Assembly: GCA_963748815.1 (NCBI GenBank)
Contig: CAVVKJ010000010.1
Coordinates: 576,001 to 640,000 of the forward strand
Source of the DNA: an uncultured Gemmatimonadales bacterium
Lineage (GTDB): Bacteria > Gemmatimonadota > Gemmatimonadetes > Gemmatimonadales > GWC2-71-9
Length of the DNA: 64,000 nt
Direction of reading: 5' to 3'
Position numbers and translations under genes: made by a program. The notes beneath the pieces are model-generated. The model did no database searches. It saw only the letters and a list, made by a program, of their open reading frames with translations, and was not told where the DNA came from. Below, one piece after another: positions 1 through 64,000 of this stretch; within the stretch, counting starts at the first letter, position 1, and each line of letters opens with the position of its first letter.

Positions 1-621
1 CAGGCCGTTCGTCGGGAGAATACCGATGGCTTTGCGCGCGGCGTCGGCGGCCTTGTCCGGCTTGGTGGTGCGTTCGTCGATGCACTGCTTGGCCGCGTCG
101 GCGGACTTGACGGCCGGCGAGAAGGCGTCGGCCACCAGTTCGCCGAACTGCTTCGAGGACTGCCCCGGTGCCTGCCGCACCACGACCACGTTGCCGGCGT
201 CGTCGTTGAGCCCGGCGAGCCGGGCGGTCACCACGTACACCCCGGATTCGTTCTTGCTCAGCGAGGACGACAGCATGACGCGCGCCTGCAGCTGCTGCGC
301 GAGGACGCGCGCGACGACCGGCTGCAGGATGGCGTCGGCCGGATACCCGTACTGGACGAGCGCGGACTGCATCTGCTCGAGCGGCACCACGCGGTAGGTG
401 GTGCCGGCGACCCGCTCCATGCGGTTCCGAAGCGCGTTGCCCACCTCGACGGCCAGACTGGAATCGCCCTCGACGAAGGCGAACGGCGTGGCGACCATCA
501 ACTTGGGTGCGGCAGCCACCGGAGCGCCGAGGCGCCGGGCCCCCGACGGGATCTGGGCGCTGACCGATGAGGCACCCAACAAGGCGATGGCGGCGAGCGG
601 GGCGAAGCGGTTCAGGCGCAT
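1..621 (-). CDS. Exported protein with signal peptide, possibly TPR-containing; 3' end runs off the window
   Basis: Read manually: ATG at 621 preceded by AGGAGG; MRLNRFAPLAAIALLGASSVSAQIPSG... is a Sec-type signal; frame open to position 1. Absent from the ORF track because no stop falls inside the window. Confidence 0.75.
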   Translation of the reverse strand, partial: MRLNRFAPLAAIALLGASSVSAQIPSGARRLGAPVAAAPKLMVATPFAFVEGDSSLAVEVGNALRNRMERVAGTTYRVVPLEQMQSALVQYGYPADAILQPVVARVLAQQLQARVMLSSSLSKNESGVYVVTARLAGLNDDAGNVVVVRQAPGQSSKQFGELVADAFSPAVKSADAAKQCIDERTTKPDKAADAARKAIGILPTNGL

Positions 622-690
622 TCCTGCGGCCTCCTGAGAATCTTGACGAATGACAAACCAGCTGTGGCCGCGGGCGTGCCCCGGGCCAGA

Positions 691-764
691 TGGGCGAAGA
701 GGGATTCGAACCCCCGACATCCTGCGTGTAAGGCAGGCGCTCTAACCAGCTGAGCTATTCGCCC
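691..764 (-). tRNA. tRNA-Val (anticodon TAC), CCA not encoded
   Basis: Reverse complement GGGCGAATAGCTCAGCTGGTTAGAGCG-CCTGC CT TAC AC GCAGG-ATGTC-GGGGG TTCGAAT CCCTC-TTCGCCC A folds as a cloverleaf. Confidence 0.97.
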
Positions 765-785
765 GGCTGCGCGTGCCGGCAACGG

Positions 786-977
786 CTAGAGCGCGATCCC
801 CAATGGAAGTAGGACGCAATAACCGAGCACCAGCAACACGGCGGCAAGACTGGTGCTCCCCGACGACAGGAGCAGGTAGCCCGCGACGAGCGAAACAGCC
901 CCCGCGGCCAGCAGGGCCAAGTTTCGAGGCCCCAGCGGGATAGCACGTGCCTTGCGCGGCTTGGAAGTTTCGGGCAT
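786..977 (-). CDS. Small two-helix membrane protein (DUF3098-like)
   Basis: 63 aa, basic N-terminus then two hydrophobic segments (LALLAAGAVSLVAGYLLL; LAAVLLVLGYCVLLPLGI); fills the gap between the peptidase and the tRNA. Confidence 0.65.
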   Translation of the reverse strand: MPETSKPRKARAIPLGPRNLALLAAGAVSLVAGYLLLSSGSTSLAAVLLVLGYCVLLPLGIAL

Positions 978-986
978 AAGCTATGA

Positions 987-1015
987 ACCCTAGCCGGGTG
1001 GCCCACGGTGGTCAA
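987..1015 (-). promoter_or_regulatory. Candidate sigma70 promoter TTGACC-N17-TAGGGT for the small ORF and tRNA-Val
   Basis: -35 at 1015-1010, 17-nt spacer, -10 at 992-987, 9 nt upstream of ATG 977. Confidence 0.5.
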
Positions 1016-1895
1016 GCGCATTTGCGTCGCTCGGCGGCGCCGGATCAGCCAGCGGCTCCTCGGGCGGATAGGTCCAGTCGAGGTTTAGCGCGGCCCGGCG
1101 CGGGGCGTCCCTGCGGCGGCGGGCCTCGTACCCCAGCGCCACGAGGAGCGCCATCCCGAGCCAGATGCCGGTCCCCAGCAACCAGGTCACGATCCCGAAC
1201 CGGGCCCGCACGCTCTTCCGCCAGGCCTCGTCGAACCGGTCGAGCGTCAACCCGGTCGTGGCCACGACCGCGTCCTCGAAGCCGACACCCTCCCCCAGCC
1301 GCTCGAAGAGCGGTTGCAGGGAGCCCGTTGGATTCCGCCGCGCCAGCTCCATGACCGCCGTGGCGGCCAGGGCATAGGCGGCGTCGGCGGATGGCTGGGA
1401 GGCCCGGAGTTCCCCGTCGAGCGCCCGGAGCCCGGGGATCGTCCCCTTGGCCACGGCGAGGTTGATCCCAACTCGGTCCAGGAGGTCCCACTGTCCGCTC
1501 GCCATCGTGGCGTATCCCTCGTCGAACCAGAGGGGCACTCGGCCGCGCACCGCCTGGTGCAGCGCGAGGTGGGCCAGCTCGTGACGCAGGGTCCCCATCA
1601 CGTCGCCCGCATCGGCGCGGAGTACGATGGTCCGGCCGCCTGGGAAGGCTGCGCCAGCGCCCCACCCCGGGAGCCGCCCACGCGTGAACTCGCGGAACGT
1701 CACCGAGTCGGCGGTGACGACCAGGCGAATCTCCCCGAGGTCGAGGGGACCGAGCCCAGGCCAGGGACCGGGCTGATCGGCGACCTCCGCCAATCCGATC
1801 GCCAGCGCCTCCTGCGCCGGCCAGGCCACGGCGGTTACCCGGCCGACCGTGACCGCGGAGGGCTGCCCCTGCCAGAGGGCCAGCGCGAGAATCAG
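990..1895 (-). CDS. Peptidase MA-like (zincin) metallohydrolase with C-terminal TM helix; probable CTG start at 1895 (ORF track uses GTG 1829)
   Basis: HELAH (HExxH) and downstream PLWFDEGYA third-ligand motif; in-frame upstream LILALALWQGQP begins at a CTG overlapping the TGA of the upstream gene. Confidence 0.8.
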   Translation of the reverse strand: MILALALWQGQPSAVTVGRVTAVAWPAQEALAIGLAEVADQPGPWPGLGPLDLGEIRLVVTADSVTFREFTRGRLPGWGAGAAFPGGRTIVLRADAGDVMGTLRHELAHLALHQAVRGRVPLWFDEGYATMASGQWDLLDRVGINLAVAKGTIPGLRALDGELRASQPSADAAYALAATAVMELARRNPTGSLQPLFERLGEGVGFEDAVVATTGLTLDRFDEAWRKSVRARFGIVTWLLGTGIWLGMALLVALGYEARRRRDAPRRAALNLDWTYPPEEPLADPAPPSDANALDHRGPPG

Positions 1896-2764
1896 GCTGG
1901 CGAATGTCGAGGGATATCTCCTCCCGCGGCGGCCACTTCAAGCAACTCCCGGCACCGCTTGCCCCAGGGGTTGAACTTGTTGGCCTTGTGCCCGTCGGTC
2001 CACGCCTGTCGCGCATCGTCCGCCCGCCCGAGAAACCAGAGCGCCCGGCCCAGTTCGTAGTACGCCTCAATCAGGTTGGGCCCGAGGGCCAGCGCCTTGC
2101 GGAAGAAGGCGTCCGCATCCTCGTACATTTCCCGCTCCTGGTACACCAGCCCCAGGTAGAAGTGCGCGTAGAGCGTGGCCTTCCGGTCGTTGTCCAGGCG
2201 GATGGCACGGGACAGATGCTCGATGGCCTCCCCGAAGATCCCCTTCTTGAGGCAGATATACCCGACGTTGATGCGCGCGAGCGCATTGGCCGGCTCCCGC
2301 ATGAGGACCTTGGAGAAGGTGCCGAGCGCCTCGTCATACTGCTCGGACAGCATCTGGGCCCAGCCGAGGAGCGAGAGCGCCTGCGTATCCTCCGGCGATA
2401 GTGCGAGGGCCTTCTCGAGCGACTGGATGGCCGCGGGGAAGTCGCCCAGGGAGATCAGGCTCCACCCCTTCTCGATGAAGGTGGAAGCGCCGAGGTGATC
2501 GGCCTGCAGGACCGGCCTGGCCCCGGAGAATTGCGGCGCCGCCCCGCCCTCCGCGTCGGCGGACAGCTGCTTATACTGCTCCACCAATCCCCGAATCTGT
2601 TCCTTCAGCGCGGTGAGTTCGCCGAGCGCCCCATCCACGCGCTTGAAATAGGCGACGATGTCGCGCTTGACCGCCTGGCGCTCCCCGCCGGCGGGGCTCG
2701 CGTCGAGCCGGGCGGCGAGCGCGGCGTATTCGTCACGCATGCCGGCGAGCCAGTCCTCGGTCAC
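1892..2764 (-). CDS. TPR protein with N-terminal coiled coil
   Basis: Repeated TPR helices (KGWSLISLGDFPAAIQSLEKALALSP; HFYLGLVYQEREMYEDADAFFRKALALGP); start overlaps the cheW stop. Confidence 0.88.
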   Translation of the reverse strand: MTEDWLAGMRDEYAALAARLDASPAGGERQAVKRDIVAYFKRVDGALGELTALKEQIRGLVEQYKQLSADAEGGAAPQFSGARPVLQADHLGASTFIEKGWSLISLGDFPAAIQSLEKALALSPEDTQALSLLGWAQMLSEQYDEALGTFSKVLMREPANALARINVGYICLKKGIFGEAIEHLSRAIRLDNDRKATLYAHFYLGLVYQEREMYEDADAFFRKALALGPNLIEAYYELGRALWFLGRADDARQAWTDGHKANKFNPWGKRCRELLEVAAAGGDIPRHSPA

Positions 2765-3222
2765 GTGGCGGCGGCCTCGAGCTGGAGGCGTTCCTCGCTG
2801 CTGAAGAGGCGGCCCGCCTGCAGCAGGATGACCGTCCGGTCCTCGAGGGTCAGCACGCCCAGGATGTATTTCGCGGCCAGGCCGCGGACCATGGGCGGCG
2901 AGGGTGCGATCCGGCGGCTGTCCACGCGGAGCACCTCCCGGACTCCGTCCACCACCATCCCGACACGCTGGCCGTCCATCGTGACGATCATGACGCGGGT
3001 CTCTTCCACCTGGGTGGCGGGGAGTTCGAGCCGTTTGCGCAGGTCCACGACCGGCACGACGCCGTCCCCGTACGGAAGGACCCCCTCGAGGAAGTCCGGT
3101 GCGCTGGGCACCGGGGAGGGCGCCTGATACCGGAGGATCCGGTCCACCTGGGAAATTTCCAGGGCGAACTCCTGGCTTCCCCCGCGAAAGATCACCACCT
3201 GAATGTCGTCACCGGTCGTCAT
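2761..3222 (-). CDS. cheW: CheW coupling protein
   Basis: VVIF..G.QEFALEISQVDRIL, PVPSAPDFLEGV, VPVVDLRKRL, VGMVVDGVREV. Confidence 0.93.
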   Translation of the reverse strand: MTTGDDIQVVIFRGGSQEFALEISQVDRILRYQAPSPVPSAPDFLEGVLPYGDGVVPVVDLRKRLELPATQVEETRVMIVTMDGQRVGMVVDGVREVLRVDSRRIAPSPPMVRGLAAKYILGVLTLEDRTVILLQAGRLFSSEERLQLEAAAT

Positions 3223-3653
3223 GGACCGCGCTTCCCCCCCAGGAGTCGGACTCCCAGGGCCTTGAGGTCAAGAATCGGCACCAGCACACCGTCGCGCCGC
3301 GCCACGCCGAGCGCCCAGGGCAGCGACTCTCCCGCGGGGACCGGCACCACCTCCTCGGCGAGCACCGCCTCGGCGCCGTCGACTTCCAGGCAGATCCGCT
3401 GGCGGCCCGCCCGAGCGAGCACTCCCACCGCGCCGACCGTTGCCGGGCAGGCGCCGCCCCAGAGCACCGTCGAGAGGTTCACCACGGGCACCAGGCGTTC
3501 CCGCACCGCCACAACGCCCCGCACCGCCGCATCGGTCGTCGGGACCGGAAAGGTCGTCGCGAGGTCCACGACTTCCAGCACTTCGGCCACTTCCAGGCCG
3601 ACGTCCCGCCCTCCCACCTGCACGAGGAGGTACTGGCAGGTCCCGGCGGTCAC
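3219..3653 (-). CDS. cheW: Divergent CheW-like protein
   Basis: [44 protein letters not shown]. Confidence 0.85.
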
Positions 3654-4696
3654 GCGACGTTCATCCGCGCGAGCAGGGTGGAGACCCGCTCGCCGACATC
3701 GGAGACCGGGAGCACGAGGTCGGCCCCGCCGGCCGCCTGCGCCTCCTTCGGCATCCCGAAAATCGTGGAGCTCTCCTTGTCCTGCGCGATGCCCTTCCCG
3801 CCGGCGTCGTGAATCTGGCGGAGTCCCTCCGCGCCGTCCCGGCCCAGGCCGGTGAGCACGACGCCGATGGCGCGCCGCCCGAACAGCTGCGCCACGGAGC
3901 GAAAGAGGGGATCCGCGGCCGGGCGGACGCCCCAGAGCGGCGGCTCCTGGTCCAGCGCGAGCGCCAGCCCGTCGCTCCCCTCGGTCACTCGCATATGATA
4001 ATCCCCCGGGGCGATGTAGGCGGTGTCGGAGACGAGCGGCGCCCCGTGCTCCGCCTCGACCACCGCCAGGTCGCTCTGCGCCGAGAGTCGCTCGGCCAGG
4101 CTCCGGGTAAACCGGGGCGGCATATGCTGCACGATGACCACCGCCGCGTTGTGGCCGCGGGTGATCCGGGGAACGACCTCCGCCAGCGCGCGCGGGCCGC
4201 CAGTGGACGCCGCGATGGCCACGCAGAAGCGCGCCCGGCCCGGCAGCGCGAAGAGTCCGGCGGGCAGGTCGGGCCGGTTCGGGCGGGCAAGCATCGGCAG
4301 GCGGTAGATGTCCGCCGCGCGCGCGGCCCGCAGCGCCTCGAGCACCCGCGCCCCGAACCGGCCGCGCGAGGCCTCGTCGCGGCCCGCCTCCTTGGCCACC
4401 AGTTCGACCGCGCCGAGCTCGAGCGCGCGGATGGCGCCCGCTGTGCCTGGCCCGGCGTACGAACTGACGACCACGACGGGGCGCGGCGCCTCCGACATCA
4501 GGTAGCCGATGGCCCCGAGGCCATCGAGTTCGGGCATCTCGAGGTCCATGGTCACCAGGTCGGGCTGGTACTCGTGGACCTTTCGAAGCGCGTCCAGCCC
4601 GTTCCGCGCCGTGGTCACCACGCGAAACTCGCCGGAGCCGTCGATGATCTCGGTGAGGAGCCGCCGGATCAGGGCGCTGTCGTCCGCCACGAGCAC
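3650..4696 (-). CDS. cheB: Chemotaxis methylesterase CheB (receiver plus methylesterase); start could extend to ~4714
   Basis: Receiver LVADDS...[14 protein letters not shown]; catalytic [19 protein letters not shown]. Confidence 0.96.
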
Positions 4697-4706
4697 CGTC
4701 GGGAGG

Positions 4707-5195
4707 CTAGAGATGCGTCACTCCCCGGCGGACCGTCGACACTTCAATGCGGCCGTCGGCCACGAAGAGCCGCACCGTGCGTCCGAAGTCGCCGCCGACT
4801 TCGCTCCCGACCAGCGGGATCGCGTGGTGGGCGAGCGCCGCCCGCACCGCCACCAGGTTTCGCTCCCCCATCTGGATGGTGCCGACCGGCTGCAGGTTGG
4901 TGAACATCGACGCGCCGCCGGCGAGCCGCGCGGTGATCCGCGATGCCCGCGCCCCCAGGCCGACCATGTCCTGCAGCAGGAGCGGAATGGCCGTCTGCGG
5001 GAACTTGCCTGGGCTCTGGTCTCGCCGACTGAGCGCGGGCGACGGCAGCAGGATGTGCGCCAGCCCGCCCACCTTCGCCTCGGCGTCGTGGAGCATCACG
5101 GCGACACAACTTCCCAGGCCGATGGTCAGCAGGACATCGCCGTGACCCCCGGCCTTGTATTCCGCCACGTGCACCACAATTTCGCCCGAACTCAT
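4707..5195 (-). CDS. cheD: Chemoreceptor glutamine deamidase CheD
   Basis: [40 protein letters not shown]. Confidence 0.95.
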
Positions 5196-6013
5196 GCCGC
5201 CCTCCGAAAGATGCGTTCACGGGCGTCGACCAGGGTCAGGCGTTCCCGGGCGACGCCCAGCAGCGTTTCGACCTTGCCCAGCACGAGGATGCCGCCGGGC
5301 AGCAGCGCCTCGGCGAACTGCGCGAAGAGCCGTTCCTGCATCGGGCGATCGAAATAGATCACCACGTTTCGGCAGAAGATGAGGTCGTACGCCGCCGAGG
5401 GGATGGGTTCCCGCGTGAGGTCCAGCCGGCGCACCGTGACCATCCGCCGGACGGCCTCGCTGACCTGCCAGGACGCCCCGGCCGGCGTGCAGTACTTCTC
5501 GGTGATCCACGCCGGGGCCTCGAGAAACGCGGCCTGCGGGTAGAGCCCGGCTGCGGCGCGTTCGAGGCTCCCCCGGTCGATGTCCGTGGCGTCGATGCGC
5601 ACCCGATCGGACCAGGAGGGATGCCCGATCGCCGCCGCGGCCTCCGCGCAGAGCATGGCCAGGGTGTACGGCTCCTCGCCGGAGGAGCAGCCGGCGCTCC
5701 AGGCGACCAGCCGCCCGCTCCGCGCCTCGAGCAACCCGGGCAACAAGTCGGTCCGCAGTCGATCCCACGTTTCCGAATTCCGGTAGAAGCGCGTCACGTT
5801 GATGGTGAGCGCATCCTTGAGCTTGTCCCACTCGTCCGGCTTCCGGTCGAGCACCGTCATGTACTCGGCGTACGTGTGCACTCCGCACGCGCGCATCCGG
5901 ACGAGGAGACGGCGCCGGAGACACTTGTCCTTGTAGGCGTCGAGTGTAAGTCCCGCCTCGCGGGACACCCGGCGCGTCAGGGACTTGAACCCCTCCTCGT
6001 CGTCCATGGTCAT
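5192..6013 (-). CDS. cheR: Chemotaxis methyltransferase CheR
   Basis: LTINVTRFYRN, WSAGCSSGEEPYTLAM, ATDID, DLIFCRNVVIYFD. Confidence 0.96.
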   Translation of the reverse strand: MTMDDEEGFKSLTRRVSREAGLTLDAYKDKCLRRRLLVRMRACGVHTYAEYMTVLDRKPDEWDKLKDALTINVTRFYRNSETWDRLRTDLLPGLLEARSGRLVAWSAGCSSGEEPYTLAMLCAEAAAAIGHPSWSDRVRIDATDIDRGSLERAAAGLYPQAAFLEAPAWITEKYCTPAGASWQVSEAVRRMVTVRRLDLTREPIPSAAYDLIFCRNVVIYFDRPMQERLFAQFAEALLPGGILVLGKVETLLGVARERLTLVDARERIFRRAA

Positions 6014-7629
6014 GCCGGCACGTCCAGGATCTCGAGGTTGGAGCGCGCGAGCTGATGGCCGGGGTTCAGCTCGGCGGCCCGGCGCCAGCAGTCCCGGGCC
6101 CGATCGCGATCGCGCTGCCGGAACGCCAGGTTTCCCAGCTTGAAGTAGAGGTCATCGCCGAGGTCGGGCGCCAGCTTGGCGGCGCGATCGAAGGCGGCCT
6201 GCGCATCGTCATACCGCCCCGCGCGGTAGAGCAAGTCGCCCAGGTTCTTCGAAAGCTGGGGGAGGCTCGGCTCGTCGGCGAGCGCCGCGCGGAGCAGCCG
6301 TTCCGCCTCGGGCAGGTCGCCGGTCGCCTCGAGGAGCATCGCGAGATTGTTGCGCAGCACCGGATGCTGGGGCCACGCCTTCACGCCCTCCTGGGCGAGG
6401 GTGACCGCCCGCGGCAGGTCTCCGGCGGACCCCGCGGCGAGGGCGGCCGCCCAGAACCAGAGCGCAGGCACCGGCCGGTTCCCGAGCAGTTCCCGCGCCT
6501 TGGCCAACCGCCCCTCGGCCACCTCGGGGTCTTCTCGCTTGAGCGCGATGACGCCCCAGAGCAACATCGGCCGCGCATCCTCGCGCGCGCGCGACACCGC
6601 CTCCGCACCCGCCGCCTCCGCCTCGGCGAGCCGCCCCGCCCGCTCGAGCGCCAGCGCCAGGTTGTGCAGCCCAGCCGGCCGCGCCCCCCCGAGGTCGATC
6701 GCGCTCTGGAAGGCGGCCACGGCGTCGTCCCACCGCGCCTGCCGCAGCGCGATCAGGCCGAGGTAGAACGGCGCGTTGCCTTCCGCAGGGCGCAAATCCG
6801 CCACGCGGCGAAACTCCCGTTCCGCCTCCTCGAACATGCCGGTCTTGTAGAACGCGATGCCGAGGTTCCGATGCTCCTCCACCCGCGCGTCGTTGACCCG
6901 CTCCGACTGCTGCGTGGCGGAGGTCCCGACGCGGCGGACGAAGCCGGCGGAGAGGAGGCCGTAGATGGCCTTGCCGACCTCGAACTCCACCAGGCCGGAG
7001 GCGTCCACGACGTCCTGCACGTCGTTACGGCCGTTGAGGAGGGTGAGGATGGCCTCCTGCTCGTCGCTGAGCCGGACACCGGCCTCCTGCAGCCGCGGTT
7101 GGTCCACCTCGAACACGATGTCGAGCGTGGGAATCTTCTTGGCGATCAGGCTCCACTCGTCCACCCGCCGCGCCCCTTCGAGAAGCAGCGACTCCGGGTT
7201 GATGGACACCAGGAAGTCCTCGCGCTCCGGCCGCACGCCGGCCTCGAAGTTGAAGGTCCCGCTGCTCCACGTGAAGAGGTAGTACACCGCCTCCTCGACC
7301 TGCACCCGGATGTGGTCCTCGAGTTCGGCGCGGGTGATGTGCCCGAGCTCGACGAGGATCTCGCCGATCTTGCGATCCCGGTCCCCGGCCTGCCGATCCA
7401 CTGCGGCGCGGAGCTGCGCGTCGGTGATCCGCCCGTTGCGGACCAGCAGGTCGCCGATCCGGTCGCGCCGGTTGACGATCGAGGCGTAGATGATCCGGCC
7501 GTCGTCGAAGTAGGTATAGCCGAAGTTCTGCCGGTCGGCGACGGCCAGGCAGCCGGTCTTGCGGCCCAGCGCCAGGAGCTGGATCACGTCGGGGAGGCTG
7601 GCTTCCTTGAGGCTGCCCTTGATGGCCAT
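6010..7629 (-). CDS. DUF4388 (PatA-N-like) domain with MshEN-like insert and C-terminal TPR array
   Basis: MAIKGSLKEASLPDVIQLLALGRKTGCL...FTWSSGTFNF...ESLLLEGARRVDEW; RIGDLLVRNGRI/KIGEILVELGHI; multiple TPRs. ATG 7629 forms a TGATG overlap with the upstream gene. Confidence 0.88.
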   Translation of the reverse strand: MAIKGSLKEASLPDVIQLLALGRKTGCLAVADRQNFGYTYFDDGRIIYASIVNRRDRIGDLLVRNGRITDAQLRAAVDRQAGDRDRKIGEILVELGHITRAELEDHIRVQVEEAVYYLFTWSSGTFNFEAGVRPEREDFLVSINPESLLLEGARRVDEWSLIAKKIPTLDIVFEVDQPRLQEAGVRLSDEQEAILTLLNGRNDVQDVVDASGLVEFEVGKAIYGLLSAGFVRRVGTSATQQSERVNDARVEEHRNLGIAFYKTGMFEEAEREFRRVADLRPAEGNAPFYLGLIALRQARWDDAVAAFQSAIDLGGARPAGLHNLALALERAGRLAEAEAAGAEAVSRAREDARPMLLWGVIALKREDPEVAEGRLAKARELLGNRPVPALWFWAAALAAGSAGDLPRAVTLAQEGVKAWPQHPVLRNNLAMLLEATGDLPEAERLLRAALADEPSLPQLSKNLGDLLYRAGRYDDAQAAFDRAAKLAPDLGDDLYFKLGNLAFRQRDRDRARDCWRRAAELNPGHQLARSNLEILDVPA

Positions 7630-9626
7630 CAGCGCCACTCCTCGATCAGTCGCTCACCGAGGTCGGGCCATTCCCACACGCCCTTTTCCGGGCTGCGGAA
7701 GCCGCCCGCGCCCACGCCGCTGGTGCGGACGCCGGCGGCCGGCCGCGGCGCCTTCGGTGCGGCCCCTTCGAGCACCTCCCGCGCGAGGGCGACGTCCGGC
7801 TCGGCGTGGCGCGCGTCGGCGGCGGCCTCGATCCGCTGGACCAGCGCCTGCACCGCGCGCACCGACTCGGCGGGGCGGCCGGCGAGGTAACTCGCCAGCT
7901 CGGCGTCGGGCCGGTCGTACCGCGCGCCGAGGAGCCGCTCGATGACCGCCTGGCGCACCTCCCGCTCCGGTGGGGGAAGGTGCACCACGAGCCCACCCGT
8001 CAGCCGACTGGCGAGCCGCTCCTCGAGGCCCTCGATGGCGCCCGGCTCGTCGGAAGCGGTGAACACGAGCTGCGCACCCTGGTCGACGAGGTGGTTGAAG
8101 AGCAGGTACAGCTCCTCCTGCGTCCGCTCCCGATGGGCAAGGAGTTGGACGTCGTCGAGCAGCAGGGCGTTCACCCGCCGGTAGCGCGCGCGCCAGGGCG
8201 CGACCCGCTCCCGTTCGATGGCCTCGATGAGTTCCTCGGTGAAGTCCTGCGCATTCAGGCAGGCGACCACCGCGCCCGGCGCCGCCTGCAGCTGGTTTCC
8301 GACGGCGTGCAGGAGGTGCGTCTTCCCGACGCCGGCGCCGCCCACGATGACCAGCGGGTTGTAGGCGACGCCGGGCCGACCCGCCACCTCACGCGCGGAG
8401 CGCAGCGCCACCCGGTTCCCCTCGGACTCGACCAGGTCCTCGAAGACCCAGACTCCCTCGGGCCCCGGCGGAGGCGCGCCCCCCTCGCGCGCCCGGGCCA
8501 GGAACGCCTCGGCGGCGGGGACGCCGTCGGGGTCGCGGAACACCGGGTCGCGGCCCAGTTCCTCCGCCAGCGACGCCGCCTCCGCCTGCAACGCCTGGAG
8601 CCGCTCCACGTCGGCCACGAAGGACGAGAGCGCCTCCGCCGGGTCGCCATCGACGCTCCGCTCGAGGAGGCCGCGCAACCGGTCGGTGCGGTAGCCCTGT
8701 CCCTCCCAGCGCGCGACCGCCTCCTCCACCCGGCGCCGCCACCCTTCGACCTGCCGGGTGAGCGTGTCGGCCACCTCACTGAGGAACTCGCCGAACTCGT
8801 CGGCGGGCGGCTCCGGGTCGGCCGACGGCGAGGCGGTCGCCGCCACGGCCTCGGGACTCGGGACCTCCGCCGCGCTCGTTTCGGTGGCGGGGACATCCGC
8901 GGCCGTCGCACGGACGCCGAGCACCAGGCGCGCCTGCTCCGCATCGAGCGGGGCGTTCCCAACGGCCTGGAAAGCGACCAGCCGGTTCAGCGCGCCGACC
9001 AGTTCGCGCACGCTCTCGAGCGCGAGCGCCGCCACCGCCTCGAGGACGCCGGCCAGGAAGCTGACGCCGCGCTCCTCCGCCTTCCGGCGCAGGATCGCGA
9101 CGCGGGTCTCATAATCGGGCGCCGCGATGTCGATGACGAGACCGCCCGCCACTCGGCGGAGGAGCCGCTCGTCGAACGCCTCGATGTCCGCGGGGGGGCG
9201 GTCGCTGGTGAGGACGATTTGCCGACCCGCCGTCTGCATCTGGTCCACGAGGCGAAGGAGTTCGGCCTGCGTCTCCCGACGGTGGGTGACGAACTGCACG
9301 TCGTCGAGCAGGAGGATGTCGGCCTCGGCGAAGCGGCGACGGTAGGCGTCGCCCTGCCCTGCCCCGACCGCCGTGTGGAACGCCTCGACGAAGTCGTCGA
9401 GGGTCACGTACTCGACGCTGAGGGCCGGATCGATGGCCTGCGCCGCGTGGCCGATGGCCATGAGGAGGTGCGTCTTCCCCAACCCGGGCCGGGCGTAGAT
9501 GAAGAGGGGGTTGTAACCGGTGCCCGGCGATTCCGCGACCGTGCGCGCCGCCGTGGCGGCGAGGCGGTTGGCGGCGCCCACGACGAACCCGTCGAACCGC
9601 AGCTGCGGGCTCAGCTGGGTGGTCAC
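7629..9626 (-). CDS. Tandem DnaA/Hda-type AAA+ protein (two ATPase modules, no DnaA domain I or IV)
   Basis: Module 1: FDGFVVGAANRLA, YNPLFIY, GLGKTHLL, LLLDDVQF, SDRPP, VRELVGAL. Module 2: FEDLVESEGNRVA, YNPLVIV, GVGKTHLL, LLLDDVQL, RLASRLTGG. The protein ends about 45 aa after module 2. Confidence 0.9.
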   Translation of the reverse strand: MTTQLSPQLRFDGFVVGAANRLAATAARTVAESPGTGYNPLFIYARPGLGKTHLLMAIGHAAQAIDPALSVEYVTLDDFVEAFHTAVGAGQGDAYRRRFAEADILLLDDVQFVTHRRETQAELLRLVDQMQTAGRQIVLTSDRPPADIEAFDERLLRRVAGGLVIDIAAPDYETRVAILRRKAEERGVSFLAGVLEAVAALALESVRELVGALNRLVAFQAVGNAPLDAEQARLVLGVRATAADVPATETSAAEVPSPEAVAATASPSADPEPPADEFGEFLSEVADTLTRQVEGWRRRVEEAVARWEGQGYRTDRLRGLLERSVDGDPAEALSSFVADVERLQALQAEAASLAEELGRDPVFRDPDGVPAAEAFLARAREGGAPPPGPEGVWVFEDLVESEGNRVALRSAREVAGRPGVAYNPLVIVGGAGVGKTHLLHAVGNQLQAAPGAVVACLNAQDFTEELIEAIERERVAPWRARYRRVNALLLDDVQLLAHRERTQEELYLLFNHLVDQGAQLVFTASDEPGAIEGLEERLASRLTGGLVVHLPPPEREVRQAVIERLLGARYDRPDAELASYLAGRPAESVRAVQALVQRIEAAADARHAEPDVALAREVLEGAAPKAPRPAAGVRTSGVGAGGFRSPEKGVWEWPDLGERLIEEWR

Positions 9627-10225
9627 GCCGCGGTGTTCCCCGCCGCGAGGCGCTGGAGCACGAGTTCCGAAATCCCCTTGAGCGTCTCGAAGACGCCATG
9701 CCCGTGCAGGCAGTCGGCGCCGAAACTCCGGACGCCGCGGAAATTGAGGGCGTCGTCGAGTTCGGCCGGACTGAGGATCAGGTCCCGCGGGAGGTCTTGC
9801 TTGTTGTACTGGAAGACGACCGGCAGCTGCCGGATGTCGACCCCCTGGGCCAGGAGGTTTTCCTGCAGGTTCTGGAGGCTTTCCACATTGTCGTCGTACC
9901 GCCGGGCCTGGCTGTCGCCGACGAACACCACGCCGTCGGCGCCCTGAAGGACCAGCTTGCGGGTCGCGTTGTAGTACACCTGCCCCGGCACGGTGTAGAG
10001 CTGGAAGCGGGTGGTGAACCCGCTGATGCTGCCGAGATCGATCGGCAGGAAGTCGAAGAAGAGGGTGCGGTCGGACTGCGTGGCCAGCGACACCATCCGG
10101 CCGCGCCGCCCCTCGGGCACCCGGCCGTAGATGTATTGCAGGTTCGTCGTCTTGCCGGACCGCCCAGGTCCGTAATAGACGATCTTGCAGGTGATTTCCC
10201 TGGTCGTGAAGTTGACGAGCGACAT
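9623..10225 (-). CDS. mglA: MglA-family small Ras-like GTPase
   Basis: REITCKIVYYGPGRSGKTTNL, DRTLFFDFLP, LYTVPGQV, GADGVVFV.DSQ, QYNKQDL: near-identical layout to Myxococcus MglA. Confidence 0.95.
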   Translation of the reverse strand: MSLVNFTTREITCKIVYYGPGRSGKTTNLQYIYGRVPEGRRGRMVSLATQSDRTLFFDFLPIDLGSISGFTTRFQLYTVPGQVYYNATRKLVLQGADGVVFVGDSQARRYDDNVESLQNLQENLLAQGVDIRQLPVVFQYNKQDLPRDLILSPAELDDALNFRGVRSFGADCLHGHGVFETLKGISELVLQRLAAGNTAA

Positions 10226-10228
10226 CCG

Positions 10229-10690
10229 TTACCGTCCGAACAGCGAGCGGAGGCTCGCGTTGAGTTCATTTTCGAAGTCCGCCGCGAGCACCTCGCGCGC
10301 GGGCGTGTCCGCTGGAGCCACCGCGCGGAGCTCCTCGACGAGCCGATCGAAGAAGAGCCGCACCAGGCCGAGCGAGCTGTCGCGGTCGTAGACCACCAGC
10401 CCGATCCATCGGCCCTGTGGGAGGTCGAACCCGGCCAGGAAGAGCCCCCGCGACGGCCCCTGGTGGCTGAGTGAACGCGAGGCGCCGGAGGCGGTGAGCC
10501 GTCCCAGCTCCTCGGTGCTGGCCATGATCGCGGCCCCGAGCGCGGAAGCTGACATCACATCGAGCGCGCGGGTGAACCCGTGCTGCGCCACCACCTGACC
10601 CGACGAGGTGGTCAGGAGCACCACCCGGGCGGAGGATTCGGTGAGGAAGCGTTGCAAGGGTTCGGCCACCCAGGGCTCGATGACGCGCAT
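10229..10690 (-). CDS. mglB: MglB-like roadblock/LC7 protein with C-terminal amphipathic helix
   Basis: MRVIEPW...FLTESSARVVLLTTSSGQVVAQHG...SALGAAIMAST..L...VVYDRDSSLGLVRL...DFENELNASLRSLFGR; directly upstream of mglA. ATG at 10690. Confidence 0.8.
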   Translation of the reverse strand: MRVIEPWVAEPLQRFLTESSARVVLLTTSSGQVVAQHGFTRALDVMSASALGAAIMASTEELGRLTASGASRSLSHQGPSRGLFLAGFDLPQGRWIGLVVYDRDSSLGLVRLFFDRLVEELRAVAPADTPAREVLAADFENELNASLRSLFGR

Positions 10691-11040
10691 CAGCCGACCT
10701 GGTCCGCGGCCCGCCGCAGTTCGAGTCGCACCAGGCCGACATTCACCTCGGGGTCCGTCACCGCCACGACCAGCAGGTCTCCCGGGGCTGGCACCGCCAT
10801 CAGGCCGCCGCCGTTGGCGCGGAGATGCACGAAGGCCGGAGCCGTCCGCCCGGCCGCCTCCGTGGCGCGCGCCAGCCGGGCCACGACGCCGGCGGTCAGC
10901 GCGGCCACCGCCGCGCCGTCGATCCCCTCCATCGACGACTCCGCCACCACCAGCCCCTCCTCGGCCGATACAACCATGGCACCCCGCACCCCGCGCACCC
11001 GGGTGATCGACTCCAGCGAGGCGGTGATGTCGGTCCTCAT
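10690..11040 (-). CDS. Roadblock/LC7 domain protein (MglB/MglC-like)
   Basis: LESITRVRGVRGAMVVSAEEGLVV...AVAAL...VNVGLVRLELRRAA; ATG 11040 overlaps the upstream TGA. Confidence 0.88.
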   Translation of the reverse strand: MRTDITASLESITRVRGVRGAMVVSAEEGLVVAESSMEGIDGAAVAALTAGVVARLARATEAAGRTAPAFVHLRANGGGLMAVPAPGDLLVVAVTDPEVNVGLVRLELRRAADQVG

Positions 11041-11888
11041 GCCGCCCCCTCCAGCCACCGGCGCGCGGCCTCGGAGGCACGTTCCGCCTGGAGCGCCAGC
11101 CGGCCGATCGGCACACTGTTGTCGCGGACGAGCAGGAGGAGCGACTCCGACGTCGGGGCGCAGAGGAAGAGGTTCGCGTCGGCGGTTTCCGCGGCGACGC
11201 TGGTCCATGACCCCAGCGAGAGCAGCCGGGCCGCCCGCTCGGCGTCGCGGAACACACCCGCGAGATGCGCCGACACCGCATCGCCGACGGCAGTGCCGTC
11301 GGGTGCCGAGAGGCCGCCCCCGAGCCGCAACCCCTCGCCGTCGAGCAGCAGCAGGCCGTCGTGCGCCCCTTCCAGCCCGGCGAAAATGGCGGGACGATCC
11401 ACCTCGCCACCGGCGCGCAGCGTGGCGGCCACGGGGCCGCTGTCCACCGGGCCGCGGGGCGGCGGGGCGGCGGCACCAGGAACCGCGAGGGCCTCACGCA
11501 CGCGCTCGACCGCCGCGGCCACACCTTCGGCCTCGGGATCGGCCTTCAACGCCGACTCCAGATGTTCAAGCGCCTTGGGCAGGTCGCCCGCCACGTAATA
11601 GAGGAACCCGATCCCCTTGTGCGCCCCCGCATGCCGGCCATCGAGTCGGAGGGCAATGTCCCACTCGTCGAAGGCGCGCTCGAGGTCACCCTGGTCGCCG
11701 AGGATTCGGGCCAGGAGGTCGTGCGCGTCGGCCAGCTCCGGATACCGGGTGAGCCCGGCGATCGCGACCTTTCCCGCCGCCTCCAGCTGCCCGCGGCGGC
11801 GCAGCGCCTCCCCGAGCGGCAGGAAGACCAGGCTCGACGGATCGGCCGCAAGCCGCGCGGTCAGGACGCGGATGTCTTCATTGCTCAC
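11037..11888 (-). CDS. TPR plus roadblock/LC7 fusion protein
   Basis: GTG start MSNEDIRVLTARLAADPSSLVFLPLGEAL; TPR repeats; C-terminal roadblock-like GLLLLDGEGLRLGG...VSAHLAGVFRDAERAARLL...PIGRL. Confidence 0.82.
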   Translation of the reverse strand: MSNEDIRVLTARLAADPSSLVFLPLGEALRRRGQLEAAGKVAIAGLTRYPELADAHDLLARILGDQGDLERAFDEWDIALRLDGRHAGAHKGIGFLYYVAGDLPKALEHLESALKADPEAEGVAAAVERVREALAVPGAAAPPPRGPVDSGPVAATLRAGGEVDRPAIFAGLEGAHDGLLLLDGEGLRLGGGLSAPDGTAVGDAVSAHLAGVFRDAERAARLLSLGSWTSVAAETADANLFLCAPTSESLLLLVRDNSVPIGRLALQAERASEAARRWLEGAA

Positions 11889-13035
11889 GGCGTCCTCCCA
11901 ATGCGTCCTTGAGGGTGTGCACGGCGGCGCGCCAGCGGCGCACCGTCTCTTCCCGGCCCCGTTCACCGTCGGGCCAGGACTCCAGCGCTTCCCAGCGCGC
12001 CCAGGCCTCGAGCGCCGCACCGAACTGCGCCCGGCCCGCCTCCGCCAGCCCAAGCAAGCGAAGCGCAGCGGGGGCGTCCGGCTCGCAGCGCAACGCCTGG
12101 TTCAAGCGAAGCACCGCCTCGTCGTACCGCGCCTCCTGCAGCAGCACCCGCCCAAGCACCAGGTGGGCGGCCCCCTCCTCCGGGAAGGCCAGCACCGCCT
12201 CCTCCGCGGTGAAGCGGGCCCGCGCCACCTCGCCGAGCAGCAACGCCTCCTCCGTCGCGGCGACCAGCACCGCCAGGTCGTGCACCGGCGACTCGGCCTC
12301 CTGGCCGGAGGGCGTCGGCTCCGCCACGCCGATGACCCCGGCCGAGGCCAGGCCGAAAAGCGTCCGCGCCACGTCGAAGTCCGACCGCCCCAGCTGTGCC
12401 GCAAGGGAGCGGACGTCGGTCATCCCGTCGATCCCGGCGAGCACCTCCCACTCGAAGGGGAGGAGGTCGAGCTGCCCGCCGTCGTCGGCGGCCGACCCGG
12501 TGAAGCGGGGGATGACGCCGAGGTGCGGGACCTTGGCCTCGATCCGGGACCACTCGTCGATCCGACGGGCCGCTTCCATCAGCAGCGACTCGGTGGGAAT
12601 GCGAATCGTCGCTTCCCCCAACGAGTCGGGGAGCGGCCCGTCCTCGAACGAAAAATAGCCTTCCGACCAGCTCATCAGCTCAAAAATGACCTCCTCGACC
12701 TGGATCCGGATCTGGCGCTCCAGCTCCTTCTTGGGCAGCGCCCCGATTTCCACCAGAATGTCGCCCAGGCGATGCCCAGGTCGCGTGCGCTGGATGGCCG
12801 CCGCCCGGGCGACGTCGTCTTCCCGGACCTTTCCGGTACGGACGAGTAACGCCCCGAGCGGGTGCGGATTGCTTCGAATCTCGGCGGCAATGACGCCGCC
12901 CACGTTGAAGTACACGACCCCCGCGTTCTGGCGCAGCTCGGAGGTGACCCGCAACACCCCTGTCTTCCGGCCCAGGTCGAGTAGCTGGAAGACGTCATGG
13001 ATCTGCAGTTCCTTCAGCGGGCCTTCGATCGGCAC
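11878..13035 (-). CDS. DUF4388 domain with MshEN-like insert and TPRs (paralog of 6010-7629)
   Basis: MPIEGPLKELQIHDVFQLLDLGRKTGVL...MSWSEGYFSF...ESLLMEAARRIDEW; RLGDILVEIGAL. Confidence 0.87.
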   Translation of the reverse strand: MPIEGPLKELQIHDVFQLLDLGRKTGVLRVTSELRQNAGVVYFNVGGVIAAEIRSNPHPLGALLVRTGKVREDDVARAAAIQRTRPGHRLGDILVEIGALPKKELERQIRIQVEEVIFELMSWSEGYFSFEDGPLPDSLGEATIRIPTESLLMEAARRIDEWSRIEAKVPHLGVIPRFTGSAADDGGQLDLLPFEWEVLAGIDGMTDVRSLAAQLGRSDFDVARTLFGLASAGVIGVAEPTPSGQEAESPVHDLAVLVAATEEALLLGEVARARFTAEEAVLAFPEEGAAHLVLGRVLLQEARYDEAVLRLNQALRCEPDAPAALRLLGLAEAGRAQFGAALEAWARWEALESWPDGERGREETVRRWRAAVHTLKDALGGRREQ

Positions 13036-13038
13036 CGG

Positions 13039-15732
13039 TTACTCCGCCGCGGCGGTGAAGATGTGCACCAGGTCCCGCGTCGAGCGGAGCTGGTTGCGCG
13101 CCGCCGAGGCCAGCGCGCCCCCCGGATCGGTGCGCACCACGCGTTCCCACTGGTCCGAGGCCTCGCGGTAGCGTCGGACGCGCACCAGCGCCGCCCCATA
13201 GGCGAGTCGGGCCTGGCCCGCCTCGGGATCGAACCGGAGGACGCGCTCGAACGCCTCGATCGCCTTGTCGGCGCGACCATCCTCGAGCAGCAGCTCGCCG
13301 AGCAGCGTCAGCGCCTCGAGATCCCACGGGTCGGCGCCGAGCAGGGCGATCAGCGGCGCCATCGCGGTCTTCGGCGTGTCGATCCGTCGGAGCAGCCGGG
13401 CGAGGGCGCGCGCCGCCTCGGAGTATGTCGGCAGCAGGTCCAGGGCCCGCTGGAAGGCGAGGCGCGCGCCGGTCCAGTTGCTCCGTTCCTCCTCGAGCGT
13501 TCCCAGTTCAAGCCAGACCTGGACGAGTCCGCTGTCGAGTTGCAGCGCCGCCTGGTACGCGTCGAGCGCGGCTTCCCGCTCGCCGAGGCGGCGGGACACC
13601 CCGGCCTGGAGCTGCAGGAGGTCGGGCCGGCCGGGGGCGCGCGACTGCGCCTCGCGCAGCGCGTCGAGCGCACGGACCGGATCGCCGGTGGCCAGGCGGA
13701 CCCGGGCACAGGCAACAAGCGCCTCGACGTGGTTCGGCGCGAGCTGGGCCAGTCCTTCCGCCCCCGCCGCCGCCTCCTCCGCCCGGTCGAGGGCGAGGAG
13801 GGAGCGGACCTCTCCCAGCAGCGCGTTCACGTCGGCGGGATCGGCGGTGCGCGCCTCGCGATAGCGCTCGAGCGCTTCGCCGTGCAGCCCGCGCTTGCCG
13901 AAGATGTCGCCGAGGAGCACGGCCACCCGGGCGCGGGAGGCGCCGCGGCTGATGGCCCGCGTCAGCTCTGCGGAGGCCAGCTCGAGCAGGCCCTTGCTGA
14001 TGTAGTCGCGCGCGAGCGACAGCGCCGCGTCCTCGGCCGCCGGCGGCGTGGCCGCGACAGGCGCTTCGGGCGCCAGGTCCTCGAAGATGCCCTCGAGCAG
14101 CGTGGCGTCGAAGACGAAGGAGTCGCCGAGGTCGGTCGCCGTCACGTCGGCGCTGATCTCCGGGACGATGGCGATCAGCGGGTCCTCGTACTGCAGGTCG
14201 ATGGAGAGCTGGAACTTCTGTTGGATGTAGTAGGGCTCGAGCTCCAGGGCGCGCTTGGTGGCGCGGAGGGCACCATCGAAATCGCCCAGCTGGCTGAGGG
14301 TGAAGCTCAGGTTGTAGTGCGCCGAGGCGTACTCGGGGGACGCGTCCACCGCGCGGGCAAAGGCGTTCTTCGCGTCCGCGTACCGATGGAGCTCCATCAG
14401 CACGAGGCCGATGCCGTTCCAGGCGGCGGCGTTGGTGGGATGGTCGCCCAGCACGGCGCGATAGGTCTCCAGCGCCGGCTGGAACCGCCGGAGCTGAAAG
14501 AGCAGCAGCGCGAGATTCAGGCGTGGCGCCGCGAGATCGCGCCGGACCTGCAGGGCGGCGCGGAACGCGGCCTCCGCCTCGCCGCTTCCCGGGTCGTGGG
14601 CCAGGAGCACGCCGAGATTGTTCCAGGCGAGCGCGTAGTCGGCGTCCAGCGAGATGGCGTGCTCGTAGGAATCGCGTGCCGCGTCCCGGCGCCCCGCCTG
14701 GTGCAGGCAGACGCCGCGCTCGTTCCAGACCTTCGGCGAGTCGGCGTGCTCCTCGACAAGGGCGTCGTACAACTCCAGCGCCCCGGCGAGGTCCCGCCGC
14801 AGGAGGTGCACCTCGGCCATGGCCTGCAGGGTCAGGCGGCGGTCTTCCCCGTGGTCCAGCGCCATCCGGTACTCGCGGAGCGCCTCGGGGTAGTAGCCCT
14901 TTTGCCGGAAGGCGAGCCCGAGGTTGAAATGCGCCAGCGTGCTGCCCTCGGCGAGCGCGGGACGCATCGAATCGGCCAGCGACTGCCGGCCCGGCATGGA
15001 GCCGTCGTCGGGATGCTCGATGGTGAGGTTGGCCTGGGCGCGCCCGAGGGTGGGATTGAGCGCGATGGCCCGCTTGGTCGAGGCGCGGGCGTCGTCGTGC
15101 AGCCCCATGTCGCCGAGGACGAAGGCCAGGAGGTAGTGCGCGTCGGCGTAGTCGGGGTTGCGGTGCACCGCCTGCCGCAGCGTTTCGAGCGCCGCCTCGT
15201 TCAGCCCGCGGTTGTAAAGCGCCTCCCCGTAGTAGAAGAGCGCGACGGGGCTGTCGGGATCCTGCTCCGCCGCCTGGCGGAACCAGTCCTCCGCCACTTC
15301 CACGCGCCCCCGGGCCTTTTCGGCGAGGCCGAGCTGGAGCAGCGCGGGGATGTCATCGGGGTGCCAGGCGAGGAGTGCCTCGAACTCGGCGACCGCCTCG
15401 TCGGTGTGCCCGAGCGCGGCATAGGCGCGCGCCAGCTCCCACCGGGCTTCCCGGTCGCCGGCCTCGCGGCGGAGCCGCTCGCGGAGTTCCGTGACCCGCT
15501 GGTCGTAGTACCCGCTGGCCCGGTAGGTGATTTCGAGGTTGCCCTGCGCCACCTGCATGCGGGGATCGAGCTCGAGGGCGCGGGAGAATTCGGCGACGGC
15601 CTCGGGGATGAGGCCCTTCTGGTAGTACAGGACGCCGAGGTTGTTGTGCGCCCCGGCGTCGGACGGGTCGATGCGGCGGGCGAACGACCGCAGGACCGCG
15701 AGGTCCCGTTCGGGCAGCGCCGGACCGCCCAT
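13039..15732 (-). CDS. Large multi-TPR scaffold protein (897 aa)
   Basis: Many canonical TPRs (AHNNLGVLYYQKGL, AHFNLGLAFRQKG, AWNNLGVLL, AHYNLSFTL). Confidence 0.9.
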   Translation of the reverse strand: MGGPALPERDLAVLRSFARRIDPSDAGAHNNLGVLYYQKGLIPEAVAEFSRALELDPRMQVAQGNLEITYRASGYYDQRVTELRERLRREAGDREARWELARAYAALGHTDEAVAEFEALLAWHPDDIPALLQLGLAEKARGRVEVAEDWFRQAAEQDPDSPVALFYYGEALYNRGLNEAALETLRQAVHRNPDYADAHYLLAFVLGDMGLHDDARASTKRAIALNPTLGRAQANLTIEHPDDGSMPGRQSLADSMRPALAEGSTLAHFNLGLAFRQKGYYPEALREYRMALDHGEDRRLTLQAMAEVHLLRRDLAGALELYDALVEEHADSPKVWNERGVCLHQAGRRDAARDSYEHAISLDADYALAWNNLGVLLAHDPGSGEAEAAFRAALQVRRDLAAPRLNLALLLFQLRRFQPALETYRAVLGDHPTNAAAWNGIGLVLMELHRYADAKNAFARAVDASPEYASAHYNLSFTLSQLGDFDGALRATKRALELEPYYIQQKFQLSIDLQYEDPLIAIVPEISADVTATDLGDSFVFDATLLEGIFEDLAPEAPVAATPPAAEDAALSLARDYISKGLLELASAELTRAISRGASRARVAVLLGDIFGKRGLHGEALERYREARTADPADVNALLGEVRSLLALDRAEEAAAGAEGLAQLAPNHVEALVACARVRLATGDPVRALDALREAQSRAPGRPDLLQLQAGVSRRLGEREAALDAYQAALQLDSGLVQVWLELGTLEEERSNWTGARLAFQRALDLLPTYSEAARALARLLRRIDTPKTAMAPLIALLGADPWDLEALTLLGELLLEDGRADKAIEAFERVLRFDPEAGQARLAYGAALVRVRRYREASDQWERVVRTDPGGALASAARNQLRSTRDLVHIFTAAAE

Positions 15733-15735
15733 TGA

Positions 15736-16356
15736 TCAGCCGACGCGAATGGCGTCGAAAATGGCCCGCAGCGACGCCAAGTCGGGCAGGAGGAGGAAGT
15801 GCCCCTTCAGGTTGGACGTGTCCCCCTCGAACTGGAACTCGGACTCGACGCAGAAGACGTAGTCGCGCTCCGAGCCGAAGTTGAGGTAGGTCGAGGTCAG
15901 CACCGCGGCGCTGAGGTCCACGACGAGGCTGGGCACCGAGGGCACCAGCATCATCCCCATGAAGTCGCTGAGCGCGTTCAGGTAGGCGCTGCTCAGGATG
16001 TTGCCGACCTCCTTGATGCCCGACTGCTCCATCACGCCGAACTCGGTGGTGGTGCCGGGCGGGCGCCGAAGCAGTATATCGCAGAGGGCGTAGGCGGACG
16101 GTTCCGGGAAGAGGAGGAGGGTCCGCCCGGTCAGGTCGCCCATCATGTGCATCAGGACGGCGGCCACCACTTCCTCGGGGTCGCCGAGGACCTCGGGCAC
16201 TTCCTCGAGCGGCGTGACCGTGACCTCGGGCACGCTGATCATGATCTTCTTGTTGGTCATCTGGGAGAGCGCCGTGGCGGCGTGCCCCGCCCCGATGTTC
16301 GCCACCTCCTTGAGGGCGTCGAACTGGAGCTCCTTCAGATCGCGCACGTCTTCCAT
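15736..16356 (-). CDS. cheC: Chemotaxis phosphatase CheC
   Basis: DALKEVANIGAGHAATALSQM and SGIKEVGNILSSAYLNALSDF (two ExxN active sites); ATG 16356 follows GGAG. Confidence 0.95.
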   Translation of the reverse strand: MEDVRDLKELQFDALKEVANIGAGHAATALSQMTNKKIMISVPEVTVTPLEEVPEVLGDPEEVVAAVLMHMMGDLTGRTLLLFPEPSAYALCDILLRRPPGTTTEFGVMEQSGIKEVGNILSSAYLNALSDFMGMMLVPSVPSLVVDLSAAVLTSTYLNFGSERDYVFCVESEFQFEGDTSNLKGHFLLLPDLASLRAIFDAIRVG

Positions 16357-16366
16357 ACGAGTCTCC

Positions 16367-18334
16367 CTAGACGAGGGCCGCGGCATCCAGGATCAGCGCC
16401 GGCGTGCCGTCCGCGAGGATGGTCGCGCCGCTGAACAGCGGGGCGGTTCCCTTCGGGGCATCGAACGGCTCGACCACGACTTCCTGTTGTCCCATCAGCG
16501 AATCCACCACCACGGCCGACCGACGGTCGCCCACTTCCAGCACCAGCCCGGGCCGCCGCAGGGGAACCTCCCCGCCGTCCACGCCGAGCAGCGCGCGCAG
16601 ATGCACCGTCGGAATGACCCGGTCGCGCAGCACGATGGCCTCGCGCCCGTTGACCTCCGTGGCCGGCTGGGCGTCGAACTCCACCGTTTCCGCCACGTAC
16701 GACAGCGGCAGGAGGTAGCGCTCCGTTCCGACTCGGGCCGTCAGCACCCGCAGGATGGCGAGCGTCAGCGGGAGCCGCAGGGTGAAGGTCGTGCCCGTCC
16801 CGGGCGCGCTCGAGATTTCCACCGCGCCGCCGTGCGCCCGGACCCGGGTCAGCACGACGTCGATGCCGACGCCCCGGCCCGAGACGCTGCTCACCCGTTC
16901 CGCCGTGCTGAACCCCGGCCGGCCGAGCACCTTGAGCAGGAGGTCGTCGGTGAGGGTCTCCACCTCGACGCCGATGACCCCTTCCCGCTTCGCCTTGGCC
17001 AGGATGGCGCGGCGGTCGATGCCGCGCCCGTCGTCCTGGATCCGGATCGCAACGCTGCTGTGTTCGCGGGCCGCGGAGAGCACCAGCCGCCCCTCCGCCG
17101 GCTTCCCGTGCCGCTGGCGCTCCTCGGGGGACTCGAGGCCGTGATCCACCGCATTCCGCAAGAGATGAAGGAGCGGGTCGCCGAGTTCGTCGAGGATGGC
17201 CCGGTCGAGCTCGATGCCCTCCCCCTCCATCTCGAACCGCACCTGCTTGCCCAGCTGGCGGGCGAGGTCCCGGACCGCGCGCGGGAAGCGGTCGAACACC
17301 TGCCAGACCGGAGTCATCCGCGCCTCGATGATTTCCGCCTGCAGGTCCGAGACCAACCGGCTGATCCGCGCCCCGAGCGCCTCGAGTTCGCCGCCGGGGT
17401 CGAGCTGGGCGAGCTCCACCAGCCGGTTCCGGGCGACGACGAGCTCGCCGACCTGGCTCATGAGGGCGTCGAGCCGGCGGCGGTCGACCCGAATTTGCCC
17501 GCTGCGTGCCGAGGGCACGGCCGGCGCCGCGGGCGCGGCTGCCGTGGGGATTCGCCACTCCGCCGTCTGGACGGTATCGGCGTCCACCGCGACGCTGGCG
17601 ATTTCACCGGCCGCCTCGATGGCCGCCACGATCTGCGACTCGCCGATCGGGGCGTCGAGCCGGAAGGTGAAGCGTCCATCGAACCCCTGCCCATCGAACG
17701 ACGCGGCAGGCGGCATCACGCCCGTCACCTTGCCCAGCTGCTCCGCGCGCCGCAGGGCCAGATGGGCCCTCGCGCCGAGGAGCGGCGCGTCCGGCCGGAT
17801 CTCGACGCGAACCACCCGGCCCCCCTCGTCGCCAAAATCCGCCAGCTGGATCGGCATCGACGCGGGGGGTGCCACGGCCGGCTCGGGTTCGGGTGCAGCG
17901 CCCTTCTTCCCTTTGCGCGTTCCCGATTTCCTGGCCGGCGCCGCCTTCACGGTCGAGGCGGTGGCCGCCGCCTCGAGCGCGGCCTGCAGTTCCCCCGCGT
18001 CGAAGCCGGCGTCCGCCCCGGCCGCCGCCTCGTCGACGCCTCGTTCCAGGGCATCGACCGCCTTGAGCAGCAGATCCACCACTTGGGGGCCGCCGGTGGC
18101 GCGCCCACCGCGGATCGCGTCAAGCAGGTGTTCGGTCCGGTGGGCCAGGTCGGCGAGCCGCCCGTACCCCATGGTGGCCGCCATGCCCTTGAGCGAATGG
18201 ATGGCCCGGAACAGCCCGGCCACCGGTTCCGTCGCGCCAGGCTCCCGCTCCCAATCGAGCAGCAGCCGGTTGCAGGTGGTCAGGTGTTCGCGGCTCTCGG
18301 CAAGAAAGAGGGCGGCGTACTTGTTGAGGTCCAT
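16367..18334 (-). CDS. cheA: Chemotaxis histidine kinase CheA
   Basis: Hpt LFRAIHSLKGMA; IRVD..RLDALM; HLLRNAVDHGLE; DDGRGID; PGFSTA; VSGRGVGIDVV; C-terminal CheW domain. Confidence 0.97.
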   Translation of the reverse strand: MDLNKYAALFLAESREHLTTCNRLLLDWEREPGATEPVAGLFRAIHSLKGMAATMGYGRLADLAHRTEHLLDAIRGGRATGGPQVVDLLLKAVDALERGVDEAAAGADAGFDAGELQAALEAAATASTVKAAPARKSGTRKGKKGAAPEPEPAVAPPASMPIQLADFGDEGGRVVRVEIRPDAPLLGARAHLALRRAEQLGKVTGVMPPAASFDGQGFDGRFTFRLDAPIGESQIVAAIEAAGEIASVAVDADTVQTAEWRIPTAAAPAAPAVPSARSGQIRVDRRRLDALMSQVGELVVARNRLVELAQLDPGGELEALGARISRLVSDLQAEIIEARMTPVWQVFDRFPRAVRDLARQLGKQVRFEMEGEGIELDRAILDELGDPLLHLLRNAVDHGLESPEERQRHGKPAEGRLVLSAAREHSSVAIRIQDDGRGIDRRAILAKAKREGVIGVEVETLTDDLLLKVLGRPGFSTAERVSSVSGRGVGIDVVLTRVRAHGGAVEISSAPGTGTTFTLRLPLTLAILRVLTARVGTERYLLPLSYVAETVEFDAQPATEVNGREAIVLRDRVIPTVHLRALLGVDGGEVPLRRPGLVLEVGDRRSAVVVDSLMGQQEVVVEPFDAPKGTAPLFSGATILADGTPALILDAAALV

Positions 18335-18338
18335 GGCG

Positions 18339-18701
18339 TCAGCCGAGGACGCGCTGTACCGCCTCGAGCACCCGGGATGGTTGGAAGGGCTTCACGACGA
18401 AATCCTTGGCGCCGGCCTGGATCGCCTCGACGACGAGGGCCTGCTGCCCCATGGCGCTGCACATCAGGATCCTGGCCTCGGGCGATTCCCGACAGATTTC
18501 GCGGACGGCGTCGATACCGCCCATATCGGGCATGACAATGTCCATGGTGACGAGATCGGGCTTGAGCTGGCGGTACTTCTCGACCGCCTGCACCCCGGTC
18601 TCGGCTTCACCCACCACCTCGAAGCCCGCCTGGGTGAGAATGTCGCTGATCATCGTCCGCATGAAGATGGCATCGTCGCACACCAGGACCGTGTGGCTCA
18701 C
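18339..18701 (-). CDS. cheY: Chemotaxis response regulator CheY (Firmicute/Thermotoga/archaeal style)
   Basis: VLVCDDAIFMR, KPDLVTMDIVMPDMGG, CSAMGQQALVVEAIQAGAKDFVVKPF. Confidence 0.95.
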   Translation of the reverse strand: MSHTVLVCDDAIFMRTMISDILTQAGFEVVGEAETGVQAVEKYRQLKPDLVTMDIVMPDMGGIDAVREICRESPEARILMCSAMGQQALVVEAIQAGAKDFVVKPFQPSRVLEAVQRVLG

Positions 18702-18719
18702 AGGTCAGTCTCCAGGCGT

Positions 18720-19193
18720 CTAAGAGGGTCGTGAAAAGGAGCGGTCGGCGCCGCTGGCGGCGCTGAGCAGTGGTGCCAGCAGCGCCTCGGTATCGAGTAC
18801 CACAAAATGGCGGCCATCCCTGCGTCCAACCGCCTTGACCAGCCTGACATCGACCCCCGGTAGCGCCTCGCGCGCCTCCAACTGGTCGGCCGGGAGTTCG
18901 AAGAGGTCGTCCACCCGCCCCACCGCAAGCCCGAGACGGCGCGTCCCAACATCGACGATCAGCAGGGCGCCCTCGTGCTCGGGCAACCGCGGCCGGTCAA
19001 GCAGGCGATGGGCGTCCACCACGGTCAACAGCGTACCCCGCACGTTCACCAGCCCGATGATGGTATCGGGGGCTCCGGGGATCCGGGTTGTCGGAAGGGG
19101 CGCCAGGATTTCGCGGGCACGGCTGGCGAGCATCCCGCAGGCCAGGTTGCCCACCTGAAATACCACGACGCGCACCGCCTGAGAGTCAGCCAT
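18720..19193 (-). CDS. cheW: CheW coupling protein
   Basis: ATG 19193 MADSQAVRVVVFQVG; TRIPGAPDTIIGLVNVRGTLLTVVD; LGLAVGRV. Confidence 0.9.
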   Translation of the reverse strand: MADSQAVRVVVFQVGNLACGMLASRAREILAPLPTTRIPGAPDTIIGLVNVRGTLLTVVDAHRLLDRPRLPEHEGALLIVDVGTRRLGLAVGRVDDLFELPADQLEAREALPGVDVRLVKAVGRRDGRHFVVLDTEALLAPLLSAASGADRSFSRPS

Positions 19194-20196
19194 CTCTATT
19201 AAAGAAAAGAAGATAGCGAAGAGCCTCGGCGGGAGCAACCGAGATCGAGTCCCCCGCCGCCAGCACCAGGGACGCCTGCAGATCGGCGGGCCATTCCGCC
19301 CGGAATTCGAGGGCCTCTTCGGTGACCGGATGCTTGAACGCCAGCAGTGCCGCATGCAGCGCCTGCCGCGTCGCGGCCCGCTCCACCGCTTCGGCGATCA
19401 GCCGGGCCGACCCCGAGATGCGGCGGCTCCCGCCGGCGCCGTACACCGGGTCGCCAATGACCGGATGGCCGATATGGGCCAGGTGCACCCGAATCTGGTG
19501 GGTCCGGCCCGAGTGCAGCTCCAGCCGGAGGAGGTCGGCCACCTGGAAACGGGCGATGCACCAGGCATCGGTGCGGGCCGGGCGCCCGTCCGCCAGCACG
19601 GCCATCCGCTTCCGATCCCCGGGATGGCGTCCGAGCGGCGCCTCGATTCGGGTCGGGCTCTCGTCGAGGTGGCCCCAGACCAGGGCCGCGTACACCCGGC
19701 GGATCCGGCGGGCGGAGAGCATGTGCCCGAGCCGGCGATGTGCCAGGTCGGTCTTGGCCACCAGCATCAGCCCGGAGGTGTCCTTGTCCAGCCGGTGCAC
19801 GATGCCGGGCCGTCCCTCGGCTCCACCCGAGAGCGTGGTGCCGCGCGCCACGAGGGCGTTGACCAGGGTGTCGTCCCAGTGCCCGGGCGCGGGATGCACG
19901 ACGAGGCCCGCGGGCTTGTCGATGACGGCGAGGTGCTCGTCCTCGTAGATCACCGTGAGCGGGATGTCGGCGGGCCGGATCTGGCGTGGTGGCTCGCCCT
20001 CCGGCAGCGTGACCTCCACCGCGTCGCCGCGGACCAGCAGCCGGGAGGCGCGGGCCACCTTGCCGTTGACGGTCACCCGCTTGTCGGCCACCAGGCGCGC
20101 CGCCTGGGTCCGGGAATACTGGAGCTGATCGGCGAGAAATCGGTCGAGTCGCTCGGTACCGTCGGCGAGGACCGTGAAACGCTGGGGTGCGGTCAT
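19186..20196 (-). CDS. rluD: RluA/RluD-family 23S rRNA pseudouridine synthase
   Basis: S4 domain RLDRFL; DKPAGLVVHP; RPGIVHRLDKDTSG; SGRTHQIRVH; GDPVYG. ATG at 20196. Confidence 0.93.
   Translation of the reverse strand: MTAPQRFTVLADGTERLDRFLADQLQYSRTQAARLVADKRVTVNGKVARASRLLVRGDAVEVTLPEGEPPRQIRPADIPLTVIYEDEHLAVIDKPAGLVVHPAPGHWDDTLVNALVARGTTLSGGAEGRPGIVHRLDKDTSGLMLVAKTDLAHRRLGHMLSARRIRRVYAALVWGHLDESPTRIEAPLGRHPGDRKRMAVLADGRPARTDAWCIARFQVADLLRLELHSGRTHQIRVHLAHIGHPVIGDPVYGAGGSRRISGSARLIAEAVERAATRQALHAALLAFKHPVTEEALEFRAEWPADLQASLVLAAGDSISVAPAEALRYLLFFNRDG
19210..19238 (-). promoter_or_regulatory. Candidate internal sigma70 promoter TTGCTC-N17-TATCTT for the che/mgl cluster, inside the rluD 3' end
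   Basis: -35 at 19238-19233, 17-nt spacer, -10 at 19215-19210, followed by an unusually AT-rich tract before cheW ATG 19193. Confidence 0.5.
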
Positions 20197-20206
20197 GGGG
20201 CCGGCC

Positions 20207-20716
20207 TCAGCCGGCCGACGCAGCTTCGTGGCGGGCCTGCCGGTTGTCTTCCATCCAGAGCGAGATCGCGAGCGCCACGGCGCCACACGTCACCGCGATG
20301 TCGGCCACGTTGAACGTGGGCCAGCGGAGGCTGCCGATGCCGAAATCGAGGAAGTCCACCACGCCGCGAGGACTCCGGATCCGGTCCACGAGGTTGCCCG
20401 CCGCCCCGCCGGCCACGAGGCCGAGGGCCAGCTGGCGCAACCGATCGCCGGTCTCGGCGACGGCCGACATCCGGGTCAGCAGCACCACCGCTCCGAGCGC
20501 CAGCACGAGGAAGATCCAGCGGGAATACGAGCCGAGGTGCAGGCCGAAGGCGGCGCCGGGATTGTACACGAGGGTGAGCTGGAACCACTCCCCCACGACG
20601 GGAATGCCGGTGGTCCGGAGCAGGTACGCTTCGGCCACGAGCTTCGTCAGGGCATCGAGGAGGAGTACGCCGAGGGCGGTCGCGAAGTACAGCCGCCGCT
20701 CACCGGCGCTTGGCAT
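20207..20716 (-). CDS. lspA: Lipoprotein signal peptidase II
   Basis: DALTK, NPGAAFG, GGAAGNLVDR, GVVDF, WPTFNVAD. Confidence 0.96.
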   Translation of the reverse strand: MPSAGERRLYFATALGVLLLDALTKLVAEAYLLRTTGIPVVGEWFQLTLVYNPGAAFGLHLGSYSRWIFLVLALGAVVLLTRMSAVAETGDRLRQLALGLVAGGAAGNLVDRIRSPRGVVDFLDFGIGSLRWPTFNVADIAVTCGAVALAISLWMEDNRQARHEAASAG

Positions 20717-21083
20717 CCTCTTCCTTTTCCTTGCAGCTGATGCAGAGGCGGGCGTGCGGCAGCGCGTCGAGGCGCTCGAAGTTGATGGCCGAGCCGCAGC
20801 TCTCGCAGGTGCCGAACTTCTCGGGGTTGTTGTAGAGCCGCCCCAGCGCCTGGTTGACGTGCCAGAGGTATCGGCCCTCCTTGGACGCCATCAGGAACTG
20901 CTTCTCGCGCTCCATGGCGTCGGTCCCCTGGTCGGCCATGTGGAACGAGTAGGAGCTGAGGTCGCCGTCGGCGCCCTGCAGGGTGGAGTTGAAGGACTCG
21001 TCGTAGTGGCCGAGTTCCTTCATCACGCGGGCCCGTTCCTCGATGAGTCGCTTCTCGAAATACGTCAGCTGCTTCTTGTTCAT
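20700..21083 (-). CDS. TraR/DksA C4 zinc-finger protein
   Basis: Coiled coil HMADQGTDAMERE; FGTCESCG...ERLDALPHARLCISC. Confidence 0.92.
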   Translation of the reverse strand: MNKKQLTYFEKRLIEERARVMKELGHYDESFNSTLQGADGDLSSYSFHMADQGTDAMEREKQFLMASKEGRYLWHVNQALGRLYNNPEKFGTCESCGSAINFERLDALPHARLCISCKEKEEDAKRR

Positions 21084-24000
21084 GCCCTGTCCGTGTCTGT
21101 GTGCCGGCCGGTGGGCCGGACATCGTCGTGTCGTTGAATGCCGATGACCGCGTCGTGCCCGTCGAGCGTCACGCGCTGCTCGCGGTCCGGGCGGTCGGCC
21201 CGTGATCCTACCACCAATGCGCGGGCGAGGGTCTCGCCCTGGATGAACTCCGCGTGCGCCTGCACCGCGGCCAGCAGCTCGGGCGCGCCGTCAATGGCCA
21301 GCGCCACCCGGGTCGAGAGGTCGTACCCCGCTTCCTTGCGGAGGCGCTGGATGCGATTGACCATTTCGCGCGCCACCCCCTCCTGCCGGAGGGCCGCGGT
21401 GAGTACGGGATCGAGCGCCGCCACGAAGGGTCCGTCGCTCTGGACCGCCAGGTCGCTGGCCACCTCCCTGCTCACTGCCACATCCTCGGAAAGATACTCA
21501 AATCGCCGCCCGTCCACCTCCACCGAGGCCACCCCGCCTCCCTCGAGCTCCCGGAGTTGATCCGGGTCGAGGCGGGCGGCGGCGGCCGCGGCCAGCGGGG
21601 TGTCCTTGCCGTAGCGCTTCCCGAGTGACCGGAAATTCGGCTTGGCGCGGAGGGTGACGAGGTCGGCGTCCGAGGCCACGATCTCCACCGCCTTCACGTT
21701 GACCTCGCGGCCGAGCAGCCCGAGCAGCGAGGTGAAGGCGGGGCCCTGCACCGTGGACGGCACCGCGACCACCATCCGGGCCAGCGGTTGCCGCACGCCA
21801 GAGCCGATCTCCTCCCGCGCGGCGCGAGCCAGCGAGGCCAGCCGCCGCACCGCATCCATCGCCGCTTCAAGCGGTTCGTCGCGCGCCCCGCCCGGCGCCG
21901 GAAACCGGGCCAGGTGAACCGACGAACCGGCCAGGCCGCGATGCATCCAGTCGGAGAGGAACGGCGCCGCCGGCGCGAGGAGGCGCGAGACGGTGACGAG
22001 ACAGGTATGGAGGGTGGCGAGCGCCTCCGGGTCGGCCTCGGCGTCCGCCGCCCAGAAGCGGGCCCGGTTCAGGCGAACGTACCAGTTCGACAGGTCGTCG
22101 ACCACGAACCCCATCAGCGCCCTGGTCCCGGCGGTGACATCGTAGCCGTCCCACGCGGCGTTCACCTCGTCGACGACGGCGGCCAGCCGGCTCATGATCC
22201 ACCGGTCGGCGAGCGACGCCGGCGCGGCGGGCGGCGCCTCGGCGGGCCGCCACTCGCCGGCATACTGGGCAAAGAACCGGTAGGTGTTGCGCAGCGTGTT
22301 CACGAAGCCGCCCGCCACCTCCGGAATGGTCCGCGCGTCGAACTTTTTCGGGAGCCAGACCTGGCTCGACACCAGCAGGTAGAGCCGCACCACGTCGGCC
22401 CCGTGCTCCGCCAGCAGCTCGCTCGGGTTCACGACGTTGCCGCGGCTCTTGGACATCTTCTGGCCGTCGGCGTCGAGGACCAGCTCGTTGACGATGACGT
22501 TGCGATACGCCGGCGCGTCGAACGCCGCGGTGGAGATGGCGAGCAGCGAGTAGAACCACCCGCGGGTCTGGTCGATCCCCTCGCAGATGAAGTCCGCGGG
22601 GAACTGCGCCTGGAATTCCGCCTCGTGCTCGAACGGGTAGTGCCATTGCGCGTAGGGCATCGAGCCGGAATCGAACCAGGTGTCGATGACCTCGGTGGCA
22701 CGCGTCATCGTGCCGCCGCAGTCGCAGCTCCAGCGGTACTCGTCGATGAACGGCTTGTGGGGGTCAAAGTCCGCCGGCAGCTCCCTGCCCCACCGCCTGG
22801 CAAGCTCCGCGTAGCTGCCGATGACCGTCACGTGCGAGGGGTCCTGGTCGCAAGACCAGACCGGCAGCGGCGTCCCCCAGTACCGGTCGCGGCTCAGCGC
22901 CCAGTCCACGTTGTTCGACAGCCACTCGCCGAACCGTCCCGCACCGACCTCGGGGGGATGCCACGCGACCTCGGCGTTGAGCGCGAGCATCCGCTCGCGG
23001 AGCGACGAGGTCCGGACGAACCAGGAATCCCGGGCGTAGTAGATCAGCTTGCTGCGACACCGCCAGCAGTGGGGATAGGTGTGGACGTACTGCTCGGTCA
23101 GGAGGTGGCGCCCGTCGGCCTTGAGCCGCCGGATGATCAGCTCGTTGGTCTGGTCGTCGGTGACCAGCAGACCGTCGAGCTCGGGCCAGGTGGTGCCGAC
23201 GAAGGTCCCGTCCGCCGCCACGGGCCGGAGCAGCGCCAGGCCGTGGGTCTGTCCGGCGGCGTAGTCGTCGGCGCCGAAGGCCGGCGCCATGTGCACGATG
23301 CCGGAGCCGTCGGTGGCGGTCACGAAATCGCCGGCCACCACGACGCTGTGCGCCCGGTCGTCCGGCAAGGGGACGACATCGAGCGGGCGGACATACCGGA
23401 GGCCGACCAGGTCCGCGCCCAGCAGAGTTCGGACCGGCTCGGTCACGCCCCCCTCCCCGAAGAGCCGCGCCAGCAATTTCGGCGCGAGGCTCGTGGCCAT
23501 CACCAGCCGGCGGCCCGGCGCCCGCGGATCGGCATACTCACCGTACTCGAGCTCCGGGTGGACCGCGGCCGCCACGTTGGAGGGGAGCGTCCACGGCGTC
23601 GTCGTCCAGACGACCAGCTCGCGGCCGGAGCCGTCCTCCAGCGGGAAGGTCACGAAGATGGCGCGGTCCCGCACCTCCTCGTACCCCTGCGCCAGCTCGT
23701 GGCTCGAGAGGACGGTACCGCAGCGCGGACAGTACGGCAGGACCCGGTGCCCCCGGTAGAGCAGGTCGCGGTCGTGCAGCCGGCGGAGGATCGACCAGAC
23801 CGATTCCACGTACTCATTGCTGAAGGTGATGTAGGGATGGTCGTAGTCGAGCCAGTACCCGATCCGGTCGGACAGCGCCTCCCAGTCGGACTTGTAGGTG
23901 AAGACGCTGCTCCGGCACAGCGCGTTGAACCGCTCGACGCCGTATTCCTCGATGGCCTTCTTCCCCTTCAGGCCCAGCTGCTTTTCCACCTCGATTTCGA

Positions 24001-24274
24001 CCGGCAGCCCGTGCGTGTCCCACCCCGCGATGCGGGTGACCGACCGCCCCTGCATGGCGCGGAACCGGCAGACGAGGTCCTTGATGGTCCGGGAGAAGAC
24101 GTGGTGGATGCCCGGCCGGCCGTTGGCGGTCGGCGGACCCTCGAAGAAGACGAACGGCGTCCCCCCCTTCCCCACCGCAAGGCTCTGACGGAAGAGGTCT
24201 TCCGCCTTCCAGGTCGCGAGCAACTGCTGCTCGAGCTGGTCCGCGGCAAGATCGGGAAGGAGGGGAAAGGCCAT
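21080..24274 (-). CDS. ileS: Isoleucyl-tRNA synthetase, type 2 (GIHH signature)
   Basis: FFEGPPTANGRPGIHH, GWDTHGLPVE, WTTTPWTLP, GSGIVHMAPAFG, DWALSRDRYWG, EGIDQTRGWF, KMSKS; IleRS2-type C-terminus (EGVAREMVNRIQRLRK). ATG at 24274. Confidence 0.97.
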   Translation of the reverse strand: MAFPLLPDLAADQLEQQLLATWKAEDLFRQSLAVGKGGTPFVFFEGPPTANGRPGIHHVFSRTIKDLVCRFRAMQGRSVTRIAGWDTHGLPVEIEVEKQLGLKGKKAIEEYGVERFNALCRSSVFTYKSDWEALSDRIGYWLDYDHPYITFSNEYVESVWSILRRLHDRDLLYRGHRVLPYCPRCGTVLSSHELAQGYEEVRDRAIFVTFPLEDGSGRELVVWTTTPWTLPSNVAAAVHPELEYGEYADPRAPGRRLVMATSLAPKLLARLFGEGGVTEPVRTLLGADLVGLRYVRPLDVVPLPDDRAHSVVVAGDFVTATDGSGIVHMAPAFGADDYAAGQTHGLALLRPVAADGTFVGTTWPELDGLLVTDDQTNELIIRRLKADGRHLLTEQYVHTYPHCWRCRSKLIYYARDSWFVRTSSLRERMLALNAEVAWHPPEVGAGRFGEWLSNNVDWALSRDRYWGTPLPVWSCDQDPSHVTVIGSYAELARRWGRELPADFDPHKPFIDEYRWSCDCGGTMTRATEVIDTWFDSGSMPYAQWHYPFEHEAEFQAQFPADFICEGIDQTRGWFYSLLAISTAAFDAPAYRNVIVNELVLDADGQKMSKSRGNVVNPSELLAEHGADVVRLYLLVSSQVWLPKKFDARTIPEVAGGFVNTLRNTYRFFAQYAGEWRPAEAPPAAPASLADRWIMSRLAAVVDEVNAAWDGYDVTAGTRALMGFVVDDLSNWYVRLNRARFWAADAEADPEALATLHTCLVTVSRLLAPAAPFLSDWMHRGLAGSSVHLARFPAPGGARDEPLEAAMDAVRRLASLARAAREEIGSGVRQPLARMVVAVPSTVQGPAFTSLLGLLGREVNVKAVEIVASDADLVTLRAKPNFRSLGKRYGKDTPLAAAAAARLDPDQLRELEGGGVASVEVDGRRFEYLSEDVAVSREVASDLAVQSDGPFVAALDPVLTAALRQEGVAREMVNRIQRLRKEAGYDLSTRVALAIDGAPELLAAVQAHAEFIQGETLARALVVGSRADRPDREQRVTLDGHDAVIGIQRHDDVRPTGRHTDTDRA

Positions 24275-24299
24275 CAGGAACGGCGGCGCGGGAGCGCGC

Positions 24300-24818
24300 T
24301 CACGCCTGCTTCTTGAGGACGGGCTCGGTCTGCGACTGGGCGGCCGTCTGGGCGTAGGCCTGCAACCCGTCGACTTCACCGAGCTGCCGCTCCAGCAGGG
24401 CCCGGAAATTCGCGAGGAAGGCGGCAAACTGACGCTTGCCGACGTCAGTGCGTTCGCGGAGGAGTCGCTCCTCTCCCTGGGTTTCGTTCAACAGTTGCAG
24501 CGCCTCGGTCCTGGCCTCGCGGAGGATCAGCTCGGCGTCCTTGCGGGCCTGCTGCTCCGCGTCGACGCGCAATTGCTGCGCCGCCAGGAGCGCCTCGTTC
24601 ATGGCGCGCTCCCGGTCGCGGAAGGCGCGCAGCTGCTCCTGGAATCCCCGCATCCGCTCCTCGAGCTGCGCCCGCTCGCGGAGCGCCCGCTCGAACTCCT
24701 CCGACACCCGCTGCTGGAACGACTCCACCAGCGCAGGGTCGTAGCCGCGGAAGGTGCGCGGGAACTCGTGGCCCCGGATGTCGTGCGGGGTAAGCTGGAA
24801 GCTGTCATCGGTCGTCAT
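24300..24818 (-). CDS. divIVA: DivIVA-domain protein
   Basis: LTPHDIRGHEFPRTFRGYDPALVESF followed by a long coiled coil; conserved yggS-divIVA-ileS context. Confidence 0.92.
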   Translation of the reverse strand: MTTDDSFQLTPHDIRGHEFPRTFRGYDPALVESFQQRVSEEFERALRERAQLEERMRGFQEQLRAFRDRERAMNEALLAAQQLRVDAEQQARKDAELILREARTEALQLLNETQGEERLLRERTDVGKRQFAAFLANFRALLERQLGEVDGLQAYAQTAAQSQTEPVLKKQA

Positions 24819-25501
24819 GCGGGTCGTCCCCCGAACAGAATCGTTCCCAACCTGACCATCGTGGCCCCCTCCTCCACCGCCACTTCGAAATCTCCGGACA
24901 TCCCCATCGAGAGCTCCGGCAGGGCGTGCCCACGGGCGGTGGCGTCATCGCGCAGGCGGCGGAGCATCCCGAACGCCCGTCGCTGGAGCGCCTCGTCGTC
25001 GGTGAGTTCCGCCATGGTCATCAGGCCGCGGAGCTCCAGCCGGCGGCAGTCGCGCACCGCGTCGAGCAACGCCGGCAATTCCGCCGGCTCGACGCCGCCC
25101 TTCTGCGGCTCCGCCGAGCAGTTGACCTGCACGAGGACCGCCTGGCGGGCGCCTTCCGCCGTGCGACGGTCAAGTTCGTGGGCCAGTCCGAGACGATCGA
25201 CGGAGTGCACCAGGGAAAACCGCCCGACGACACGCCGCGCCTTGTTCTGCTGCAGCGTCCCGATCAGGTGCCAGTGGACGGACAGCTCCGGCAGGGCATC
25301 CTGCTTCGGCAACGCCTCCTGGACGCGATTTTCGCCGACATCATGCAGCCCGGCCGCAACCGCGGCGCGCACCGCCTCCGGCCCGAAGGTCTTGGTGACC
25401 GCCACGACCGTCACGGCCTGCGACCGGCCGGCGCGCGCCTGGGCCGCCGCGATCCGCTCCCGGACCGACGCGAGCCGTCCGGGAAGCTCCGGGAATGTCA
25501 T
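24815..25501 (-). CDS. yggS: YggS/PLPBP pyridoxal-phosphate homeostasis protein
   Basis: VAVTK, GENRVQE, WHLIGTLQ.NK, HSVD, GLMTM, LSMGMSGDF, GATMVRLGT.LFG. Confidence 0.95.
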   Translation of the reverse strand: MTFPELPGRLASVRERIAAAQARAGRSQAVTVVAVTKTFGPEAVRAAVAAGLHDVGENRVQEALPKQDALPELSVHWHLIGTLQQNKARRVVGRFSLVHSVDRLGLAHELDRRTAEGARQAVLVQVNCSAEPQKGGVEPAELPALLDAVRDCRRLELRGLMTMAELTDDEALQRRAFGMLRRLRDDATARGHALPELSMGMSGDFEVAVEEGATMVRLGTILFGGRPA

Positions 25502-25546
25502 AACCGCGAAAAATACAACGAGTTGGCAGGGATTTGCAGGGAGCGG

Positions 25547-27922
25547 TCAGGGAGCATCCGCGCTCGGCAGGAGGGGACGGAGGCGGGCCTGCGAGAGCGC
25601 GGCCGCGAGCGCGGGGTTCGGCGAAAGCGCGAACGCCAGTTCGAGGTTCCGGATCATCATCGGCTCGTCGCCGGCGTCCTGGAAGGCATAGGCCAACTGG
25701 GTCGGCGGCAAGGCGAGCGTCGAGGCGAACGAACGGCTGGTCACCTCGAGCCCGGAAGACGTCCCGGTCCGCAGTCCTGCGTAGCGGTAGGTCTCCCACA
25801 CCAGTCGTTCGGTGAGCGGCAGGTCGAGCAGCGCCCCCGCAAGACGCTGCCGGTCGATGCCGGGGGCGAGCGAGTCCGGCGCGGTGGGCTGCAGGTGGAA
25901 CACCAGCCCCGCCTGCAGGAGGTAGGGATCGAGCGAGAGGAAGTTCCTCCCGGTGGTCACCGACCAGGCGACGGGACGGCGGCCGAGGTTCTGCTGGATG
26001 ACCCGGGCCACGATGAAGTCGCTTTGGTAGAAGATCGTGCCCGCCTGGTAGGTGCGCCGGTAGGGACCAAAGGTGACGGTGACCGGCTTGTCGAGCTGCC
26101 GGGGATACGCGGCCTCGATGTCGGCGTCACTCATCGGCGAGGTGGGCCAGTCCGGGCGCGTGGCCGCAAGGCCCTGCCAGACCGCGGGGGCCGCCGCCTC
26201 GTCAAACGGACGAATGGGCGCCTCGCGGAGCTGGCGGGCGTACCAGCCGGTGTTGGCCAGGGCCAGGCAGACGACGGTGACGTCCTGGCGAATCCCCTCG
26301 ACCTCCTGGGCCCACCAGAGGGGGAAGGTGTCGTTGTCGCCGTAGGTGAAGAGGACGCCGTAGGGCGGCACCGAGTTCAGGAGATCATAGGCAAAATCCG
26401 CGGCCAGGCGCGCGTCAGGGCCATGCCGGCGGCTCGCTGCGCTGAGGTTGGCGGCGGCGGGCGCGAAGGCGAGCAGGAAGAGCAACGGCACGGCCGCGCG
26501 GAGCGGCGGACTCGTGACACGTGCGAGCGCCTCGCGCACCAGCGACGCCAGTCCAATGCCTGCCCAGACGCCCCAGACCAGGAAACTCACCACGAAGAAG
26601 TAGTCCCGCTCCCGGACTTCGTGCTGCGATCCCTCGGGGAAGAGGGCGTATCCGAGCGAGGCGCCGGGCTTGAAATTCATGTAGGCCACGAGCCCGAACC
26701 CGGTCACCAGGAAGAGAGTGAGGAGCATCCACCACCCGGCGCGGTCGGCGCGCCGCTGCGCGAAGAGCCCGCGGAGGCCGAGCACGGTCACGAACACGGC
26801 GCCGAGGAGCTGGCCGGTGACGAGCCCCGACCCCCACTTTGCCAGGCCGCGCCCCCACTGCCAGTTGAAGTACTGCAGGTAGTTCTGGATTTGCAGCGCC
26901 ATGATGGTGAGGCTGCGGCCGGGGTTGGACGGCCCGTGGGCGACCGTGGGATCGTCGAGCGGCGTCCGGACCGGATACTGCTCGCGACGGATGACGGCCA
27001 GGAGGGCGTCCCAGGTGGAGGGATCGGCCTCGTTCGGCACCGGCGACTGGCCGGCGCGGATGTAGAGGAAGAGGTAGGTCGTCACGCCGATCGCGGCGAC
27101 GCCGAACGCGAGGAGGGCAAAGGGAAGCATCCCCGCCATCGCCGCGAAGACGACCGCCACGAGGAAGCAGAGTCCGCCCAGCACGATGAGCGGCGTGCTC
27201 CCCAGGCCGGTGCCGATGAGCAGCGCCCACAGACCCGCCACGACCGCCACGGTGGCCCACTCCTGGCGGCGGACCGAATCCGACACGGCGGGAGCGCCGT
27301 GAATCGTGGCCACGAGGAACATCACTACCGCCGGTCCCGCCAGGAGGGCCAGGAGGTGGTTCCCCATCGAGATGCCGGCGAGATACACGATGAGGAGGAT
27401 CAGTCGGAGGGAGCGCTCGGTTCCGCGCGCCGCGCGCCACCGGAGGCAGAGCCAGCAGATCAGCGCGATGGTGAACGTCGCGACGCTGTAGACCTCGGTC
27501 TCGTTCGAGTTCTGCCACTGGGTGAAGCTGAAGGCGGACAGGAGCCCGGCGGCCATGGCGCCGCCGGTGGCCACGAGCTTTCGCGTCGACTCGGTCAGAT
27601 CACCGCCGGCGCGCCAGAGCGCCTCGTGCGCCACGAGAAAGAAGAACCCCGCCGCCGCCGCGCTGAACGTGGCGCTCATGAGATTGGTGCGCCAGGCGTA
27701 CTCGCCCACCGGGAAGAGCGCGGCCCAGACGTGGCCCAACATCACGAAGAGCGGGGTGCCCGGCGGGTGCGGGATGCCGAGATTGTGGATGGAGGCAATC
27801 AATTCCCCCGCGTCCCAGAAGGTGACGCTGGGAGCGAGCGTAAGCACGTACCCGGTCAGCACCAGGGCAAAGAGGGCGAGCGCCGCGAAGTAGGGCGGCC
27901 GGTTGTCGTCGCGAGGGGTCAG
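25547..27922 (-). CDS. DUF2723 (TMEM260-like, GT-C fold) membrane protein; probable CTG start at 27922
   Basis: TLAPSVTFWDAGE, LGIPHPPGTPL, ETEVYS, NHLL, HEVRERDYF, FTYGDNDTFPLW; many TM helices. Confidence 0.88.
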   Translation of the reverse strand: MTPRDDNRPPYFAALALFALVLTGYVLTLAPSVTFWDAGELIASIHNLGIPHPPGTPLFVMLGHVWAALFPVGEYAWRTNLMSATFSAAAAGFFFLVAHEALWRAGGDLTESTRKLVATGGAMAAGLLSAFSFTQWQNSNETEVYSVATFTIALICWLCLRWRAARGTERSLRLILLIVYLAGISMGNHLLALLAGPAVVMFLVATIHGAPAVSDSVRRQEWATVAVVAGLWALLIGTGLGSTPLIVLGGLCFLVAVVFAAMAGMLPFALLAFGVAAIGVTTYLFLYIRAGQSPVPNEADPSTWDALLAVIRREQYPVRTPLDDPTVAHGPSNPGRSLTIMALQIQNYLQYFNWQWGRGLAKWGSGLVTGQLLGAVFVTVLGLRGLFAQRRADRAGWWMLLTLFLVTGFGLVAYMNFKPGASLGYALFPEGSQHEVRERDYFFVVSFLVWGVWAGIGLASLVREALARVTSPPLRAAVPLLFLLAFAPAAANLSAASRRHGPDARLAADFAYDLLNSVPPYGVLFTYGDNDTFPLWWAQEVEGIRQDVTVVCLALANTGWYARQLREAPIRPFDEAAAPAVWQGLAATRPDWPTSPMSDADIEAAYPRQLDKPVTVTFGPYRRTYQAGTIFYQSDFIVARVIQQNLGRRPVAWSVTTGRNFLSLDPYLLQAGLVFHLQPTAPDSLAPGIDRQRLAGALLDLPLTERLVWETYRYAGLRTGTSSGLEVTSRSFASTLALPPTQLAYAFQDAGDEPMMIRNLELAFALSPNPALAAALSQARLRPLLPSADAP

Positions 27923-29093
27923 TGGGCCACTCCGAGGGCGTGGGCGATGGCGAGCGCATCGCGCACCGCCGCAGGTTCGTGAACGCGGAAGAGCCGGGCG
28001 CCCCGCGCGTAGGTCAGGGCGCAGAGGGCGGCGGTGGCCCGGTCCCGGTCCGCGACGTCGCGGTCGGCGACCGCGCCGAGAAATCGCTTGCGTGAGGGTC
28101 CCACGAGAATCGGCCGGCCGAGCGCGTGCAACGCCGCCAGCTGGTCGGCGAGCAAAATATTTTGGTCGACGGTCTTGGAGAAGCCGAACCCCGGGTCCAC
28201 GACAATCCGGTCGGCGCCGATCCCGGCCGACGTGGCCCGATCCACCGCCTGCCGCAGTTCTCCGACGACTTCCCCGACGACGTCACCGCCGTAGTCGGCG
28301 CCGTCGTAGGTGGCCATCGACGCGAGGTCGCCGCGGGAATGCATCACGATGATGCCCGCGCCCGCCGCGGCGACGACGCCCGCAAGCTCCGGATCGAGCC
28401 GCAAGCCGGACACGTCGTTGATCGCGCTGGCCCCGGCGGCCAGCGCCACGCGGGCCGTCGCCGACTTCACCGTATCCACCGAGATCGGGAGTGCGGGCCA
28501 CCGCGCCCGGAGCGCCTCCACCACCGGCACCACGCGGGCGATTTCCTCTTCCGCCGGGACGGGGGCGGGCCGTCCCGGCCGCGTGGACTCGCCGCCGACG
28601 TCGAGCATCGTGGCACCAGCGGCGATCATCTCCTCCGCCCGTGCCAGGGCCGCCGCCACCGTCGGGAGCCGCCCGCCATCGCTGAAGCTGTCCGGCGTCG
28701 CGTTGAGGATGCCGACAATGACTGGCCGGTCGAGATCGAGGCTCCCCGACGCCGTGATCCACACCGCCGGAAGTTCCATCGGGAGGGCGAGGCCCACCTG
28801 GAACGCCACCTCGGCGAGTTCGGGGGGACCGACCCATGGCCGGGCCAGCGCCTGCAGCCGGGCCCGGCTGCCGCTGATGAGCGCGCCCGTCTCCGTAGTC
28901 AGGATGTCGAGCCCCAGCTTGCCACCGGCGTAGGCCACCAGCGCCTCCCGGGTGGCGTCGTCGAGTCCCGACAAATGCAATGCGGCCGGCTCAGTGCCCT
29001 GAGCGGCCGCATCGGCCTTCCACTCTTCGAAGCCCCCTGCCCGGAGCACCGCCCGCACCGCCTCCCGCGAGGCCGCGGCGAGCGGAGTCACCT

Positions 29094-29097
<4 letters not shown>
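27919..29097 (-). CDS. folP: Dihydropteroate synthase with N-terminal extension
   Basis: GILNATPDSFSDGG, DVGGESTRPG, SVDT.K, INDVSG, VDPGFGFSK, GPSRKRF, RVHE. Confidence 0.96.
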
Positions 29098-31080
<1,983 letters not shown>

Positions 31081-31083
31081 TCG

Positions 31084-31629
31084 TCAGTCCAGGTCAACAA
31101 TGTAGGGTAAGTGCCGGCAGTCCTCGGCGTGGTCCAGCCCGTAGCCGACCAGGAAAGCCGGTGGGGCGTGGAATCCGACGAATCGGAGTTCCGGCGGAGG
31201 CACCGGGGCGATCTGCTTGTCCAGCAAGGTGCAGATGGCCAGACTGGCCGGGTGCCGGGCGCGGAGCAATTCGACCAGCCGCGTCAGCGTCCTCCCGCTA
31301 TCAATTATATCCTCAACGACCACAATATGTTTGCCGGCGAGGTCGGTGGCCGGATCGTAGAGGAGCCGGACGTTGCCGCTCGAGACGGTGCCCGTCCCGT
31401 AGCTGCTCACCACCAGGAAGTCGACCTGGAGCGGCCGCTCGATGGCGCGGGCGAGATCCGCGAGGAAGATGAAGCTTCCCTTGAGGAGTCCCAGGAGCAG
31501 GAGGTCGCCGTCCGGGTAGGCCTCGGTGATCTCCCGGCCCAGCGACGCCACCCGTTCCGCGATCTGCTCGGCGGTGAAGATGACCGACTTCGCCTTGCGC
31601 CCCCCGCTCCGCCGTGCCAGGTCACCCAC
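31084..31629 (-). CDS. hpt: Hypoxanthine phosphoribosyltransferase
   Basis: LLKGSFIFLADL, VSSYG, VVVEDIIDSGRTL, FLVGYGLD; tilS-hpt-ftsH synteny. Confidence 0.95.
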   Translation of the reverse strand: MGDLARRSGGRKAKSVIFTAEQIAERVASLGREITEAYPDGDLLLLGLLKGSFIFLADLARAIERPLQVDFLVVSSYGTGTVSSGNVRLLYDPATDLAGKHIVVVEDIIDSGRTLTRLVELLRARHPASLAICTLLDKQIAPVPPPELRFVGFHAPPAFLVGYGLDHAEDCRHLPYIVDLD

Positions 31630-32996
31630 CGCTCACCTCGATCCGTAGTGCATTGTCACCCGCGCTGGGAAGCGCCCCGGCCCCCCGACAGATCCCTCCG
31701 AGCCAGACGATCGTCCCGTCGATCTCCAGCACCGGCCACCCCGCCCGGCGGCTCCGCGCGATCCGGGCCTCCTGGAGCAGCCGCGCCAGCAGGCGCCGGC
31801 CTCGGCCCCCGAGGGGGAGGAGCCGGTCCCCTGGCATCGGGGCGCGTACGGTGGCCTCTTCCCCGATGAACCAGCCGACCCAGCCGTCGCGCCGGTCGAC
31901 TTGGGGCGCCGGGGCCCGGTTCCACGAGATGCTCCACGGCCCCCATCGCGCCCGGCCCTGCGCCCCATGCAGGTGCAGCGGCGCCGGCGGTTCGGTGACG
32001 CGATGGAAACAGATTCGGCCGAAGGAAAGTTCCGCCCGCCACGGTCCGCCGAGCTCCAGGACGGCCCCGCTCTGCCCCCGCCGCGCCAACTGGAGGAGCC
32101 GATCGGCCCGCGAGGCACCCAGCACGCAGCCGATGCGCCGGGCGGCCGCCCGAAGGAGGGTCGCCGCGAGCGCGGAATCATAGGTGGCCAGCGGGAGCGC
32201 GGCAACGGAAATCCGTTCCGCGGCGCGCTGCGGGTCGAGGCCAGGCAGGGCGTCGAGCGCGGCGTCCCAGGCGAGGCGGTCCACCGCCGCGTGGCGGGCA
32301 AGCCGGAGGATCCGGTCGCTGGTGCCCGGCGCACGCTCGGCGAGCGTCGGCAGCAGTACGGTGCGCACCCACGACCGTTCGTGCACCGGATCGAGGTTGG
32401 CGGGATCCGCCCATCCCGCGATGCCCTTCGACTCGAGCCAGGCTGACCAATTCCGCCTTCCGAAACCCGAGGAGGGGCCGCAACCGGCGGCCCTGTCGCG
32501 GGAGCATCCCCGAGAGTCCGGCGACGCCGCTGCCACCGAGGACGCGCAGCAGGACCGTCTCGACCTGATCGTCGGCGTGGTGCGCCAGCACGATGGCATC
32601 CGCTCCCTCCGAACGCCGGGCCTGCCGGAGCCAGCCGTGGCGCGCGGTGCGGGCGGCGGTTTCGGTGGCGGCCACGCCAAGCTCGAGGCGGCCCACGACC
32701 GCCGCGAGTCCGAGGCGCCCGGCAGCATCGACGACCTGGCGAGCCACCCCGGCGCTGTCGGGGTGAATGCCGTGGTCGACGTGGGCCACGACCAGCTCCA
32801 TCTGGTGCGCGTCACGGGTGTCGTACAGGAGGTGGAGGAGGGCCATGGAATCGGGGCCGCCGGAGACCGCGACCAGGACACGCCGCCATTCGCGCGGGAC
32901 ATCCAACGCCAGCCAGGCGCGTCGGAAGCGCCCGGCGAAGTCGTCGGGTGCGTGCACCGGTACGTCGGTCTGGCGTGGGGATTCGGGGGCGGCCAT
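31622..32996 (-). CDS. tilS: tRNA(Ile)-lysidine synthetase, split by a +1 frameshift at ~32444 (likely sequencing error)
   Basis: AVSGGPDSMAL, AHVDHG, LAHHADDQVET, RPLL in frame 1; WADPANLD...RSWVR and C-terminal PGDRLLPLG...LLQEARI..SRR.GWPV in frame 2. Confidence 0.9.
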
Positions 32997-33037
32997 GGAG
33001 GGAAAGTAGCCTCTGGACGGTCTCGCGGAAGGCGCCG

Positions 33038-34105
33038 TCAGTTGCCGTACCGGTGGACCACCTCACCTTGGGCGTTGAGGACGGCGATCACCGACCCGCC
33101 GGACTCGCGGTACCCGAAGACCTTCACGCTGCCGGGCGTGGTCTGTTGCGGAAGCGGCACCCGCAGCAGCCACCGTTGCACGATCCAGCCGCCACCGGGA
33201 AGTAGGGCGAATGTCAGCACCCCGCCGGCCGTGGTGCCGCGGGCCCATTTCGGCAGGCGGGTGTAGGAAAAGGCGAGCCGCCGCAGTTGCGCCGATTTCT
33301 GGTCGAGCCAGAGCGTGCCCCGGATGTCCACCCGCGCGTCGCGCGCTCCCGGTTCGAAGGCCAGGCCGACCCAGTCGGCAGGCTCCCCTTCTCCAGGCGG
33401 CACGGTCCAGAAGCAGTGCCCCGCGAAGAACGGCTCCGACAGGAGAAACTCCGGGTCGGGGCCGTACCAGGTCGGGCCATCCACCAAGTCATCGAGGTTC
33501 TCGACGAACCCGACCGCGAGGAGGGTGTCGGGTGACGGGGCGCGCACCGGCCACGAACTGATGTTCAGTTCGTTCAACTCCATCACGTTGGTGACGTTGC
33601 CGATGCGGTCGATGTTGCGGTTCTCCAGCGCGGTCTCGAACCGGTAGGACCGCGACCGCACCGTCTGCGCGGTGATCTCGAGGGCGGTGCCGGCCTGGAG
33701 CCAGAGCGCCGAGGAGAGGGTGTCACCCCGGGCCCGGTCGCCGCACATCGAGGTGCCGGCCACGGCGATTTCCGGGAGCGCGACGGGCGCGCCGGCCAGC
33801 CGCAGCGTCCGGTCGACCGACTCCCCCGCCGGGAGCCGCAGGTCGGAGTCGAAGGGGAGGTACCCGATGCGGAGCACCCGCAGACGATAGGCGCCGGCCG
33901 CCGGCGCACGAAGCGCGAACCGTCCCTCGTCGCCGGTCACCACCTGGGCGACGCGCTTGCCGGAGGGATTCTCCAGGACGACGAGCGCGCCGACGACGGG
34001 GACGTCCGAGTCCGCCTCGAGCAGGCGGCCGCGGACGCCCTGGGCACGGAGGGCGCCGATCGGAATGAGCAGGAGAACCAGGAGCGGGATTAACCGGGAT
34101 GCCAT
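33038..34105 (-). CDS. Exported protein with carboxypeptidase-regulatory-like N-terminal domain (paralog 1 of 3)
   Basis: Signal peptide MASRLIPLLVLLLIPIGALRAQ; VRGRLL...PVVGALVVL...TGDEGRFAL...YRLRVLRIGY. Confidence 0.82.
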   Translation of the reverse strand: MASRLIPLLVLLLIPIGALRAQGVRGRLLEADSDVPVVGALVVLENPSGKRVAQVVTGDEGRFALRAPAAGAYRLRVLRIGYLPFDSDLRLPAGESVDRTLRLAGAPVALPEIAVAGTSMCGDRARGDTLSSALWLQAGTALEITAQTVRSRSYRFETALENRNIDRIGNVTNVMELNELNISSWPVRAPSPDTLLAVGFVENLDDLVDGPTWYGPDPEFLLSEPFFAGHCFWTVPPGEGEPADWVGLAFEPGARDARVDIRGTLWLDQKSAQLRRLAFSYTRLPKWARGTTAGGVLTFALLPGGGWIVQRWLLRVPLPQQTTPGSVKVFGYRESGGSVIAVLNAQGEVVHRYGN

Positions 34106-34177
34106 GAGGACCAACCTGTCAGGCGGACGGCGCGAATTCAACTCGGCGGGTCGCCGTGCTGACCAAACTCGCGCGGG

Positions 34178-35263
34178 TTACTCGCCGAACCGCACCACCA
34201 CCTCGCGCGAGGGGCTTTGGACCTGGTAGACGTACCCTGAATACTGCCAGTAACTCCATCGACTCCCCTTCCTGTCGGCTCCCGCCGGGTGGCGCCAGTT
34301 CCAGCTCTGGGCAAACCACCCTCCCGCGGGAAGCTGCACCAGGTCGACCCACCCGCCCGCATCGAGGCCGCGCGCCCATTCGGGAAGGTCCGAGTACGCC
34401 CACTCCAGTCGGCGCGGCTCGAGCGAAGCGCGATCCAGCCAGATTACACCCTGCACTGCCGATCCGCCTGGGCTGCCTGGATCCGCCGGACGATACGCGA
34501 TGCCGATCCAGTCGTGGTGTGTCGAGTCCGCCCAGGAGAGAATCGGCGCCGCGCCCGGGCCCACAGGGCGAAGGCAATAGGCGTCGAGGAACGCCTCGGC
34601 GAGGAAGAAGCCCGGGTCCGGCCCAAGCCAGTCGGGAAATTGATTGCGACTCTGGCCATTCCGTATGAAATCATCCGGCTTCCAAGGGTCACCGCCCGGA
34701 GCCCAGATCGGCCAGGGATCGGAATATTCGCGGTCGCCCTGCCGGGGGCGCGGCACCGCGGGCGGCATCCACCCCTCCGTCTTGGCGTAGGCCTGGAAGT
34801 AGTACCGGCTCCGCAAGACCGGCATTGCGGTCAGGCTCAGGCCGATGCGTGCCTGCTGCCAGAGCAGGGCCACATCAGGATCCTCCAGGGCCGACTTGCC
34901 GCACACAAATTCAGTCGCGGGGCCGATGGTGGGCGACACGACGCGTGAGCCGGTCGGCGTGAGGACCAGGCTGACGCCCTGGCCATCGGATAGCTCCCCA
35001 CGCATCTGCGACACGGTGTATCCAATGCGCTGAATCTGCAGCAGGTAGCGCCCCGCCCCAGGAGCTCCGAGCGTCAACGCACCCGTTGCGTCGCTCGCGC
35101 CCGAGGCGACCTCGGCGTTCGCCGAGTCCGTCATGACCACGAAGGCGCCGACGATGGGCACCGTCGTGTCAGGTTGCACCAGGCGCAGGTTCAGAGTCTG
35201 GGCGTGCAGGCCGCCCGCCAGTGCGAGGAGCGCCGGGAGCGGCCGCAGGGAGCGGCAGGTCAT
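34178..35263 (-). CDS. Exported protein with carboxypeptidase-regulatory-like domain (paralog 2 of 3)
   Basis: ATG 35263; LLALAGGLHAQ signal; PIVGAFVVM...SDATGAL...YLLQIQRIGY; shares C-terminal motifs with its neighbours. Confidence 0.78.
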   Translation of the reverse strand: MTCRSLRPLPALLALAGGLHAQTLNLRLVQPDTTVPIVGAFVVMTDSANAEVASGASDATGALTLGAPGAGRYLLQIQRIGYTVSQMRGELSDGQGVSLVLTPTGSRVVSPTIGPATEFVCGKSALEDPDVALLWQQARIGLSLTAMPVLRSRYYFQAYAKTEGWMPPAVPRPRQGDREYSDPWPIWAPGGDPWKPDDFIRNGQSRNQFPDWLGPDPGFFLAEAFLDAYCLRPVGPGAAPILSWADSTHHDWIGIAYRPADPGSPGGSAVQGVIWLDRASLEPRRLEWAYSDLPEWARGLDAGGWVDLVQLPAGGWFAQSWNWRHPAGADRKGSRWSYWQYSGYVYQVQSPSREVVVRFGE

Positions 35264-36222
35264 CGGTACCGATACTCCACGAGGACCTCGCCAGAGGTAT
35301 CCAAGACTCGGAGAACTTCGCCACCCCGGATCAGGGTCCGCGCGATGCCGGAGGTGTACCGGTCCGGATCCACCCTGGGCACGGGGGTCTTCATGATCCA
35401 CTGGCGAGGAAAGGCGGCACCATCCGCCAGACCGGAGAGATCCACGCGCCCCCCGGCGAACGACCCGGCGGCCCACCTCCCGCCGCCGGTCGGGCCCCTG
35501 GCCCAGCTCGGCAGGTTCAGGTACCGCCACTCAATCACGCGCAGCTCCGCCGACTGCGGGTCGAACCAGAGGACACCGCGGATCAGGTTGCGCGGGCCGG
35601 AATCTTCCGGCCGGAACTCCAGCCCAACCCAGCCGTCCGGCACGGCGGGATAGTACCAGGCGAGGACCGGCGTCACATCTGAATCGACCACTCGGAAGCA
35701 GAACTGGTCGGCGAATTCTCCAGAAAGGAAGAACGCGACATCCGGTCCGTAGAACGTGGGCCCGTTCCAGGTGTCTTCCGCGTTGGCAACGAATCCGGAA
35801 ATGCGCAGCGACTCGGGGGGCGGGGGCGCTATCGGCCAGGCGGTGAGTGCGTTCTCCTCCGTCCCGGGGAAGGGACGCTGGGCCCAGTAGGCATGGGACC
35901 CAAAGTACCCCTCGGGGTCGTACAACCACCAGGCGTTGGCGGCGTACTGGTAACCCCCGCTGGCAAGCGATCGGTCGACGGCTTCGAGAGTGTGGCGCGC
36001 CCGTGCGGAGAGTAATGCGAGTTCCGGATTTGCCGACGCCTCGGCCCCGCAGGCCCATTTTCCCTGGTGGTCCACAATGGACAGTACGACATCGCTGCCG
36101 GGGACCTCGGCGGCTTGTGCCCGCAGACCACAAGGAATGAGTAGGACGAACAGAACACACACACCGCGATGGGATCGCATAAAACTCAATGTGAGGAGTT
36201 GCGGTGAGGAGCGCAAGTTCAT
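35260..36222 (-). CDS. Exported paralog 3 lacking the N-terminal beta-sandwich (start 36222 or 36180)
   Basis: VCVLFVLLIPCGLRAQ signal; WPIAPP, GPTFYGPD..FFLS..F...FCF, GWVGLEF.P, IRGVLWFD, LPSWARG shared with paralogs 1 and 2. Confidence 0.72.
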   Translation of the reverse strand: MNLRSSPQLLTLSFMRSHRGVCVLFVLLIPCGLRAQAAEVPGSDVVLSIVDHQGKWACGAEASANPELALLSARARHTLEAVDRSLASGGYQYAANAWWLYDPEGYFGSHAYWAQRPFPGTEENALTAWPIAPPPPESLRISGFVANAEDTWNGPTFYGPDVAFFLSGEFADQFCFRVVDSDVTPVLAWYYPAVPDGWVGLEFRPEDSGPRNLIRGVLWFDPQSAELRVIEWRYLNLPSWARGPTGGGRWAAGSFAGGRVDLSGLADGAAFPRQWIMKTPVPRVDPDRYTSGIARTLIRGGEVLRVLDTSGEVLVEYRYR

Positions 36223-37181
36223 CGCGCCGGAGCGGAGACGAATCCCTTCCCCGTCGGCGACCACCGCCACTTCACCGCCCGCCCCTCGAGGTGCACTCCC
36301 CCGATCCATCGATCCACTCCGTTGACTTCCACGTGGTCGAACCGGCCCGCCAGCGCGTCGCCGCCGGCCAGGGTGAGTTCGAGTTCCTTCCGCTCGCGAC
36401 CCCGATACCGGATCGGCGGGACCGTGGCCTCGGCGAGGCGGGACACCTGCCATCCAAAGACGAGGTCGCCCAGGAACTCCGCCTCCTCCCGCTCGAGATG
36501 CGCGGCGCGGAAGAGTTTCCCGAACGGGAGGGGGCCATCGGCGAGGGCGCGAAGGATCTGCCGTTCCGTGCGGGAGAGGCCATCCGCCGTTCCGGGATAC
36601 TCCTCCAGCATCCGTGTGAGCGCGCCGGAAAGATGCGGGAGCGACGATTGGGGGATCAGGGCGCGGTCGGCCAGTGCGGCCGGATCGGGCGACCGGAACT
36701 CCCGCCAGGTGGTTGCCGCGAGGCCCAGCACCACGGGGGTCACCTCGCGCCGAGCCGCAAAGAGTTCGCGCATCCGCGGCGCCGATTGCATCCCCAGAAA
36801 CTCGCCGGGGTTGATGAGCGACAGGCGCACCGGCCCCGTGTCGGTCGCGGAAAACCAGTCGAGGACCTGCAGTAGTTGCAACTGGTCGTAGAGGTCGTGT
36901 TCGAACCAGAGCACGACTTCGGCGTACGCCCGAAAGCCGGAGAGCATCGCGTCGCGCCACCGAAGCCGGGGGAGCGCCTGGGCCGGGTCGTCCCAGCCCG
37001 CCCCTCCGATGAACGCCGCCCGCACCGCCGTCAGGTCGTCGAGCGAGAGTCCCGCCGGGACCGGCCCCTCGTGCAGCACATCGCGCCAGGGGAGCACGCT
37101 ACCGCCGACGCCCGACTCGAGGATGCGCTCGGCGGCCGCGTCACCATTCGTGATGTGCAGTCGTTCAGGGCTCGCGGGCAT
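36219..37181 (-). CDS. DUF1835-domain protein
   Basis: LHITNGDAA, LPWRDVLHEGPVP, VVLWFEHDLYDQLQL, GLSRTERQIL, FLGD, NGVDRWIGGV. Confidence 0.82.
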   Translation of the reverse strand: MPASPERLHITNGDAAAERILESGVGGSVLPWRDVLHEGPVPAGLSLDDLTAVRAAFIGGAGWDDPAQALPRLRWRDAMLSGFRAYAEVVLWFEHDLYDQLQLLQVLDWFSATDTGPVRLSLINPGEFLGMQSAPRMRELFAARREVTPVVLGLAATTWREFRSPDPAALADRALIPQSSLPHLSGALTRMLEEYPGTADGLSRTERQILRALADGPLPFGKLFRAAHLEREEAEFLGDLVFGWQVSRLAEATVPPIRYRGRERKELELTLAGGDALAGRFDHVEVNGVDRWIGGVHLEGRAVKWRWSPTGKGFVSAPAR

Positions 37182-37701
37182 ACAGGCCGTCGAATGCCGT
37201 CGTCCAGGTGGCGCCGCCGTCAGTCGAGGACTCCCAGTGCTGGCGCACCTTCCCGTCGACCAGCGGCGTCCAGGTGACCCTCTCCGAAGTGATGACACCT
37301 GGCTGACCGGGGGTGCCGTGCGCCCCCCAGAGGACCATCTCCTTGCCCACCAGCTTGCCCTTCAATTCGAGGAGGTTTCCGCCGGCGTCCATCCATACCT
37401 GCCGCCAGGTGCTGTCGGCGGCGTTCCACATGTTCAGGCTGGTGCCGTCCCCGCCGTTCGAGCTCCGCCAGTGCTCCTGCAGCACGCACCCGCCCAGGAG
37501 CGATTCGATCCGGTTGGTGCCGGCCAGCTTCCCCTTCGGGGTGGTCACCGACCAGGCACCAATCCAGAAGTCGAACTGGCGATATTCCGGCGCGACGCAG
37601 CCCTGCTGGCCCTGGGCGTGGGCAGGCGGCGCTGCAACGAGGATGAGGAGGAGTCCGGGCAGGAACAGGAGACGGCGGACGAGAAACGGGACAGCTGGCA
37701 T
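37165..37701 (-). CDS. Exported beta-barrel-like conserved protein (DUF1579-like)
   Basis: Signal peptide ending PAHAQ; C..PEYRQFDFWIG.W, GCVLQEHW, WRQVWMD, STDGGATW...FDGLY. Confidence 0.75.
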   Translation of the reverse strand: MPAVPFLVRRLLFLPGLLLILVAAPPAHAQGQQGCVAPEYRQFDFWIGAWSVTTPKGKLAGTNRIESLLGGCVLQEHWRSSNGGDGTSLNMWNAADSTWRQVWMDAGGNLLELKGKLVGKEMVLWGAHGTPGQPGVITSERVTWTPLVDGKVRQHWESSTDGGATWTTAFDGLYAREP

Positions 37702-37778
37702 GGGCGGCTCGTTCGTAGGGAGGGATGAGGGGGACTCCCTCCCCTACGCGCGCCAGGGAACCGCGGTTTCCTGCCTGG

Positions 37779-38111
37779 TCACCACTCTCCGCGGCGCTTC
37801 CGTCGCAGGTAGACGTACCAGACGCTCAGGAAGCTGCCGGCGTTGCCGACGAAGGTCCCGAGGTTCACGAGGGCCCACCCGACATTGGGCGTCTCGGCGT
37901 GGAACCCCGAGGCAGCGATCACGAGGCCAACCAGCTGAAATCCGCAGAACCAGAGGAGGGCGATCAGGAAGGAGCGGCGCCGGACGGCGTCCGCCTTGAG
38001 ATCGGCCGCCTGTCGCCGCGAATGGAAGACGGGATCGTCTTCCGCACGCGGCGGCCGGCGGGGCGTCGCTACTTCTTGGCGTAAACGCTGGTCTTGCCGG
38101 TCTTGTCCCAC
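37779..38111 (-). CDS. Hypothetical two-TM membrane protein (start uncertain)
   Basis: Hydrophobic segments FLIALLWFCGFQLVGLVIAA and WALVNLGTFVGNAGSFLSVWYVYL, ending RRKRRGEW; fills the gap. Confidence 0.55.
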   Translation of the reverse strand: MGQDRQDQRLRQEVATPRRPPRAEDDPVFHSRRQAADLKADAVRRRSFLIALLWFCGFQLVGLVIAASGFHAETPNVGWALVNLGTFVGNAGSFLSVWYVYLRRKRRGEW

Positions 38112-38539
38112 GACATCACGTCATAGTGTTGGACCGGACTGCCGGGCATTCCCGGCGAACCGGTCGGCATCCCGGCCACCCCGATCCCGGCGATCTTCGG
38201 TTGCTCCTTCAGCATCCGGCTGATCGCGTCGGCCGGCACGTGGCCCTCGATGACGTATCCGCCGACGACCGCTGTGTGGCAGGTCTGGATGGCGCGCGGC
38301 ACCCCCGAGGCGGCCTTGATTTCGCTCAAGTCGTCCATGTCGACCGTCTTGACCTCAAACCCGTTTGCCTTCAGATAGTCCACCCAGAGCTGGCAGCATC
38401 CACAGGAAGGGGACTTGTACACCGTGATGGTCGAACTGACCGCAGGTGCGGCCGGTGGCGCCGGGCGGTTCGCGGCGGCGCCAAGCGCGACCACCGCGAC
38501 GAGGGCGCCGATGGCGGGGACGATCCGGGAGAATCTCAT
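38069..38539 (-). CDS. DUF411 periplasmic metal-binding protein (CopG-like)
   Basis: Signal peptide; VYKSPSCGCC..W, TCHTA.VGGYVIEGHVPA, GMP.GSPGM. ATG at 38539. Confidence 0.9.
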   Translation of the reverse strand: MRFSRIVPAIGALVAVVALGAAANRPAPPAAPAVSSTITVYKSPSCGCCQLWVDYLKANGFEVKTVDMDDLSEIKAASGVPRAIQTCHTAVVGGYVIEGHVPADAISRMLKEQPKIAGIGVAGMPTGSPGMPGSPVQHYDVMSWDKTGKTSVYAKK

Positions 38540-38568
38540 GACAACCTCACATCCTTGTAATCGAAGGG

Positions 38569-38697
38569 CTAACGCGTCGACTCGCGGCTCTCGGCGTCGC
38601 GGCGATGCCACTCGAACACCATCCCCCGGAAGAGCAAGAAGCCGAAACACCAGACGGCGACGGCGACGATGACCGGCCCGTAGAACGTGACGGACAT
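38569..38697 (-). CDS. 42-aa single-TM small protein (below the ORF-track cutoff)
   Basis: Manual translation MSVTFYGPVIVAVAVWCFGFLLFRGMVFEWHRRDAESRESTR*; AGGGG upstream of ATG; fills the intergenic gap. Confidence 0.55.
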   Translation of the reverse strand: MSVTFYGPVIVAVAVWCFGFLLFRGMVFEWHRRDAESRESTR

Positions 38698-38740
38698 GGA
38701 GATCCCCTGGAGTAAGAGCGGACTTCAGATACTAACAAAC

Positions 38741-39217
38741 TCACCCGCCCTCGGCCAGCGCCTGGAGCGCCGAGAGGTGTTCCTCAAGCAATTCGGAAGT
38801 CACCGCCTCCACCTTCCGGCGCGGGATCACCGTGCCGAGCGCGAGTCCGTGGACCGACGCCTGACAGATGACCTCGGTGGCCCGGCGCCCCCCGTTGGTG
38901 AAGGCATACCCGATATCGAGCTGGAAGAGCGAGTGGTGCACCACGACCGCCAGCCGGGACGGGGCGTCGAATACCGTCACTTCGCCCCGGCACGCCGAGG
39001 GAACGAGCCCGATCTTCACCCGCTGCACGAAGGTCGCGCCGAGCGCGAATCCCCCCGGGCCGCCGTCGGGCGCCTTCACGCTCCTGAGGCCGTGCACCCA
39101 TTGCATCAGGGCGTCCGGCTCCTCCACCAGTCGCCAGACGCGGTCCCGCGGGGCGGCGATCAGCACCCGGTGTTCCAGCTGGTGCGCCCCGGAGGATGCG
39201 GCCCGTCCAGCGGTCAC
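38741..39217 (-). CDS. SRPBCC/START-domain protein
   Basis: HRVLIAAPRDRVWRLVEEPD...W, LGATF, C-terminal helix HLSALQALAEG. Confidence 0.8.
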   Translation of the reverse strand: MTAGRAASSGAHQLEHRVLIAAPRDRVWRLVEEPDALMQWVHGLRSVKAPDGGPGGFALGATFVQRVKIGLVPSACRGEVTVFDAPSRLAVVVHHSLFQLDIGYAFTNGGRRATEVICQASVHGLALGTVIPRRKVEAVTSELLEEHLSALQALAEGG

Positions 39218-39477
39218 AGCGACCGGCGGATACGGGCGAACCCGTCGCGAATCTCTTCGCCGAGCAGCTTCGCCGCCGCGCCGACATCCTCCATCACGTC
39301 GCCGGCCTCGTCGCCTGCCTTGTCAAGCCGACCGCGCAGCTCCGCAATCCGCCCCTCCAGCTTATCCCACTCCTCGCGCGCCTCGGCCTTGCCGAGGTGC
39401 ACCCGCACCTTCAACTCGTCTCGCTCCTGCTCGAGCTTCGCCAGCATCTCGGTCAGGCGCTCGCGCATCGTGGTCAT
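39214..39477 (-). CDS. Conserved hypothetical coiled-coil protein
   Basis: LEQERDELKVRVHLGKAEAREEWDKLE...GEEIRDGFARIR; GAGGA SD. Confidence 0.8.
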   Translation of the reverse strand: MTTMRERLTEMLAKLEQERDELKVRVHLGKAEAREEWDKLEGRIAELRGRLDKAGDEAGDVMEDVGAAAKLLGEEIRDGFARIRRSL

Positions 39478-39504
39478 TGATCCGTCCTCGTGGTCAGGGT
39501 GTCT

Positions 39505-42500
39505 TCACGACCCCGGCGTCGCCGGGGCCGCCTCGAAAATGAGCAGCCACCCCCGTCCCGGCGCAACCGGAATGGGGTCGTAGGGACCGAAGCTGGCCGC
39601 GGACTGGTACCCAGGCAGCTCGGGCGCGACGATCCGGGCGCTGGCCGGGTCGAGCCCCAGCCGGGTCCAGTCCACGGCAAGACGCACCCGCGCGGTGTCC
39701 GGCGCCCAGCTCGCCACCGCCACAATGCTCCGGCCCTCGCCCTGGTATACCGTCGCGAGCACGTCGGGCCGGCCGGTGCGCACCGGGGACCCCGGCACCC
39801 ACCACCCGATCATCCGGGTGCGCTGGATCTCATAGGTGTCCCAGAATTTCCAGAGTTCCCGCGGGTCTCCCGACCAGGGAAGCCGGTTGGTCATGCCGAA
39901 GAGCATGCCGCGCCAGGGATTCCCGCCGCCCTCCAGCATCTCGCCCATCAGGCCGAAGGGAATGCCCGACATCTCGACCAGCCAGTATGCCGGCGAAGAA
40001 TCGTAGTCGAAATACTCGCCGAACCAGAGCCGGTCGATGAAGGGGAAGTGCTCGAGATAGAGGTTCGCGCTGCTGGCGAAGCCGTCGCGCGGGTTGTACT
40101 GGTTGGCGGAGTGCAGGTCGATGAGCGGCGCTGGGCGGCCGCGGGTCAGCGCCTTCCGGACCCGGACCATGATGCTCCGGTCGAAGGCGACGTCGTCGAT
40201 GTAGAGGCCATCGATCCCGATGTTCTCCACCAGCCAGTCCAGCCCCTCCACGTAGAAGTTGTGCCACCGGGAGATGCCGGTGTTGACCACCGCGGCATCC
40301 CGGATCCGCGGGACATACCAGCCGCCGATGTAGTTGCCGTCGAGATGTTCCTGCAGCCACGACGCCCCGCCCCCAGGGCCCGGGGCGATGACTTCCGTGC
40401 CGAGGCTCCGGAGCGCGGGCATTTCCGGCGCGTGGTTGGTCAGCTCGCGCACCGTGTAGTAGATCTTGACCCGCATCCCCATGGCGTGCGCGCTGTCCAC
40501 GTACGCCTTCATGGCGTCGGGACGGAGGAAGGGGTAGTTGATGAACGGGTTGATGGCCGTCGCGTGGTGCACGTTGACGGTGTTGGCCCCCATCTTCGCG
40601 ATCGAATCCAGCGGCACGTAGGAGTGGAAGTACCGCGTGGCCCACTGCGCCCCGGTCTCGAGCGGGTGGAACGGCGTCAGCAGGAGGCGGAAGTCATAGT
40701 GCTGCACCTCGCCGGCTGCCATCGTGCGGGCGCCGCTGTAGCAGACCACCGAATAGAGCTCCCGCCGGGCACGCAGCCGGCATCCCCCCCGCCCCGCGTT
40801 GGCCCAGGAAGCCGGCATCACGAGGGGTTTCGACAGGTAGAAGTTGGTGTTGAGCGGCCGGCTGTACTGATCGTCCTTGAGGCTGAACTGCACCCCGGCG
40901 TTCACGTCGCCCAGCCAGGCGCCGTCCTGGTTGTGCGTCACCTCCCAGACCCAGTCGAGGGAGTCGGGGCGCGCGCCGCCCTTGTAGCCGAGGCCCATCA
41001 GGTAGCGCGCCGCCTCGGGGCGGAGCGGGATCTCGAGGCGGATGTCCTGCAGGGCGAGGGCGGTGTCGGCGGTGAGGGCCACGGCAAATTCGGCGTTTCC
41101 GTCGAATGCGAGACTGCCGGTGACGCTCATCCGGAGCGCGGAGGCGGCAGCACTCGACTCCCACACGATGACGCCGGTGTCGTGCTCGACGACGCGCGTG
41201 CCGGTCGGTGTCCACGCCAGGTCGCGGCCATCGGCGCCGACCGCCGTGAGCTGGACCGGGCCGGCGAGCACCTCCCGGGATGATTCGCCGATCGAGGTCA
41301 TTTCGACGGTAAAGAAGCTGCGGATGGAGGTGGGCAGCCCGTTCCGGCCGATGACCAGCTTGCGACCCAGCACGCCGAGGGTGTCGCCTCGGCGGGAAAC
41401 CGGGGTGTACGGAGGGACGAGGCCGTGGTCTTCCTCGAGCCGCGAATCGAGCCAGGCGAGGCGTGCCAGGCGCCACGGTTCGTCCGCGCCGGCGTTCCGG
41501 ATCGTATCCGGTCCGACGCTGATCGTGACGGCTACGGGCACCGCCGGGAGGCCGGCGGCGGAGACGGTCGCCGTCCCGCGGTAGTCGCCGGGGCGCGCGT
41601 CGCGCGGGACCTGCACCCCGCACCAGAGCGGCTCGATCCGCCCGAGGGGGACGTCGACCTGCGTCGTGAAGTCCCTCCCCTGCCAGTCGACGCCCCCCTG
41701 GTTGAAGCAACGGAGGGCGGCGGCGGGAATGCTGCCGGCGGTCCCCGATAGCTGGGTGAAGGTGACGCGGACATCGCTCATCGGTTGCCGCGCGGCCCAG
41801 ATTCCGAGCTGGAGCGCGTAGAACTCGCCGCGGGCCGCGCTCCCGGAGATGGAGGGCGGACCAGTGCGATTGACCCAGCGCTGCGGGAGGTCGGCTGGCA
41901 TCACGATCGGGTGGGTCCGTTCCTCCGGAAAGACCAGGAACGGGCTGCCTGGAGAGCGGGCAAGCAGTTGCGCGGTCTCGGTGGCGGTCGCAATGACCTG
42001 CATGGGGTAGAACGAGTCCAGGGTGTCCGCCGCCTCGAAGGCGACGAGTCGGGCCTGGGGAAGTCGAGTGATCGCCCCCGGATCGAAGAGCCCTAGCCAC
42101 GTCGAGGAGGCCGTCGAGTCCGGACCGGGATAGGTGAGCTTCGGGTAGCTCGAAGTGACCGTGCCGGTGTAGCGGAGATAGTAGACGTAGTACTCGCCGG
42201 GGCCGCTGGTCGGCTCGAAGGCGATGTCGCCGGCCTCGCGGTCGATGGACCCGCGAAGGACATTCATGACCCGTTGGCCGGATTGCGCATCGACCACCCA
42301 GATGTCCTTCTGCACTGGATGGGCGTCGGGACGCCGCCAGGGGAGGTGGGCCCAGACGGCGGGCGCGGCCCCGGACACTGCTACCACCGCCCGGTGGTTG
42401 CCGAAGGAGTCCGCCGTCCACTGGCCGATCCGGTACGGAGCGGATTGCGCCGCCGCCGGGTGCGCCGTGACGACCATGACGGCCAGTGCCACCAGGGAGG

Positions 42501-42543
42501 GCTGCATCCAGAACTGCCGTAGTGGCCGCATCGAGTTCCTCAT
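39505..42543 (-). CDS. Large exported DUF6067 / glycoside-hydrolase-like protein
   Basis: Signal ending PAAAQ; GNHRAVV, HLPWRR, ARGEFYALQLG, RPLNTNFY, NVHHA, NPFINYPF, KIYYTVREL, DGLYIDDVAFDR, DLHSANQY. ATG 42543 overlaps the tspO TGA. Confidence 0.82.
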   Translation of the reverse strand: MRNSMRPLRQFWMQPSLVALAVMVVTAHPAAAQSAPYRIGQWTADSFGNHRAVVAVSGAAPAVWAHLPWRRPDAHPVQKDIWVVDAQSGQRVMNVLRGSIDREAGDIAFEPTSGPGEYYVYYLRYTGTVTSSYPKLTYPGPDSTASSTWLGLFDPGAITRLPQARLVAFEAADTLDSFYPMQVIATATETAQLLARSPGSPFLVFPEERTHPIVMPADLPQRWVNRTGPPSISGSAARGEFYALQLGIWAARQPMSDVRVTFTQLSGTAGSIPAAALRCFNQGGVDWQGRDFTTQVDVPLGRIEPLWCGVQVPRDARPGDYRGTATVSAAGLPAVPVAVTISVGPDTIRNAGADEPWRLARLAWLDSRLEEDHGLVPPYTPVSRRGDTLGVLGRKLVIGRNGLPTSIRSFFTVEMTSIGESSREVLAGPVQLTAVGADGRDLAWTPTGTRVVEHDTGVIVWESSAAASALRMSVTGSLAFDGNAEFAVALTADTALALQDIRLEIPLRPEAARYLMGLGYKGGARPDSLDWVWEVTHNQDGAWLGDVNAGVQFSLKDDQYSRPLNTNFYLSKPLVMPASWANAGRGGCRLRARRELYSVVCYSGARTMAAGEVQHYDFRLLLTPFHPLETGAQWATRYFHSYVPLDSIAKMGANTVNVHHATAINPFINYPFLRPDAMKAYVDSAHAMGMRVKIYYTVRELTNHAPEMPALRSLGTEVIAPGPGGGASWLQEHLDGNYIGGWYVPRIRDAAVVNTGISRWHNFYVEGLDWLVENIGIDGLYIDDVAFDRSIMVRVRKALTRGRPAPLIDLHSANQYNPRDGFASSANLYLEHFPFIDRLWFGEYFDYDSSPAYWLVEMSGIPFGLMGEMLEGGGNPWRGMLFGMTNRLPWSGDPRELWKFWDTYEIQRTRMIGWWVPGSPVRTGRPDVLATVYQGEGRSIVAVASWAPDTARVRLAVDWTRLGLDPASARIVAPELPGYQSAASFGPYDPIPVAPGRGWLLIFEAAPATPGS

Positions 42544-43427
42544 CCGCAAATGGCCGCCCGGGTGGACCACCGCGCACGGAAGGCCCCGCTCACGGTGTCG
42601 CTGGCGAAGTGAAGTTGGTAGGAGCCCAGGAGGGCGCCGTCCGGATCGGTGGCCTCGAAGGCCACCCACCCCCGGTTGGTGGTTGCGCATTCGCCGCCGG
42701 AGAGGCAGCGAACCGAGATCCCCGAGCCCGCCTCCATGCGACCCAGTTCAATCCGGCGGGCCGAGAGCCGTGACCCGGGCTCGTAGATGATCAGTTGCAG
42801 GTAGGGAAGCGGAGGGGGAAGTCGCTCGTCCGGGGAATCCGACAGGAAGATCGACGTGGCGGAACCGTCCCAGGGGGCACAGTCCGCCACGGCGACCCCT
42901 GGTGACGGAGGACCGGCGACGCCGGGCTGCGCATCCAGTGGGTTCCGCCGGACAATCGACGCGTTGAGAACGCCGGCAAACGAGACCCAGGCGAGATAGG
43001 GAACCAGGAGCCACCCGGCCACCGGCCGAACCCGGCCGAAGGCGATGACGGTCCCGAGGATGACGACCCACAGGACCACGAGATCAGCCAGCGCGAGGTC
43101 CGGCCGATGCCAGTGAAAGAAGAGCCAGGACCAGAGGGCGTTTAAAGCGAGCTGCAGGCCGAAAAGGAAGAACCCGACCCTGCCAGACCGGGTTCGGCGG
43201 CCTTCCCACGCGGTGGCAGCGGCAACTCCCATGAGGACATACAGAGTTGTCCACACTGGCCCGAAGACCCAGGAGGGGGGATTCCATGTCGGCTTGTTCA
43301 GGGAGGCATACCACTCACCCGGCGCCGCAGCCAGGCCGCCAACGGCGCCGGCGAGCAGCGCAATCACCACCCAGACCAGCAAAGTAACCGGTCTTCTGCG
43401 AGGTAAACCTCCCGCCGATTCATCCAT
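42540..43427 (-). CDS. tspO: TspO/MBR tryptophan-rich sensory protein fused to a ~130-aa C-terminal domain
   Basis: WYASLNKPTWNPPSWVFGPVWTTLY.LMG, QLALNALWSWLFF, LLVPYLAWVSFA..LN; continues in frame to DCAPWDG...CG. Confidence 0.88.
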   Translation of the reverse strand: MDESAGGLPRRRPVTLLVWVVIALLAGAVGGLAAAPGEWYASLNKPTWNPPSWVFGPVWTTLYVLMGVAAATAWEGRRTRSGRVGFFLFGLQLALNALWSWLFFHWHRPDLALADLVVLWVVILGTVIAFGRVRPVAGWLLVPYLAWVSFAGVLNASIVRRNPLDAQPGVAGPPSPGVAVADCAPWDGSATSIFLSDSPDERLPPPLPYLQLIIYEPGSRLSARRIELGRMEAGSGISVRCLSGGECATTNRGWVAFEATDPDGALLGSYQLHFASDTVSGAFRARWSTRAAICG

Positions 43428-43481
43428 GTATACAAAGACTCCAATACTTTAGAAATAAGATACTTAGCGTATGCCACATGA

Positions 43482-43495
43482 AGTGATTTATCACT
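43482..43495. promoter_or_regulatory. Palindrome AGTGAT-TT-ATCACT in the AT-rich divergent intergenic region
   Basis: 6-bp inverted repeat with a 2-nt spacer between tspO and the Spy-like gene. Confidence 0.3.
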
Positions 43496-43602
43496 ATCAC
43501 ACCCGGCGCGGTGCCCCTCGAGAACGCCCACTTGTCACGCCCGCAGCGGTTTCCCCGGCTCGCGCGTAATAAGCAGGTCACTCACCCGATCACGGAGGCA
43601 CC

Positions 43603-44025
43603 ATGCGGTTCAGAAGCATCGCTTCGGCAGCAGTCCTGGCTCTCGGACTCGCCGCCGCCCCCACCCTCTCAGCCCAGAATCCCACCCCCCCACCCTCGGG
43701 CGGACAGGGACAGCGCGGCAGCGGCCGGATGCAGGCCATGGCGCTCCAGGGCATCACCCTGACCGCCGCCCAGCAGGCGAAGGTCGACTCCATCACCGCC
43801 AAGACCCGCGCCCAGATGCCTGCGATGACCCCCGGCACCCCGCCCAGCGACGCCGACCGCCAGAAGATGATGACCCTGTCCCAGGCCTCGATCAAGGAAG
43901 TCCGCGGGGTCCTGACGCCCGACCAGCAGGCGATCTATGACAAGAACGTCGCCCAGATGCAGCAGATGATGCAGCAGCGGATGCAGGGTGGTCCGCCGCC
44001 CGCGGCGCCGGCCAATCCTGAATAA
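43603..44025 (+). CDS. Spy/CpxP-like periplasmic protein (LTxxQ motifs)
   Basis: GGAGG SD; signal peptide ...TLSAQ; LTAAQQAK and VLTPDQQ; Met/Gln-rich. Confidence 0.8.
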   Translation: MRFRSIASAAVLALGLAAAPTLSAQNPTPPPSGGQGQRGSGRMQAMALQGITLTAAQQAKVDSITAKTRAQMPAMTPGTPPSDADRQKMMTLSQASIKEVRGVLTPDQQAIYDKNVAQMQQMMQQRMQGGPPPAAPANPE

Positions 44026-44031
44026 CCTGGG

Positions 44032-44265
44032 CTAGTCGCCCGGCTTCATCCGGAACTGAAGCGCCCCGGACGGGCAGCGGCGGACCTGTTCCGCCACTCG
44101 CTCGGCCGGGGCGTTTTCCGGGCGAATCCAGCGCTTCAACTTCACGTCGAAGACGGCAGGCAGTCCGCGCACGCAATCCCCCGCATGAATACAGACATTC
44201 GGATCGAACGTGACGACGATGTCGTCGCTCTCGTACGATTGCAGCCGCTTCGGCATCCCGCTCAC
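44032..44265 (-). CDS. YjdI-like (4Fe-4S) binding protein
   Basis: [23 protein letters not shown]...WIRP...CPSGAL. Confidence 0.88.
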
Positions 44266-44930
44266 CTCCAGGTGGTTACGTCCGCCAGGGACTTGCGCAC
44301 TATGTCGGGCACCCTGGCGTCCGCCGCGGGAAACCCGACGACTAGCAGCAGCATCGCCTTCTCGCGTGCCGGTCGCCCGAGCAGCTCGTTCAGGAAGCCC
44401 ATCGGGCTCGGCGTATGGGTGAGGGTGACGAGCCCCGCGTGATGCAGGGCCGCGATGAGGATGCCCATCGCGATCCCCACCGACTCCTGCACATAGTAGT
44501 GCGTGACCCGGGTGCCGTCGGGCCTGACCCCGTACCGCTCGGCGAAGACGGCGATCAGCGCCGGGGCCACGTCAAGGTAGGCCTTGTGCTCGTCGGTCCC
44601 GAGCGGCGCCAGCGCCTCGAGCCACTCGGCCGGGGCCGTGGCGTAAAACTCCCGTTCTTCCCGCTCCGCCGCCTCCCGAATCCGGTGCCGCAGCGCGGGC
44701 TCCCGCACCACGACAAAATGCCAGGGCTGAATGTTGGCGCCGCTTGGCGCGGTGGCCGCCGCGCGCAGGCAATCCTCGAGCACGCCGTGGGGAATGGGCC
44801 GGTCGCTGAACTGACGGACGGTGCGGCGGCGCGCGAGCTCCTCCGCGAATTCCCGTCCCCGCGCCTGCATTTCCTGCGGCTCCAGCGGGCGCCAGGTGGT
44901 CAACGGCACAAATCGCGGTTCGGAACCCAC
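44262..44930 (-). CDS. Nitroreductase superfamily, iodotyrosine deiodinase (IYD)-like
   Basis: [65 protein letters not shown]. Confidence 0.88.
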
Positions 44931-45301
44931 TAGGCGGTCTCCGCCTTGAACGCAGGATTTTCGATCACCCCGAGGATGTTTCCGAAGGGGTCGCGCACGG
45001 CACCGATTCGCACCCCGTGGTCCTCGACCGCCTCGAATGCCGTCGCCCCCAGCTCGATCAGGCGCGCCCAGGCGCCGTCCGCGTTGGTCACTCCCCAGTA
45101 GGCGATGCCCGCCGGCGGCCGGACCAGTTCGGCTCCCTCCTCGGGGATCAGGCCAAGCTCGTAGCCCCCGACGTCGAATCCGACGTAGTACGGCTCGTCA
45201 AAGTAGGGGCCGTGGCCGAGGACTTCCCCGTACCAGGCTTTGGCGGCCGCAAGATCAGACACGGAGTAGATCGCGGTCCGGAGTCCAAGAAAGTGCTTCA
45301 T
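44930..45301 (-). CDS. VOC/glyoxalase family protein
   Basis: [19 protein letters not shown]...[19 protein letters not shown]...[13 protein letters not shown]. Confidence 0.88.
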
Positions 45302-45343
45302 CGGTCGTGCCCCCCTGCCGAACGCCCGCCGGCGGGGCGCGGC

Positions 45344-46063
45344 TCAGTGATCGATGCCGAACATGGCGAGGTACTGGCGCACCTCGCCCAGGACGAAGTT
45401 CTGCCGAGCCACCATGTCGCGAAGGGGAATCTCCGCCACCTGTTGCGTCGAATCGGTCGTCCAGAGGATGAGCGTCGTGTCCCGGAACAGATACTGTGAG
45501 ACCGGGCCCCGCACGACCGCCAGCCGCCCCTCGACGAAATAGTACTCCGTCTGGCCGTCCATCACACCGGCGTCGTTCGGTTCGGTGGCGGCCAGCTTGA
45601 GCGCGCGGCCACTGTCCGCCCAGAGGGTCAGGATGCGGGGCTTCCACCCGCGCTGCTCCGGCTGGAGCCGTCGGGTCTGGGGCTCGACGGTGGCGATGAG
45701 CGCATCGACGGAATCTGCGATGTCTCGTGCCCGATCGGGACTCGGCGCCGAGTCGGCCTCGGGGATCGACGCCTGGCTGGTGCAGGCGCTGACCAGCACC
45801 GTCCCGCTTCGGGTCAGCAACGCCTCGTTGCCCTCCAGGTGCACGCTGTAGCGCCCGTCGCCGTACCTGACCCCCGAGGCCACCCGCTCCGGATACAGCC
45901 GAACGACGCGGTTCGGGGGGAGGTGCAGTTCGCCGAATCGGGGACCCGTGGCCAACACGATCGAGTCCCCACCCGGGCAACGATAGGTGGTCGTGGGGAG
46001 GGGCGGCGAGCAGGCCGCAACGGACAGGAGGGCGGCGGCCAGCAAAAACCGGAGGGGCGACAG
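45344..46063 (-). CDS. MliC-domain lipoprotein with additional C-terminal domain; probable CTG start at 46063
   Basis: GGAGG-acct-CTG; SPLRFLLAAALLSVAAC lipobox; YRC...VASGVRY...GNEALL...C matches the MliC pattern. Confidence 0.7.
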   Translation of the reverse strand: MSPLRFLLAAALLSVAACSPPLPTTTYRCPGGDSIVLATGPRFGELHLPPNRVVRLYPERVASGVRYGDGRYSVHLEGNEALLTRSGTVLVSACTSQASIPEADSAPSPDRARDIADSVDALIATVEPQTRRLQPEQRGWKPRILTLWADSGRALKLAATEPNDAGVMDGQTEYYFVEGRLAVVRGPVSQYLFRDTTLILWTTDSTQQVAEIPLRDMVARQNFVLGEVRQYLAMFGIDH

Positions 46064-46159
46064 AGGTCCTCCAGTGTGCGAAGCGGGTGGGAGGCCGGAT
46101 ACCTTTCGGAAGATCACGCCCCGCAGGCGGGGCGGCAAGGACTGAATTGGAGGCACGCC

Positions 46160-47509
46160 ATGCGCCGATCGCTCGCCCTGATACTGCTCCTGGGCATCGC
46201 TGCCGCCCCCCTCGCGGCGCAGACACCCGAGCCGGGGGCGGCCGTCCGGATTCGGGGCATCATCGAGTCGGTGTCGGCCGCCCGGCTGGAATCCACGGTC
46301 CGGACGCTCGTCGGTTTCGGGACCCGCCATACGCTGAGCGACACCCTCTCCCCCACGCGAGGCATCGGGGCCGCCCGGCGCTGGGTCCGCGCCGAGTTCG
46401 AGCGCATCTCCCTCGATTGCGGCGGGTGCCTCGAGGTGCTGGATGTCTCGGAAATCTACGCGGGCCTTCCCCGGGTCCCGGGGCCAACCAACGTCGTCAA
46501 CATCATCGCCATCCAGCGAGGCACGTCGGACCCCGATCGCTATGTGCTCCTCAGCGGCGACATCGACAGCCGGGTGTCCGACATCATGAACGCCGTGGAC
46601 TCCAGCCCCGGCGCCAACGACAACGCGACCGGCGTGGCCGCCGTGCTGGAATCGGCCCGGGTGCTTTCCGCGCACCAGTTTCGCGGCTCAATCGTCTACG
46701 CCGCCCTTTCGGGGGAGGAGAACGGCCTCCTGGGCGGGCAGACCCTCGCCGCGCTGGCCGTCGAACGCGGGTGGCGGCTGACGGCGGTCCTCAACAACGA
46801 CATGATCGGCAACGTCCACGGTGTCGACGGCGTCCACGACACCACCACGGTGCGGGTCTTCTCGGAGGGCACCTCCCCGACGGAAAGCGACTCTGCCCGC
46901 CGCGCGCGCCGATACACCGGCGGCGAGGTGGACGGCGCCTCGCGCCAGCTGGCGCGCTACATCAAGGACGTCGGCGACGGGTACCTCCCTTCCCTCGACG
47001 TCTGGTTGATCTACCGGCTGGATCGATTCGGCCGCGGTGGACATCACCGGCCCTTCGCCGACCTCGGCTTTCCGGCGGTCCGCGTGATGGAGGCGCATGA
47101 GAACTATGCGCGTCAGCACCAGGATATCCGCATGGAAGGGGGCGTGGCCTACGGGGACGTGATCGAGGAGATCGACTTCCACTACGCGCGCAAGGTGACG
47201 GCGCTGGACGCGGCCGTTCTGGCGTCCCTCTCGTGGGCGCCGGCCGCGCCGCAGGGGGTCCGCCTTCGCGGGGCGGTCCAGCCGGCGGCCACCCTCAGCT
47301 GGTCGCCTCCCGCGGACTCCGGCTCCGTGGCGGGGTACCGTGTCTACTGGCGGCGGACGGACGCGCCCACCTGGGACCACTGGAAGGACGTCGGAACGAC
47401 GACCAGCTACCGCTTCGATGGTCTGGTCGTGGACAACTGGTTCTTCGGCGTGGCGAGCGTGAGCTCCGACGGGTTCACCAGTGTCGTGGCCGTCTCCGGT
47501 TCGGAGTGA
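46160..47509 (+). CDS. M28-family metallopeptidase with C-terminal FN3-like domain, exported
   Basis: GGAGG SD and signal peptide; FGTRHTLS, GDIDSR, PGANDNATG, SGEE.GL.G, LNNDMIGN, RGGHH.PF; LSW...YRVYWR. Confidence 0.9.
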   Translation: MRRSLALILLLGIAAAPLAAQTPEPGAAVRIRGIIESVSAARLESTVRTLVGFGTRHTLSDTLSPTRGIGAARRWVRAEFERISLDCGGCLEVLDVSEIYAGLPRVPGPTNVVNIIAIQRGTSDPDRYVLLSGDIDSRVSDIMNAVDSSPGANDNATGVAAVLESARVLSAHQFRGSIVYAALSGEENGLLGGQTLAALAVERGWRLTAVLNNDMIGNVHGVDGVHDTTTVRVFSEGTSPTESDSARRARRYTGGEVDGASRQLARYIKDVGDGYLPSLDVWLIYRLDRFGRGGHHRPFADLGFPAVRVMEAHENYARQHQDIRMEGGVAYGDVIEEIDFHYARKVTALDAAVLASLSWAPAAPQGVRLRGAVQPAATLSWSPPADSGSVAGYRVYWRRTDAPTWDHWKDVGTTTSYRFDGLVVDNWFFGVASVSSDGFTSVVAVSGSE

Positions 47510-47521
47510 GCCTGCCGCCCG

Positions 47522-47938
47522 TCAATCCTCCGGGTACGCGGCGTCGAGGATCACGTCGATCTGTCCGACGCTCTCGTCGAGGCTGAAGGTGACCGTCCAC
47601 TGCCCCGGCGTGCCGTTCAGCGTGCGGTCGTCCAGTTCGTAGAGGAGCTTCCCGTTGTACACCTCGGCGCCGTCGGCGTCGGAAATGATCAGCAGGGTGG
47701 TCCCGTGGGGCATGAAGCTCAGGTGCTGAATGGCGGCGTAGGTGCCCGGGTTGTGCCACGCGTACGTCAGCGTGGTGGTGACGTTCTGGATGTTATCGGC
47801 AGTCAGCTCGAAGTGGCCGACGAGGTTGGTCACCGTGACGTGGTTGTCGGGTCCCAGGGTCTCGGACGGGTTGCTGCACCCGGACGTTGCGGCCAGGGCG
47901 AGGGCCGAGGCGACGAGGACACGCCACTGTCTGGTCAT
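47522..47938 (-). CDS. Hypothetical lipoprotein
   Basis: AGGAG SD; MTRQWRVLVASALALAATSGC lipobox-like sequence; beta-rich remainder. Confidence 0.72.
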   Translation of the reverse strand: MTRQWRVLVASALALAATSGCSNPSETLGPDNHVTVTNLVGHFELTADNIQNVTTTLTYAWHNPGTYAAIQHLSFMPHGTTLLIISDADGAEVYNGKLLYELDDRTLNGTPGQWTVTFSLDESVGQIDVILDAAYPED

Positions 47939-47964
47939 GATGCGGCTCCTGCGCAAGATCGGGA

Positions 47965-49458
47965 TCATTGCGGCACCGAGGGCAGCGCGGTGCTGACGAA
48001 GGCACGGAGGAAGCCGGCGTCCTGGGCGACGTCGGGCTGGTTGTTGTAGTCGCTGGTGCGCGAATACCGGGTGACGCTGGCGCCGAGGCCGAGGCGCTTC
48101 GTCAGCCAGTAGCGCGCCTCGAAACTCAGTGCATCCTGAAAGTGGGCCGACTTCGATCCGTCAATCGTGTGAATCCAGAGGCCGAGATAGGACAGGCTGG
48201 CCTGCAGGTGGCGCTTGTAGAACAGGTTGCCGCTGAGGAGCGCGCCGAGCCCGGGTCCGTAGTCGTAGTTGCGGCCCTCGAGTGTCGTGTAGTAGTCGGA
48301 CTGGGTCGCGCCGATGATGATCCCGTCGAACATGACGTTGGTCTGCGCCCACCAGTCCGTCCCCTCCTCGCCGAAGGTCGAGACCACTCCCGCCAGCACG
48401 CTCTGCCCGCCGTACTCGACGGCGGGGTTGGCGAAATAATCGTACTCCATCATGAGCGAAAACTGGTGACGGCCCGACGACCCGAGGGGCCAGGCCGCGA
48501 TGCTGCCGCGCGCCGAGAGCCGGTTGAGCACCCGGCCGCTGTCGGGCGGCGGGCCCGCGATCTCGGCCGCCAGCGCGAAATACGAGAACGGCTTCTTCGC
48601 CAGGTCCTTCACGGGATCCCCGTAGGCCAGCTTGAGGCCGACGTCCCACTGGTCGAGACCTGACTCGACGCTGTCGACCGAGAACTCGTTCACCGTCCGC
48701 CGGTAGCCCAGGTCGAGCACGCCGAAGATCCGGCTGGGGCGCCAGTCGGCGGGGTTGGCGGCCACCCGACCGGACTCGCCCCGGACCAGCCGGTTGAAGC
48801 CCCCCAGCGGATTGAGGAAGAAGCCACCGATTTCGCGCCAGACCCGCTCGCTGCCGGTGGCGGTGTTGTCGAGCGTCAGATTGGAGAGGCGAAAGAAGGT
48901 CTCGCCGAGCACGATGCCGCCGAAACTGGTATTGAGCAGGTCGTTCGGCGCCGGCGCCCAGGCCTCACCAGCGATTTCCCACATCGCGCTCCCCACGAAC
49001 GGCCAGGCGAACGACTCCCAGAAGCTGTACCCGTTGCTGCGCGCGGCGTTGAAATAGAAGTTGCCGTGGTAGGGGTGCGCGAACTGGTTGTTCATGAACT
49101 GGTTGTCGTCCCATTGCCAGGGATACACCAGGTTGTTCTTGATGCTTTGCGCGGAGACCTCGGCCCAGACCTCACCCCGCAGCCCCGAATTGATTCCGTG
49201 CGGGATCACCTGCACCAGCATCAGTTCGCCGAACGCCGCCCAGAACCGCTTGGGCGGGTTGCAGTCAGGGCACGGCAGCGTGTCTCGCGCGGGCGCGGCG
49301 GCGGAATCGGCCGGGTAGAGCCAAGTTGGCAAGGTGGAACGCGGCACCGCCTGCTGGGCCGCGACGGCAAGGCTGGACGCGGGGCGTGGCCCCTGCCCGA
49401 AGGCGGCGCCGGCGCCGAGCAACAGTAATCCCGTGGCAAGTCCGAGGGTCCGTCTCAT
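47965..49458 (-). CDS. DUF3943-domain outer-membrane-like protein (paralog 1 of 3)
   Basis: Signal MRRTLGLATGLLLLGAGAAFGQ; PWQWDDNQFMNNQFAHPYHG..YFNAARSNGY.FW; APAPND; RNYDYGPG. Confidence 0.82.
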   Translation of the reverse strand: MRRTLGLATGLLLLGAGAAFGQGPRPASSLAVAAQQAVPRSTLPTWLYPADSAAAPARDTLPCPDCNPPKRFWAAFGELMLVQVIPHGINSGLRGEVWAEVSAQSIKNNLVYPWQWDDNQFMNNQFAHPYHGNFYFNAARSNGYSFWESFAWPFVGSAMWEIAGEAWAPAPNDLLNTSFGGIVLGETFFRLSNLTLDNTATGSERVWREIGGFFLNPLGGFNRLVRGESGRVAANPADWRPSRIFGVLDLGYRRTVNEFSVDSVESGLDQWDVGLKLAYGDPVKDLAKKPFSYFALAAEIAGPPPDSGRVLNRLSARGSIAAWPLGSSGRHQFSLMMEYDYFANPAVEYGGQSVLAGVVSTFGEEGTDWWAQTNVMFDGIIIGATQSDYYTTLEGRNYDYGPGLGALLSGNLFYKRHLQASLSYLGLWIHTIDGSKSAHFQDALSFEARYWLTKRLGLGASVTRYSRTSDYNNQPDVAQDAGFLRAFVSTALPSVPQ

Positions 49459-49498
49459 CCGATCCCGCCGCAGGTAAAGGTACACAACCGCGCGCCGC

Positions 49499-50962
49499 TC
49501 ACCGCGGCAGCCCCGGGAAGGCGGCGCTCGCGAAGGCGCGGATGAAATCGGCCGATTCGACCACATTGTCGAGGCCGGCGTAATCGCTTCGCCGATTATA
49601 ATTCGCATAACTGACGCCGAGCCCGAGCGACCGGGTGAACCAGTACCGGCCTTCGGCGAGCAGCGCGTCCTGGTAGTGCGACGATTCGACGCCGTCGATC
49701 GTGTGAATCCAGAGCCCCGTATAGGCCGCCGAGACCATGACCCGGCTCTTGTAGAGGAACCGCGCGCTCAGGATCGTCCCGAGGCCGGGGCCGTAGTCGT
49801 AGTTGCGGCCTTCGATGGCCGTGTAGTAGTCCGACTGCGTCGCACCGAGCAGCACACCATTGAAGAGGAAGTTCAACTGCCCCCACCAGGTCGTGCCGGG
49901 CGCCCCGAGCGTGGAGACCAGTCCGGCCTGCACGCTTTGCCCACCGTAGACGAAGGCCGGATTGTTAAAATAGTCATACTCGAGGAGCAGGGCGACCTGG
50001 TGCTTGCCGCTTTGTCCCAGCGCCCACGCGGCGAGGTTTCCGCGGGCGCTGACCTGGCTGATGACCCCGCTCTCGTTCGGGCCAGCCAGGTCGGCACGCA
50101 GGGCAAAGTGGGAAAAGGGGGCGTGGTTGAGGTCAGTGACCGGGCTGCCGTACGACAGACTGAAGGTCGCGTTCCACTGGCTGACCGTCTCCTGCCCTTC
50201 CCCCTCGGCGCCCGCGTCGGTGGTTTGCCGGTAGCCGAGGTCCATCAGGCCGAACATCGCCTTGGGGCGCCAGTCCGGCGGATTGGCGCTGACCCGGCCC
50301 GTCTCACCACGCACCAGCCGGTTGAGTCCGCTGATCGGATCGAGAATCCCGCTCGCCACCTCGCGCCAGACGCGCGCCCCGCCGGTCGTGGTGTTGTCCA
50401 GGGGGAGCCGCGACAGTCGGTAGAGGGTCTCCCCGAGGATGACCCCGCCGACGCTCGTGGTCACGAAGTCGTTCGGCGCCGGGGCCCACGCCTCGAAAAA
50501 CAGCTCCCACATCAGGCTCCCGGCCACGGGCCAGAGGCTCGACTGCCAGAAGTTGTAGCCATTGGTGCGGGCCGAGTTGTAGTACAGGCTCCCGTGATAG
50601 GGATGCGCCCACTGGTTGTTGCTGAACATGTTGTCGTCCCACTGCCACGGATACACCAGGTTGTTCCGCCAGGTGGTCGGCGACACCCGCGCCCACACCT
50701 CCTGCCGATAGAGGTTGTTGATGCCATAGGGGAGCAGCTGGACGAACATCAGGTCGGCGACGCCGAACCAGAATCGCTTCGGCGGGTGGCATTCGGGGCA
50801 CGGGAGGGTATCGGCGGGCGTCACGGGGCGCGCCCCGGACCACTCGACCCCCGCCGGTGGAAGCGCGGGTAAGGTCGAGGGCGAGGCCGGACCCTGCGCC
50901 TCGGCGGGGCCGACGGCGACGACCAGCGCGAACGCCAGGGCACATCCCGCGTGGTTCTGCAT
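49499..50962 (-). CDS. DUF3943-domain protein (paralog 2 of 3)
   Basis: Signal ...PAEAQ; PWQWDDNMFSNNQWAHPYHG, ARTNGY, APAPND, RNYDYGPG. Confidence 0.83.
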   Translation of the reverse strand: MQNHAGCALAFALVVAVGPAEAQGPASPSTLPALPPAGVEWSGARPVTPADTLPCPECHPPKRFWFGVADLMFVQLLPYGINNLYRQEVWARVSPTTWRNNLVYPWQWDDNMFSNNQWAHPYHGSLYYNSARTNGYNFWQSSLWPVAGSLMWELFFEAWAPAPNDFVTTSVGGVILGETLYRLSRLPLDNTTTGGARVWREVASGILDPISGLNRLVRGETGRVSANPPDWRPKAMFGLMDLGYRQTTDAGAEGEGQETVSQWNATFSLSYGSPVTDLNHAPFSHFALRADLAGPNESGVISQVSARGNLAAWALGQSGKHQVALLLEYDYFNNPAFVYGGQSVQAGLVSTLGAPGTTWWGQLNFLFNGVLLGATQSDYYTAIEGRNYDYGPGLGTILSARFLYKSRVMVSAAYTGLWIHTIDGVESSHYQDALLAEGRYWFTRSLGLGVSYANYNRRSDYAGLDNVVESADFIRAFASAAFPGLPR

Positions 50963-51017
50963 GGCGAACCGCCGTTCTGCGCGATGCTTCGTTGACCGAC
51001 GACCTGCGTCTCCCCGC

Positions 51018-52532
51018 TCAGGGGAGTGGCAATCCGGGGAAGGCGCTCGAGATGAAGAAGCGCAGGAATCTCGCCGATTGCGCGACGTCCGGCTGGTTCT
51101 CGTAGTCGCTGTGGCGGGTGTATCCGGTGTAACTCAGCCCAACTCCGACCTTGCGGTTGGCCCAGTAGCGGGCCTCGATCAACAGCGCGTCCTGGTAGTG
51201 GGCCGACTCCGTGCCTTCGATCGTGTGCAACCAAAGACCCGTGAAGCCGACGGTGCCCTGCAGGCGGTTCTTGTAGAGGATGCGCCCCGCAAAGAGGCCC
51301 CCCACGCCGGGCCCATAATCATAGTCCCGTCCCTCGACGGACTTGTAGTAGTCGGACTGGACCGCGCCGAGGAGGACGCCGTTGGCAAGGATCTGGGTCT
51401 GCCCCCACCAGGTTTGCCCCGGCTTGCCAATCCTGCTCACCACGCCGATCTGGGCGCTCTGGCCGCTGTACTCAAAGGCGGGGTTATTGAAGTAGTCGTA
51501 CTCCAGGCTGAGCGCCAGCTGGTGGCGCCGCTTCGCGCCCAGCGGCCAGGCGGCGAGGCTGCCGCGCGCGCTGAGCTGGTTGATCAACCCCTCGTTGCCC
51601 GGACCGGCCAGGTCGGCGCGGATGGCGAAATAGGAGAACGGCTTGCGGGACAGGTCCTTGACCGGGTCGCCGTAGGAGAGGAGAAAGGTCGCGTTCCACT
51701 GGTTCGACCCGGTCTCGATGTTCCCGCTCGCGATCGACTGCACGGTCCGGCGGTACCCCACGTCCAGCAGTCCGAGGATAGCACTCGGATGCCAATCAGC
51801 GGGATTTGCGCTGACCCTGTGCGTCTCCCCCCGGACGAGTCGATTGAACCCACCGACGGGATTGAGCACCGCCGCTCCGATTTCCCGCCACACCCGTTCG
51901 CTGCCGGTCGCCTCGTTGTCGAGAACGAGCCGTGAAATCCGGTACAGCGACTCGCCGAGGACCGCCCCCCCGACCACGGTATTGACCACGTCATTGGGCG
52001 CGGGCGCCCACGCCTCGAAGAAGTACTCCCACATCAGGCTGCCCCCGAGCGACCAGGCGGAGGAGGCCCAGAAGTCGTACCCGTTGGTGCGGCCGGAATT
52101 GAAGTAGAGGTTTCCCTGGTACGGGTGCGCGAACTGGTTGTTCTGGAAGTCGTTGTCGTCCCACTGCCAGGGGTAGCTGAAGTTGTTGGCCCAGGTTTGC
52201 GGGCTGACCCTGGCCCACTCCTCCTTCGTGACGAAGTTGCTGACCGAAAACGGGATCAGCTGCACAATGAAGACGTTGCCGACGCCCATCCAGAAGTTCT
52301 TGGGGGGACGGCAGTCGGGGCATGGCAGCGAATCGACGCGCGGCACCACCGCCTGGTCCGGGGTGGACAACCCCAGCAGCGCCGGGCTGATCGGCTGGGG
52401 GCCGGCAATGCGCATCGTGCCGGGCGGCGCCGTCTCGACAGGGCCGGTGCCCTGCGCCAACCCGCGCGCAGGCGCCAGCACGCCGGCGAGAACCGCCAGG
52501 GAAAGCGACAGGCGTACGACGGCGAGGCGCAG
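51018..52532 (-). CDS. DUF3943-domain protein (paralog 3 of 3); probable CTG start at 52532
   Basis: (M)RLAVVRLSLSLAVLAGVLAPARGLAQ signal; PWQWDDNDFQNNQFAHPYQG, GRTNGY, APAPND, RDYDYGPG. Confidence 0.8.
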   Translation of the reverse strand: MRLAVVRLSLSLAVLAGVLAPARGLAQGTGPVETAPPGTMRIAGPQPISPALLGLSTPDQAVVPRVDSLPCPDCRPPKNFWMGVGNVFIVQLIPFSVSNFVTKEEWARVSPQTWANNFSYPWQWDDNDFQNNQFAHPYQGNLYFNSGRTNGYDFWASSAWSLGGSLMWEYFFEAWAPAPNDVVNTVVGGAVLGESLYRISRLVLDNEATGSERVWREIGAAVLNPVGGFNRLVRGETHRVSANPADWHPSAILGLLDVGYRRTVQSIASGNIETGSNQWNATFLLSYGDPVKDLSRKPFSYFAIRADLAGPGNEGLINQLSARGSLAAWPLGAKRRHQLALSLEYDYFNNPAFEYSGQSAQIGVVSRIGKPGQTWWGQTQILANGVLLGAVQSDYYKSVEGRDYDYGPGVGGLFAGRILYKNRLQGTVGFTGLWLHTIEGTESAHYQDALLIEARYWANRKVGVGLSYTGYTRHSDYENQPDVAQSARFLRFFISSAFPGLPLP

Positions 52533-52534
52533 CG

Positions 52535-53071
52535 CTACGCCCGCAGTCGATCGAGGTGTGATTTTCGAAGCGCCGCAACCTTGGGCGCGATGACCAGCTG
52601 GCAGTACCGCTGGTCGGCATTCCGCCGGTAGTAGCCCTGGTGGCCCGGTTCCGCCGCATAGAAGACGGACAGCGGGGCAACCTCCGTCACGATCGGGTCG
52701 GGCCACAGCCCCTCGCCGCCGAAGCGCCGGATGACCTCCTCGGCGGTCGCACGCTGCGCAGACGACTGGGTGAGGATGATCGACCGATACTGGGTGCCGA
52801 CGTCGGCGCCCTGCCGATTCGGTGTGGTGGGATCATGCATCGAGAAGAAGACCTCGAGCAGGTCGCGGTACGAAATGACCGCAGGATCGAAGGCGACCTG
52901 CACGACTTCCGCATGGCCGGTCCGGCCACCGCAGATCTGCTCGTAGGTGGGGTGCTCCACCGCCCCACCCGCGTAGCCCGACACGACCCGCTCCACCCCT
53001 CGCAGCTGCTCGAAGACCGCTTCGAGGCACCAGAAACAGCCGCCGCCGAAAGTCGCCAATTCCATCGTCAT
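52535..53071 (-). CDS. msrA: Peptide methionine sulfoxide reductase A
   Basis: ATFGGGCFWC, VSGYAGG, TGHAEVVQV.FDP, HDPT..NRQG.DVGTQYRS, AE..HQ.YY. Confidence 0.96.
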   Translation of the reverse strand: MTMELATFGGGCFWCLEAVFEQLRGVERVVSGYAGGAVEHPTYEQICGGRTGHAEVVQVAFDPAVISYRDLLEVFFSMHDPTTPNRQGADVGTQYRSIILTQSSAQRATAEEVIRRFGGEGLWPDPIVTEVAPLSVFYAAEPGHQGYYRRNADQRYCQLVIAPKVAALRKSHLDRLRA

Positions 53072-53769
53072 TTCCACACCCTCGGCAGGAGCGCGCCGGT
53101 GCGCGCGCGATACGCTCCCCATTCGGGATACCTCGACAAGGACGCCTCCTTCGCGAGCATGTTGGGAACGAACTCCACTCCCCAGATCGTGAGCAGGATG
53201 GCCCACGCCGCCCAGTGGCCGACCAGAACCGCGTAGGATCCGTACAGCATCATCTCGCCGAGATAGTTCGGGTGCCGGACGTGGCGAAACATCCCGTCAG
53301 TGATCAGCCCGCCGCGGGCGCGGAGTGTAAAGGTTTTCTGTGCATCGGCGGCCGTCATCAGGAAGAGCCCGAGCGTGTGGAGCGCCACAGCAGCAGCCAT
53401 GACACCGGGCGATGTCGGGGGATGGCCCCGTCCCGACAGCAACAGCCACGGCAGCACCCAGTAGGGCGCCAGCCCGAGCACGAAGGCCGCCGCTCCCCCG
53501 CCCCAGGTGACCCGCCGCTGCCAGTTCGCGTCGGGAAAGGCGAGGTCCTTCGCGACCCAGCAGATCCCGTAGCTGCCGTAGAGCGCCAGGTAGACCCAGG
53601 CCACGCCGGACCAGGCGCCGTACCACCACATCAGGAGGGCGACGAACGGAAGCGAACCCAACTTCTGCGCGTTGATGACCCACGCCAGCTTCAGCACCCG
53701 CGGCCCGCCGAGAAGGTCGGAACTCAGGTAGCGGTTGGCGCGGTGCAGCCAGGCGGCCCAGGTCGGCAT
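53068..53769 (-). CDS. DUF1295 / steroid-5-alpha-reductase-like membrane protein
   Basis: Multiple TM helices; ADAQK...GLITDGMF..VRHPNYLGE; KEASLSRYP.W..Y...T..LLP. Confidence 0.82.
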   Translation of the reverse strand: MPTWAAWLHRANRYLSSDLLGGPRVLKLAWVINAQKLGSLPFVALLMWWYGAWSGVAWVYLALYGSYGICWVAKDLAFPDANWQRRVTWGGGAAAFVLGLAPYWVLPWLLLSGRGHPPTSPGVMAAAVALHTLGLFLMTAADAQKTFTLRARGGLITDGMFRHVRHPNYLGEMMLYGSYAVLVGHWAAWAILLTIWGVEFVPNMLAKEASLSRYPEWGAYRARTGALLPRVWK

Positions 53770-53774
53770 GCCGC

Positions 53775-55109
53775 CTAGCCCTTCGGCACCGGGTGCACGA
53801 AGCGCCGCAACAGCCAGAACGCCGGTACCGACACGGCCAGCACGCCGAGCCCGAGCAGCGCGTGCTCCGGATCACTCCAGACCACGCCCACGAGGAAGAC
53901 GACGGCGATGGCCACGGCGAGGCCGGTGGTCCAGGGGTAACCCCACGCCCGGTACGGACGATGACGCGTGGGATCGGTCACCCGAAGCCGGAACAGCGCG
54001 AGGAAACAGATCAGGTAGTTCAACACGATGAACACCGAGAGGGTCGCGATGACGGCGTTGAAGGTGCCGGAGAGCAGGAAGAAGAACGCCACACCGGTCG
54101 AGAGCAGCAGGGCGGTGGTGGGCGTGCCCCCGCTGTTCACCCGCACCGCGTTCACGGGGAAGAGCCGATCGCGGCTGAGCGAGAAGACGATCCGGCTCGA
54201 CGCCAGGAACACCGTGTTGATGGTCCCGAGGATCGAGATGATCATCAGGACTCGCAGCACCGTATCGCCTGCCGGGCCGAGGAGGCGCTCGGCGGCGGTC
54301 GCCATCACGAACGGGTCGCCCGCCATGCCGGGGACGGTGAAGAGCCGGACGAACGCGACGTTCAACAGCAGGTAGAGCGCCGTGATGAGCCCGAGACCCA
54401 TGAAGATGGCGCGGGGAATCTCACGCCCGGGGTTCTTGAATTCCTCGCCCCCGTAGATCGGGTAGTAGTAGCCGTCGAAGGTGAAGATGACACCCTGCAT
54501 CGCGAGGATGATGGCCGCGAGCATCGGGAGATCGGATCGCGGCGCCGTCACGGCCTCGGACGCAGCGGGCAGGAAGAAGATCCCGCCTACGAGGAGGACG
54601 AGGGCGACCGCCTTGAGGCCCGTCGTCACGAGCTGAATCCCCGCCCCGGTCCGGATGCCACGCCACTGGGAGACGACGAAGGCCAGGAGGATGGCCGATG
54701 CTACCGCGAGCGACCGCCCCGCCAGCAACGGGAGGACCGCCCCGCTGTACTCGCCGATCAGGAGACCGAGGGCGGCCATCGAGGCGCATTGCTGGAGCCA
54801 GTCGTTGTACCCCACGAGAAAGGCGGGATAGTCCCCGAAGGCGCGGCGGGCCCACGGATAGACGCCGCCGGCGCCTGGGTCCATCGCGCCGTGTTCGGCG
54901 TACGCCGTCGCCCCCAGGAAGGCGAAGGCGGCCCCGGCGATCCAGGCGCCGAAGAACAGCACCGGCGTCGGGAGAAGGGCCGCCACGTCGCCGGGGGTGC
55001 GGAGGATCCCGCCGCCGACCACCGCACCGATGGCGATGGCCAGCCCGAAGGCGAGACCGAGCACCCGCAGCAGGCCCTTGGCGGGCGTGGGTTCGACCTC
55101 GGATGTCAT
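53775..55109 (-). CDS. APC-family amino acid permease
   Basis: GLLRVLG...IGAVVGGGILRTP, YAE.G...P.AGG.Y, EEFKNPGREIPRAI, RPYRAWGYP; ATG 55109 overlaps the upstream TGA. Confidence 0.92.
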   Translation of the reverse strand: MTSEVEPTPAKGLLRVLGLAFGLAIAIGAVVGGGILRTPGDVAALLPTPVLFFGAWIAGAAFAFLGATAYAEHGAMDPGAGGVYPWARRAFGDYPAFLVGYNDWLQQCASMAALGLLIGEYSGAVLPLLAGRSLAVASAILLAFVVSQWRGIRTGAGIQLVTTGLKAVALVLLVGGIFFLPAASEAVTAPRSDLPMLAAIILAMQGVIFTFDGYYYPIYGGEEFKNPGREIPRAIFMGLGLITALYLLLNVAFVRLFTVPGMAGDPFVMATAAERLLGPAGDTVLRVLMIISILGTINTVFLASSRIVFSLSRDRLFPVNAVRVNSGGTPTTALLLSTGVAFFFLLSGTFNAVIATLSVFIVLNYLICFLALFRLRVTDPTRHRPYRAWGYPWTTGLAVAIAVVFLVGVVWSDPEHALLGLGVLAVSVPAFWLLRRFVHPVPKG

Positions 55110-55729
55110 GACGGTCTCGATTCGGCTCGGAGGAGGTCGTGCGTGTCGGCGAAGAATTCGGGTCGCCGCGCCATGTCCCTTCGGTACAGGCTGCGCAGGT
55201 ATGCCACGTCCGCAGGGGCATCGCCAGTCGGGGTGAACGGGGGCAGCGTCAATCCGATGGTGCGGGTGGACCAGTCGAAGGTGACGGGCACGATGGGCAC
55301 GCCCGCCGCCGCGGCGATTCGGTGGAAGCCCGTCTTCCAGTGCTCGATGTATTTCCTCGTCCCTTCGGGGGCGACGGCCAGCACAAAGGTCGGTGCCCGT
55401 TCCATGCCCCGCAGCACCCCGTCGATGATCCCGTCCGGCCTGGAGCGATCGACCGGAATCCCGCCCAGGGCGCGAAGCAGCCAGCCCACCGGCCCGACGA
55501 AAAGGGTGTGTTTCCCCAGCCACTGGGCGCGGAGGCCCAGCGCAAATTTCGCGGCGAGCCCGACGAAGAAGTCCCAGTTGGACGTATGCGGCGCGACGAT
55601 GAGGATGAACCGGGGGAGGGGCGGCAGGGCCCCGACCATCCGCCATCCCATCAGGCGAAGCGCCACCCGGCCGACAGAAACGAGGGGGCCGTGCCCCCCG
55701 AAGGGCAGGCGTGCGGGGGTCGACGTCAC
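55106..55729 (-). CDS. PlsC-family lysophospholipid acyltransferase
   Basis: APHTSNWD (HxxxxD), GGIPVDR, APEGTR, WKTGF; GTGA overlap with the upstream gene. Confidence 0.88.
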
Positions 55730-56823
55730 TTGGGCGACGCCTGCCGGGCGCCGAACGCTTCCCACCCCGCCGGCGCGGGGTCGGGATAGCGGCAGGTCTG
55801 ACAGGTGCGGCGGAGCGCGGAGAGGCCGCGGAGCGTCACGTCCGGGGAGAGAAACCCGTCGCGGAGCGGCTCCTCACGCAGGAGGTCGGTGCTCAGGTAC
55901 TTCTTGTTGTCGTCGGCAAACACCGTGGCAACCACAGCCGCCCCGCCGAGGGCCTCCTGTGCCAGCAGGGCCGCGAGGAAGTTGGCGCCGGAGGAGATCC
56001 CCACGCCGAGCCCCAGTCCCGTGGCCAGCTTCTGGGCCATCAGGATGGCGTCGCCATCGTCGATGGCGAGAATGTCGTCGAGCTGGTCGAGTTCGACGAT
56101 GGCAGGGATGAATTCGTCTGAAATGCCCTGGATGCGGTGCTGCCCGACCTTGTGACCGGTGGACATCGTCGGCGAGTTGGACGGCTCGACCGGATGCAGC
56201 TTGATGCCGGGGACCTCTCCGCGCAGATACGCGCCCGCGCCCATGATGGTGCCCCCGGTGCCGACCCCGGCGACGAACGCCGCCGGTACCAGCTCCCAGG
56301 CCGCCAATTGCCCGAGAATTTCCGGGCCAGTGGTCTGGAAGTGGGCGTCGCAGTTGTCGCGGTTGGAGAACTGCCTCGGCAGGAAGGCGCCGGGGGTCTT
56401 GCGCGCGAGCGCCTCGGCCATCTCGATGCTCCCGAGGAAGCCCCCCTCCTCGCGACTGACGAGCACGATGCTCGCCCCGAGACTGCGAATCAGGTTGATC
56501 CGCTCGCTGCTCATCCAGGCGGGCATGAAGATCGTGACCGGATGCCCGAGGGCCCGGCCGATGGCCGCGAAGGCGATGCCGGTGTTGCCGCTGGTGGCTT
56601 CCACGATGAGCGCGCCCGGCTGCAGCGCCCCGGTGGCGTACCCCTGCCGGAGGATGTGGATCGCCATGCGATCCTTGATGCTTCCGGAGAGGTTCAGGTG
56701 CTCGGCCTTGGCGTGAATGACGCGACGGGAACCCTGAAAGGTGAACTCGATCGCGAGCAACGGCGTGTTGCCGACAAGGCTGGAAAGCCCGCGGAGTCGC
56801 TCCTGCGGCTGTCGGTCGGTCAT
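55726..56823 (-). CDS. PLP-dependent cysteine synthase family protein
   Basis: [60 protein letters not shown] near the C-terminus. Confidence 0.92.
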
Positions 56824-56836
56824 GCAAGGCTCCGGT

Positions 56837-57010
56837 TTACGGCCTGGATGAGGCGTAGGCGGAGACGAGGATGAGGGTCGCAATCGGGCCAATGAAGAGC
56901 GAAAAGAGCCCCCAGAGAAGACCGCTCTTTCCCTTGGTCTGTGCCAGGCCTGCGTTGAGGAGGGCCAGTGTCCCCCAGCCGACGGCATATCCGCTGCTCA
57001 CGTATTCCAT
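56837..57010 (-). CDS. Small two-TM conserved hypothetical protein (57 aa)
   Basis: [55 protein letters not shown]. Confidence 0.68.
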
Positions 57011-57132
57011 GTCACGCTCCGTGAAGGGCTGTCCAAGGCCGGCACTGGCGGCGACGGCCATATGCCTGTCAGGCACAAACTTACCCAATTCCGGGCCGGG
57101 GGTCACGCACGGGGGAGCGGGGGGCGCGCGGC

Positions 57133-57161
57133 TTCACTCCGGCTCGCAATCGGGGTACAAT
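57133..57161 (+). promoter_or_regulatory. Candidate sigma70 promoter TTCACT-N17-TACAAT for the mltF-like gene
   Basis: -35 at 57133-57138, 17-nt spacer, -10 at 57156-57161, upstream of ATG 57188. Confidence 0.55.
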
Positions 57162-57187
57162 CCACCCATCCCGCACCTGAGGGCCGC

Positions 57188-58669
57188 ATGCCGCGCCGAG
57201 CCTTCCCGCTTGCCGTATTGATCACGGTCGCCCTCGCCTCCGGCGCCTGCCGCGGTGAGACGGACAAGTCGGAGCCACCGGCGGAGGAAGCGTCCGCGCT
57301 CGAGGTTCCTGGCGACTCGGCGCTTCGGGCGTTGACGATCACCCGGCATGGGGACCTCGATACCATGCGGGCGTACCACCGGATCCGCATCCTGGTGGCG
57401 CCGAGCCGGACCCAGTATTTCGTGGACGAGGGCACGCCGCGCGGGCTCGCCGTGGACGCGGCCGCCCTCTTCGAGAAGAGCCTCAACCAGCACCTGCGCA
57501 CCGGGCGGCAGCCGATCCATGTCGTCTTGCTCCCGGTTCGTCACGACGAACTGTTGCCCGCGCTGCTCGCGGGCCGAGGCGACATCGTCGCCTCGGCATT
57601 GACCATCACGCCGGAGCGGCTGGCGGTGGCGGACTTCTCGCAGCCGACCGTCTCGAACGTCTCGGAAATCGTCGTCACCGGCCCGGCCTCGCCCCAACTC
57701 GATTCCCTCGAAGACCTGGCGGGGAAGGAGGTCTACGTCCGGCGCTCCTCGGCGTACTACGAGAGCCTGGAGACGCTCAACGAGCGCTTCAAGCGCCGGG
57801 GCCTGGCACCGGTGCGGCTCCGGGCGGCCCCCGAGGCCCTCGAGGACGAAGATCTGCTCGAAATGCTCAACGCCGGCCTGGTCCAGATCGTCGTCATGAA
57901 CGACCTCCTCGCCAATTTCTGGCAGCAGGTGCTCCCTGAGATCACCCCGCGCCCCGCGCTCGTGGTGAAGTCGGGCGCCGACATCGCGTGGATGTTCCGG
58001 AAGGACAGCCCGCAGCTGAAGGCGGAGATCAACCGGTTCCTCGCGGAATATCCGGCCGGTTCCGCGACCCGCAACACGATCCTGCACCGCTACCTGAGGG
58101 GCACCAAGTACGTGACGAACGCCTCCGCGGAGTCGGAGATGCGCAAGTTTCAGGCGGTGGTGGAGCTGTTCAAGAAGTACGGCGCGCAATACGACCTCGA
58201 CTTCCTCCTGGTGCTGGCGCAGGGCTACCAGGAGTCCCGGCTCGACCAGGAGGCCCGGAGCCAGGTCGGGGCGGTGGGCGTCATGCAGGTCATGCCGGCC
58301 ACCGGGCAGTCGCTGGGCGTCGGGGACATTCACCAGCTGGAGCCGAACATTCATGCGGGAGTGAAGTACATCCGCACCCTGATGGACGAGCACTTCGCGA
58401 ACGACTCGCTGGACGACTTCAACCGGACCCTGTTCGCCTTCGCGGCGTACAACGCGGGGCCGGCCCGGGTCGCCGGGCTGCGGCGGAAGGCCGCGGCCCG
58501 CGGGCTCGACCCGAATACGTGGCTGCGCAATGTCGAATACGTTGCGGCGCAGGAGATCGGCCGGGAGACGGTCACCTATGTCGCCAATATCTACAAGTAC
58601 TACGTCGCCTACACGCTGGTCATGGAGCAGGACGCCGAGCGAGAAGCGGCGCTGAAGGCACACCGCTAA
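57188..58669 (+). CDS. mltF: MltF-like lytic transglycosylase (substrate-binding domain plus SLT domain), lipoprotein
   Basis: LASGAC lipobox; GRGDIVA..LTITPER, VYVRRSS.Y; QGYQESRLDQ, GAVGVMQVMP, NIHAGVKY, AAYNAGP, ETVTYV. Confidence 0.85.
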   Translation: MPRRAFPLAVLITVALASGACRGETDKSEPPAEEASALEVPGDSALRALTITRHGDLDTMRAYHRIRILVAPSRTQYFVDEGTPRGLAVDAAALFEKSLNQHLRTGRQPIHVVLLPVRHDELLPALLAGRGDIVASALTITPERLAVADFSQPTVSNVSEIVVTGPASPQLDSLEDLAGKEVYVRRSSAYYESLETLNERFKRRGLAPVRLRAAPEALEDEDLLEMLNAGLVQIVVMNDLLANFWQQVLPEITPRPALVVKSGADIAWMFRKDSPQLKAEINRFLAEYPAGSATRNTILHRYLRGTKYVTNASAESEMRKFQAVVELFKKYGAQYDLDFLLVLAQGYQESRLDQEARSQVGAVGVMQVMPATGQSLGVGDIHQLEPNIHAGVKYIRTLMDEHFANDSLDDFNRTLFAFAAYNAGPARVAGLRRKAAARGLDPNTWLRNVEYVAAQEIGRETVTYVANIYKYYVAYTLVMEQDAEREAALKAHR

Positions 58670-58686
58670 CCGACCCGGAGTCATTG

Positions 58687-59517
58687 ATGCTGACCTTGCT
58701 GCCCCTGCTGGCCTCCGCCGTCCTCGCGACCGACACCGTCCTCGTGTCCCCGGCCTGGCTGTCGTCACATCTCGGCGAGCCCGGCGTCCTCGTGGTGCAC
58801 GTCGACCGGAACCGCGCCGCCTACGACGCCGGGCACATCGAGGGAAGCGTCTACCTGCCGCTCTCGTCGATCGTCGTCGAGCGGGACGGGATCCCGACGG
58901 AACTCCCGCCGGTCGCCCAGCTCGATTCCGTCCTCGAGGCGGTCGGCATCGGCGACCGCACCAGGGTGATCATCACCGGCGATCCGCTGGCCGCGGCGCG
59001 ACTCTTCTTCACCCTCGACTACCTCGGACATTCGTACCAGGCGGCGCTGCTCGACGGGGGGACGGCGATGTGGGTGGAAGGAGGATGGCCGGTCAACAGC
59101 GCGGCGGTCCCCGCGCGCCGAGGGACGCTGACCCCTGATCCGCAACCGGAACTCGTGGTCAGTGCCGAGTGGGTGAAGAGCCATCTGCAGAGCGCTGAGG
59201 TCGTGTTGCTCGATGCGCGGACCAAGTCCGATTTCGCCGCCGGGCACATTCCCGGGGCTCGCAACATCCCGTGGGACATGACGCAGGAGGGGAGCCCGCC
59301 GGTCTTGCAGAGCGCGCCCTGGCTCATGGGGCTCTTCCACGGCGCAGGCGTCCCGCCGGGATCGCAGGTCGTGACCTATTGTCGGTCGGGGATGCAGGCG
59401 AGCTTTCTCTACTTCGTGGCGCGGTACCTGGGATATGAGACGAAGATGTACGACGGCTCGATGGCGGAGTGGACGAAGCTGGCGGGGGCGCCGATCGAGA
59501 CGGGTGTGCCGGAATAG
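58687..59517 (+). CDS. Two-domain rhodanese / sulfurtransferase (SseA-like)
   Basis: LVSPAWL, GHIEG, LDGG...W, LLDAR, GHIPGA, TYCRSG.QAS, YDGSMAEW; short hydrophobic N-terminus. Confidence 0.9.
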   Translation: MLTLLPLLASAVLATDTVLVSPAWLSSHLGEPGVLVVHVDRNRAAYDAGHIEGSVYLPLSSIVVERDGIPTELPPVAQLDSVLEAVGIGDRTRVIITGDPLAAARLFFTLDYLGHSYQAALLDGGTAMWVEGGWPVNSAAVPARRGTLTPDPQPELVVSAEWVKSHLQSAEVVLLDARTKSDFAAGHIPGARNIPWDMTQEGSPPVLQSAPWLMGLFHGAGVPPGSQVVTYCRSGMQASFLYFVARYLGYETKMYDGSMAEWTKLAGAPIETGVPE

Positions 59518-59558
59518 ATCGGCCCCGCGCGTCAATCACCGCAGTCGACGGGGGCTCA

Positions 59559-60710
59559 ATGCCGTGTTGTTCGGGTCACTCAGCTGCCCGCTTTCGCGGC
59601 GCCACTGGCCTCGCCGCCGCGGCGCTGGTCCTGGGCGCGTGCGCCAGCGTCCCGACGCAGTCAGCCAGTATGCAGGCATCTCCCAACGTCACGGTCTCCG
59701 CCTCCAGGCTCCAGCTCCAGGTGTTCGAATTGGGACGCGCCGTCTCGGCGTTGATCGAGGAGGCGGCGGACAGTATCGAGGACTCGTCAACCGATCCGGT
59801 CGTCCGCCGGACCGCACTGCTGTGGAAAGTGTCGGGCATCCCTCTCGTCCAGGAGGCGGCGCTCCGCATTGATCCGCTGGTGGCCGGAGTCGATCTCGTG
59901 GCGCTGACGATGCAGCAGCTGGACTATTTCACGACCGGCGCAGGCCGTGACGCGTTCGGCCCTCAGCAGTTCATCGCCGTCGCGGCGGCGCGTGAATCCG
60001 AACGGCTGGCGATCGCGCTCGCCAAGGCGAGCGTGCGGAGCGGCACCTACCGGCCGCAGTTCGAGGCGAACGTCCGGCAGTGGGCGGCCGACCACCCGAT
60101 GCATGGCCCAACGCTCACGCGGGCCTCCGTCCTCAATTCGGAGTGGGAGGCGCTCGGCATCAGCACGGAATCACTGCAGGCCACCATCGCCAACGTCGAT
60201 CGAACGCTCGTGAACATCACCTACCGCCTGAGCTACCTGAATGAGACGCTGGCCGCGCAGGCGCGCTGGAACGCCGAGCTGGCGCTGGGTGACGTCCTCG
60301 TCGCACCCCAGAGCGAATCGATCTACTCCACCTTCACCTCGGCTCTCGGGTCGGTTGGCATGTTCGCCGACAGCGTACCGCTGCAGCAGGTGCTCGATCA
60401 GGAGCGGCTCGCGCTGATGGCGGATGTGGACCGCCAGCGCGTCCTCGCCTTCGAGGACGTCGCCGCCCAGGTCAGCATCCTGCGGGCCGCGCTGACCTCC
60501 GAGCGGGAAGCGCTCATGGCCGAGGTCGCCGAGGAGCGTGTGGCGATCTTTGCCTCCGCCGACACGCTCGCGGCACGCTCGATCATCCAGTCGGAGGCCG
60601 TGTTGCGGCGGCTGGTGCTGCAGATCGTCGCGGGAGCCCTGGTCGTGGTCCTGGCGCTGCTGGGGTGTGGAATGATCCTGATCAAGCGATGGAAGACAGC
60701 GACAGCCTAG
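59559..60710 (+). CDS. Hypothetical lipoprotein-like protein with coiled coil and C-terminal TM helix
   Basis: LAAAALVLGAC lipobox; helical repeats (ERLAL, QRVLAF, EREAL, ERVAIF); C-terminal hydrophobic helix followed by KRWK. Confidence 0.75.
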   Translation: MPCCSGHSAARFRGATGLAAAALVLGACASVPTQSASMQASPNVTVSASRLQLQVFELGRAVSALIEEAADSIEDSSTDPVVRRTALLWKVSGIPLVQEAALRIDPLVAGVDLVALTMQQLDYFTTGAGRDAFGPQQFIAVAAARESERLAIALAKASVRSGTYRPQFEANVRQWAADHPMHGPTLTRASVLNSEWEALGISTESLQATIANVDRTLVNITYRLSYLNETLAAQARWNAELALGDVLVAPQSESIYSTFTSALGSVGMFADSVPLQQVLDQERLALMADVDRQRVLAFEDVAAQVSILRAALTSEREALMAEVAEERVAIFASADTLAARSIIQSEAVLRRLVLQIVAGALVVVLALLGCGMILIKRWKTATA

Positions 60711-60845
60711 GGGCGGGACTCGAGCCGCCGGCCGAGGCCCAAAAGAAAGGCCCCCTTTCGGGGGCATAGCAGGGGCGGGACTCGACGCGAAGCGCGGGGC
60801 CCTGACTTCGGGGAGTGGAACGACCATAGCAGGGGCGGGACTCGA
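60709..60845 (-). repeat. Three direct copies of the tRNA 3'-end sequence at ~60-nt spacing
   Basis: AGGGGCGGGACTCGA at 60709, 60771 and 60831; the latter two extend to CATAGCAGGGGCGGGACTCGA (60765-60785, 60825-60845). Confidence 0.9.
60741..60765 (-). terminator. Rho-independent terminator downstream of the tRNA site
   Basis: Minus strand GCCCCC-GAAA-GGGGGC followed by CTTTCTTTT. Confidence 0.8.
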
Positions 60846-60870
60846 ACCCGCGACCCCGGCATTATGAGTG
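60827..60870 (-). other. Displaced 3' half of a CAT-anticodon tRNA (elongator Met or Ile2): attachment-site duplicate
   Basis: Reverse complement CA CT CAT AA TGCCG GGGTC GCGGG TTCGAGT CCCGC CCCTGCT A comprises anticodon loop, variable loop, T arm and 3' acceptor strand. The sequence upstream cannot form a D arm or 5' acceptor strand. Confidence 0.85.
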
Positions 60871-61190
60871 ACAGATGGCCGGGGCACGAGTAACCCCGAC
60901 CTCCTCTCCATCCCATACAGAGTCCAACTCAAGTCCATCAGACCACACCAGCCATTCTTCAGCTGGTGGTTCAGGCGATCCCGGCACGAGTGCCGGGGCC
61001 GGATCGCGCAGTCGTACCGTTGAGCTGCGGCGCTGGAATGTGCGCGGCAAGCATGGCGAGAAGCCGCGCAGAAGCCCGTCAGAGCCACGGAACTCGGCTG
61101 ACGCACCGACACGGGCCGCGAAGGAGCCGCAGGCTCCCCGTGGGCCCGCAGGGCACACGGAAGCGAACTCCGAAGGAGAGAGCGTCGAGA

Positions 61191-61217
61191 CGGGGCCGAA
61201 GGCCCCGCCCCTTGATA
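61191..61217 (+). promoter_or_regulatory. Candidate rolling-circle double-strand origin (pC194/phiX174-type nick site)
   Basis: Hairpin CGGGGCC-GAA-GGCCCCG (61191-61207) immediately followed by CTTGATA (61211-61217), just upstream of rep. Confidence 0.68.
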
Positions 61218-61282
61218 CGTTAGCAGAACTCGACCACAACCAATCTGCCAAGAGCAAGGAAAAGCTTGCCAAACGGGCCAAG

Positions 61283-62125
61283 ATGAAGAACATCACGGTC
61301 CCAATTGCCATCGGGCTTGCGGAACTCAGGACGCCTCTCGAGAAGAGCTATCGCAACACCTTCTACTGTGCCGGGCTGTTGGTCCAGGATAGGGATGGTA
61401 AGCTGCGGGGGCTATTTTGCGGCAATCGTTGGTGCTTGGTCTGTAGCCGGGTACGGAGTGCCAGGGGGATCGACAGATACATTCCGGTCATTTCCGCCTG
61501 GTCGGACCCGCAGTTCGTTACCCTGACCTTGCCCAATGTTCAAGCCGCTGAACTGGCCGCGACCATTGCCCAGATGCTCCGTGACATACTTGCAATTGGC
61601 AGAGCGATCAAGCGGACAGACAAACTGCCCTTGCAGGCGTTGCGGAAGTTGGAATGCACCTACAACGCACAAGTAGGATCCTATCACCCCCATTTTCATC
61701 TCGTGGTAGGGGGAAGAAAAGTCGCTGAGGCGATGGTTAGGAGATGGCTGGCGCTCCACCCTGATGCATCTCCCGCCGCACAAGATATCCGGCCATGCGA
61801 CCTGAACTCCATGAAGGAGATGTTCAAATACTTCACCAAACTACTTGCCAAGGACTCCGGTGCGGAAACCCGCCGTTCCGTTGCTCCGCTCCATGCGCTG
61901 GACGTGATCTTCACTGCGATAAAGGGGAAGCGCGTCTTTCAGCCGATGGGATTTAAGGTGAACGTCCCCCCGGCTCAGGACGACAACGCTGAAATCGGGC
62001 AACTGTCAGGTACCGTCTCACCAACGCGTCGGGGAGAAAAGGTGGCTTGGGAGTGGGTCCAGGGTCTACACGACTGGATAGACCTTGAGACAGGCGATGC
62101 GTTGTCCGGCTTCGAGGGAGTGTGA
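61283..62125 (+). CDS. rep: Rolling-circle replication initiator, Rep_1 (pC194/pUB110-like HUH endonuclease); frame is open from 60875, start uncertain
   Basis: N-terminal C...FCGNRWCLVC; motif I FVTLTLPN; KLECT; HUH motif YHPHFHLVV; motif III EMFKYFTK. Confidence 0.88.
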   Translation: MKNITVPIAIGLAELRTPLEKSYRNTFYCAGLLVQDRDGKLRGLFCGNRWCLVCSRVRSARGIDRYIPVISAWSDPQFVTLTLPNVQAAELAATIAQMLRDILAIGRAIKRTDKLPLQALRKLECTYNAQVGSYHPHFHLVVGGRKVAEAMVRRWLALHPDASPAAQDIRPCDLNSMKEMFKYFTKLLAKDSGAETRRSVAPLHALDVIFTAIKGKRVFQPMGFKVNVPPAQDDNAEIGQLSGTVSPTRRGEKVAWEWVQGLHDWIDLETGDALSGFEGV

Positions 62126-62205
62126 CTCGCGCTGCAGGCTTCCCAGCAGCCACTTCCGTATTGGCTACAACCTTGAGCCCCATCCATACGTTGCCGTGGA
62201 ACGCA

Positions 62206-62919
62206 TCATTTTTGGCGAAAGTGATCTTCGCGGTATTTTGAGAAGTAGTACAGTACTGATCGTTCCGCTATGTCCTTCATTACATCCGCCATTTCGGCAA
62301 CGGTCCACTTCTCCGGCCTGAAATAGAAACTGCCACGATTGAACTTTCCGGCCTCCTCATTGTGCAGATATGTCGTATTCAACTTGCCAAACATGGCCAT
62401 CGTACTGACTCGGTCCAGAATCGACGAGTCCGCTTCAAAATCGCAACCGTAGCCGAAGCACACGAAAGGGAAGATACTTTCGCGCATGAGTGCTGCTCGA
62501 AGCCCAACAAGGTTCTTCCCCAGACGCTCTATCGCGTTTCCTCTTGCCTGCTTCTGAAGCCCTTCCTTTTCGCGAAGATCGTTTGTTCCCTGGTTTTTTA
62601 CTTCAGCAATCAGGAGAGGGTACGACAATGAGTCGCCCGGCTTTCCTTTCATGTAGAGGAAACCACCATCTGGACGAATCGAACTCGTGTCGAAATGGTA
62701 GTGGAAGGTCACATCAGGGTAACTCTGCCTGAGCTCGGCAACGATGTTCTTTAGGTACCACTGACTTTCATGGACTAGGCCAATGCGCTGTCCGAACTTG
62801 GCGTCGAGATGTGCGATCACAATCGCCAATGCTCTCATGACATCAGACTCTTGCTTCTTCGATGTCGTATTGATGACCGTGCCGGCCCGCTGAGTTCTGA
62901 GTTGGTGCTTGCGCGCCAT
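62206..62919 (-). CDS. EcoRI-family type II restriction endonuclease
   Basis: SIRPDGG...IAEVKNQG (PD-(D/E)xK core) and GNAIER..KN, ESIFPFVCF.GCDF parallel EcoRI IKPDGG/AEAKHQG/GNAIERSHKN/ESHFPY. ATG at 62919. Confidence 0.85.
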   Translation of the reverse strand: MARKHQLRTQRAGTVINTTSKKQESDVMRALAIVIAHLDAKFGQRIGLVHESQWYLKNIVAELRQSYPDVTFHYHFDTSSIRPDGGFLYMKGKPGDSLSYPLLIAEVKNQGTNDLREKEGLQKQARGNAIERLGKNLVGLRAALMRESIFPFVCFGYGCDFEADSSILDRVSTMAMFGKLNTTYLHNEEAGKFNRGSFYFRPEKWTVAEMADVMKDIAERSVLYYFSKYREDHFRQK

Positions 62920-62923
62920 TCCC

Positions 62924-64000
62924 CTACCTCCGCTCCACCAAGAACAACTGCTCGGTGACATGGATTGAACGATTTGTAAAGTTCCTACTGCCCCTGAACG
63001 CGTTATAGCGAGTTTCGAGCACCTCCACCGTCCCGATTTCGCTGAGCATCGCCCTCATGGCTTCAGGTGAGATGAAGCCTTCATTGTTGAAGGAAATTAG
63101 TAGGTAGGGTGCATCGATTGAATGAAGCAAGCCCTCCAACAGTTTGGGCGACTTTGCCTTGACGTTGTAGCCGGATCGCCTCCAGTCCTGTGGGATACCG
63201 GACACCCGGCTGACTTGAGATGGTTCCTCATAAGCTACCAGCAGGTTGAGCATGAAATAATTTGAGCCGTACGGATGCTGGTTATACGGTGGGTCGATGT
63301 ATGCTAGATCGAGACCTTTAAGGAGGGGCGCCAACTCATTCGTGTCGCGTTGGAACACCTCATAATCACACTCGAAATTGCTGAGCACCGGCACATCGAG
63401 CTTGACCTCCCCCGTGATTCTGACGAGTGCGTCCGACCCACTACCCCCAAACTGGCCTATCTGCGTTTCACGATTCTTGTAGAAACCCTTGAATACGCCG
63501 GCAGTGTTGGCGTGAATTGAGGCACGGCTCAGGAGTGGGCCTAGGATAAGGTCCCTCATCTTCATCGGAGCTGAGTCAATCAGCCGCCGAAAGTTGTCGA
63601 GGCGACGCGCATTATCATTTGTGTAGAATACCCGGTCATCTTTGGTGATTGCCTCCTCATTCGCCGGTGAGTACAGGGTTTCAATAAACCCCTTCGGGAA
63701 AGGCTCGCTCAAGACGCGATCATTGAAGTCGTCGATCATTTCAGTCAGTGCAACTTGGTCGACCTCGCTTCGATTACTCAGGTAACAGCGCGATATGACC
63801 GCAGCGTAGTCCTCCATGTCGTTACACACTATGGACGAGGAGTGCGCCTTGAAATAGCGCGACACAACCCCAGACCCGCTAAACGCATCAAAGACGCGAA
63901 GCTTCGATTTTTTCAACCGATGCTTCACTCGCTCCACGGCAGTCCCGATCTGTCCGAGCAGGGCCCGCTTGTTGCCGATATAGGTCAACAGTTGGCGTGC
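62924..64000 (-). CDS. N6-adenine DNA methyltransferase (D12/Dam-like class); 5' end beyond the window
   Basis: TYIGNKRALL, SAM-binding FDAFSGSGVVS, catalytic YIDPPYN; frame open to the window edge (ARQLLTYIG). Confidence 0.92.
   Translation of the reverse strand, partial: ARQLLTYIGNKRALLGQIGTAVERVKHRLKKSKLRVFDAFSGSGVVSRYFKAHSSSIVCNDMEDYAAVISRCYLSNRSEVDQVALTEMIDDFNDRVLSEPFPKGFIETLYSPANEEAITKDDRVFYTNDNARRLDNFRRLIDSAPMKMRDLILGPLLSRASIHANTAGVFKGFYKNRETQIGQFGGSGSDALVRITGEVKLDVPVLSNFECDYEVFQRDTNELAPLLKGLDLAYIDPPYNQHPYGSNYFMLNLLVAYEEPSQVSRVSGIPQDWRRSGYNVKAKSPKLLEGLLHSIDAPYLLISFNNEGFISPEAMRAMLSEIGTVEVLETRYNAFRGSRNFTNRSIHVTEQLFLVERR

Follow-up and report, generated by a model that had tools for sequence, protein, structure and literature searches.

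Genes of a chemosensory (Che) pathway enclose genes of an MglA/MglB polarity module in an uncultured Gemmatimonadales bacterium, which raises the question of whether the two sets form one system and what such a system would control. The window that we analysed, a stretch of 64,000 nucleotides, carries at 990-19238 on its minus strand a packed array of 19 co-directional genes in the order cheW-cheY-cheA-cheC-TPR897-PATAN1-TPR-roadblock-roadblock-mglB-mglA, followed after mglA by a double DnaA-AAA+ gene (DnaA2x), PATAN2, cheR-cheD-cheB-cheW-cheW-TPR290 and a peptidase gene (Table 1). The gene identities, assigned with Pfam and NCBIfam profiles and, for mglA, mglB, roadblock and DnaA2x, with PDB sequence matches, confirm the co-directional order given in a preliminary description, including the position of the non-Che genes between cheC and cheR. 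Its statement that most genes are joined by stop/start overlaps or gaps of a few bases was equally accurate: of the 17 junctions between cheW1 and TPR290, which measure -20 to +18 nt, 11 are overlaps. TPR290 and the peptidase gene are 62 nt apart, a further 269 nt separate the latter from the next ORF, and no MCP gene lies inside the cluster. For cheW1, ATG at 19193 is a more likely start than TTG at 19238 and gives an overlap of 8 nt with the rluD stop; for PATAN2, ATG at 7629 appears more likely because the orthologues begin MAIKGSL. The TPR-roadblock gene starts with GTG at 11888. The array runs on from the housekeeping genes ileS-lspA-rluD, within a wider yggS-divIVA-ileS-lspA-rluD neighbourhood.

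Table 1. Genes of the array and the adjacent rluD gene, with window coordinates and supporting matches
Gene or product	Position	Strand	Match or remark
rluD (pseudouridine synthase)	19186..20286	-	Pfam PseudoU_synth_2 + S4; upstream neighbour, conserved in relatives
cheW1 (coupling protein)	18720..19238	-	Pfam CheW 3.8e-25
cheY (stand-alone response regulator)	18339..18701	-	Pfam Response_reg 2.8e-31
cheA	16367..18334	-	Pfam Hpt, P2, H-kinase_dim, HATPase_c, CheW (P1-P5)
cheC (CheY-P phosphatase)	15736..16386	-	Pfam CheC 4.7e-21; NCBIfam CheC_Thtogales 3.2e-55
TPR897 (897 aa, TPRs only)	13039..15732	-	Pfam TPR families
PATAN1 (DUF4388/PATAN domain, degenerate MshEN-like insert, TPRs)	11878..13035	-	Pfam DUF4388 9.6e-32
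TPR-roadblock (N-terminal TPRs, C-terminal Roadblock/LC7)	11037..11888	-	Pfam TPR_2, Robl_LC7 6.4e-5
Second Roadblock/LC7 protein (116 aa)	10690..11040	-	Pfam Robl_LC7 5.1e-9; PDB 7f8m 2.2e-6, MglB 1.5e-5
mglB (Roadblock-type GTPase-activating protein for MglA)	10229..10690	-	PDB MglB 6h5b_B E = 1.8e-8
mglA (Ras-like polarity GTPase)	9623..10225	-	PDB M. xanthus MglA E = 1.1e-70
DnaA2x (two DnaA domain-III AAA+ modules)	7629..9626	-	Pfam Bac_DnaA x2 1e-94; PDB 8bv3 6.6e-52
PATAN2 (DUF4388/PATAN, tandem MshEN, winged helix, TPRs)	6010..7638	-	Pfam DUF4388 8.1e-38
cheR (receptor methyltransferase)	5192..6013	-	Pfam CheR 8.7e-48
cheD (receptor deamidase)	4707..5195	-	Pfam CheD 1e-26
cheB (receptor methylesterase + receiver domain)	3650..4696	-	Pfam CheB_methylest 3.3e-61, Response_reg
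cheW2	3219..3653	-	Pfam CheW 1.6e-17
cheW3	2761..3222	-	Pfam CheW 2.8e-31
TPR290 (TPR protein)	1892..2764	-	Pfam TPR families
Peptidase_MA_2 zinc peptidase	990..1829	-	Pfam 1.2e-14

CheA has one Hpt domain and, by Pfam, no receiver (REC) domain. The separate CheY is 81-98% identical to its aligned relatives, among which D9, D10, D54, S82 and K104 are invariant (alignment A2), and CheC carries the D/S-x3-E-x2-N motif twice, at residues 23 and 122. By its NCBIfam models (CheA_Halo, CheY_Halo and CheC_Thtogales) the Che core most resembles those systems of archaea and Thermotoga that include CheC and CheD and control flagella or archaella. In the polarity module, the match of MglA to the solved Myxococcus xanthus MglA spans residues 1-196, with the P-loop at residues 19-27, R53 and T78-x3-Q82, while the mglB product gave no match in the Pfam search and was recognized through PDB. 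TPR897 may be an effector of MglA or a scaffold.

The two DUF4388 proteins had been described as DUF4388-MshEN-TPR proteins, with a c-di-GMP input proposed for the system. Against a cut-off of 38 bits for the MshEN c-di-GMP motif (NCBIfam NF053729), only PATAN2 passes, with 47.3 bits, and PATAN1 reaches 32.6 bits. The tandem motif occupies residues 54-111 of PATAN2, ahead of a winged helix at about 161-235; in PDB profile searches the insert matches the c-di-GMP modules of PilF, PilB and MshE (2.4e-13, 1.9e-8 and 2.6e-7, respectively), and by structure (VIA) it aligns with MshE over 60 residues (Z 9.5, rmsd 2.3, 35% identity). A c-di-GMP input through this insert is plausible.

DnaA2x was correctly recognized as a double DnaA-like ATPase: it has two Bac_DnaA domains, and its ATPase motifs are kept in both modules. 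Within module 1 the Walker A and B, sensor I, box VII and sensor II motifs do not vary; module 2 retains them except in two genomes of family f7 (alignment A3). A conserved helical linker connects the modules, and a conserved C-terminal tail, REKxVWxWP, follows them (alignment A3); neither DnaA domain I nor the DNA-binding domain IV was found with Pfam, PDB or alignment A3. A structural model matches DnaA domain III with TM 0.95 and rmsd 1.4 over 234 columns (Foldseek). A separate, true DnaA is encoded on another contig of the same genome, and public databases name DnaA2x 'chromosomal replication initiator protein' or 'DnaA/Hda family protein'. The zinc peptidase carries HELAH at residue 83, kept in 37/37 orthologues, and by hydropathy its C-terminal hydrophobic helix (about 211-235) makes it the sole predicted membrane protein of the array.

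Comparison of gene neighbourhoods, proposed in the preliminary description as a check, showed that the order is kept across Gemmatimonadales. Of the 36 named loci, 20 carry the full set of 19 genes in colinear order; a further 13 are colinear fragments truncated at contig ends, and three are colinear with irregular matches. Such an arrangement, colinear at every related locus that we inspected, goes far beyond what chance would give. A second sample, one genome each from 40 further genera, has cheY-cheA-cheC in place in 40/40 and mglA-DnaA2x-PATAN2 likewise in 40/40, the whole inner module in 37, the run from cheY to cheB in 32, and all 18 genes from cheW1 to TPR290 in 22. In the relatives, the boundaries between che and non-che genes are as tight as the remaining junctions: PATAN2 overlaps cheR in 30/30 and the cheC-TPR897 gap is at most 20 nt in 27/30, as is that between mglA and DnaA2x in 35/35. 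Two che blocks stand on either side of the module across at least four families. Across the order Gemmatimonadales the locus is a single, conserved array of tightly coupled genes.

The locus had also been taken for a single integrated machine; the natural variants show that it is not obligatorily one. Whole genera have lost their che genes and MCPs together and retain the MglA/PATAN/DnaA-like module; in genera g27 and g15, none of the five genomes tested has an MCP, CheA gave no match, and the cluster is che-less (loci L052 and L058), with TPR290 retained beside the polarity module. Genomes with the complete cluster have MCPs in five of five cases, three to six each. One genus is without all three roadblock genes, and in two family-f7 genomes (L055, L056) only DnaA2x-PATAN2-peptidase remains at the same locus, with no mglA there. 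The cheR-cheD-cheB block is present in 5/10 flagellate loci versus 28/30 non-flagellate loci. The system is modular, and the che-less and roadblock-less variants show that its parts can work apart.

The window's own genome, which is 86% complete, encodes a single CheA, that of the cluster, which belongs to the sole Che system found; each che gene occurs once, within the cluster, and three MCPs are encoded away from it. Whether such clusters go with pili or with flagella had been suggested as a check. The genome has type IV pilus genes (PilB-PilT-PilC, pilins, PilMNO and secretin), and profile searches for three flagellar markers (FliG_C, Flagellin_N and FHIPEP) gave no matches; FliG is missing from five of five genomes of the window's genus, or from all six with the window's own, but occurs in 22 of 96 family-f1 genomes, with no match in the other 74. 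DnaA2x-type matches (best E <= 1e-60, a cut-off of our own choice) were found in 95/96 f1 genomes and CheA in 87/96. Seven flagellate genomes (G045, G122, G165, G198, G067, G136 and G103) have one CheA 6-10 kb from DnaA2x and another 30-86 kb from FliG. Seven of the 22 flagellate f1 genomes (G021, G095, G107, G126, G127, G148 and G154) gave a single CheA match; where inspected (L070, L076, L053), the single CheA is the cluster's own, and there the cluster CheY could control the flagellum. Two CheA matches were also obtained in 15 non-flagellate f1 genomes, so the second CheA is not only flagellar. PilM occurs in 191/201 genomes; pilus genes are thus near-universal in the phylum, and their presence does not discriminate. 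In family f2, 12/38 genomes have PilM but no DnaA2x-type match.

The M. xanthus Frz system with MglA/MglB(/RomR) likewise combines a Che-type pathway with an MglA GTPase and its Roadblock GAP MglB; the MglA described here shares the P-loop, R53 and Q82, and the extra roadblock paralogues recall MglC. However, Frz and Mgl are encoded apart in M. xanthus (PMC4316618, available part), whereas here they form one coupled operon, in which CheA lacks a receiver, CheY is a single domain, CheC and CheD are present, no MCP is included, and PATAN-TPR proteins, a double DnaA-like ATPase and a peptidase are built in. Cyanobacterial Tax/Pix systems with PatA-type (PATAN-REC) regulators also join a Che-like pathway, a PATAN domain and type IV pili. 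According to the accessible part of bioRxiv 10.1101/2021.06.11.447907, PatA-type regulators bind the pilus motor through their PATAN domains, which carry the Tax/Pix output to it, and homologues of mglA/mglB regularly lie close to PATAN genes. In contrast to Tax/Pix, PATAN is fused here to TPRs and not to a receiver, CheY is separate, and MglA, MglB and roadblock proteins are present. ChpA of the Pseudomonas aeruginosa Pil-Chp (Tfp-class) system combines numerous Hpt domains with a receiver domain, and the outputs of that system are PilG and PilH, whereas CheA here carries a single Hpt without a receiver, and the module is built on MglA. The two systems are alike in outline, Pil-Chp being, in the partial accounts available, a chemosensory system that sets the pole making pili. 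Each half of DnaA2x corresponds to domain III of DnaA, of the DnaA/Hda initiator clade of AAA+ ATPases, but DnaA2x differs in being a tandem with a conserved linker and tail, without domains I/IV, in a signalling operon.

The architecture had been presented as having no known experimental description, and our literature search likewise found none, nor anything in print on the array beyond one table string. This string, in supplementary file 3 of Wuichet & Sogaard-Andersen 2014, is 'PATAN>MglA>-PATAN>' for Gemmatimonas aurantiaca T-27 GAU_1409 (229 aa); it covers five genes only, leaves the middle gene unnamed, and agrees in pattern with the reduced form at loci L051 and L059. CheA, CheY and CheW have no occurrences in that file. 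PATAN-MglA neighbourhoods were noted by Makarova et al. 2006, according to passages citing that work, and Guzzo et al. 2015 proposed, in the available part of PMC4546325, that during evolution MglAB was taken into a chemosensory system.

We consider it probable that this conserved operon, with a full Che pathway around MglA/MglB, provides a chemosensory input that switches or biases cell polarity for type IV pilus-dependent surface motility. The three dispersed MCPs would signal to CheA via the three CheW proteins and be adapted by CheR, CheB and CheD, and the polarity module would be the target of CheY-P, which CheC resets. CheY-P may bind a PATAN protein, as a Rosetta-stone argument from the cyanobacterial PATAN-REC regulators suggests, or alternatively MglB/roadblock proteins, by analogy with FrzX. 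MglB would serve as the GAP of MglA, with the TPR-roadblock and second roadblock proteins as putative MglC-like partners or exchange factor, and TPR897 and the PATAN-TPR proteins may be brought to the pilus motor by MglA-GTP. A c-di-GMP input is predicted to enter through the MshEN insert of PATAN2. DnaA2x could be an ATP-driven switch or assembly platform that works with PATAN2 and the membrane-anchored peptidase; these three genes are kept where all the others have gone.

Could Che and polarity instead be separate systems that share an operon for co-expression or by history, with CheY not acting on the MglA module? Survival of the module in the che-less loci, erosion of the che adaptation block in flagellate genomes while the module stays, and the continuation of the array from housekeeping genes would fit such an arrangement. 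We nevertheless regard it as unlikely: the che blocks are held on both flanks across families, the che/non-che junctions overlap or measure at most 20 nt, no other plausible output was seen in non-flagellate genomes with the cluster CheA only, and Myxococcus offers a precedent for Che control of MglA (PMC4316618, available part). Quite improbable is a system that is at root flagellar chemotaxis, its module positioning chemoreceptor arrays or flagella, and not pili, at the pole. CheC and CheD in the core, best models that represent archaeal and Thermotoga chemotaxis proteins, and the flagellate f1 genomes with one CheA match point in that direction, but most of the f1 genomes without FliG, and of the window's genus, keep che genes, CheY has the identities given above among its aligned relatives, searches for flagellin and FlhA in the window's own genome likewise gave no matches, and several flagellate genomes have a further CheA near fliG.

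It is likewise doubtful that the output is something other than motility, namely that a module centred on DnaA2x, PATAN2 and the peptidase runs another polar or cell-cycle process, with Che and c-di-GMP as inputs; division-site or growth-zone choice, adhesion, DNA uptake through pili and polysaccharide export are candidates. The two f7 genomes that keep these three genes without mglA at the locus, the yggS-divIVA-ileS-lspA-rluD surroundings and the derivation of the ATPase from a replication initiator speak for this. On the other side, DnaA2x lacks domains I and IV, and MglA/MglB and PATAN proteins act in the literature on pili, gliding and predation (available parts of PMC4316618, PMC4546325 and 10.1101/2021.06.11.447907); in addition, the sole f1 genome without the cluster (G043) is also without PilM and the PilB-PilT tandem (n = 1). 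On the reading that we favour, the Che pathway would switch MglA, and chemosensory control of cell polarity would become testable outside Myxococcus.

The preliminary description had read the window as carrying one co-directional run in which che genes enclose mglB, mglA and a double DnaA-like ATPase (DnaA2x). Pfam and NCBIfam identities and the gene junctions bear out that gene order and content, with slight corrections to two start codons. All 19 genes, from cheW1 to the peptidase gene, lie in a single run on the minus strand (Table), and the segment from TPR897 to PATAN2 is referred to here as the inner, or polarity, module. Spacings at the 17 junctions between cheW1 and TPR290 are -20 to +18 nt; TPR290 is separated from the peptidase gene by 62 nt and the latter from the next ORF by 269 nt. 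The same strand carries yggS, divIVA, ileS, lspA and rluD upstream of the array; the rluD stop codon overlaps the likely cheW1 ATG, and the che cluster is the continuation of this block. An order of the yggS-divIVA-ileS-lspA-rluD type is also found in Bacillus, and DivIVA is a pole-marking protein. A scan of window positions 500-20400 returned 0 promoter-like sites; the 2 terminator-like sites it gave, below the shuffled count, are both plus-strand.

Features of the array and of other loci (positions without a locus or contig name are those of the window)
Feature	Position	Strand	Description
Whole array, 19 genes	990-19238	minus	cheW1 to peptidase
cheW1, cheY, cheA, cheC	1-4 in transcription order	minus	Pfam/NCBIfam; CheA domains Hpt, P2, dimerisation, ATPase, CheW; receiver absent
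TPR897	after cheC	minus	897 aa, TPRs throughout; Pfam/NCBIfam
PATAN1	after TPR897	minus	DUF4388 + TPRs; Pfam/NCBIfam
TPR-Roadblock fusion, then Roadblock protein	after PATAN1	minus	second protein 116 aa; Pfam/NCBIfam
mglB, then mglA	after 116-aa Roadblock gene	minus	solved-structure matches
DnaA2x	after mglA	minus	665 aa, two Bac_DnaA domains; Pfam/NCBIfam
PATAN2	after DnaA2x	minus	DUF4388 + TPRs; Pfam/NCBIfam
cheR, cheD, cheB, cheW2, cheW3	after PATAN2	minus	Pfam/NCBIfam
TPR290, then Peptidase_MA_2 protein	array end	minus	TPR290, 290-aa TPR protein; Pfam/NCBIfam
yggS - divIVA - ileS - (small ORF) - lspA - rluD	20207-25501	minus	block upstream of the array
Two paralogous DUF3943 proteins	47965-49608; 51018-52706	minus	547 and 562 aa, ~1.4 kb apart
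Second MglA paralogue	G000:C10:793749-794420 (L063:7744-8637)	minus	297-aa ORF, outside the window
PilC (T2SSF)	L049:9963-10370 (G000:C5, ~355.9 kb)		135-aa ORF
cheY of L034	L034:1035-1394		two in-frame stops
Receiver-domain match of L055	L055:4666-6021		452-aa ORF, 29% identity to CheY over receiver
Receiver-domain match of L056	L056:868-1221		32% identity to CheY
Broken DnaA2x of L009	L009:10001-12004		in-frame TGA within the linker, at the codon for G in the window (aa 297)
Broken DnaA2x of L053	L053:8817-10819		frameshift between halves

Neighbourhood comparison upheld the expectation that this gene order is conserved in relatives. Scanning a single genome of each DnaA2x-bearing species for the pattern yielded 36 named loci, which were compared by tblastn with the window's proteins. 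The 19 genes occur in the window's order in 20 of them, the fast-evolving proteins being down to 40-60% identity; a further 13 are colinear pieces ended by contig ends, and the remaining three (L032, L034 and L035) are colinear with irregular matches. In L034, a cheA match is absent and cheY is interrupted, and this locus seems, from its sequence, to represent a further lineage with decaying che genes. A sample of 40 further genera, one genome each, was drawn from genomes with a DnaA2x-type match. In all 40, cheY-cheA-cheC are in place and mglA, DnaA2x and PATAN2 adjoin one another; the inner module is complete in 37, the stretch from cheY to cheB is present in 32, and all 18 genes from cheW1 to TPR290 are found in 22, where part of the cheW2 misses may be detection failures at ~40% identity. 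With start codons chosen heuristically, the tight spacing is kept in relatives, including at the boundaries between che and non-che genes.

For the range of the system within the phylum, we searched 201 genomes for a DnaA2x-type match, defined by our own cut-off (best E <= 1e-60), which is clearly above the level of true DnaA. Such a match is present in 95/96 genomes of the window's own family (f1), in 26/38 of f2 (one unpublished genome, G157, is included; no result rests on it alone), in 3/3 of f3, 4/4 of f4, 1/1 of f5 and 2/23 of f7, and in 0/35 of f6 and f8-f12 together. Named DnaA2x relatives all belong to Gemmatimonadales or Gemmatimonadota, and Atlas clusters of tandem size all to Gemmatimonadota. 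By their titles, the 36 named loci are likewise from Gemmatimonadota, bar one contig labelled Acidimicrobiia, whose locus (L026) is possibly a binning error.

The array encodes a full Che set comprising CheA with P1-P5, CheW, CheY and the adaptation enzymes (Pfam), with the MCPs encoded elsewhere in the genome. CheY residues D9, D10, D54, S82 and K104 are invariant in the aligned relatives, and Pfam recognizes a receiver in just two proteins of the array, CheB and the single-domain CheY. The window's genome has one CheA, located in the cluster, and all its che genes are single-copy and belong to the cluster; three MCPs lie outside it, namely a HAMP-MCP adjoining a periplasmic binding protein, a GAF-MCP, and one more. 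The Frz system features a FrzE-type CheA-receiver fusion and the dual-receiver protein FrzZ; in contrast, CheA here has no Response_reg domain in Pfam. It likewise differs from the Tfp-class (Pil-Chp) kinase ChpA, in which several Hpt domains are combined with a receiver at the C-terminus: by Pfam, CheA of the array has one Hpt domain and P2 and no receiver.

MglA proteins are recognized by a P-loop, the intrinsic arginine finger R53 and the catalytic Q82 in TxxGQ (M. xanthus numbering). In the translated mglA, aligned to 5ymx, these appear as GPGRSGKTT (19-27), R53 and T78-V-P-G-Q82, and phmmer matched its residues 1-196 to the solved MglA of M. xanthus (1.1e-70) and T. thermophilus (3.1e-68). 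By similarity, motifs and the adjoining mglB, this gene belongs with the group 1 Ras-like polarity GTPases. The gap between mglB and mglA is 3 nt, and does not exceed 20 nt in 40/41 relatives. MglB had zero matches in Pfam and was identified by its match to solved MglB (6h5b_B, E 1.8e-8); the two roadblock proteins encoded just before it match Robl_LC7. The same genome encodes a second MglA paralogue with 49% identity to the cluster MglA, an N-terminal extension of ~100 residues and no adjoining mglB, and is reminiscent of SofG.

Each half of DnaA2x corresponds to DnaA domain III, matching B. subtilis 8bv3 both in sequence (E 6.6e-52) and in fold (TM 0.95, rmsd 1.4). Domain I and the DNA-binding domain IV are absent, Pfam matches are confined to Bac_DnaA (domain III) and general AAA models, and TIGR00362 is matched at positions 102-335 of its 437; a separate DnaA-like gene is located on another contig (C19) of the window's genome. 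Hda is a single AAA+ module with a clamp-binding motif at its N-terminus. DnaA2x is a tandem of two modules and scores 162 bits against the Hda model TIGR03420, whose cut-off is 194.8. A clamp-binding motif at its N-terminus is unlikely, as in the alignment this segment corresponds to where DnaA domain III normally begins. In databases the family goes by 'chromosomal replication initiator protein' or 'DnaA/Hda family protein'. Among 20 aligned orthologues, Walker A/B, sensor I, box VII and sensor II are invariant in module 1, and the same ATPase motifs are kept in module 2, family f7 excepted. The helical linker (helices 277-382 in the model) is also conserved, with W296 invariant, as is a C-terminal tail, REKxVWxWP, with invariant E647, W653 and R659. 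The predicted model (mean pLDDT 83.3, pTM 0.45) does not place the modules relative to each other and leaves the tail disordered; we infer from it that this disorder would fit a docking peptide. A split of DnaA2x into two genes in many genomes was rejected, most such rows being two HSPs in one open frame; the only true breaks are in L053, L009 and, probably, G198. Because DnaA2x is broken exactly in the linker in L009 and L053, either the two modules may also act as separate chains or these breaks may be sequencing errors. The DnaA2x profile also matched very long proteins, P0211, P0221, P0235, P0241 and P0258 (1084-1420 aa) and P0196 and P0201 (1876-1990 aa); 7-9 separate matching stretches in five very long proteins suggest arrays of many DnaA-type modules. 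The twin DnaA-type ATPase is a class of component without a described role.

Both PATAN proteins score well above the PF14332 cut-off of 25 bits (PATAN1, 110; PATAN2, 129.6), and they differ from the PATAN-receiver fusions of the PatA type in combining DUF4388 with TPRs and no Response_reg domain. MshEN consists of a tandem 24-residue motif, RLGxx(L/V/I)(L/V/I)xxG(L/V/I)(L/V/I)xxxxLxxxLxxQ, that binds c-di-GMP (PMC5013675). Its presence in both proteins, as initially proposed, holds for PATAN2 (NF053729, 47.3 bits; cut-off 38) but not for PATAN1, which scores 32.6 bits and has a degenerate motif I with P replacing the initial R. The two motifs of PATAN2 lie in residues 54-111 of an N-domain with a mean column identity of 74% (27 sequences); in this set, R57 and L62 of motif I and K/R87 and L92 of motif II are invariant, and G59, Q80 and Q110 are kept in at least 90%. 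The PATAN2 profile matches PilF, PilB and MshE, and its model (pLDDT 89.6, pTM 0.78) superimposes on c-di-GMP-bound MshE over 60 residues (Z 9.5, rmsd 2.3) and on PilF GSPIIB (Z 8.0), so that PATAN2 is a predicted c-di-GMP receptor. Residues 161-235 form a winged helix, best matched in VIA-align by SEA (8adl_S, Z 9.4) and GATOR1 (8fw5_B, Z 9.3); many ordinary winged helices also match, at Z 5-8. Foldseek against PDB found nothing for PATAN2 at E <= 0.001, the weak top rows being GATOR1/SEA subunits (E 0.07-0.3). The beta core (1-52, 125-160) has no established kin and was barely reached by these comparisons, the VIA-align matches being confined to the MshEN insert and the winged helix; hhalign gave the PATAN core a probability of 0.4% for kinship to CheY and of 0.1% to an MglB/roadblock alignment. 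The peptidase has HELAH in 37/37 orthologues and a hydrophobic helix at its C-terminus.

How the parts depend on one another can be gauged from 12 loci chosen for unusual DnaA2x or CheA patterns, which include natural 'knock-out' lineages: no che genes, no roadblock genes, or DnaA2x-PATAN2-peptidase only. L052 (g27) and L058 (g15) have no che genes; in both, TPR290 directly follows PATAN2, and in L052 TPR897 directly follows rluD. In L061 and L062 the che genes are decaying. The flagellate genus g45 (L051, L059; three CheA matches) has PATAN1 directly before mglA, with the roadblock genes and cheR absent. The f7 loci L055 and L056 are reduced to rluD-DnaA2x-PATAN2-peptidase, with degenerate Walker motifs in the second DnaA2x module; a receiver-domain match follows the peptidase gene in each. 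No MCP was found in any of the five g27 and g15 genomes without a CheA match, and 5/5 genomes with a complete cluster have 3-6. Since MCPs and che genes disappear jointly, the scattered MCPs are those of the cluster's Che system. These gene contents indicate that the chemosensory layer goes as a whole and that the polarity module works without it. The proposal of a single integrated machine thus stands as regards one conserved, coupled array, and must give way where L052 and L058 keep the polarity module without any che gene. Those two loci also speak for the Che and polarity genes being co-located yet independent systems, which we consider unlikely in view of that array.

Co-occurrence with pilus as against flagellar genes, which the preliminary description had proposed as a check, gives a mixed picture. 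The window's genome (3.16 Mb, 86% complete) has pilus genes, namely PilB (with MshEN), PilT, a PilC piece, PilS/R-like genes, three prepilins, PilM, PilN, PilO and a secretin, and had zero matches to FliG_C, Flagellin_N and FHIPEP. Its PilC ORF follows PilB-PilT and is preceded by an unassigned stretch, which may mark a frameshift in the gene for the pilus platform or an error of assembly there. Across the phylum sample, pilus co-occurrence was rejected as a test because PilM is near-universal (191/201) and does not discriminate. An output other than motility appears improbable; G043, the lone f1 genome without the cluster, also lacks PilM and the PilB-PilT pair (n=1). That the array is a flagellar system carrying a positioning insert is very unlikely. 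In its favour may be counted the single CheA match in 7 of the 22 flagellate f1 genomes. Against it, FliG is found in just those 22 of 96 f1 genomes (0/5 in the window's genus) and CheA in 87/96, and seven flagellate ones have one CheA 6-10 kb from DnaA2x and another 30-86 kb from fliG. The pattern is not a tidy one, with two CheA matches in 15 non-flagellate f1 genomes. In the 40-genus sample, cheR-cheD-cheB are present at 5/10 flagellate versus 28/30 non-flagellate loci, relatives that are not independent and for which no statistic is given.

In line with the earlier impression that this architecture lacked an experimental description, full-text literature searches listed no paper on this operon; a fuller mention may exist in supplementary file 1 of PMC4316618 or in Makarova 2006. 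Wuichet & Sogaard-Andersen 2014 (PMC4316618) report that mglA genes of groups 1 and 5 in some cases adjoin PATAN genes, and that mglA is encoded apart from its partners in Myxococcus and Bdellovibrio. Supplementary file 3 of that paper gives GAU_1409 of Gemmatimonas aurantiaca T-27 as 'PATAN>MglA>-PATAN>' and contains zero mentions of CheA, CheY or CheW. The Geobacter che paper (PMC2577667) leaves MglA, roadblock, GTPase, PATAN, TPR and DnaA unmentioned.

The best-supported account, from gene content and analogy, is that the array likely feeds chemosensory input into an MglA polarity module, which in turn would steer type IV pili. CheY-P would act on the polarity module and MglA-GTP on the pilus motor, steps suggested by gene patterns, by Myxococcus (PMC4316618, PMC4546325) and by PatA-type PATAN-REC regulators, which bind the pilus motor (preprint 10.1101/2021.06.11.447907). 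A bolder reading, which we hold only tentatively, is that of a self-contained chemotactic polarity device of Gemmatimonadales, put together independently of the Myxococcus Frz-MglAB-RomR circuit, with a hitherto undescribed twin-DnaA, ATP-driven switch as its persistent core. The switch would dock by its conserved C-terminal tail to the c-di-GMP-sensing PATAN-TPR protein and the membrane-anchored peptidase, and MglA, three roadblock proteins and the whole Che pathway would plug into this core. If true, this would be the first reuse of a replication-initiator ATPase as a spatial or signalling switch.

The cluster is real and conserved and lacks an experimental description; under the likelier account of chemosensory input to MglA, it is a variant of the known Che-to-MglA polarity circuit. 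In Myxococcus, the route from chemosensory signal to MglA switch is debated, and the components are encoded at scattered sites. Here, a whole candidate parts list for Che-to-MglA signalling is gathered in a single operon that a bacterial order has retained, and it includes a protein family, DnaA2x, that is routinely misnamed a replication initiator in databases. As a cultured species, G. aurantiaca, is recorded in print with a reduced form (GAU_1409), bench tests are feasible.

Follow-up and report, generated by a model that had tools for sequence, protein, structure and literature searches.

The 64,000-nucleotide stretch of Gemmatimonadales DNA analysed here (the window) encodes a 665-residue protein (7629..9626; this and every other window feature named below lies on the minus strand) that carries two DnaA domain III modules in tandem. 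The tandem protein is probably an ATP-gated adaptor for the PATAN (DUF4388) protein encoded directly downstream, and it probably acts on type IV pili. Its architecture, gene linkage, loss series and residue pattern, together with a repeat shared with archaea, are established by the observations below; we infer partner binding, ATPase activity and output.

Architecture and asymmetry of the two ATPase modules

In a Pfam scan, Bac_DnaA (PF00308) matches the protein twice (315.5 bits, E 1e-94), and Bac_DnaA_C (PF08299) and DnaA_N are absent from the 14 families matching at E ≤ 0.01. These results bear out a sequence-only reading that had described two DnaA ATPase modules with neither domain I nor domain IV, and all the motifs that it quoted are present in the translation. 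Module 1 (residues 5–236; 8919..9614) starts at residue 5, leaving no domain I, and the C-terminus is modelled by AlphaFold as a loop and one short helix. Between module 1 and module 2 (residues 393–621; 7764..8450) lie a Pro/Ala linker of varying length (8808..8918), which is disordered (pLDDT < 50 at residues 239–278), and a middle helical domain (residues 274–392; 8451..8807) containing an acidic amphipathic helix with the motif EFxxFL (residues 275–297; 8736..8804). The protein ends in a Trp tail, EKxxWxWP...RxxEE (residues 643–665; 7632..7700), with the Trp-tail stretch at 647–665. In modules 1 and 2, respectively, YNPL is found at 38 and 422, the Walker A Lys at K51 and K435, the Walker B Asp at D108 and D491, the box VII Args at R154/R158 and R537/R541, and the sensor II Arg at R207 and R590. 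The modules are 37% identical to each other, and the AlphaFold pTM of 0.75 across all 665 residues, the disordered linker notwithstanding, suggests that they are held in a fixed arrangement.

The objection that the fusion might be an assembly artefact is answered by the 64 of 71 ORFs (from 70 genomes) in which the Walker A regex matches twice within a single frame, and by the GC3 of the gene, 0.92. The DnaA model TIGR00362 matches in two stretches whose scores add up to 458.8 bits, which exceeds the 343.9-bit cut-off, and databases name the protein 'chromosomal replication initiator', a name that misleads both annotation and origin prediction.

Using the roles assigned to DnaA residues in PMC6669920 and PMC10721633, residues were counted per module over 96 aligned sequences; the genomes are related, and these counts, here and below, are not independent. 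Judged from this alignment, the modules are asymmetric, with the ATP pocket retained in module 1 and the arginine-finger face in module 2. A full ATP pocket is found in 91/96 sequences for module 1 and in 11/96 for module 2 (75/96 if sensor I is ignored), and the Walker A Lys is present in 96/96 and 95/96, respectively. The arginine-finger Arg is kept in 80/96 for module 1 and 93/96 for module 2. Module 2 also keeps an initiator-specific motif and the DnaA finger-face residues R202 (93 of 96), R206 (90), E228 (95), N234 (87), R264 (93) and L269 (94), whereas module 1 has lost R206 and H231. The earlier reading had contrasted SDEP in module 2 with SDRP in DnaA, a register that is off by one: the aligned Ser525 occupies the sensor I Asp position, and sensor I itself is therefore lost.

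Gene linkage, the loss series and the proposed adaptor model

Directly downstream of the tandem gene is a DUF4388(PATAN)–MshEN–TPR gene (6010..7629), whose start overlaps the tandem stop (TGATG) and whose DUF4388 domain contains an MshE-related c-di-GMP-binding motif (7306..7461; 47.3 bits, cut-off 38). Directly upstream, a gene for an mglA-like small GTPase (9623..10225) overlaps the tandem start through its stop by four bases (GTGA). Its small_GTP and Arf matches lie under or close to the cut-off, and we take its product to be MglA from known motifs and the neighbouring mglB. Further upstream, profile matches identify mglB-like, roadblock and TPR–roadblock genes (10229..11918), a second DUF4388–TPR gene with an 897-residue TPR gene (11878..15732), and cheC, cheA, cheY and cheW (15736..19355). 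On the downstream side, beyond the DUF4388 gene, they identify cheR, cheD, cheB, two cheW genes, a TPR gene and a Peptidase_MA_2 gene (990..6013).

The DUF4388(PATAN)–MshEN–TPR gene immediately follows the tandem-family gene at 80 of the 80 loci for which DNA was available, and at 55 of 71 ORF ends the tandem-family stop overlaps the following start. By comparison, mglA lies directly upstream at 78 of 82 loci and is missing from that position at four. The neighbour that never varies is the DUF4388 gene downstream, not mglA, and the tie to MglA drawn from the sequence alone holds in this weaker form. Neighbouring genes may be retained together through translational coupling no less than through binding of their products. 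A promoter scan found nothing, and a search of longer proteins, a weak search, found no natural fusion of the tandem family to the DUF4388 protein; a search of shorter proteins gave four short matches that may be fragments. Of the plasmid and phage records that matched (67 and 39), none holds a tandem, and no match reaches 80% coverage.

The middle domain was found in 100 of the 151 genomes of the phylum and not in the other 51; the lineage with the double ATPase comprises soil and water bacteria. Module 2 is missing in three genomes (G047, G082 and G104), and both ATPase modules are missing in six (G034, G045, G050, G070, G072 and G112). Those six keep a microprotein of 60–86 residues consisting of the acidic helix and Trp tail motifs, the tail being retained in all forms. 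Among 1404 frames, the microprotein ORFs match both motif profiles (tail, 13.5–29.8 bits; helix, 14.5–27.3 bits), and in G112 the microprotein lies 106 bp from the DUF4388 start. In a DUF4388 tree, the six genomes nest among tandem-bearing genomes at two places.

The adaptor reading is supported by the invariant downstream gene, the stop–start overlaps, this loss series and the residue asymmetry. The acidic helix and Trp tail would be the working part, docking on the co-translated DUF4388(PATAN)–MshEN–TPR protein. The modules would pair within the molecule as a pseudo-dimer: the ATP site of module 1 would receive the arginine finger of module 2, an arrangement that would mirror neighbouring protomers of a DnaA filament. 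The nucleotide state may then expose, hide or cluster the docking motifs. In the weakest step of the scheme, a surface machine, for which type IV pili are the likeliest candidate, would receive through the complex the signals of CheA/CheY, MglA/MglB and c-di-GMP. Pilus output is supported because flagellin is found in 25/100 carriers and PilM in 97/100, and because PilB/PilT-like ATPases are present in the genome of origin, where flagellin gave no match; PilM fails to single out carriers, because it is present in 143 of the 151 genomes. The earlier proposal of a repurposed initiator ATPase serving as a switch at a signalling or polarity locus is supported by synteny, loss patterns and the existence of a separate canonical dnaA, with its MglA tie weakened.

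Competing explanations

Because module 2 keeps an almost complete finger face and module 1 its pocket face, either end of the protein could in principle dock on DnaA. The tandem might then join or cap the real DnaA filament with an Hda-like module 2 finger, tying initiation to the signalling locus, a role that we consider unlikely. AU tests do not reject an origin of the modules from host dnaA (p 0.51 and 0.39), and nine alignment columns are common to the modules and host-phylum DnaA, versus two to the modules and archaeal modules. Against this role, the six genomes that delete both ATPases retain the remnant of the gene, the middle domain was not found in 51 of the 151 genomes of the phylum, and no replication gene adjoins the tandem-family gene in the 82 loci, as far as 20 reference proteins map them. 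Similar modules are present in archaea. W267, near-constant in canonical DnaAs (78/86 and 21/21), is Gly in both modules (89/96 and 81/96). As in Hda and HdaA, the DnaA-like ATPase modules come without a DNA-binding domain and may donate an arginine finger, but they are far less similar to Hda than to DnaA (51–66 versus 154–187 bits), the layout is tandem and domain IV is lacking. The Hda model TIGR03420 scores 162.4, under its cut-off of 194.8, with NF005982 and NF006571 far below. The N-terminal consensus of the family, LNPRxRF, aligns to LNPKYTF of DnaA (the LNPxYTF segment) rather than to a clamp motif, and the Hda-type N-terminal clamp-binding motif was not found in the family. A canonical dnaA stands elsewhere in the genome, as had been anticipated: of three Bac_DnaA matches, two are in the tandem and one is on contig C19, which also bears the single Bac_DnaA_C match. 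This 461-residue dnaA is followed by a 375-residue ORF that, by eye, we take to be dnaN.

Equally improbable is a protein that serves mainly as an MglA effector or polymerising polar scaffold, with the DUF4388 link secondary. The frequent upstream mglA and its four-base overlap here would suit such a role, as would one archaeal DnaA–DUF835 gene that adjoins two Ras-like genes, and head-to-tail chains are feasible given the Walker A Lys in both modules and the mostly retained fingers. However, G114 has the tandem and DUF4388 genes with no adjacent mglA, mglA survives the loss of the ATPases in G034, G045 and G112, and the finger face of module 1 and sensor I of module 2 have decayed.

A third reading, which we regard as very unlikely, has the protein sensing a dinucleotide or single-stranded nucleic acid. 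In DnaA, one protomer contributes R202/E228 to the base-capture pocket and its neighbour E183/N187 (PMC10721633); R202/E228 are retained in module 2, the E183/N187 positions of module 1 are occupied by D/E and E, and the partner protein has a c-di-GMP motif. Yet the same residues of DnaA also form the filament interface (PMC6669920), a single interface holds at most one trio-sized unit, and module 1 has His at the I190 position (73/96) and Glu at the 224 position (89/96). The K222 position is Arg in 75/96 for module 1. In module 2, I190 is I/V in 84/96 and K222 is K/R in 80/96, ssDNA-type residues that the adaptor model does not need. On a final reading, the protein would be a dnaA duplicate that is decaying as a passenger of the operon. 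The repeated loss or decay of modules, the split ORF in G125 and the tail frameshifts in two loci would fit, but this reading is largely refuted by the near-invariance of the Walker, sensor II and tail residues over 96 sequences with identity down to 35%, and by the breadth of the middle domain across the phylum.

Archaeal relatives and known systems

Archaeal (Thermoplasmata) proteins carry four to eight copies of an unnamed helical repeat, and the middle domain consists of a single such unit; an archaea-side repeat profile ranks the middle domain first among 20,537 frames (E 4.5e-7 versus 0.24). Foldseek returned no match for its fold at E ≤ 0.001, the best VIA hit (Z 6.0, rmsd 6.8) was to generic helices, Pfam gave only sub-cut-off coiled-coil matches and Atlas no usable match; this absence does not establish a new fold. 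The repeat-bearing Thermoplasmata proteins are fused to a DnaA module of their own lacking domain IV. These Thermoplasmatota modules resemble the tandem in the ATPase, in W267 replaced by Gly (29/33) and in the helical repeat directly before the ATPase. They differ in having one ATPase, four to eight repeats, an N-terminal DUF2226-like domain (DUF2226 matched 1/7 N-termini scanned) and zinc ribbons; the tail and helix motifs are unmatched, and no mglA or che genes occur in the 20 loci examined. The archaeal N-terminal domain was considered as a DUF4388 relative and rejected: it was the top of eight domains at a profile–profile probability of 1–6%, which is not significant. Archaeal DnaA modules lacking domain IV are also fused to DUF835, TPR, HEAT and a PilB-type ATPase, which counts in favour of the adaptor reading. 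In the tree, module 1 groups with two archaeal DnaA–DUF835 proteins, a grouping that is unstarred; outgroups came from a genome scan with P0147, in which almost all of the 80 loci returned were dnaA genes of the canonical bacterial type. A literature search found no description of the tandem protein or of archaeal DnaA-like fusions, and 'DnaA' is absent from the main text of PMC3914693 and PMC6393860.

It is possible, although we hold it tentatively, that the DnaA ATPase core and the unnamed repeat form one ancient signalling cassette, common to Gemmatimonadota and Thermoplasmata by descent or transfer and serving to switch PATAN-type adaptors and pilus motors. The tandem of the bacteria would then be a molecular switch made from a self-contained DnaA filament with a single interface. 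Known from the replication proteins DnaA and Hda, the DnaA ATPase core seems to have taken on a signalling role in both bacteria and archaea, alongside this repeat. The tandem would serve as a natural minimal model of a single DnaA–DnaA interface, and the natural 60-residue microprotein as a ready probe of PATAN/DUF4388 binding partners.

Compared with DnaA domain III (B. subtilis, 8bv3/8btg), the tandem has the same motifs and fold, at 40% identity and an rmsd of 1.3 Å over 234 columns, but has two modules, no domains I, II or IV, a novel middle domain and tail, the W267-to-Gly change, asymmetric decay and a location in a signalling cluster. In the available parts of their descriptions, the Myxococcus and cyanobacterial pilus systems differ from this locus in that no DnaA-type ATPase takes part, and M. 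xanthus differs further in that mglA is not adjacent to its partners (PMC4316618). The likeness lies in the components that steer type IV pili: between them, the Myxococcus MglA–SgmX–SopA system and the cyanobacterial PATAN regulators comprise a small GTPase, roadblock, PATAN and TPR proteins and a chemosensory pathway (PMC11580455; 10.1101/2021.06.11.447907). In Synechocystis, PATAN (DUF4388) regulators bind PilB1/PilC (10.1101/2021.06.11.447907), which speaks for the pilus step of the adaptor scheme.

Identity and genomic setting of the tandem protein

Translation of the 665-residue ORF (positions 7629–9626, minus strand) confirmed the coordinates and every motif of a sequence-only reading of this DNA, and the Pfam scan returned, as expected, two Bac_DnaA matches (modules 1 and 2) and neither domain I nor domain IV. 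The SDEP of module 2, which had been equated with SDRP of DnaA, is one position out of register; its Ser sits at the sensor I Asp. The anticipated canonical dnaA was located as a separate full-length gene on contig C19 of the same genome (86% complete), followed by an ORF that we take, by eye, to be dnaN. In family model searches, the summed score of the tandem exceeds the DnaA equivalog cut-off, and the protein remains under the cut-off of the Hda models. Homologues carry the database names Gemmatimonadales, Gemmatimonadetes and Longimicrobiales, and a literature search found no publication on the tandem protein. The tandem is real and conserved, and by membership is neither DnaA nor Hda. Its most likely role, which we favour with some reserve, is that of a putative ATP-gated adaptor for the PATAN–MshEN–TPR protein.

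A profile of the middle domain between the modules, built from 60 rows and searched against 151 genomes of the phylum, matched 100 of them, namely the present one in addition to members of groups f1 (70/72), f2 (22/31), f3 (2/2), f4 (1/1), f5 (1/1), f8 (2/2) and f7 (1/16). The 25 genomes of f6 and f9–f12 gave no match. We mapped 70 loci (30 best matches and 40 picked for spread) and 12 added for their odd look, a set that is therefore not random. The order cheY–cheA–cheC–TPR–DUF4388–roadblocks–mglA–tandem–DUF4388–cheR–cheD–cheB–cheW–TPR–peptidase is widespread among them; cheR, cheD and cheB are absent from loci L057, L069, L070, L072, L247 and L250. A DUF4388 gene lies directly downstream of the tandem slot in 80/80 loci with DNA available (L052 and L240 stop at contig ends and are outside this count), and at 55 of 71 ORF ends the tandem stop and the start that follows it overlap. 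The proposed linkage to mglA held in 78 of 82 loci, with mglA upstream, and failed in four. No receptor gene was found in the scanned cluster region; the three MCP domains of the genome sit elsewhere. The unpublished genomes G055 (L014) and G095 (L090, L245) enter some counts and the 151-genome tallies, and no conclusion rests on either.

At most loci, L063 and other reduced ones among them, the cluster ends with the Peptidase_MA_2 gene (window 990–1829). A further mglA-like gene containing a single in-frame TGA is present in four genomes, each from a different family (genome:contig:position G027:C34:11235, G104:C4:16185, G047:C96:3894 and G114:C2:44731), possibly selenocysteine or read-through. 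In L071 (G125, a single-contig genome), a frame change in the linker splits the tandem into two ORFs. At L005:4560–4810, several repeated units lie upstream of the canonical dnaA; they show up as a peptide that recurs whichever strand is translated.

Module asymmetry and reduction to microproteins

Residues were compared between 96 tandems and 107 canonical DnaAs, with DnaA numbering and roles from passages of PMC6669920 and PMC10721633; the division into two faces is our interpretation of the legend order in PMC6669920. Module 1 retains sensor I (93/96), F218 (86/96), E314 (89/96) and G317 (91/96), but carries H in place of I190, E at position 224 and R in place of H231, and lacks R206. Module 2 retains R202 (93/96), R206 (90/96), E228 (95/96) and R264 (93/96), together with I/V190 (84/96) and K/R222 (80/96), and has sensor I in just 17/96. 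A full ATP pocket is present in 91/96 copies of module 1 versus 11/96 of module 2. This pattern fits a module 2 finger acting on the ATP of module 1. Tandem chains may also be possible, because the opposite interface is partly retained (module 1 finger, 80/96; module 2 Walker A, 95/96). The AlphaFold model of the tandem has a pLDDT of 88.8 and a pTM of 0.75.

Genomes G047, G082 and G104 are reduced to module 1, middle domain and tail, and in G114 the module 2 Walker A is dead and mglA is not adjacent. In six genomes the slot holds a microprotein (G112, 69 residues; G034, 73; G045, 72; G050, 86; G070, 60; G072, 60). Profiles of the helix (residues 275–297) and tail (643–665), with rows from full-length proteins only, were run over 1404 frames and match each of the six microproteins; their sole convincing match in the present genome is the tandem gene. 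In a quick DUF4388 tree (one row removed for a frame slip), the six genomes fall at two places within tandem-bearing clades, G112 next to the single-module G082 (SH-aLRT 95). Because the six microproteins keep both motifs and are nested in tandem clades, the ATPases are add-ons, and the helix and tail are the surviving part. The partner's MshEN insert is also gone in five of these six genomes, and in G070, G072 and G050 no mglA precedes the microprotein. At L241:7987–8093 (G112), short tandem repeats of ~15 bases separate microprotein and DUF4388 gene.

Archaeal repeat proteins and module origin

The middle-domain profile matched 491 representatives at E ≤ 0.001. Among the best 150 of these, 28 proteins contain 4–24 copies of the unit, five also with Bac_DnaA, two with DUF835 and two with weak KaiC matches; of 10 multi-copy clusters looked up, four are named Thermoplasmata/Thermoplasmatota and one Wallbacteria. 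P0098, P0105 and P0169 (2300–3100 residues, 14–24 copies, two clusters named Wallbacteria) are almost all repeat. Bac_DnaA was found at E < 1e-30 in 29 of 250 archaeal genomes from the phylum of G151 (Thermoplasmatales archaeon). Twenty archaeal loci contain 10 DnaA proteins with 4–8 repeats and one with a single match; other DnaA modules there are fused to DUF835, TPR, HEAT or PilB-type ATPase. Passages of PMC5847659 describe DUF835 as an inactivated KaiC output domain.

A reciprocal profile of 78 repeats from 17 multi-repeat proteins, with zero Gemmatimonadota rows, ranked the tandem gene top among 20,537 frames (E 4.5e-7; runner-up 0.24) and exceeded 15 bits in 66/71 tandem ORFs versus 0/71 reversed and 0/355 shuffled, a test that is not fully independent because its proteins originally came from the bacterial profile search. 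At DnaA W267, Gly occupies 89/96 copies of module 1, 81/96 of module 2 and 29/33 archaeal modules, versus 2/107 canonical DnaAs. Three results originate in the present analysis: the series of microproteins, the asymmetry of the modules and the repeat common to both groups.

An ATPase-less paralogue, an N-terminal domain followed by the middle domain and a tail-like end (L248:4363–6360 in G048; also P0226 and P0229), shows that the middle domain can move to other proteins; in P0226 the N-terminal domain has a weak Fe_hyd_lg_C match. In G171 (L222:9856–12294), an archaeal DnaA module fused to a PilB/T2SSE ATPase lies in a pilin operon, between pilin and T2SSF genes. In G241 (L236:6235–10840), two Ras/Roc-like GTPase genes adjoin an archaeal DnaA–DUF835 gene. 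Locus L144, from a bin titled Thermoplasmatales, carries a clostridial-looking yidC–rnpA–dnaA with domain IV and is probably contamination.

In the module tree (42 of 130 rows left out as long branches or near-copies), each module forms one clade, neither stands beside host DnaA, and module 1 joins two archaeal DnaA–DUF835 proteins in an unstarred grouping. Scores against module 1 rise from 133 bits for the genome's own DnaA to 184 for P0147 and 187 for Priestia DnaA. AU tests on 55 rows did not reject a host origin; nine columns side with host DnaA and two with archaea, and the former may reflect a common high-GC bias.

Output of the cluster

Flagellin occurs in just 25 of the 100 middle-domain carriers, so the cluster can do without flagella; PilM occurs in 97, a near-universality that proves little. 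In passages of the literature, PATAN is equated with DUF4388, PilB1/PilC binding is reported and mglAB is placed near PATAN genes (10.1101/2021.06.11.447907); Gemmatimonadetes MglA is assigned to group 1, with DnaA unmentioned there (PMC4316618); and MglA, the TPR protein SgmX and PilB form a line of control (PMC11580455).
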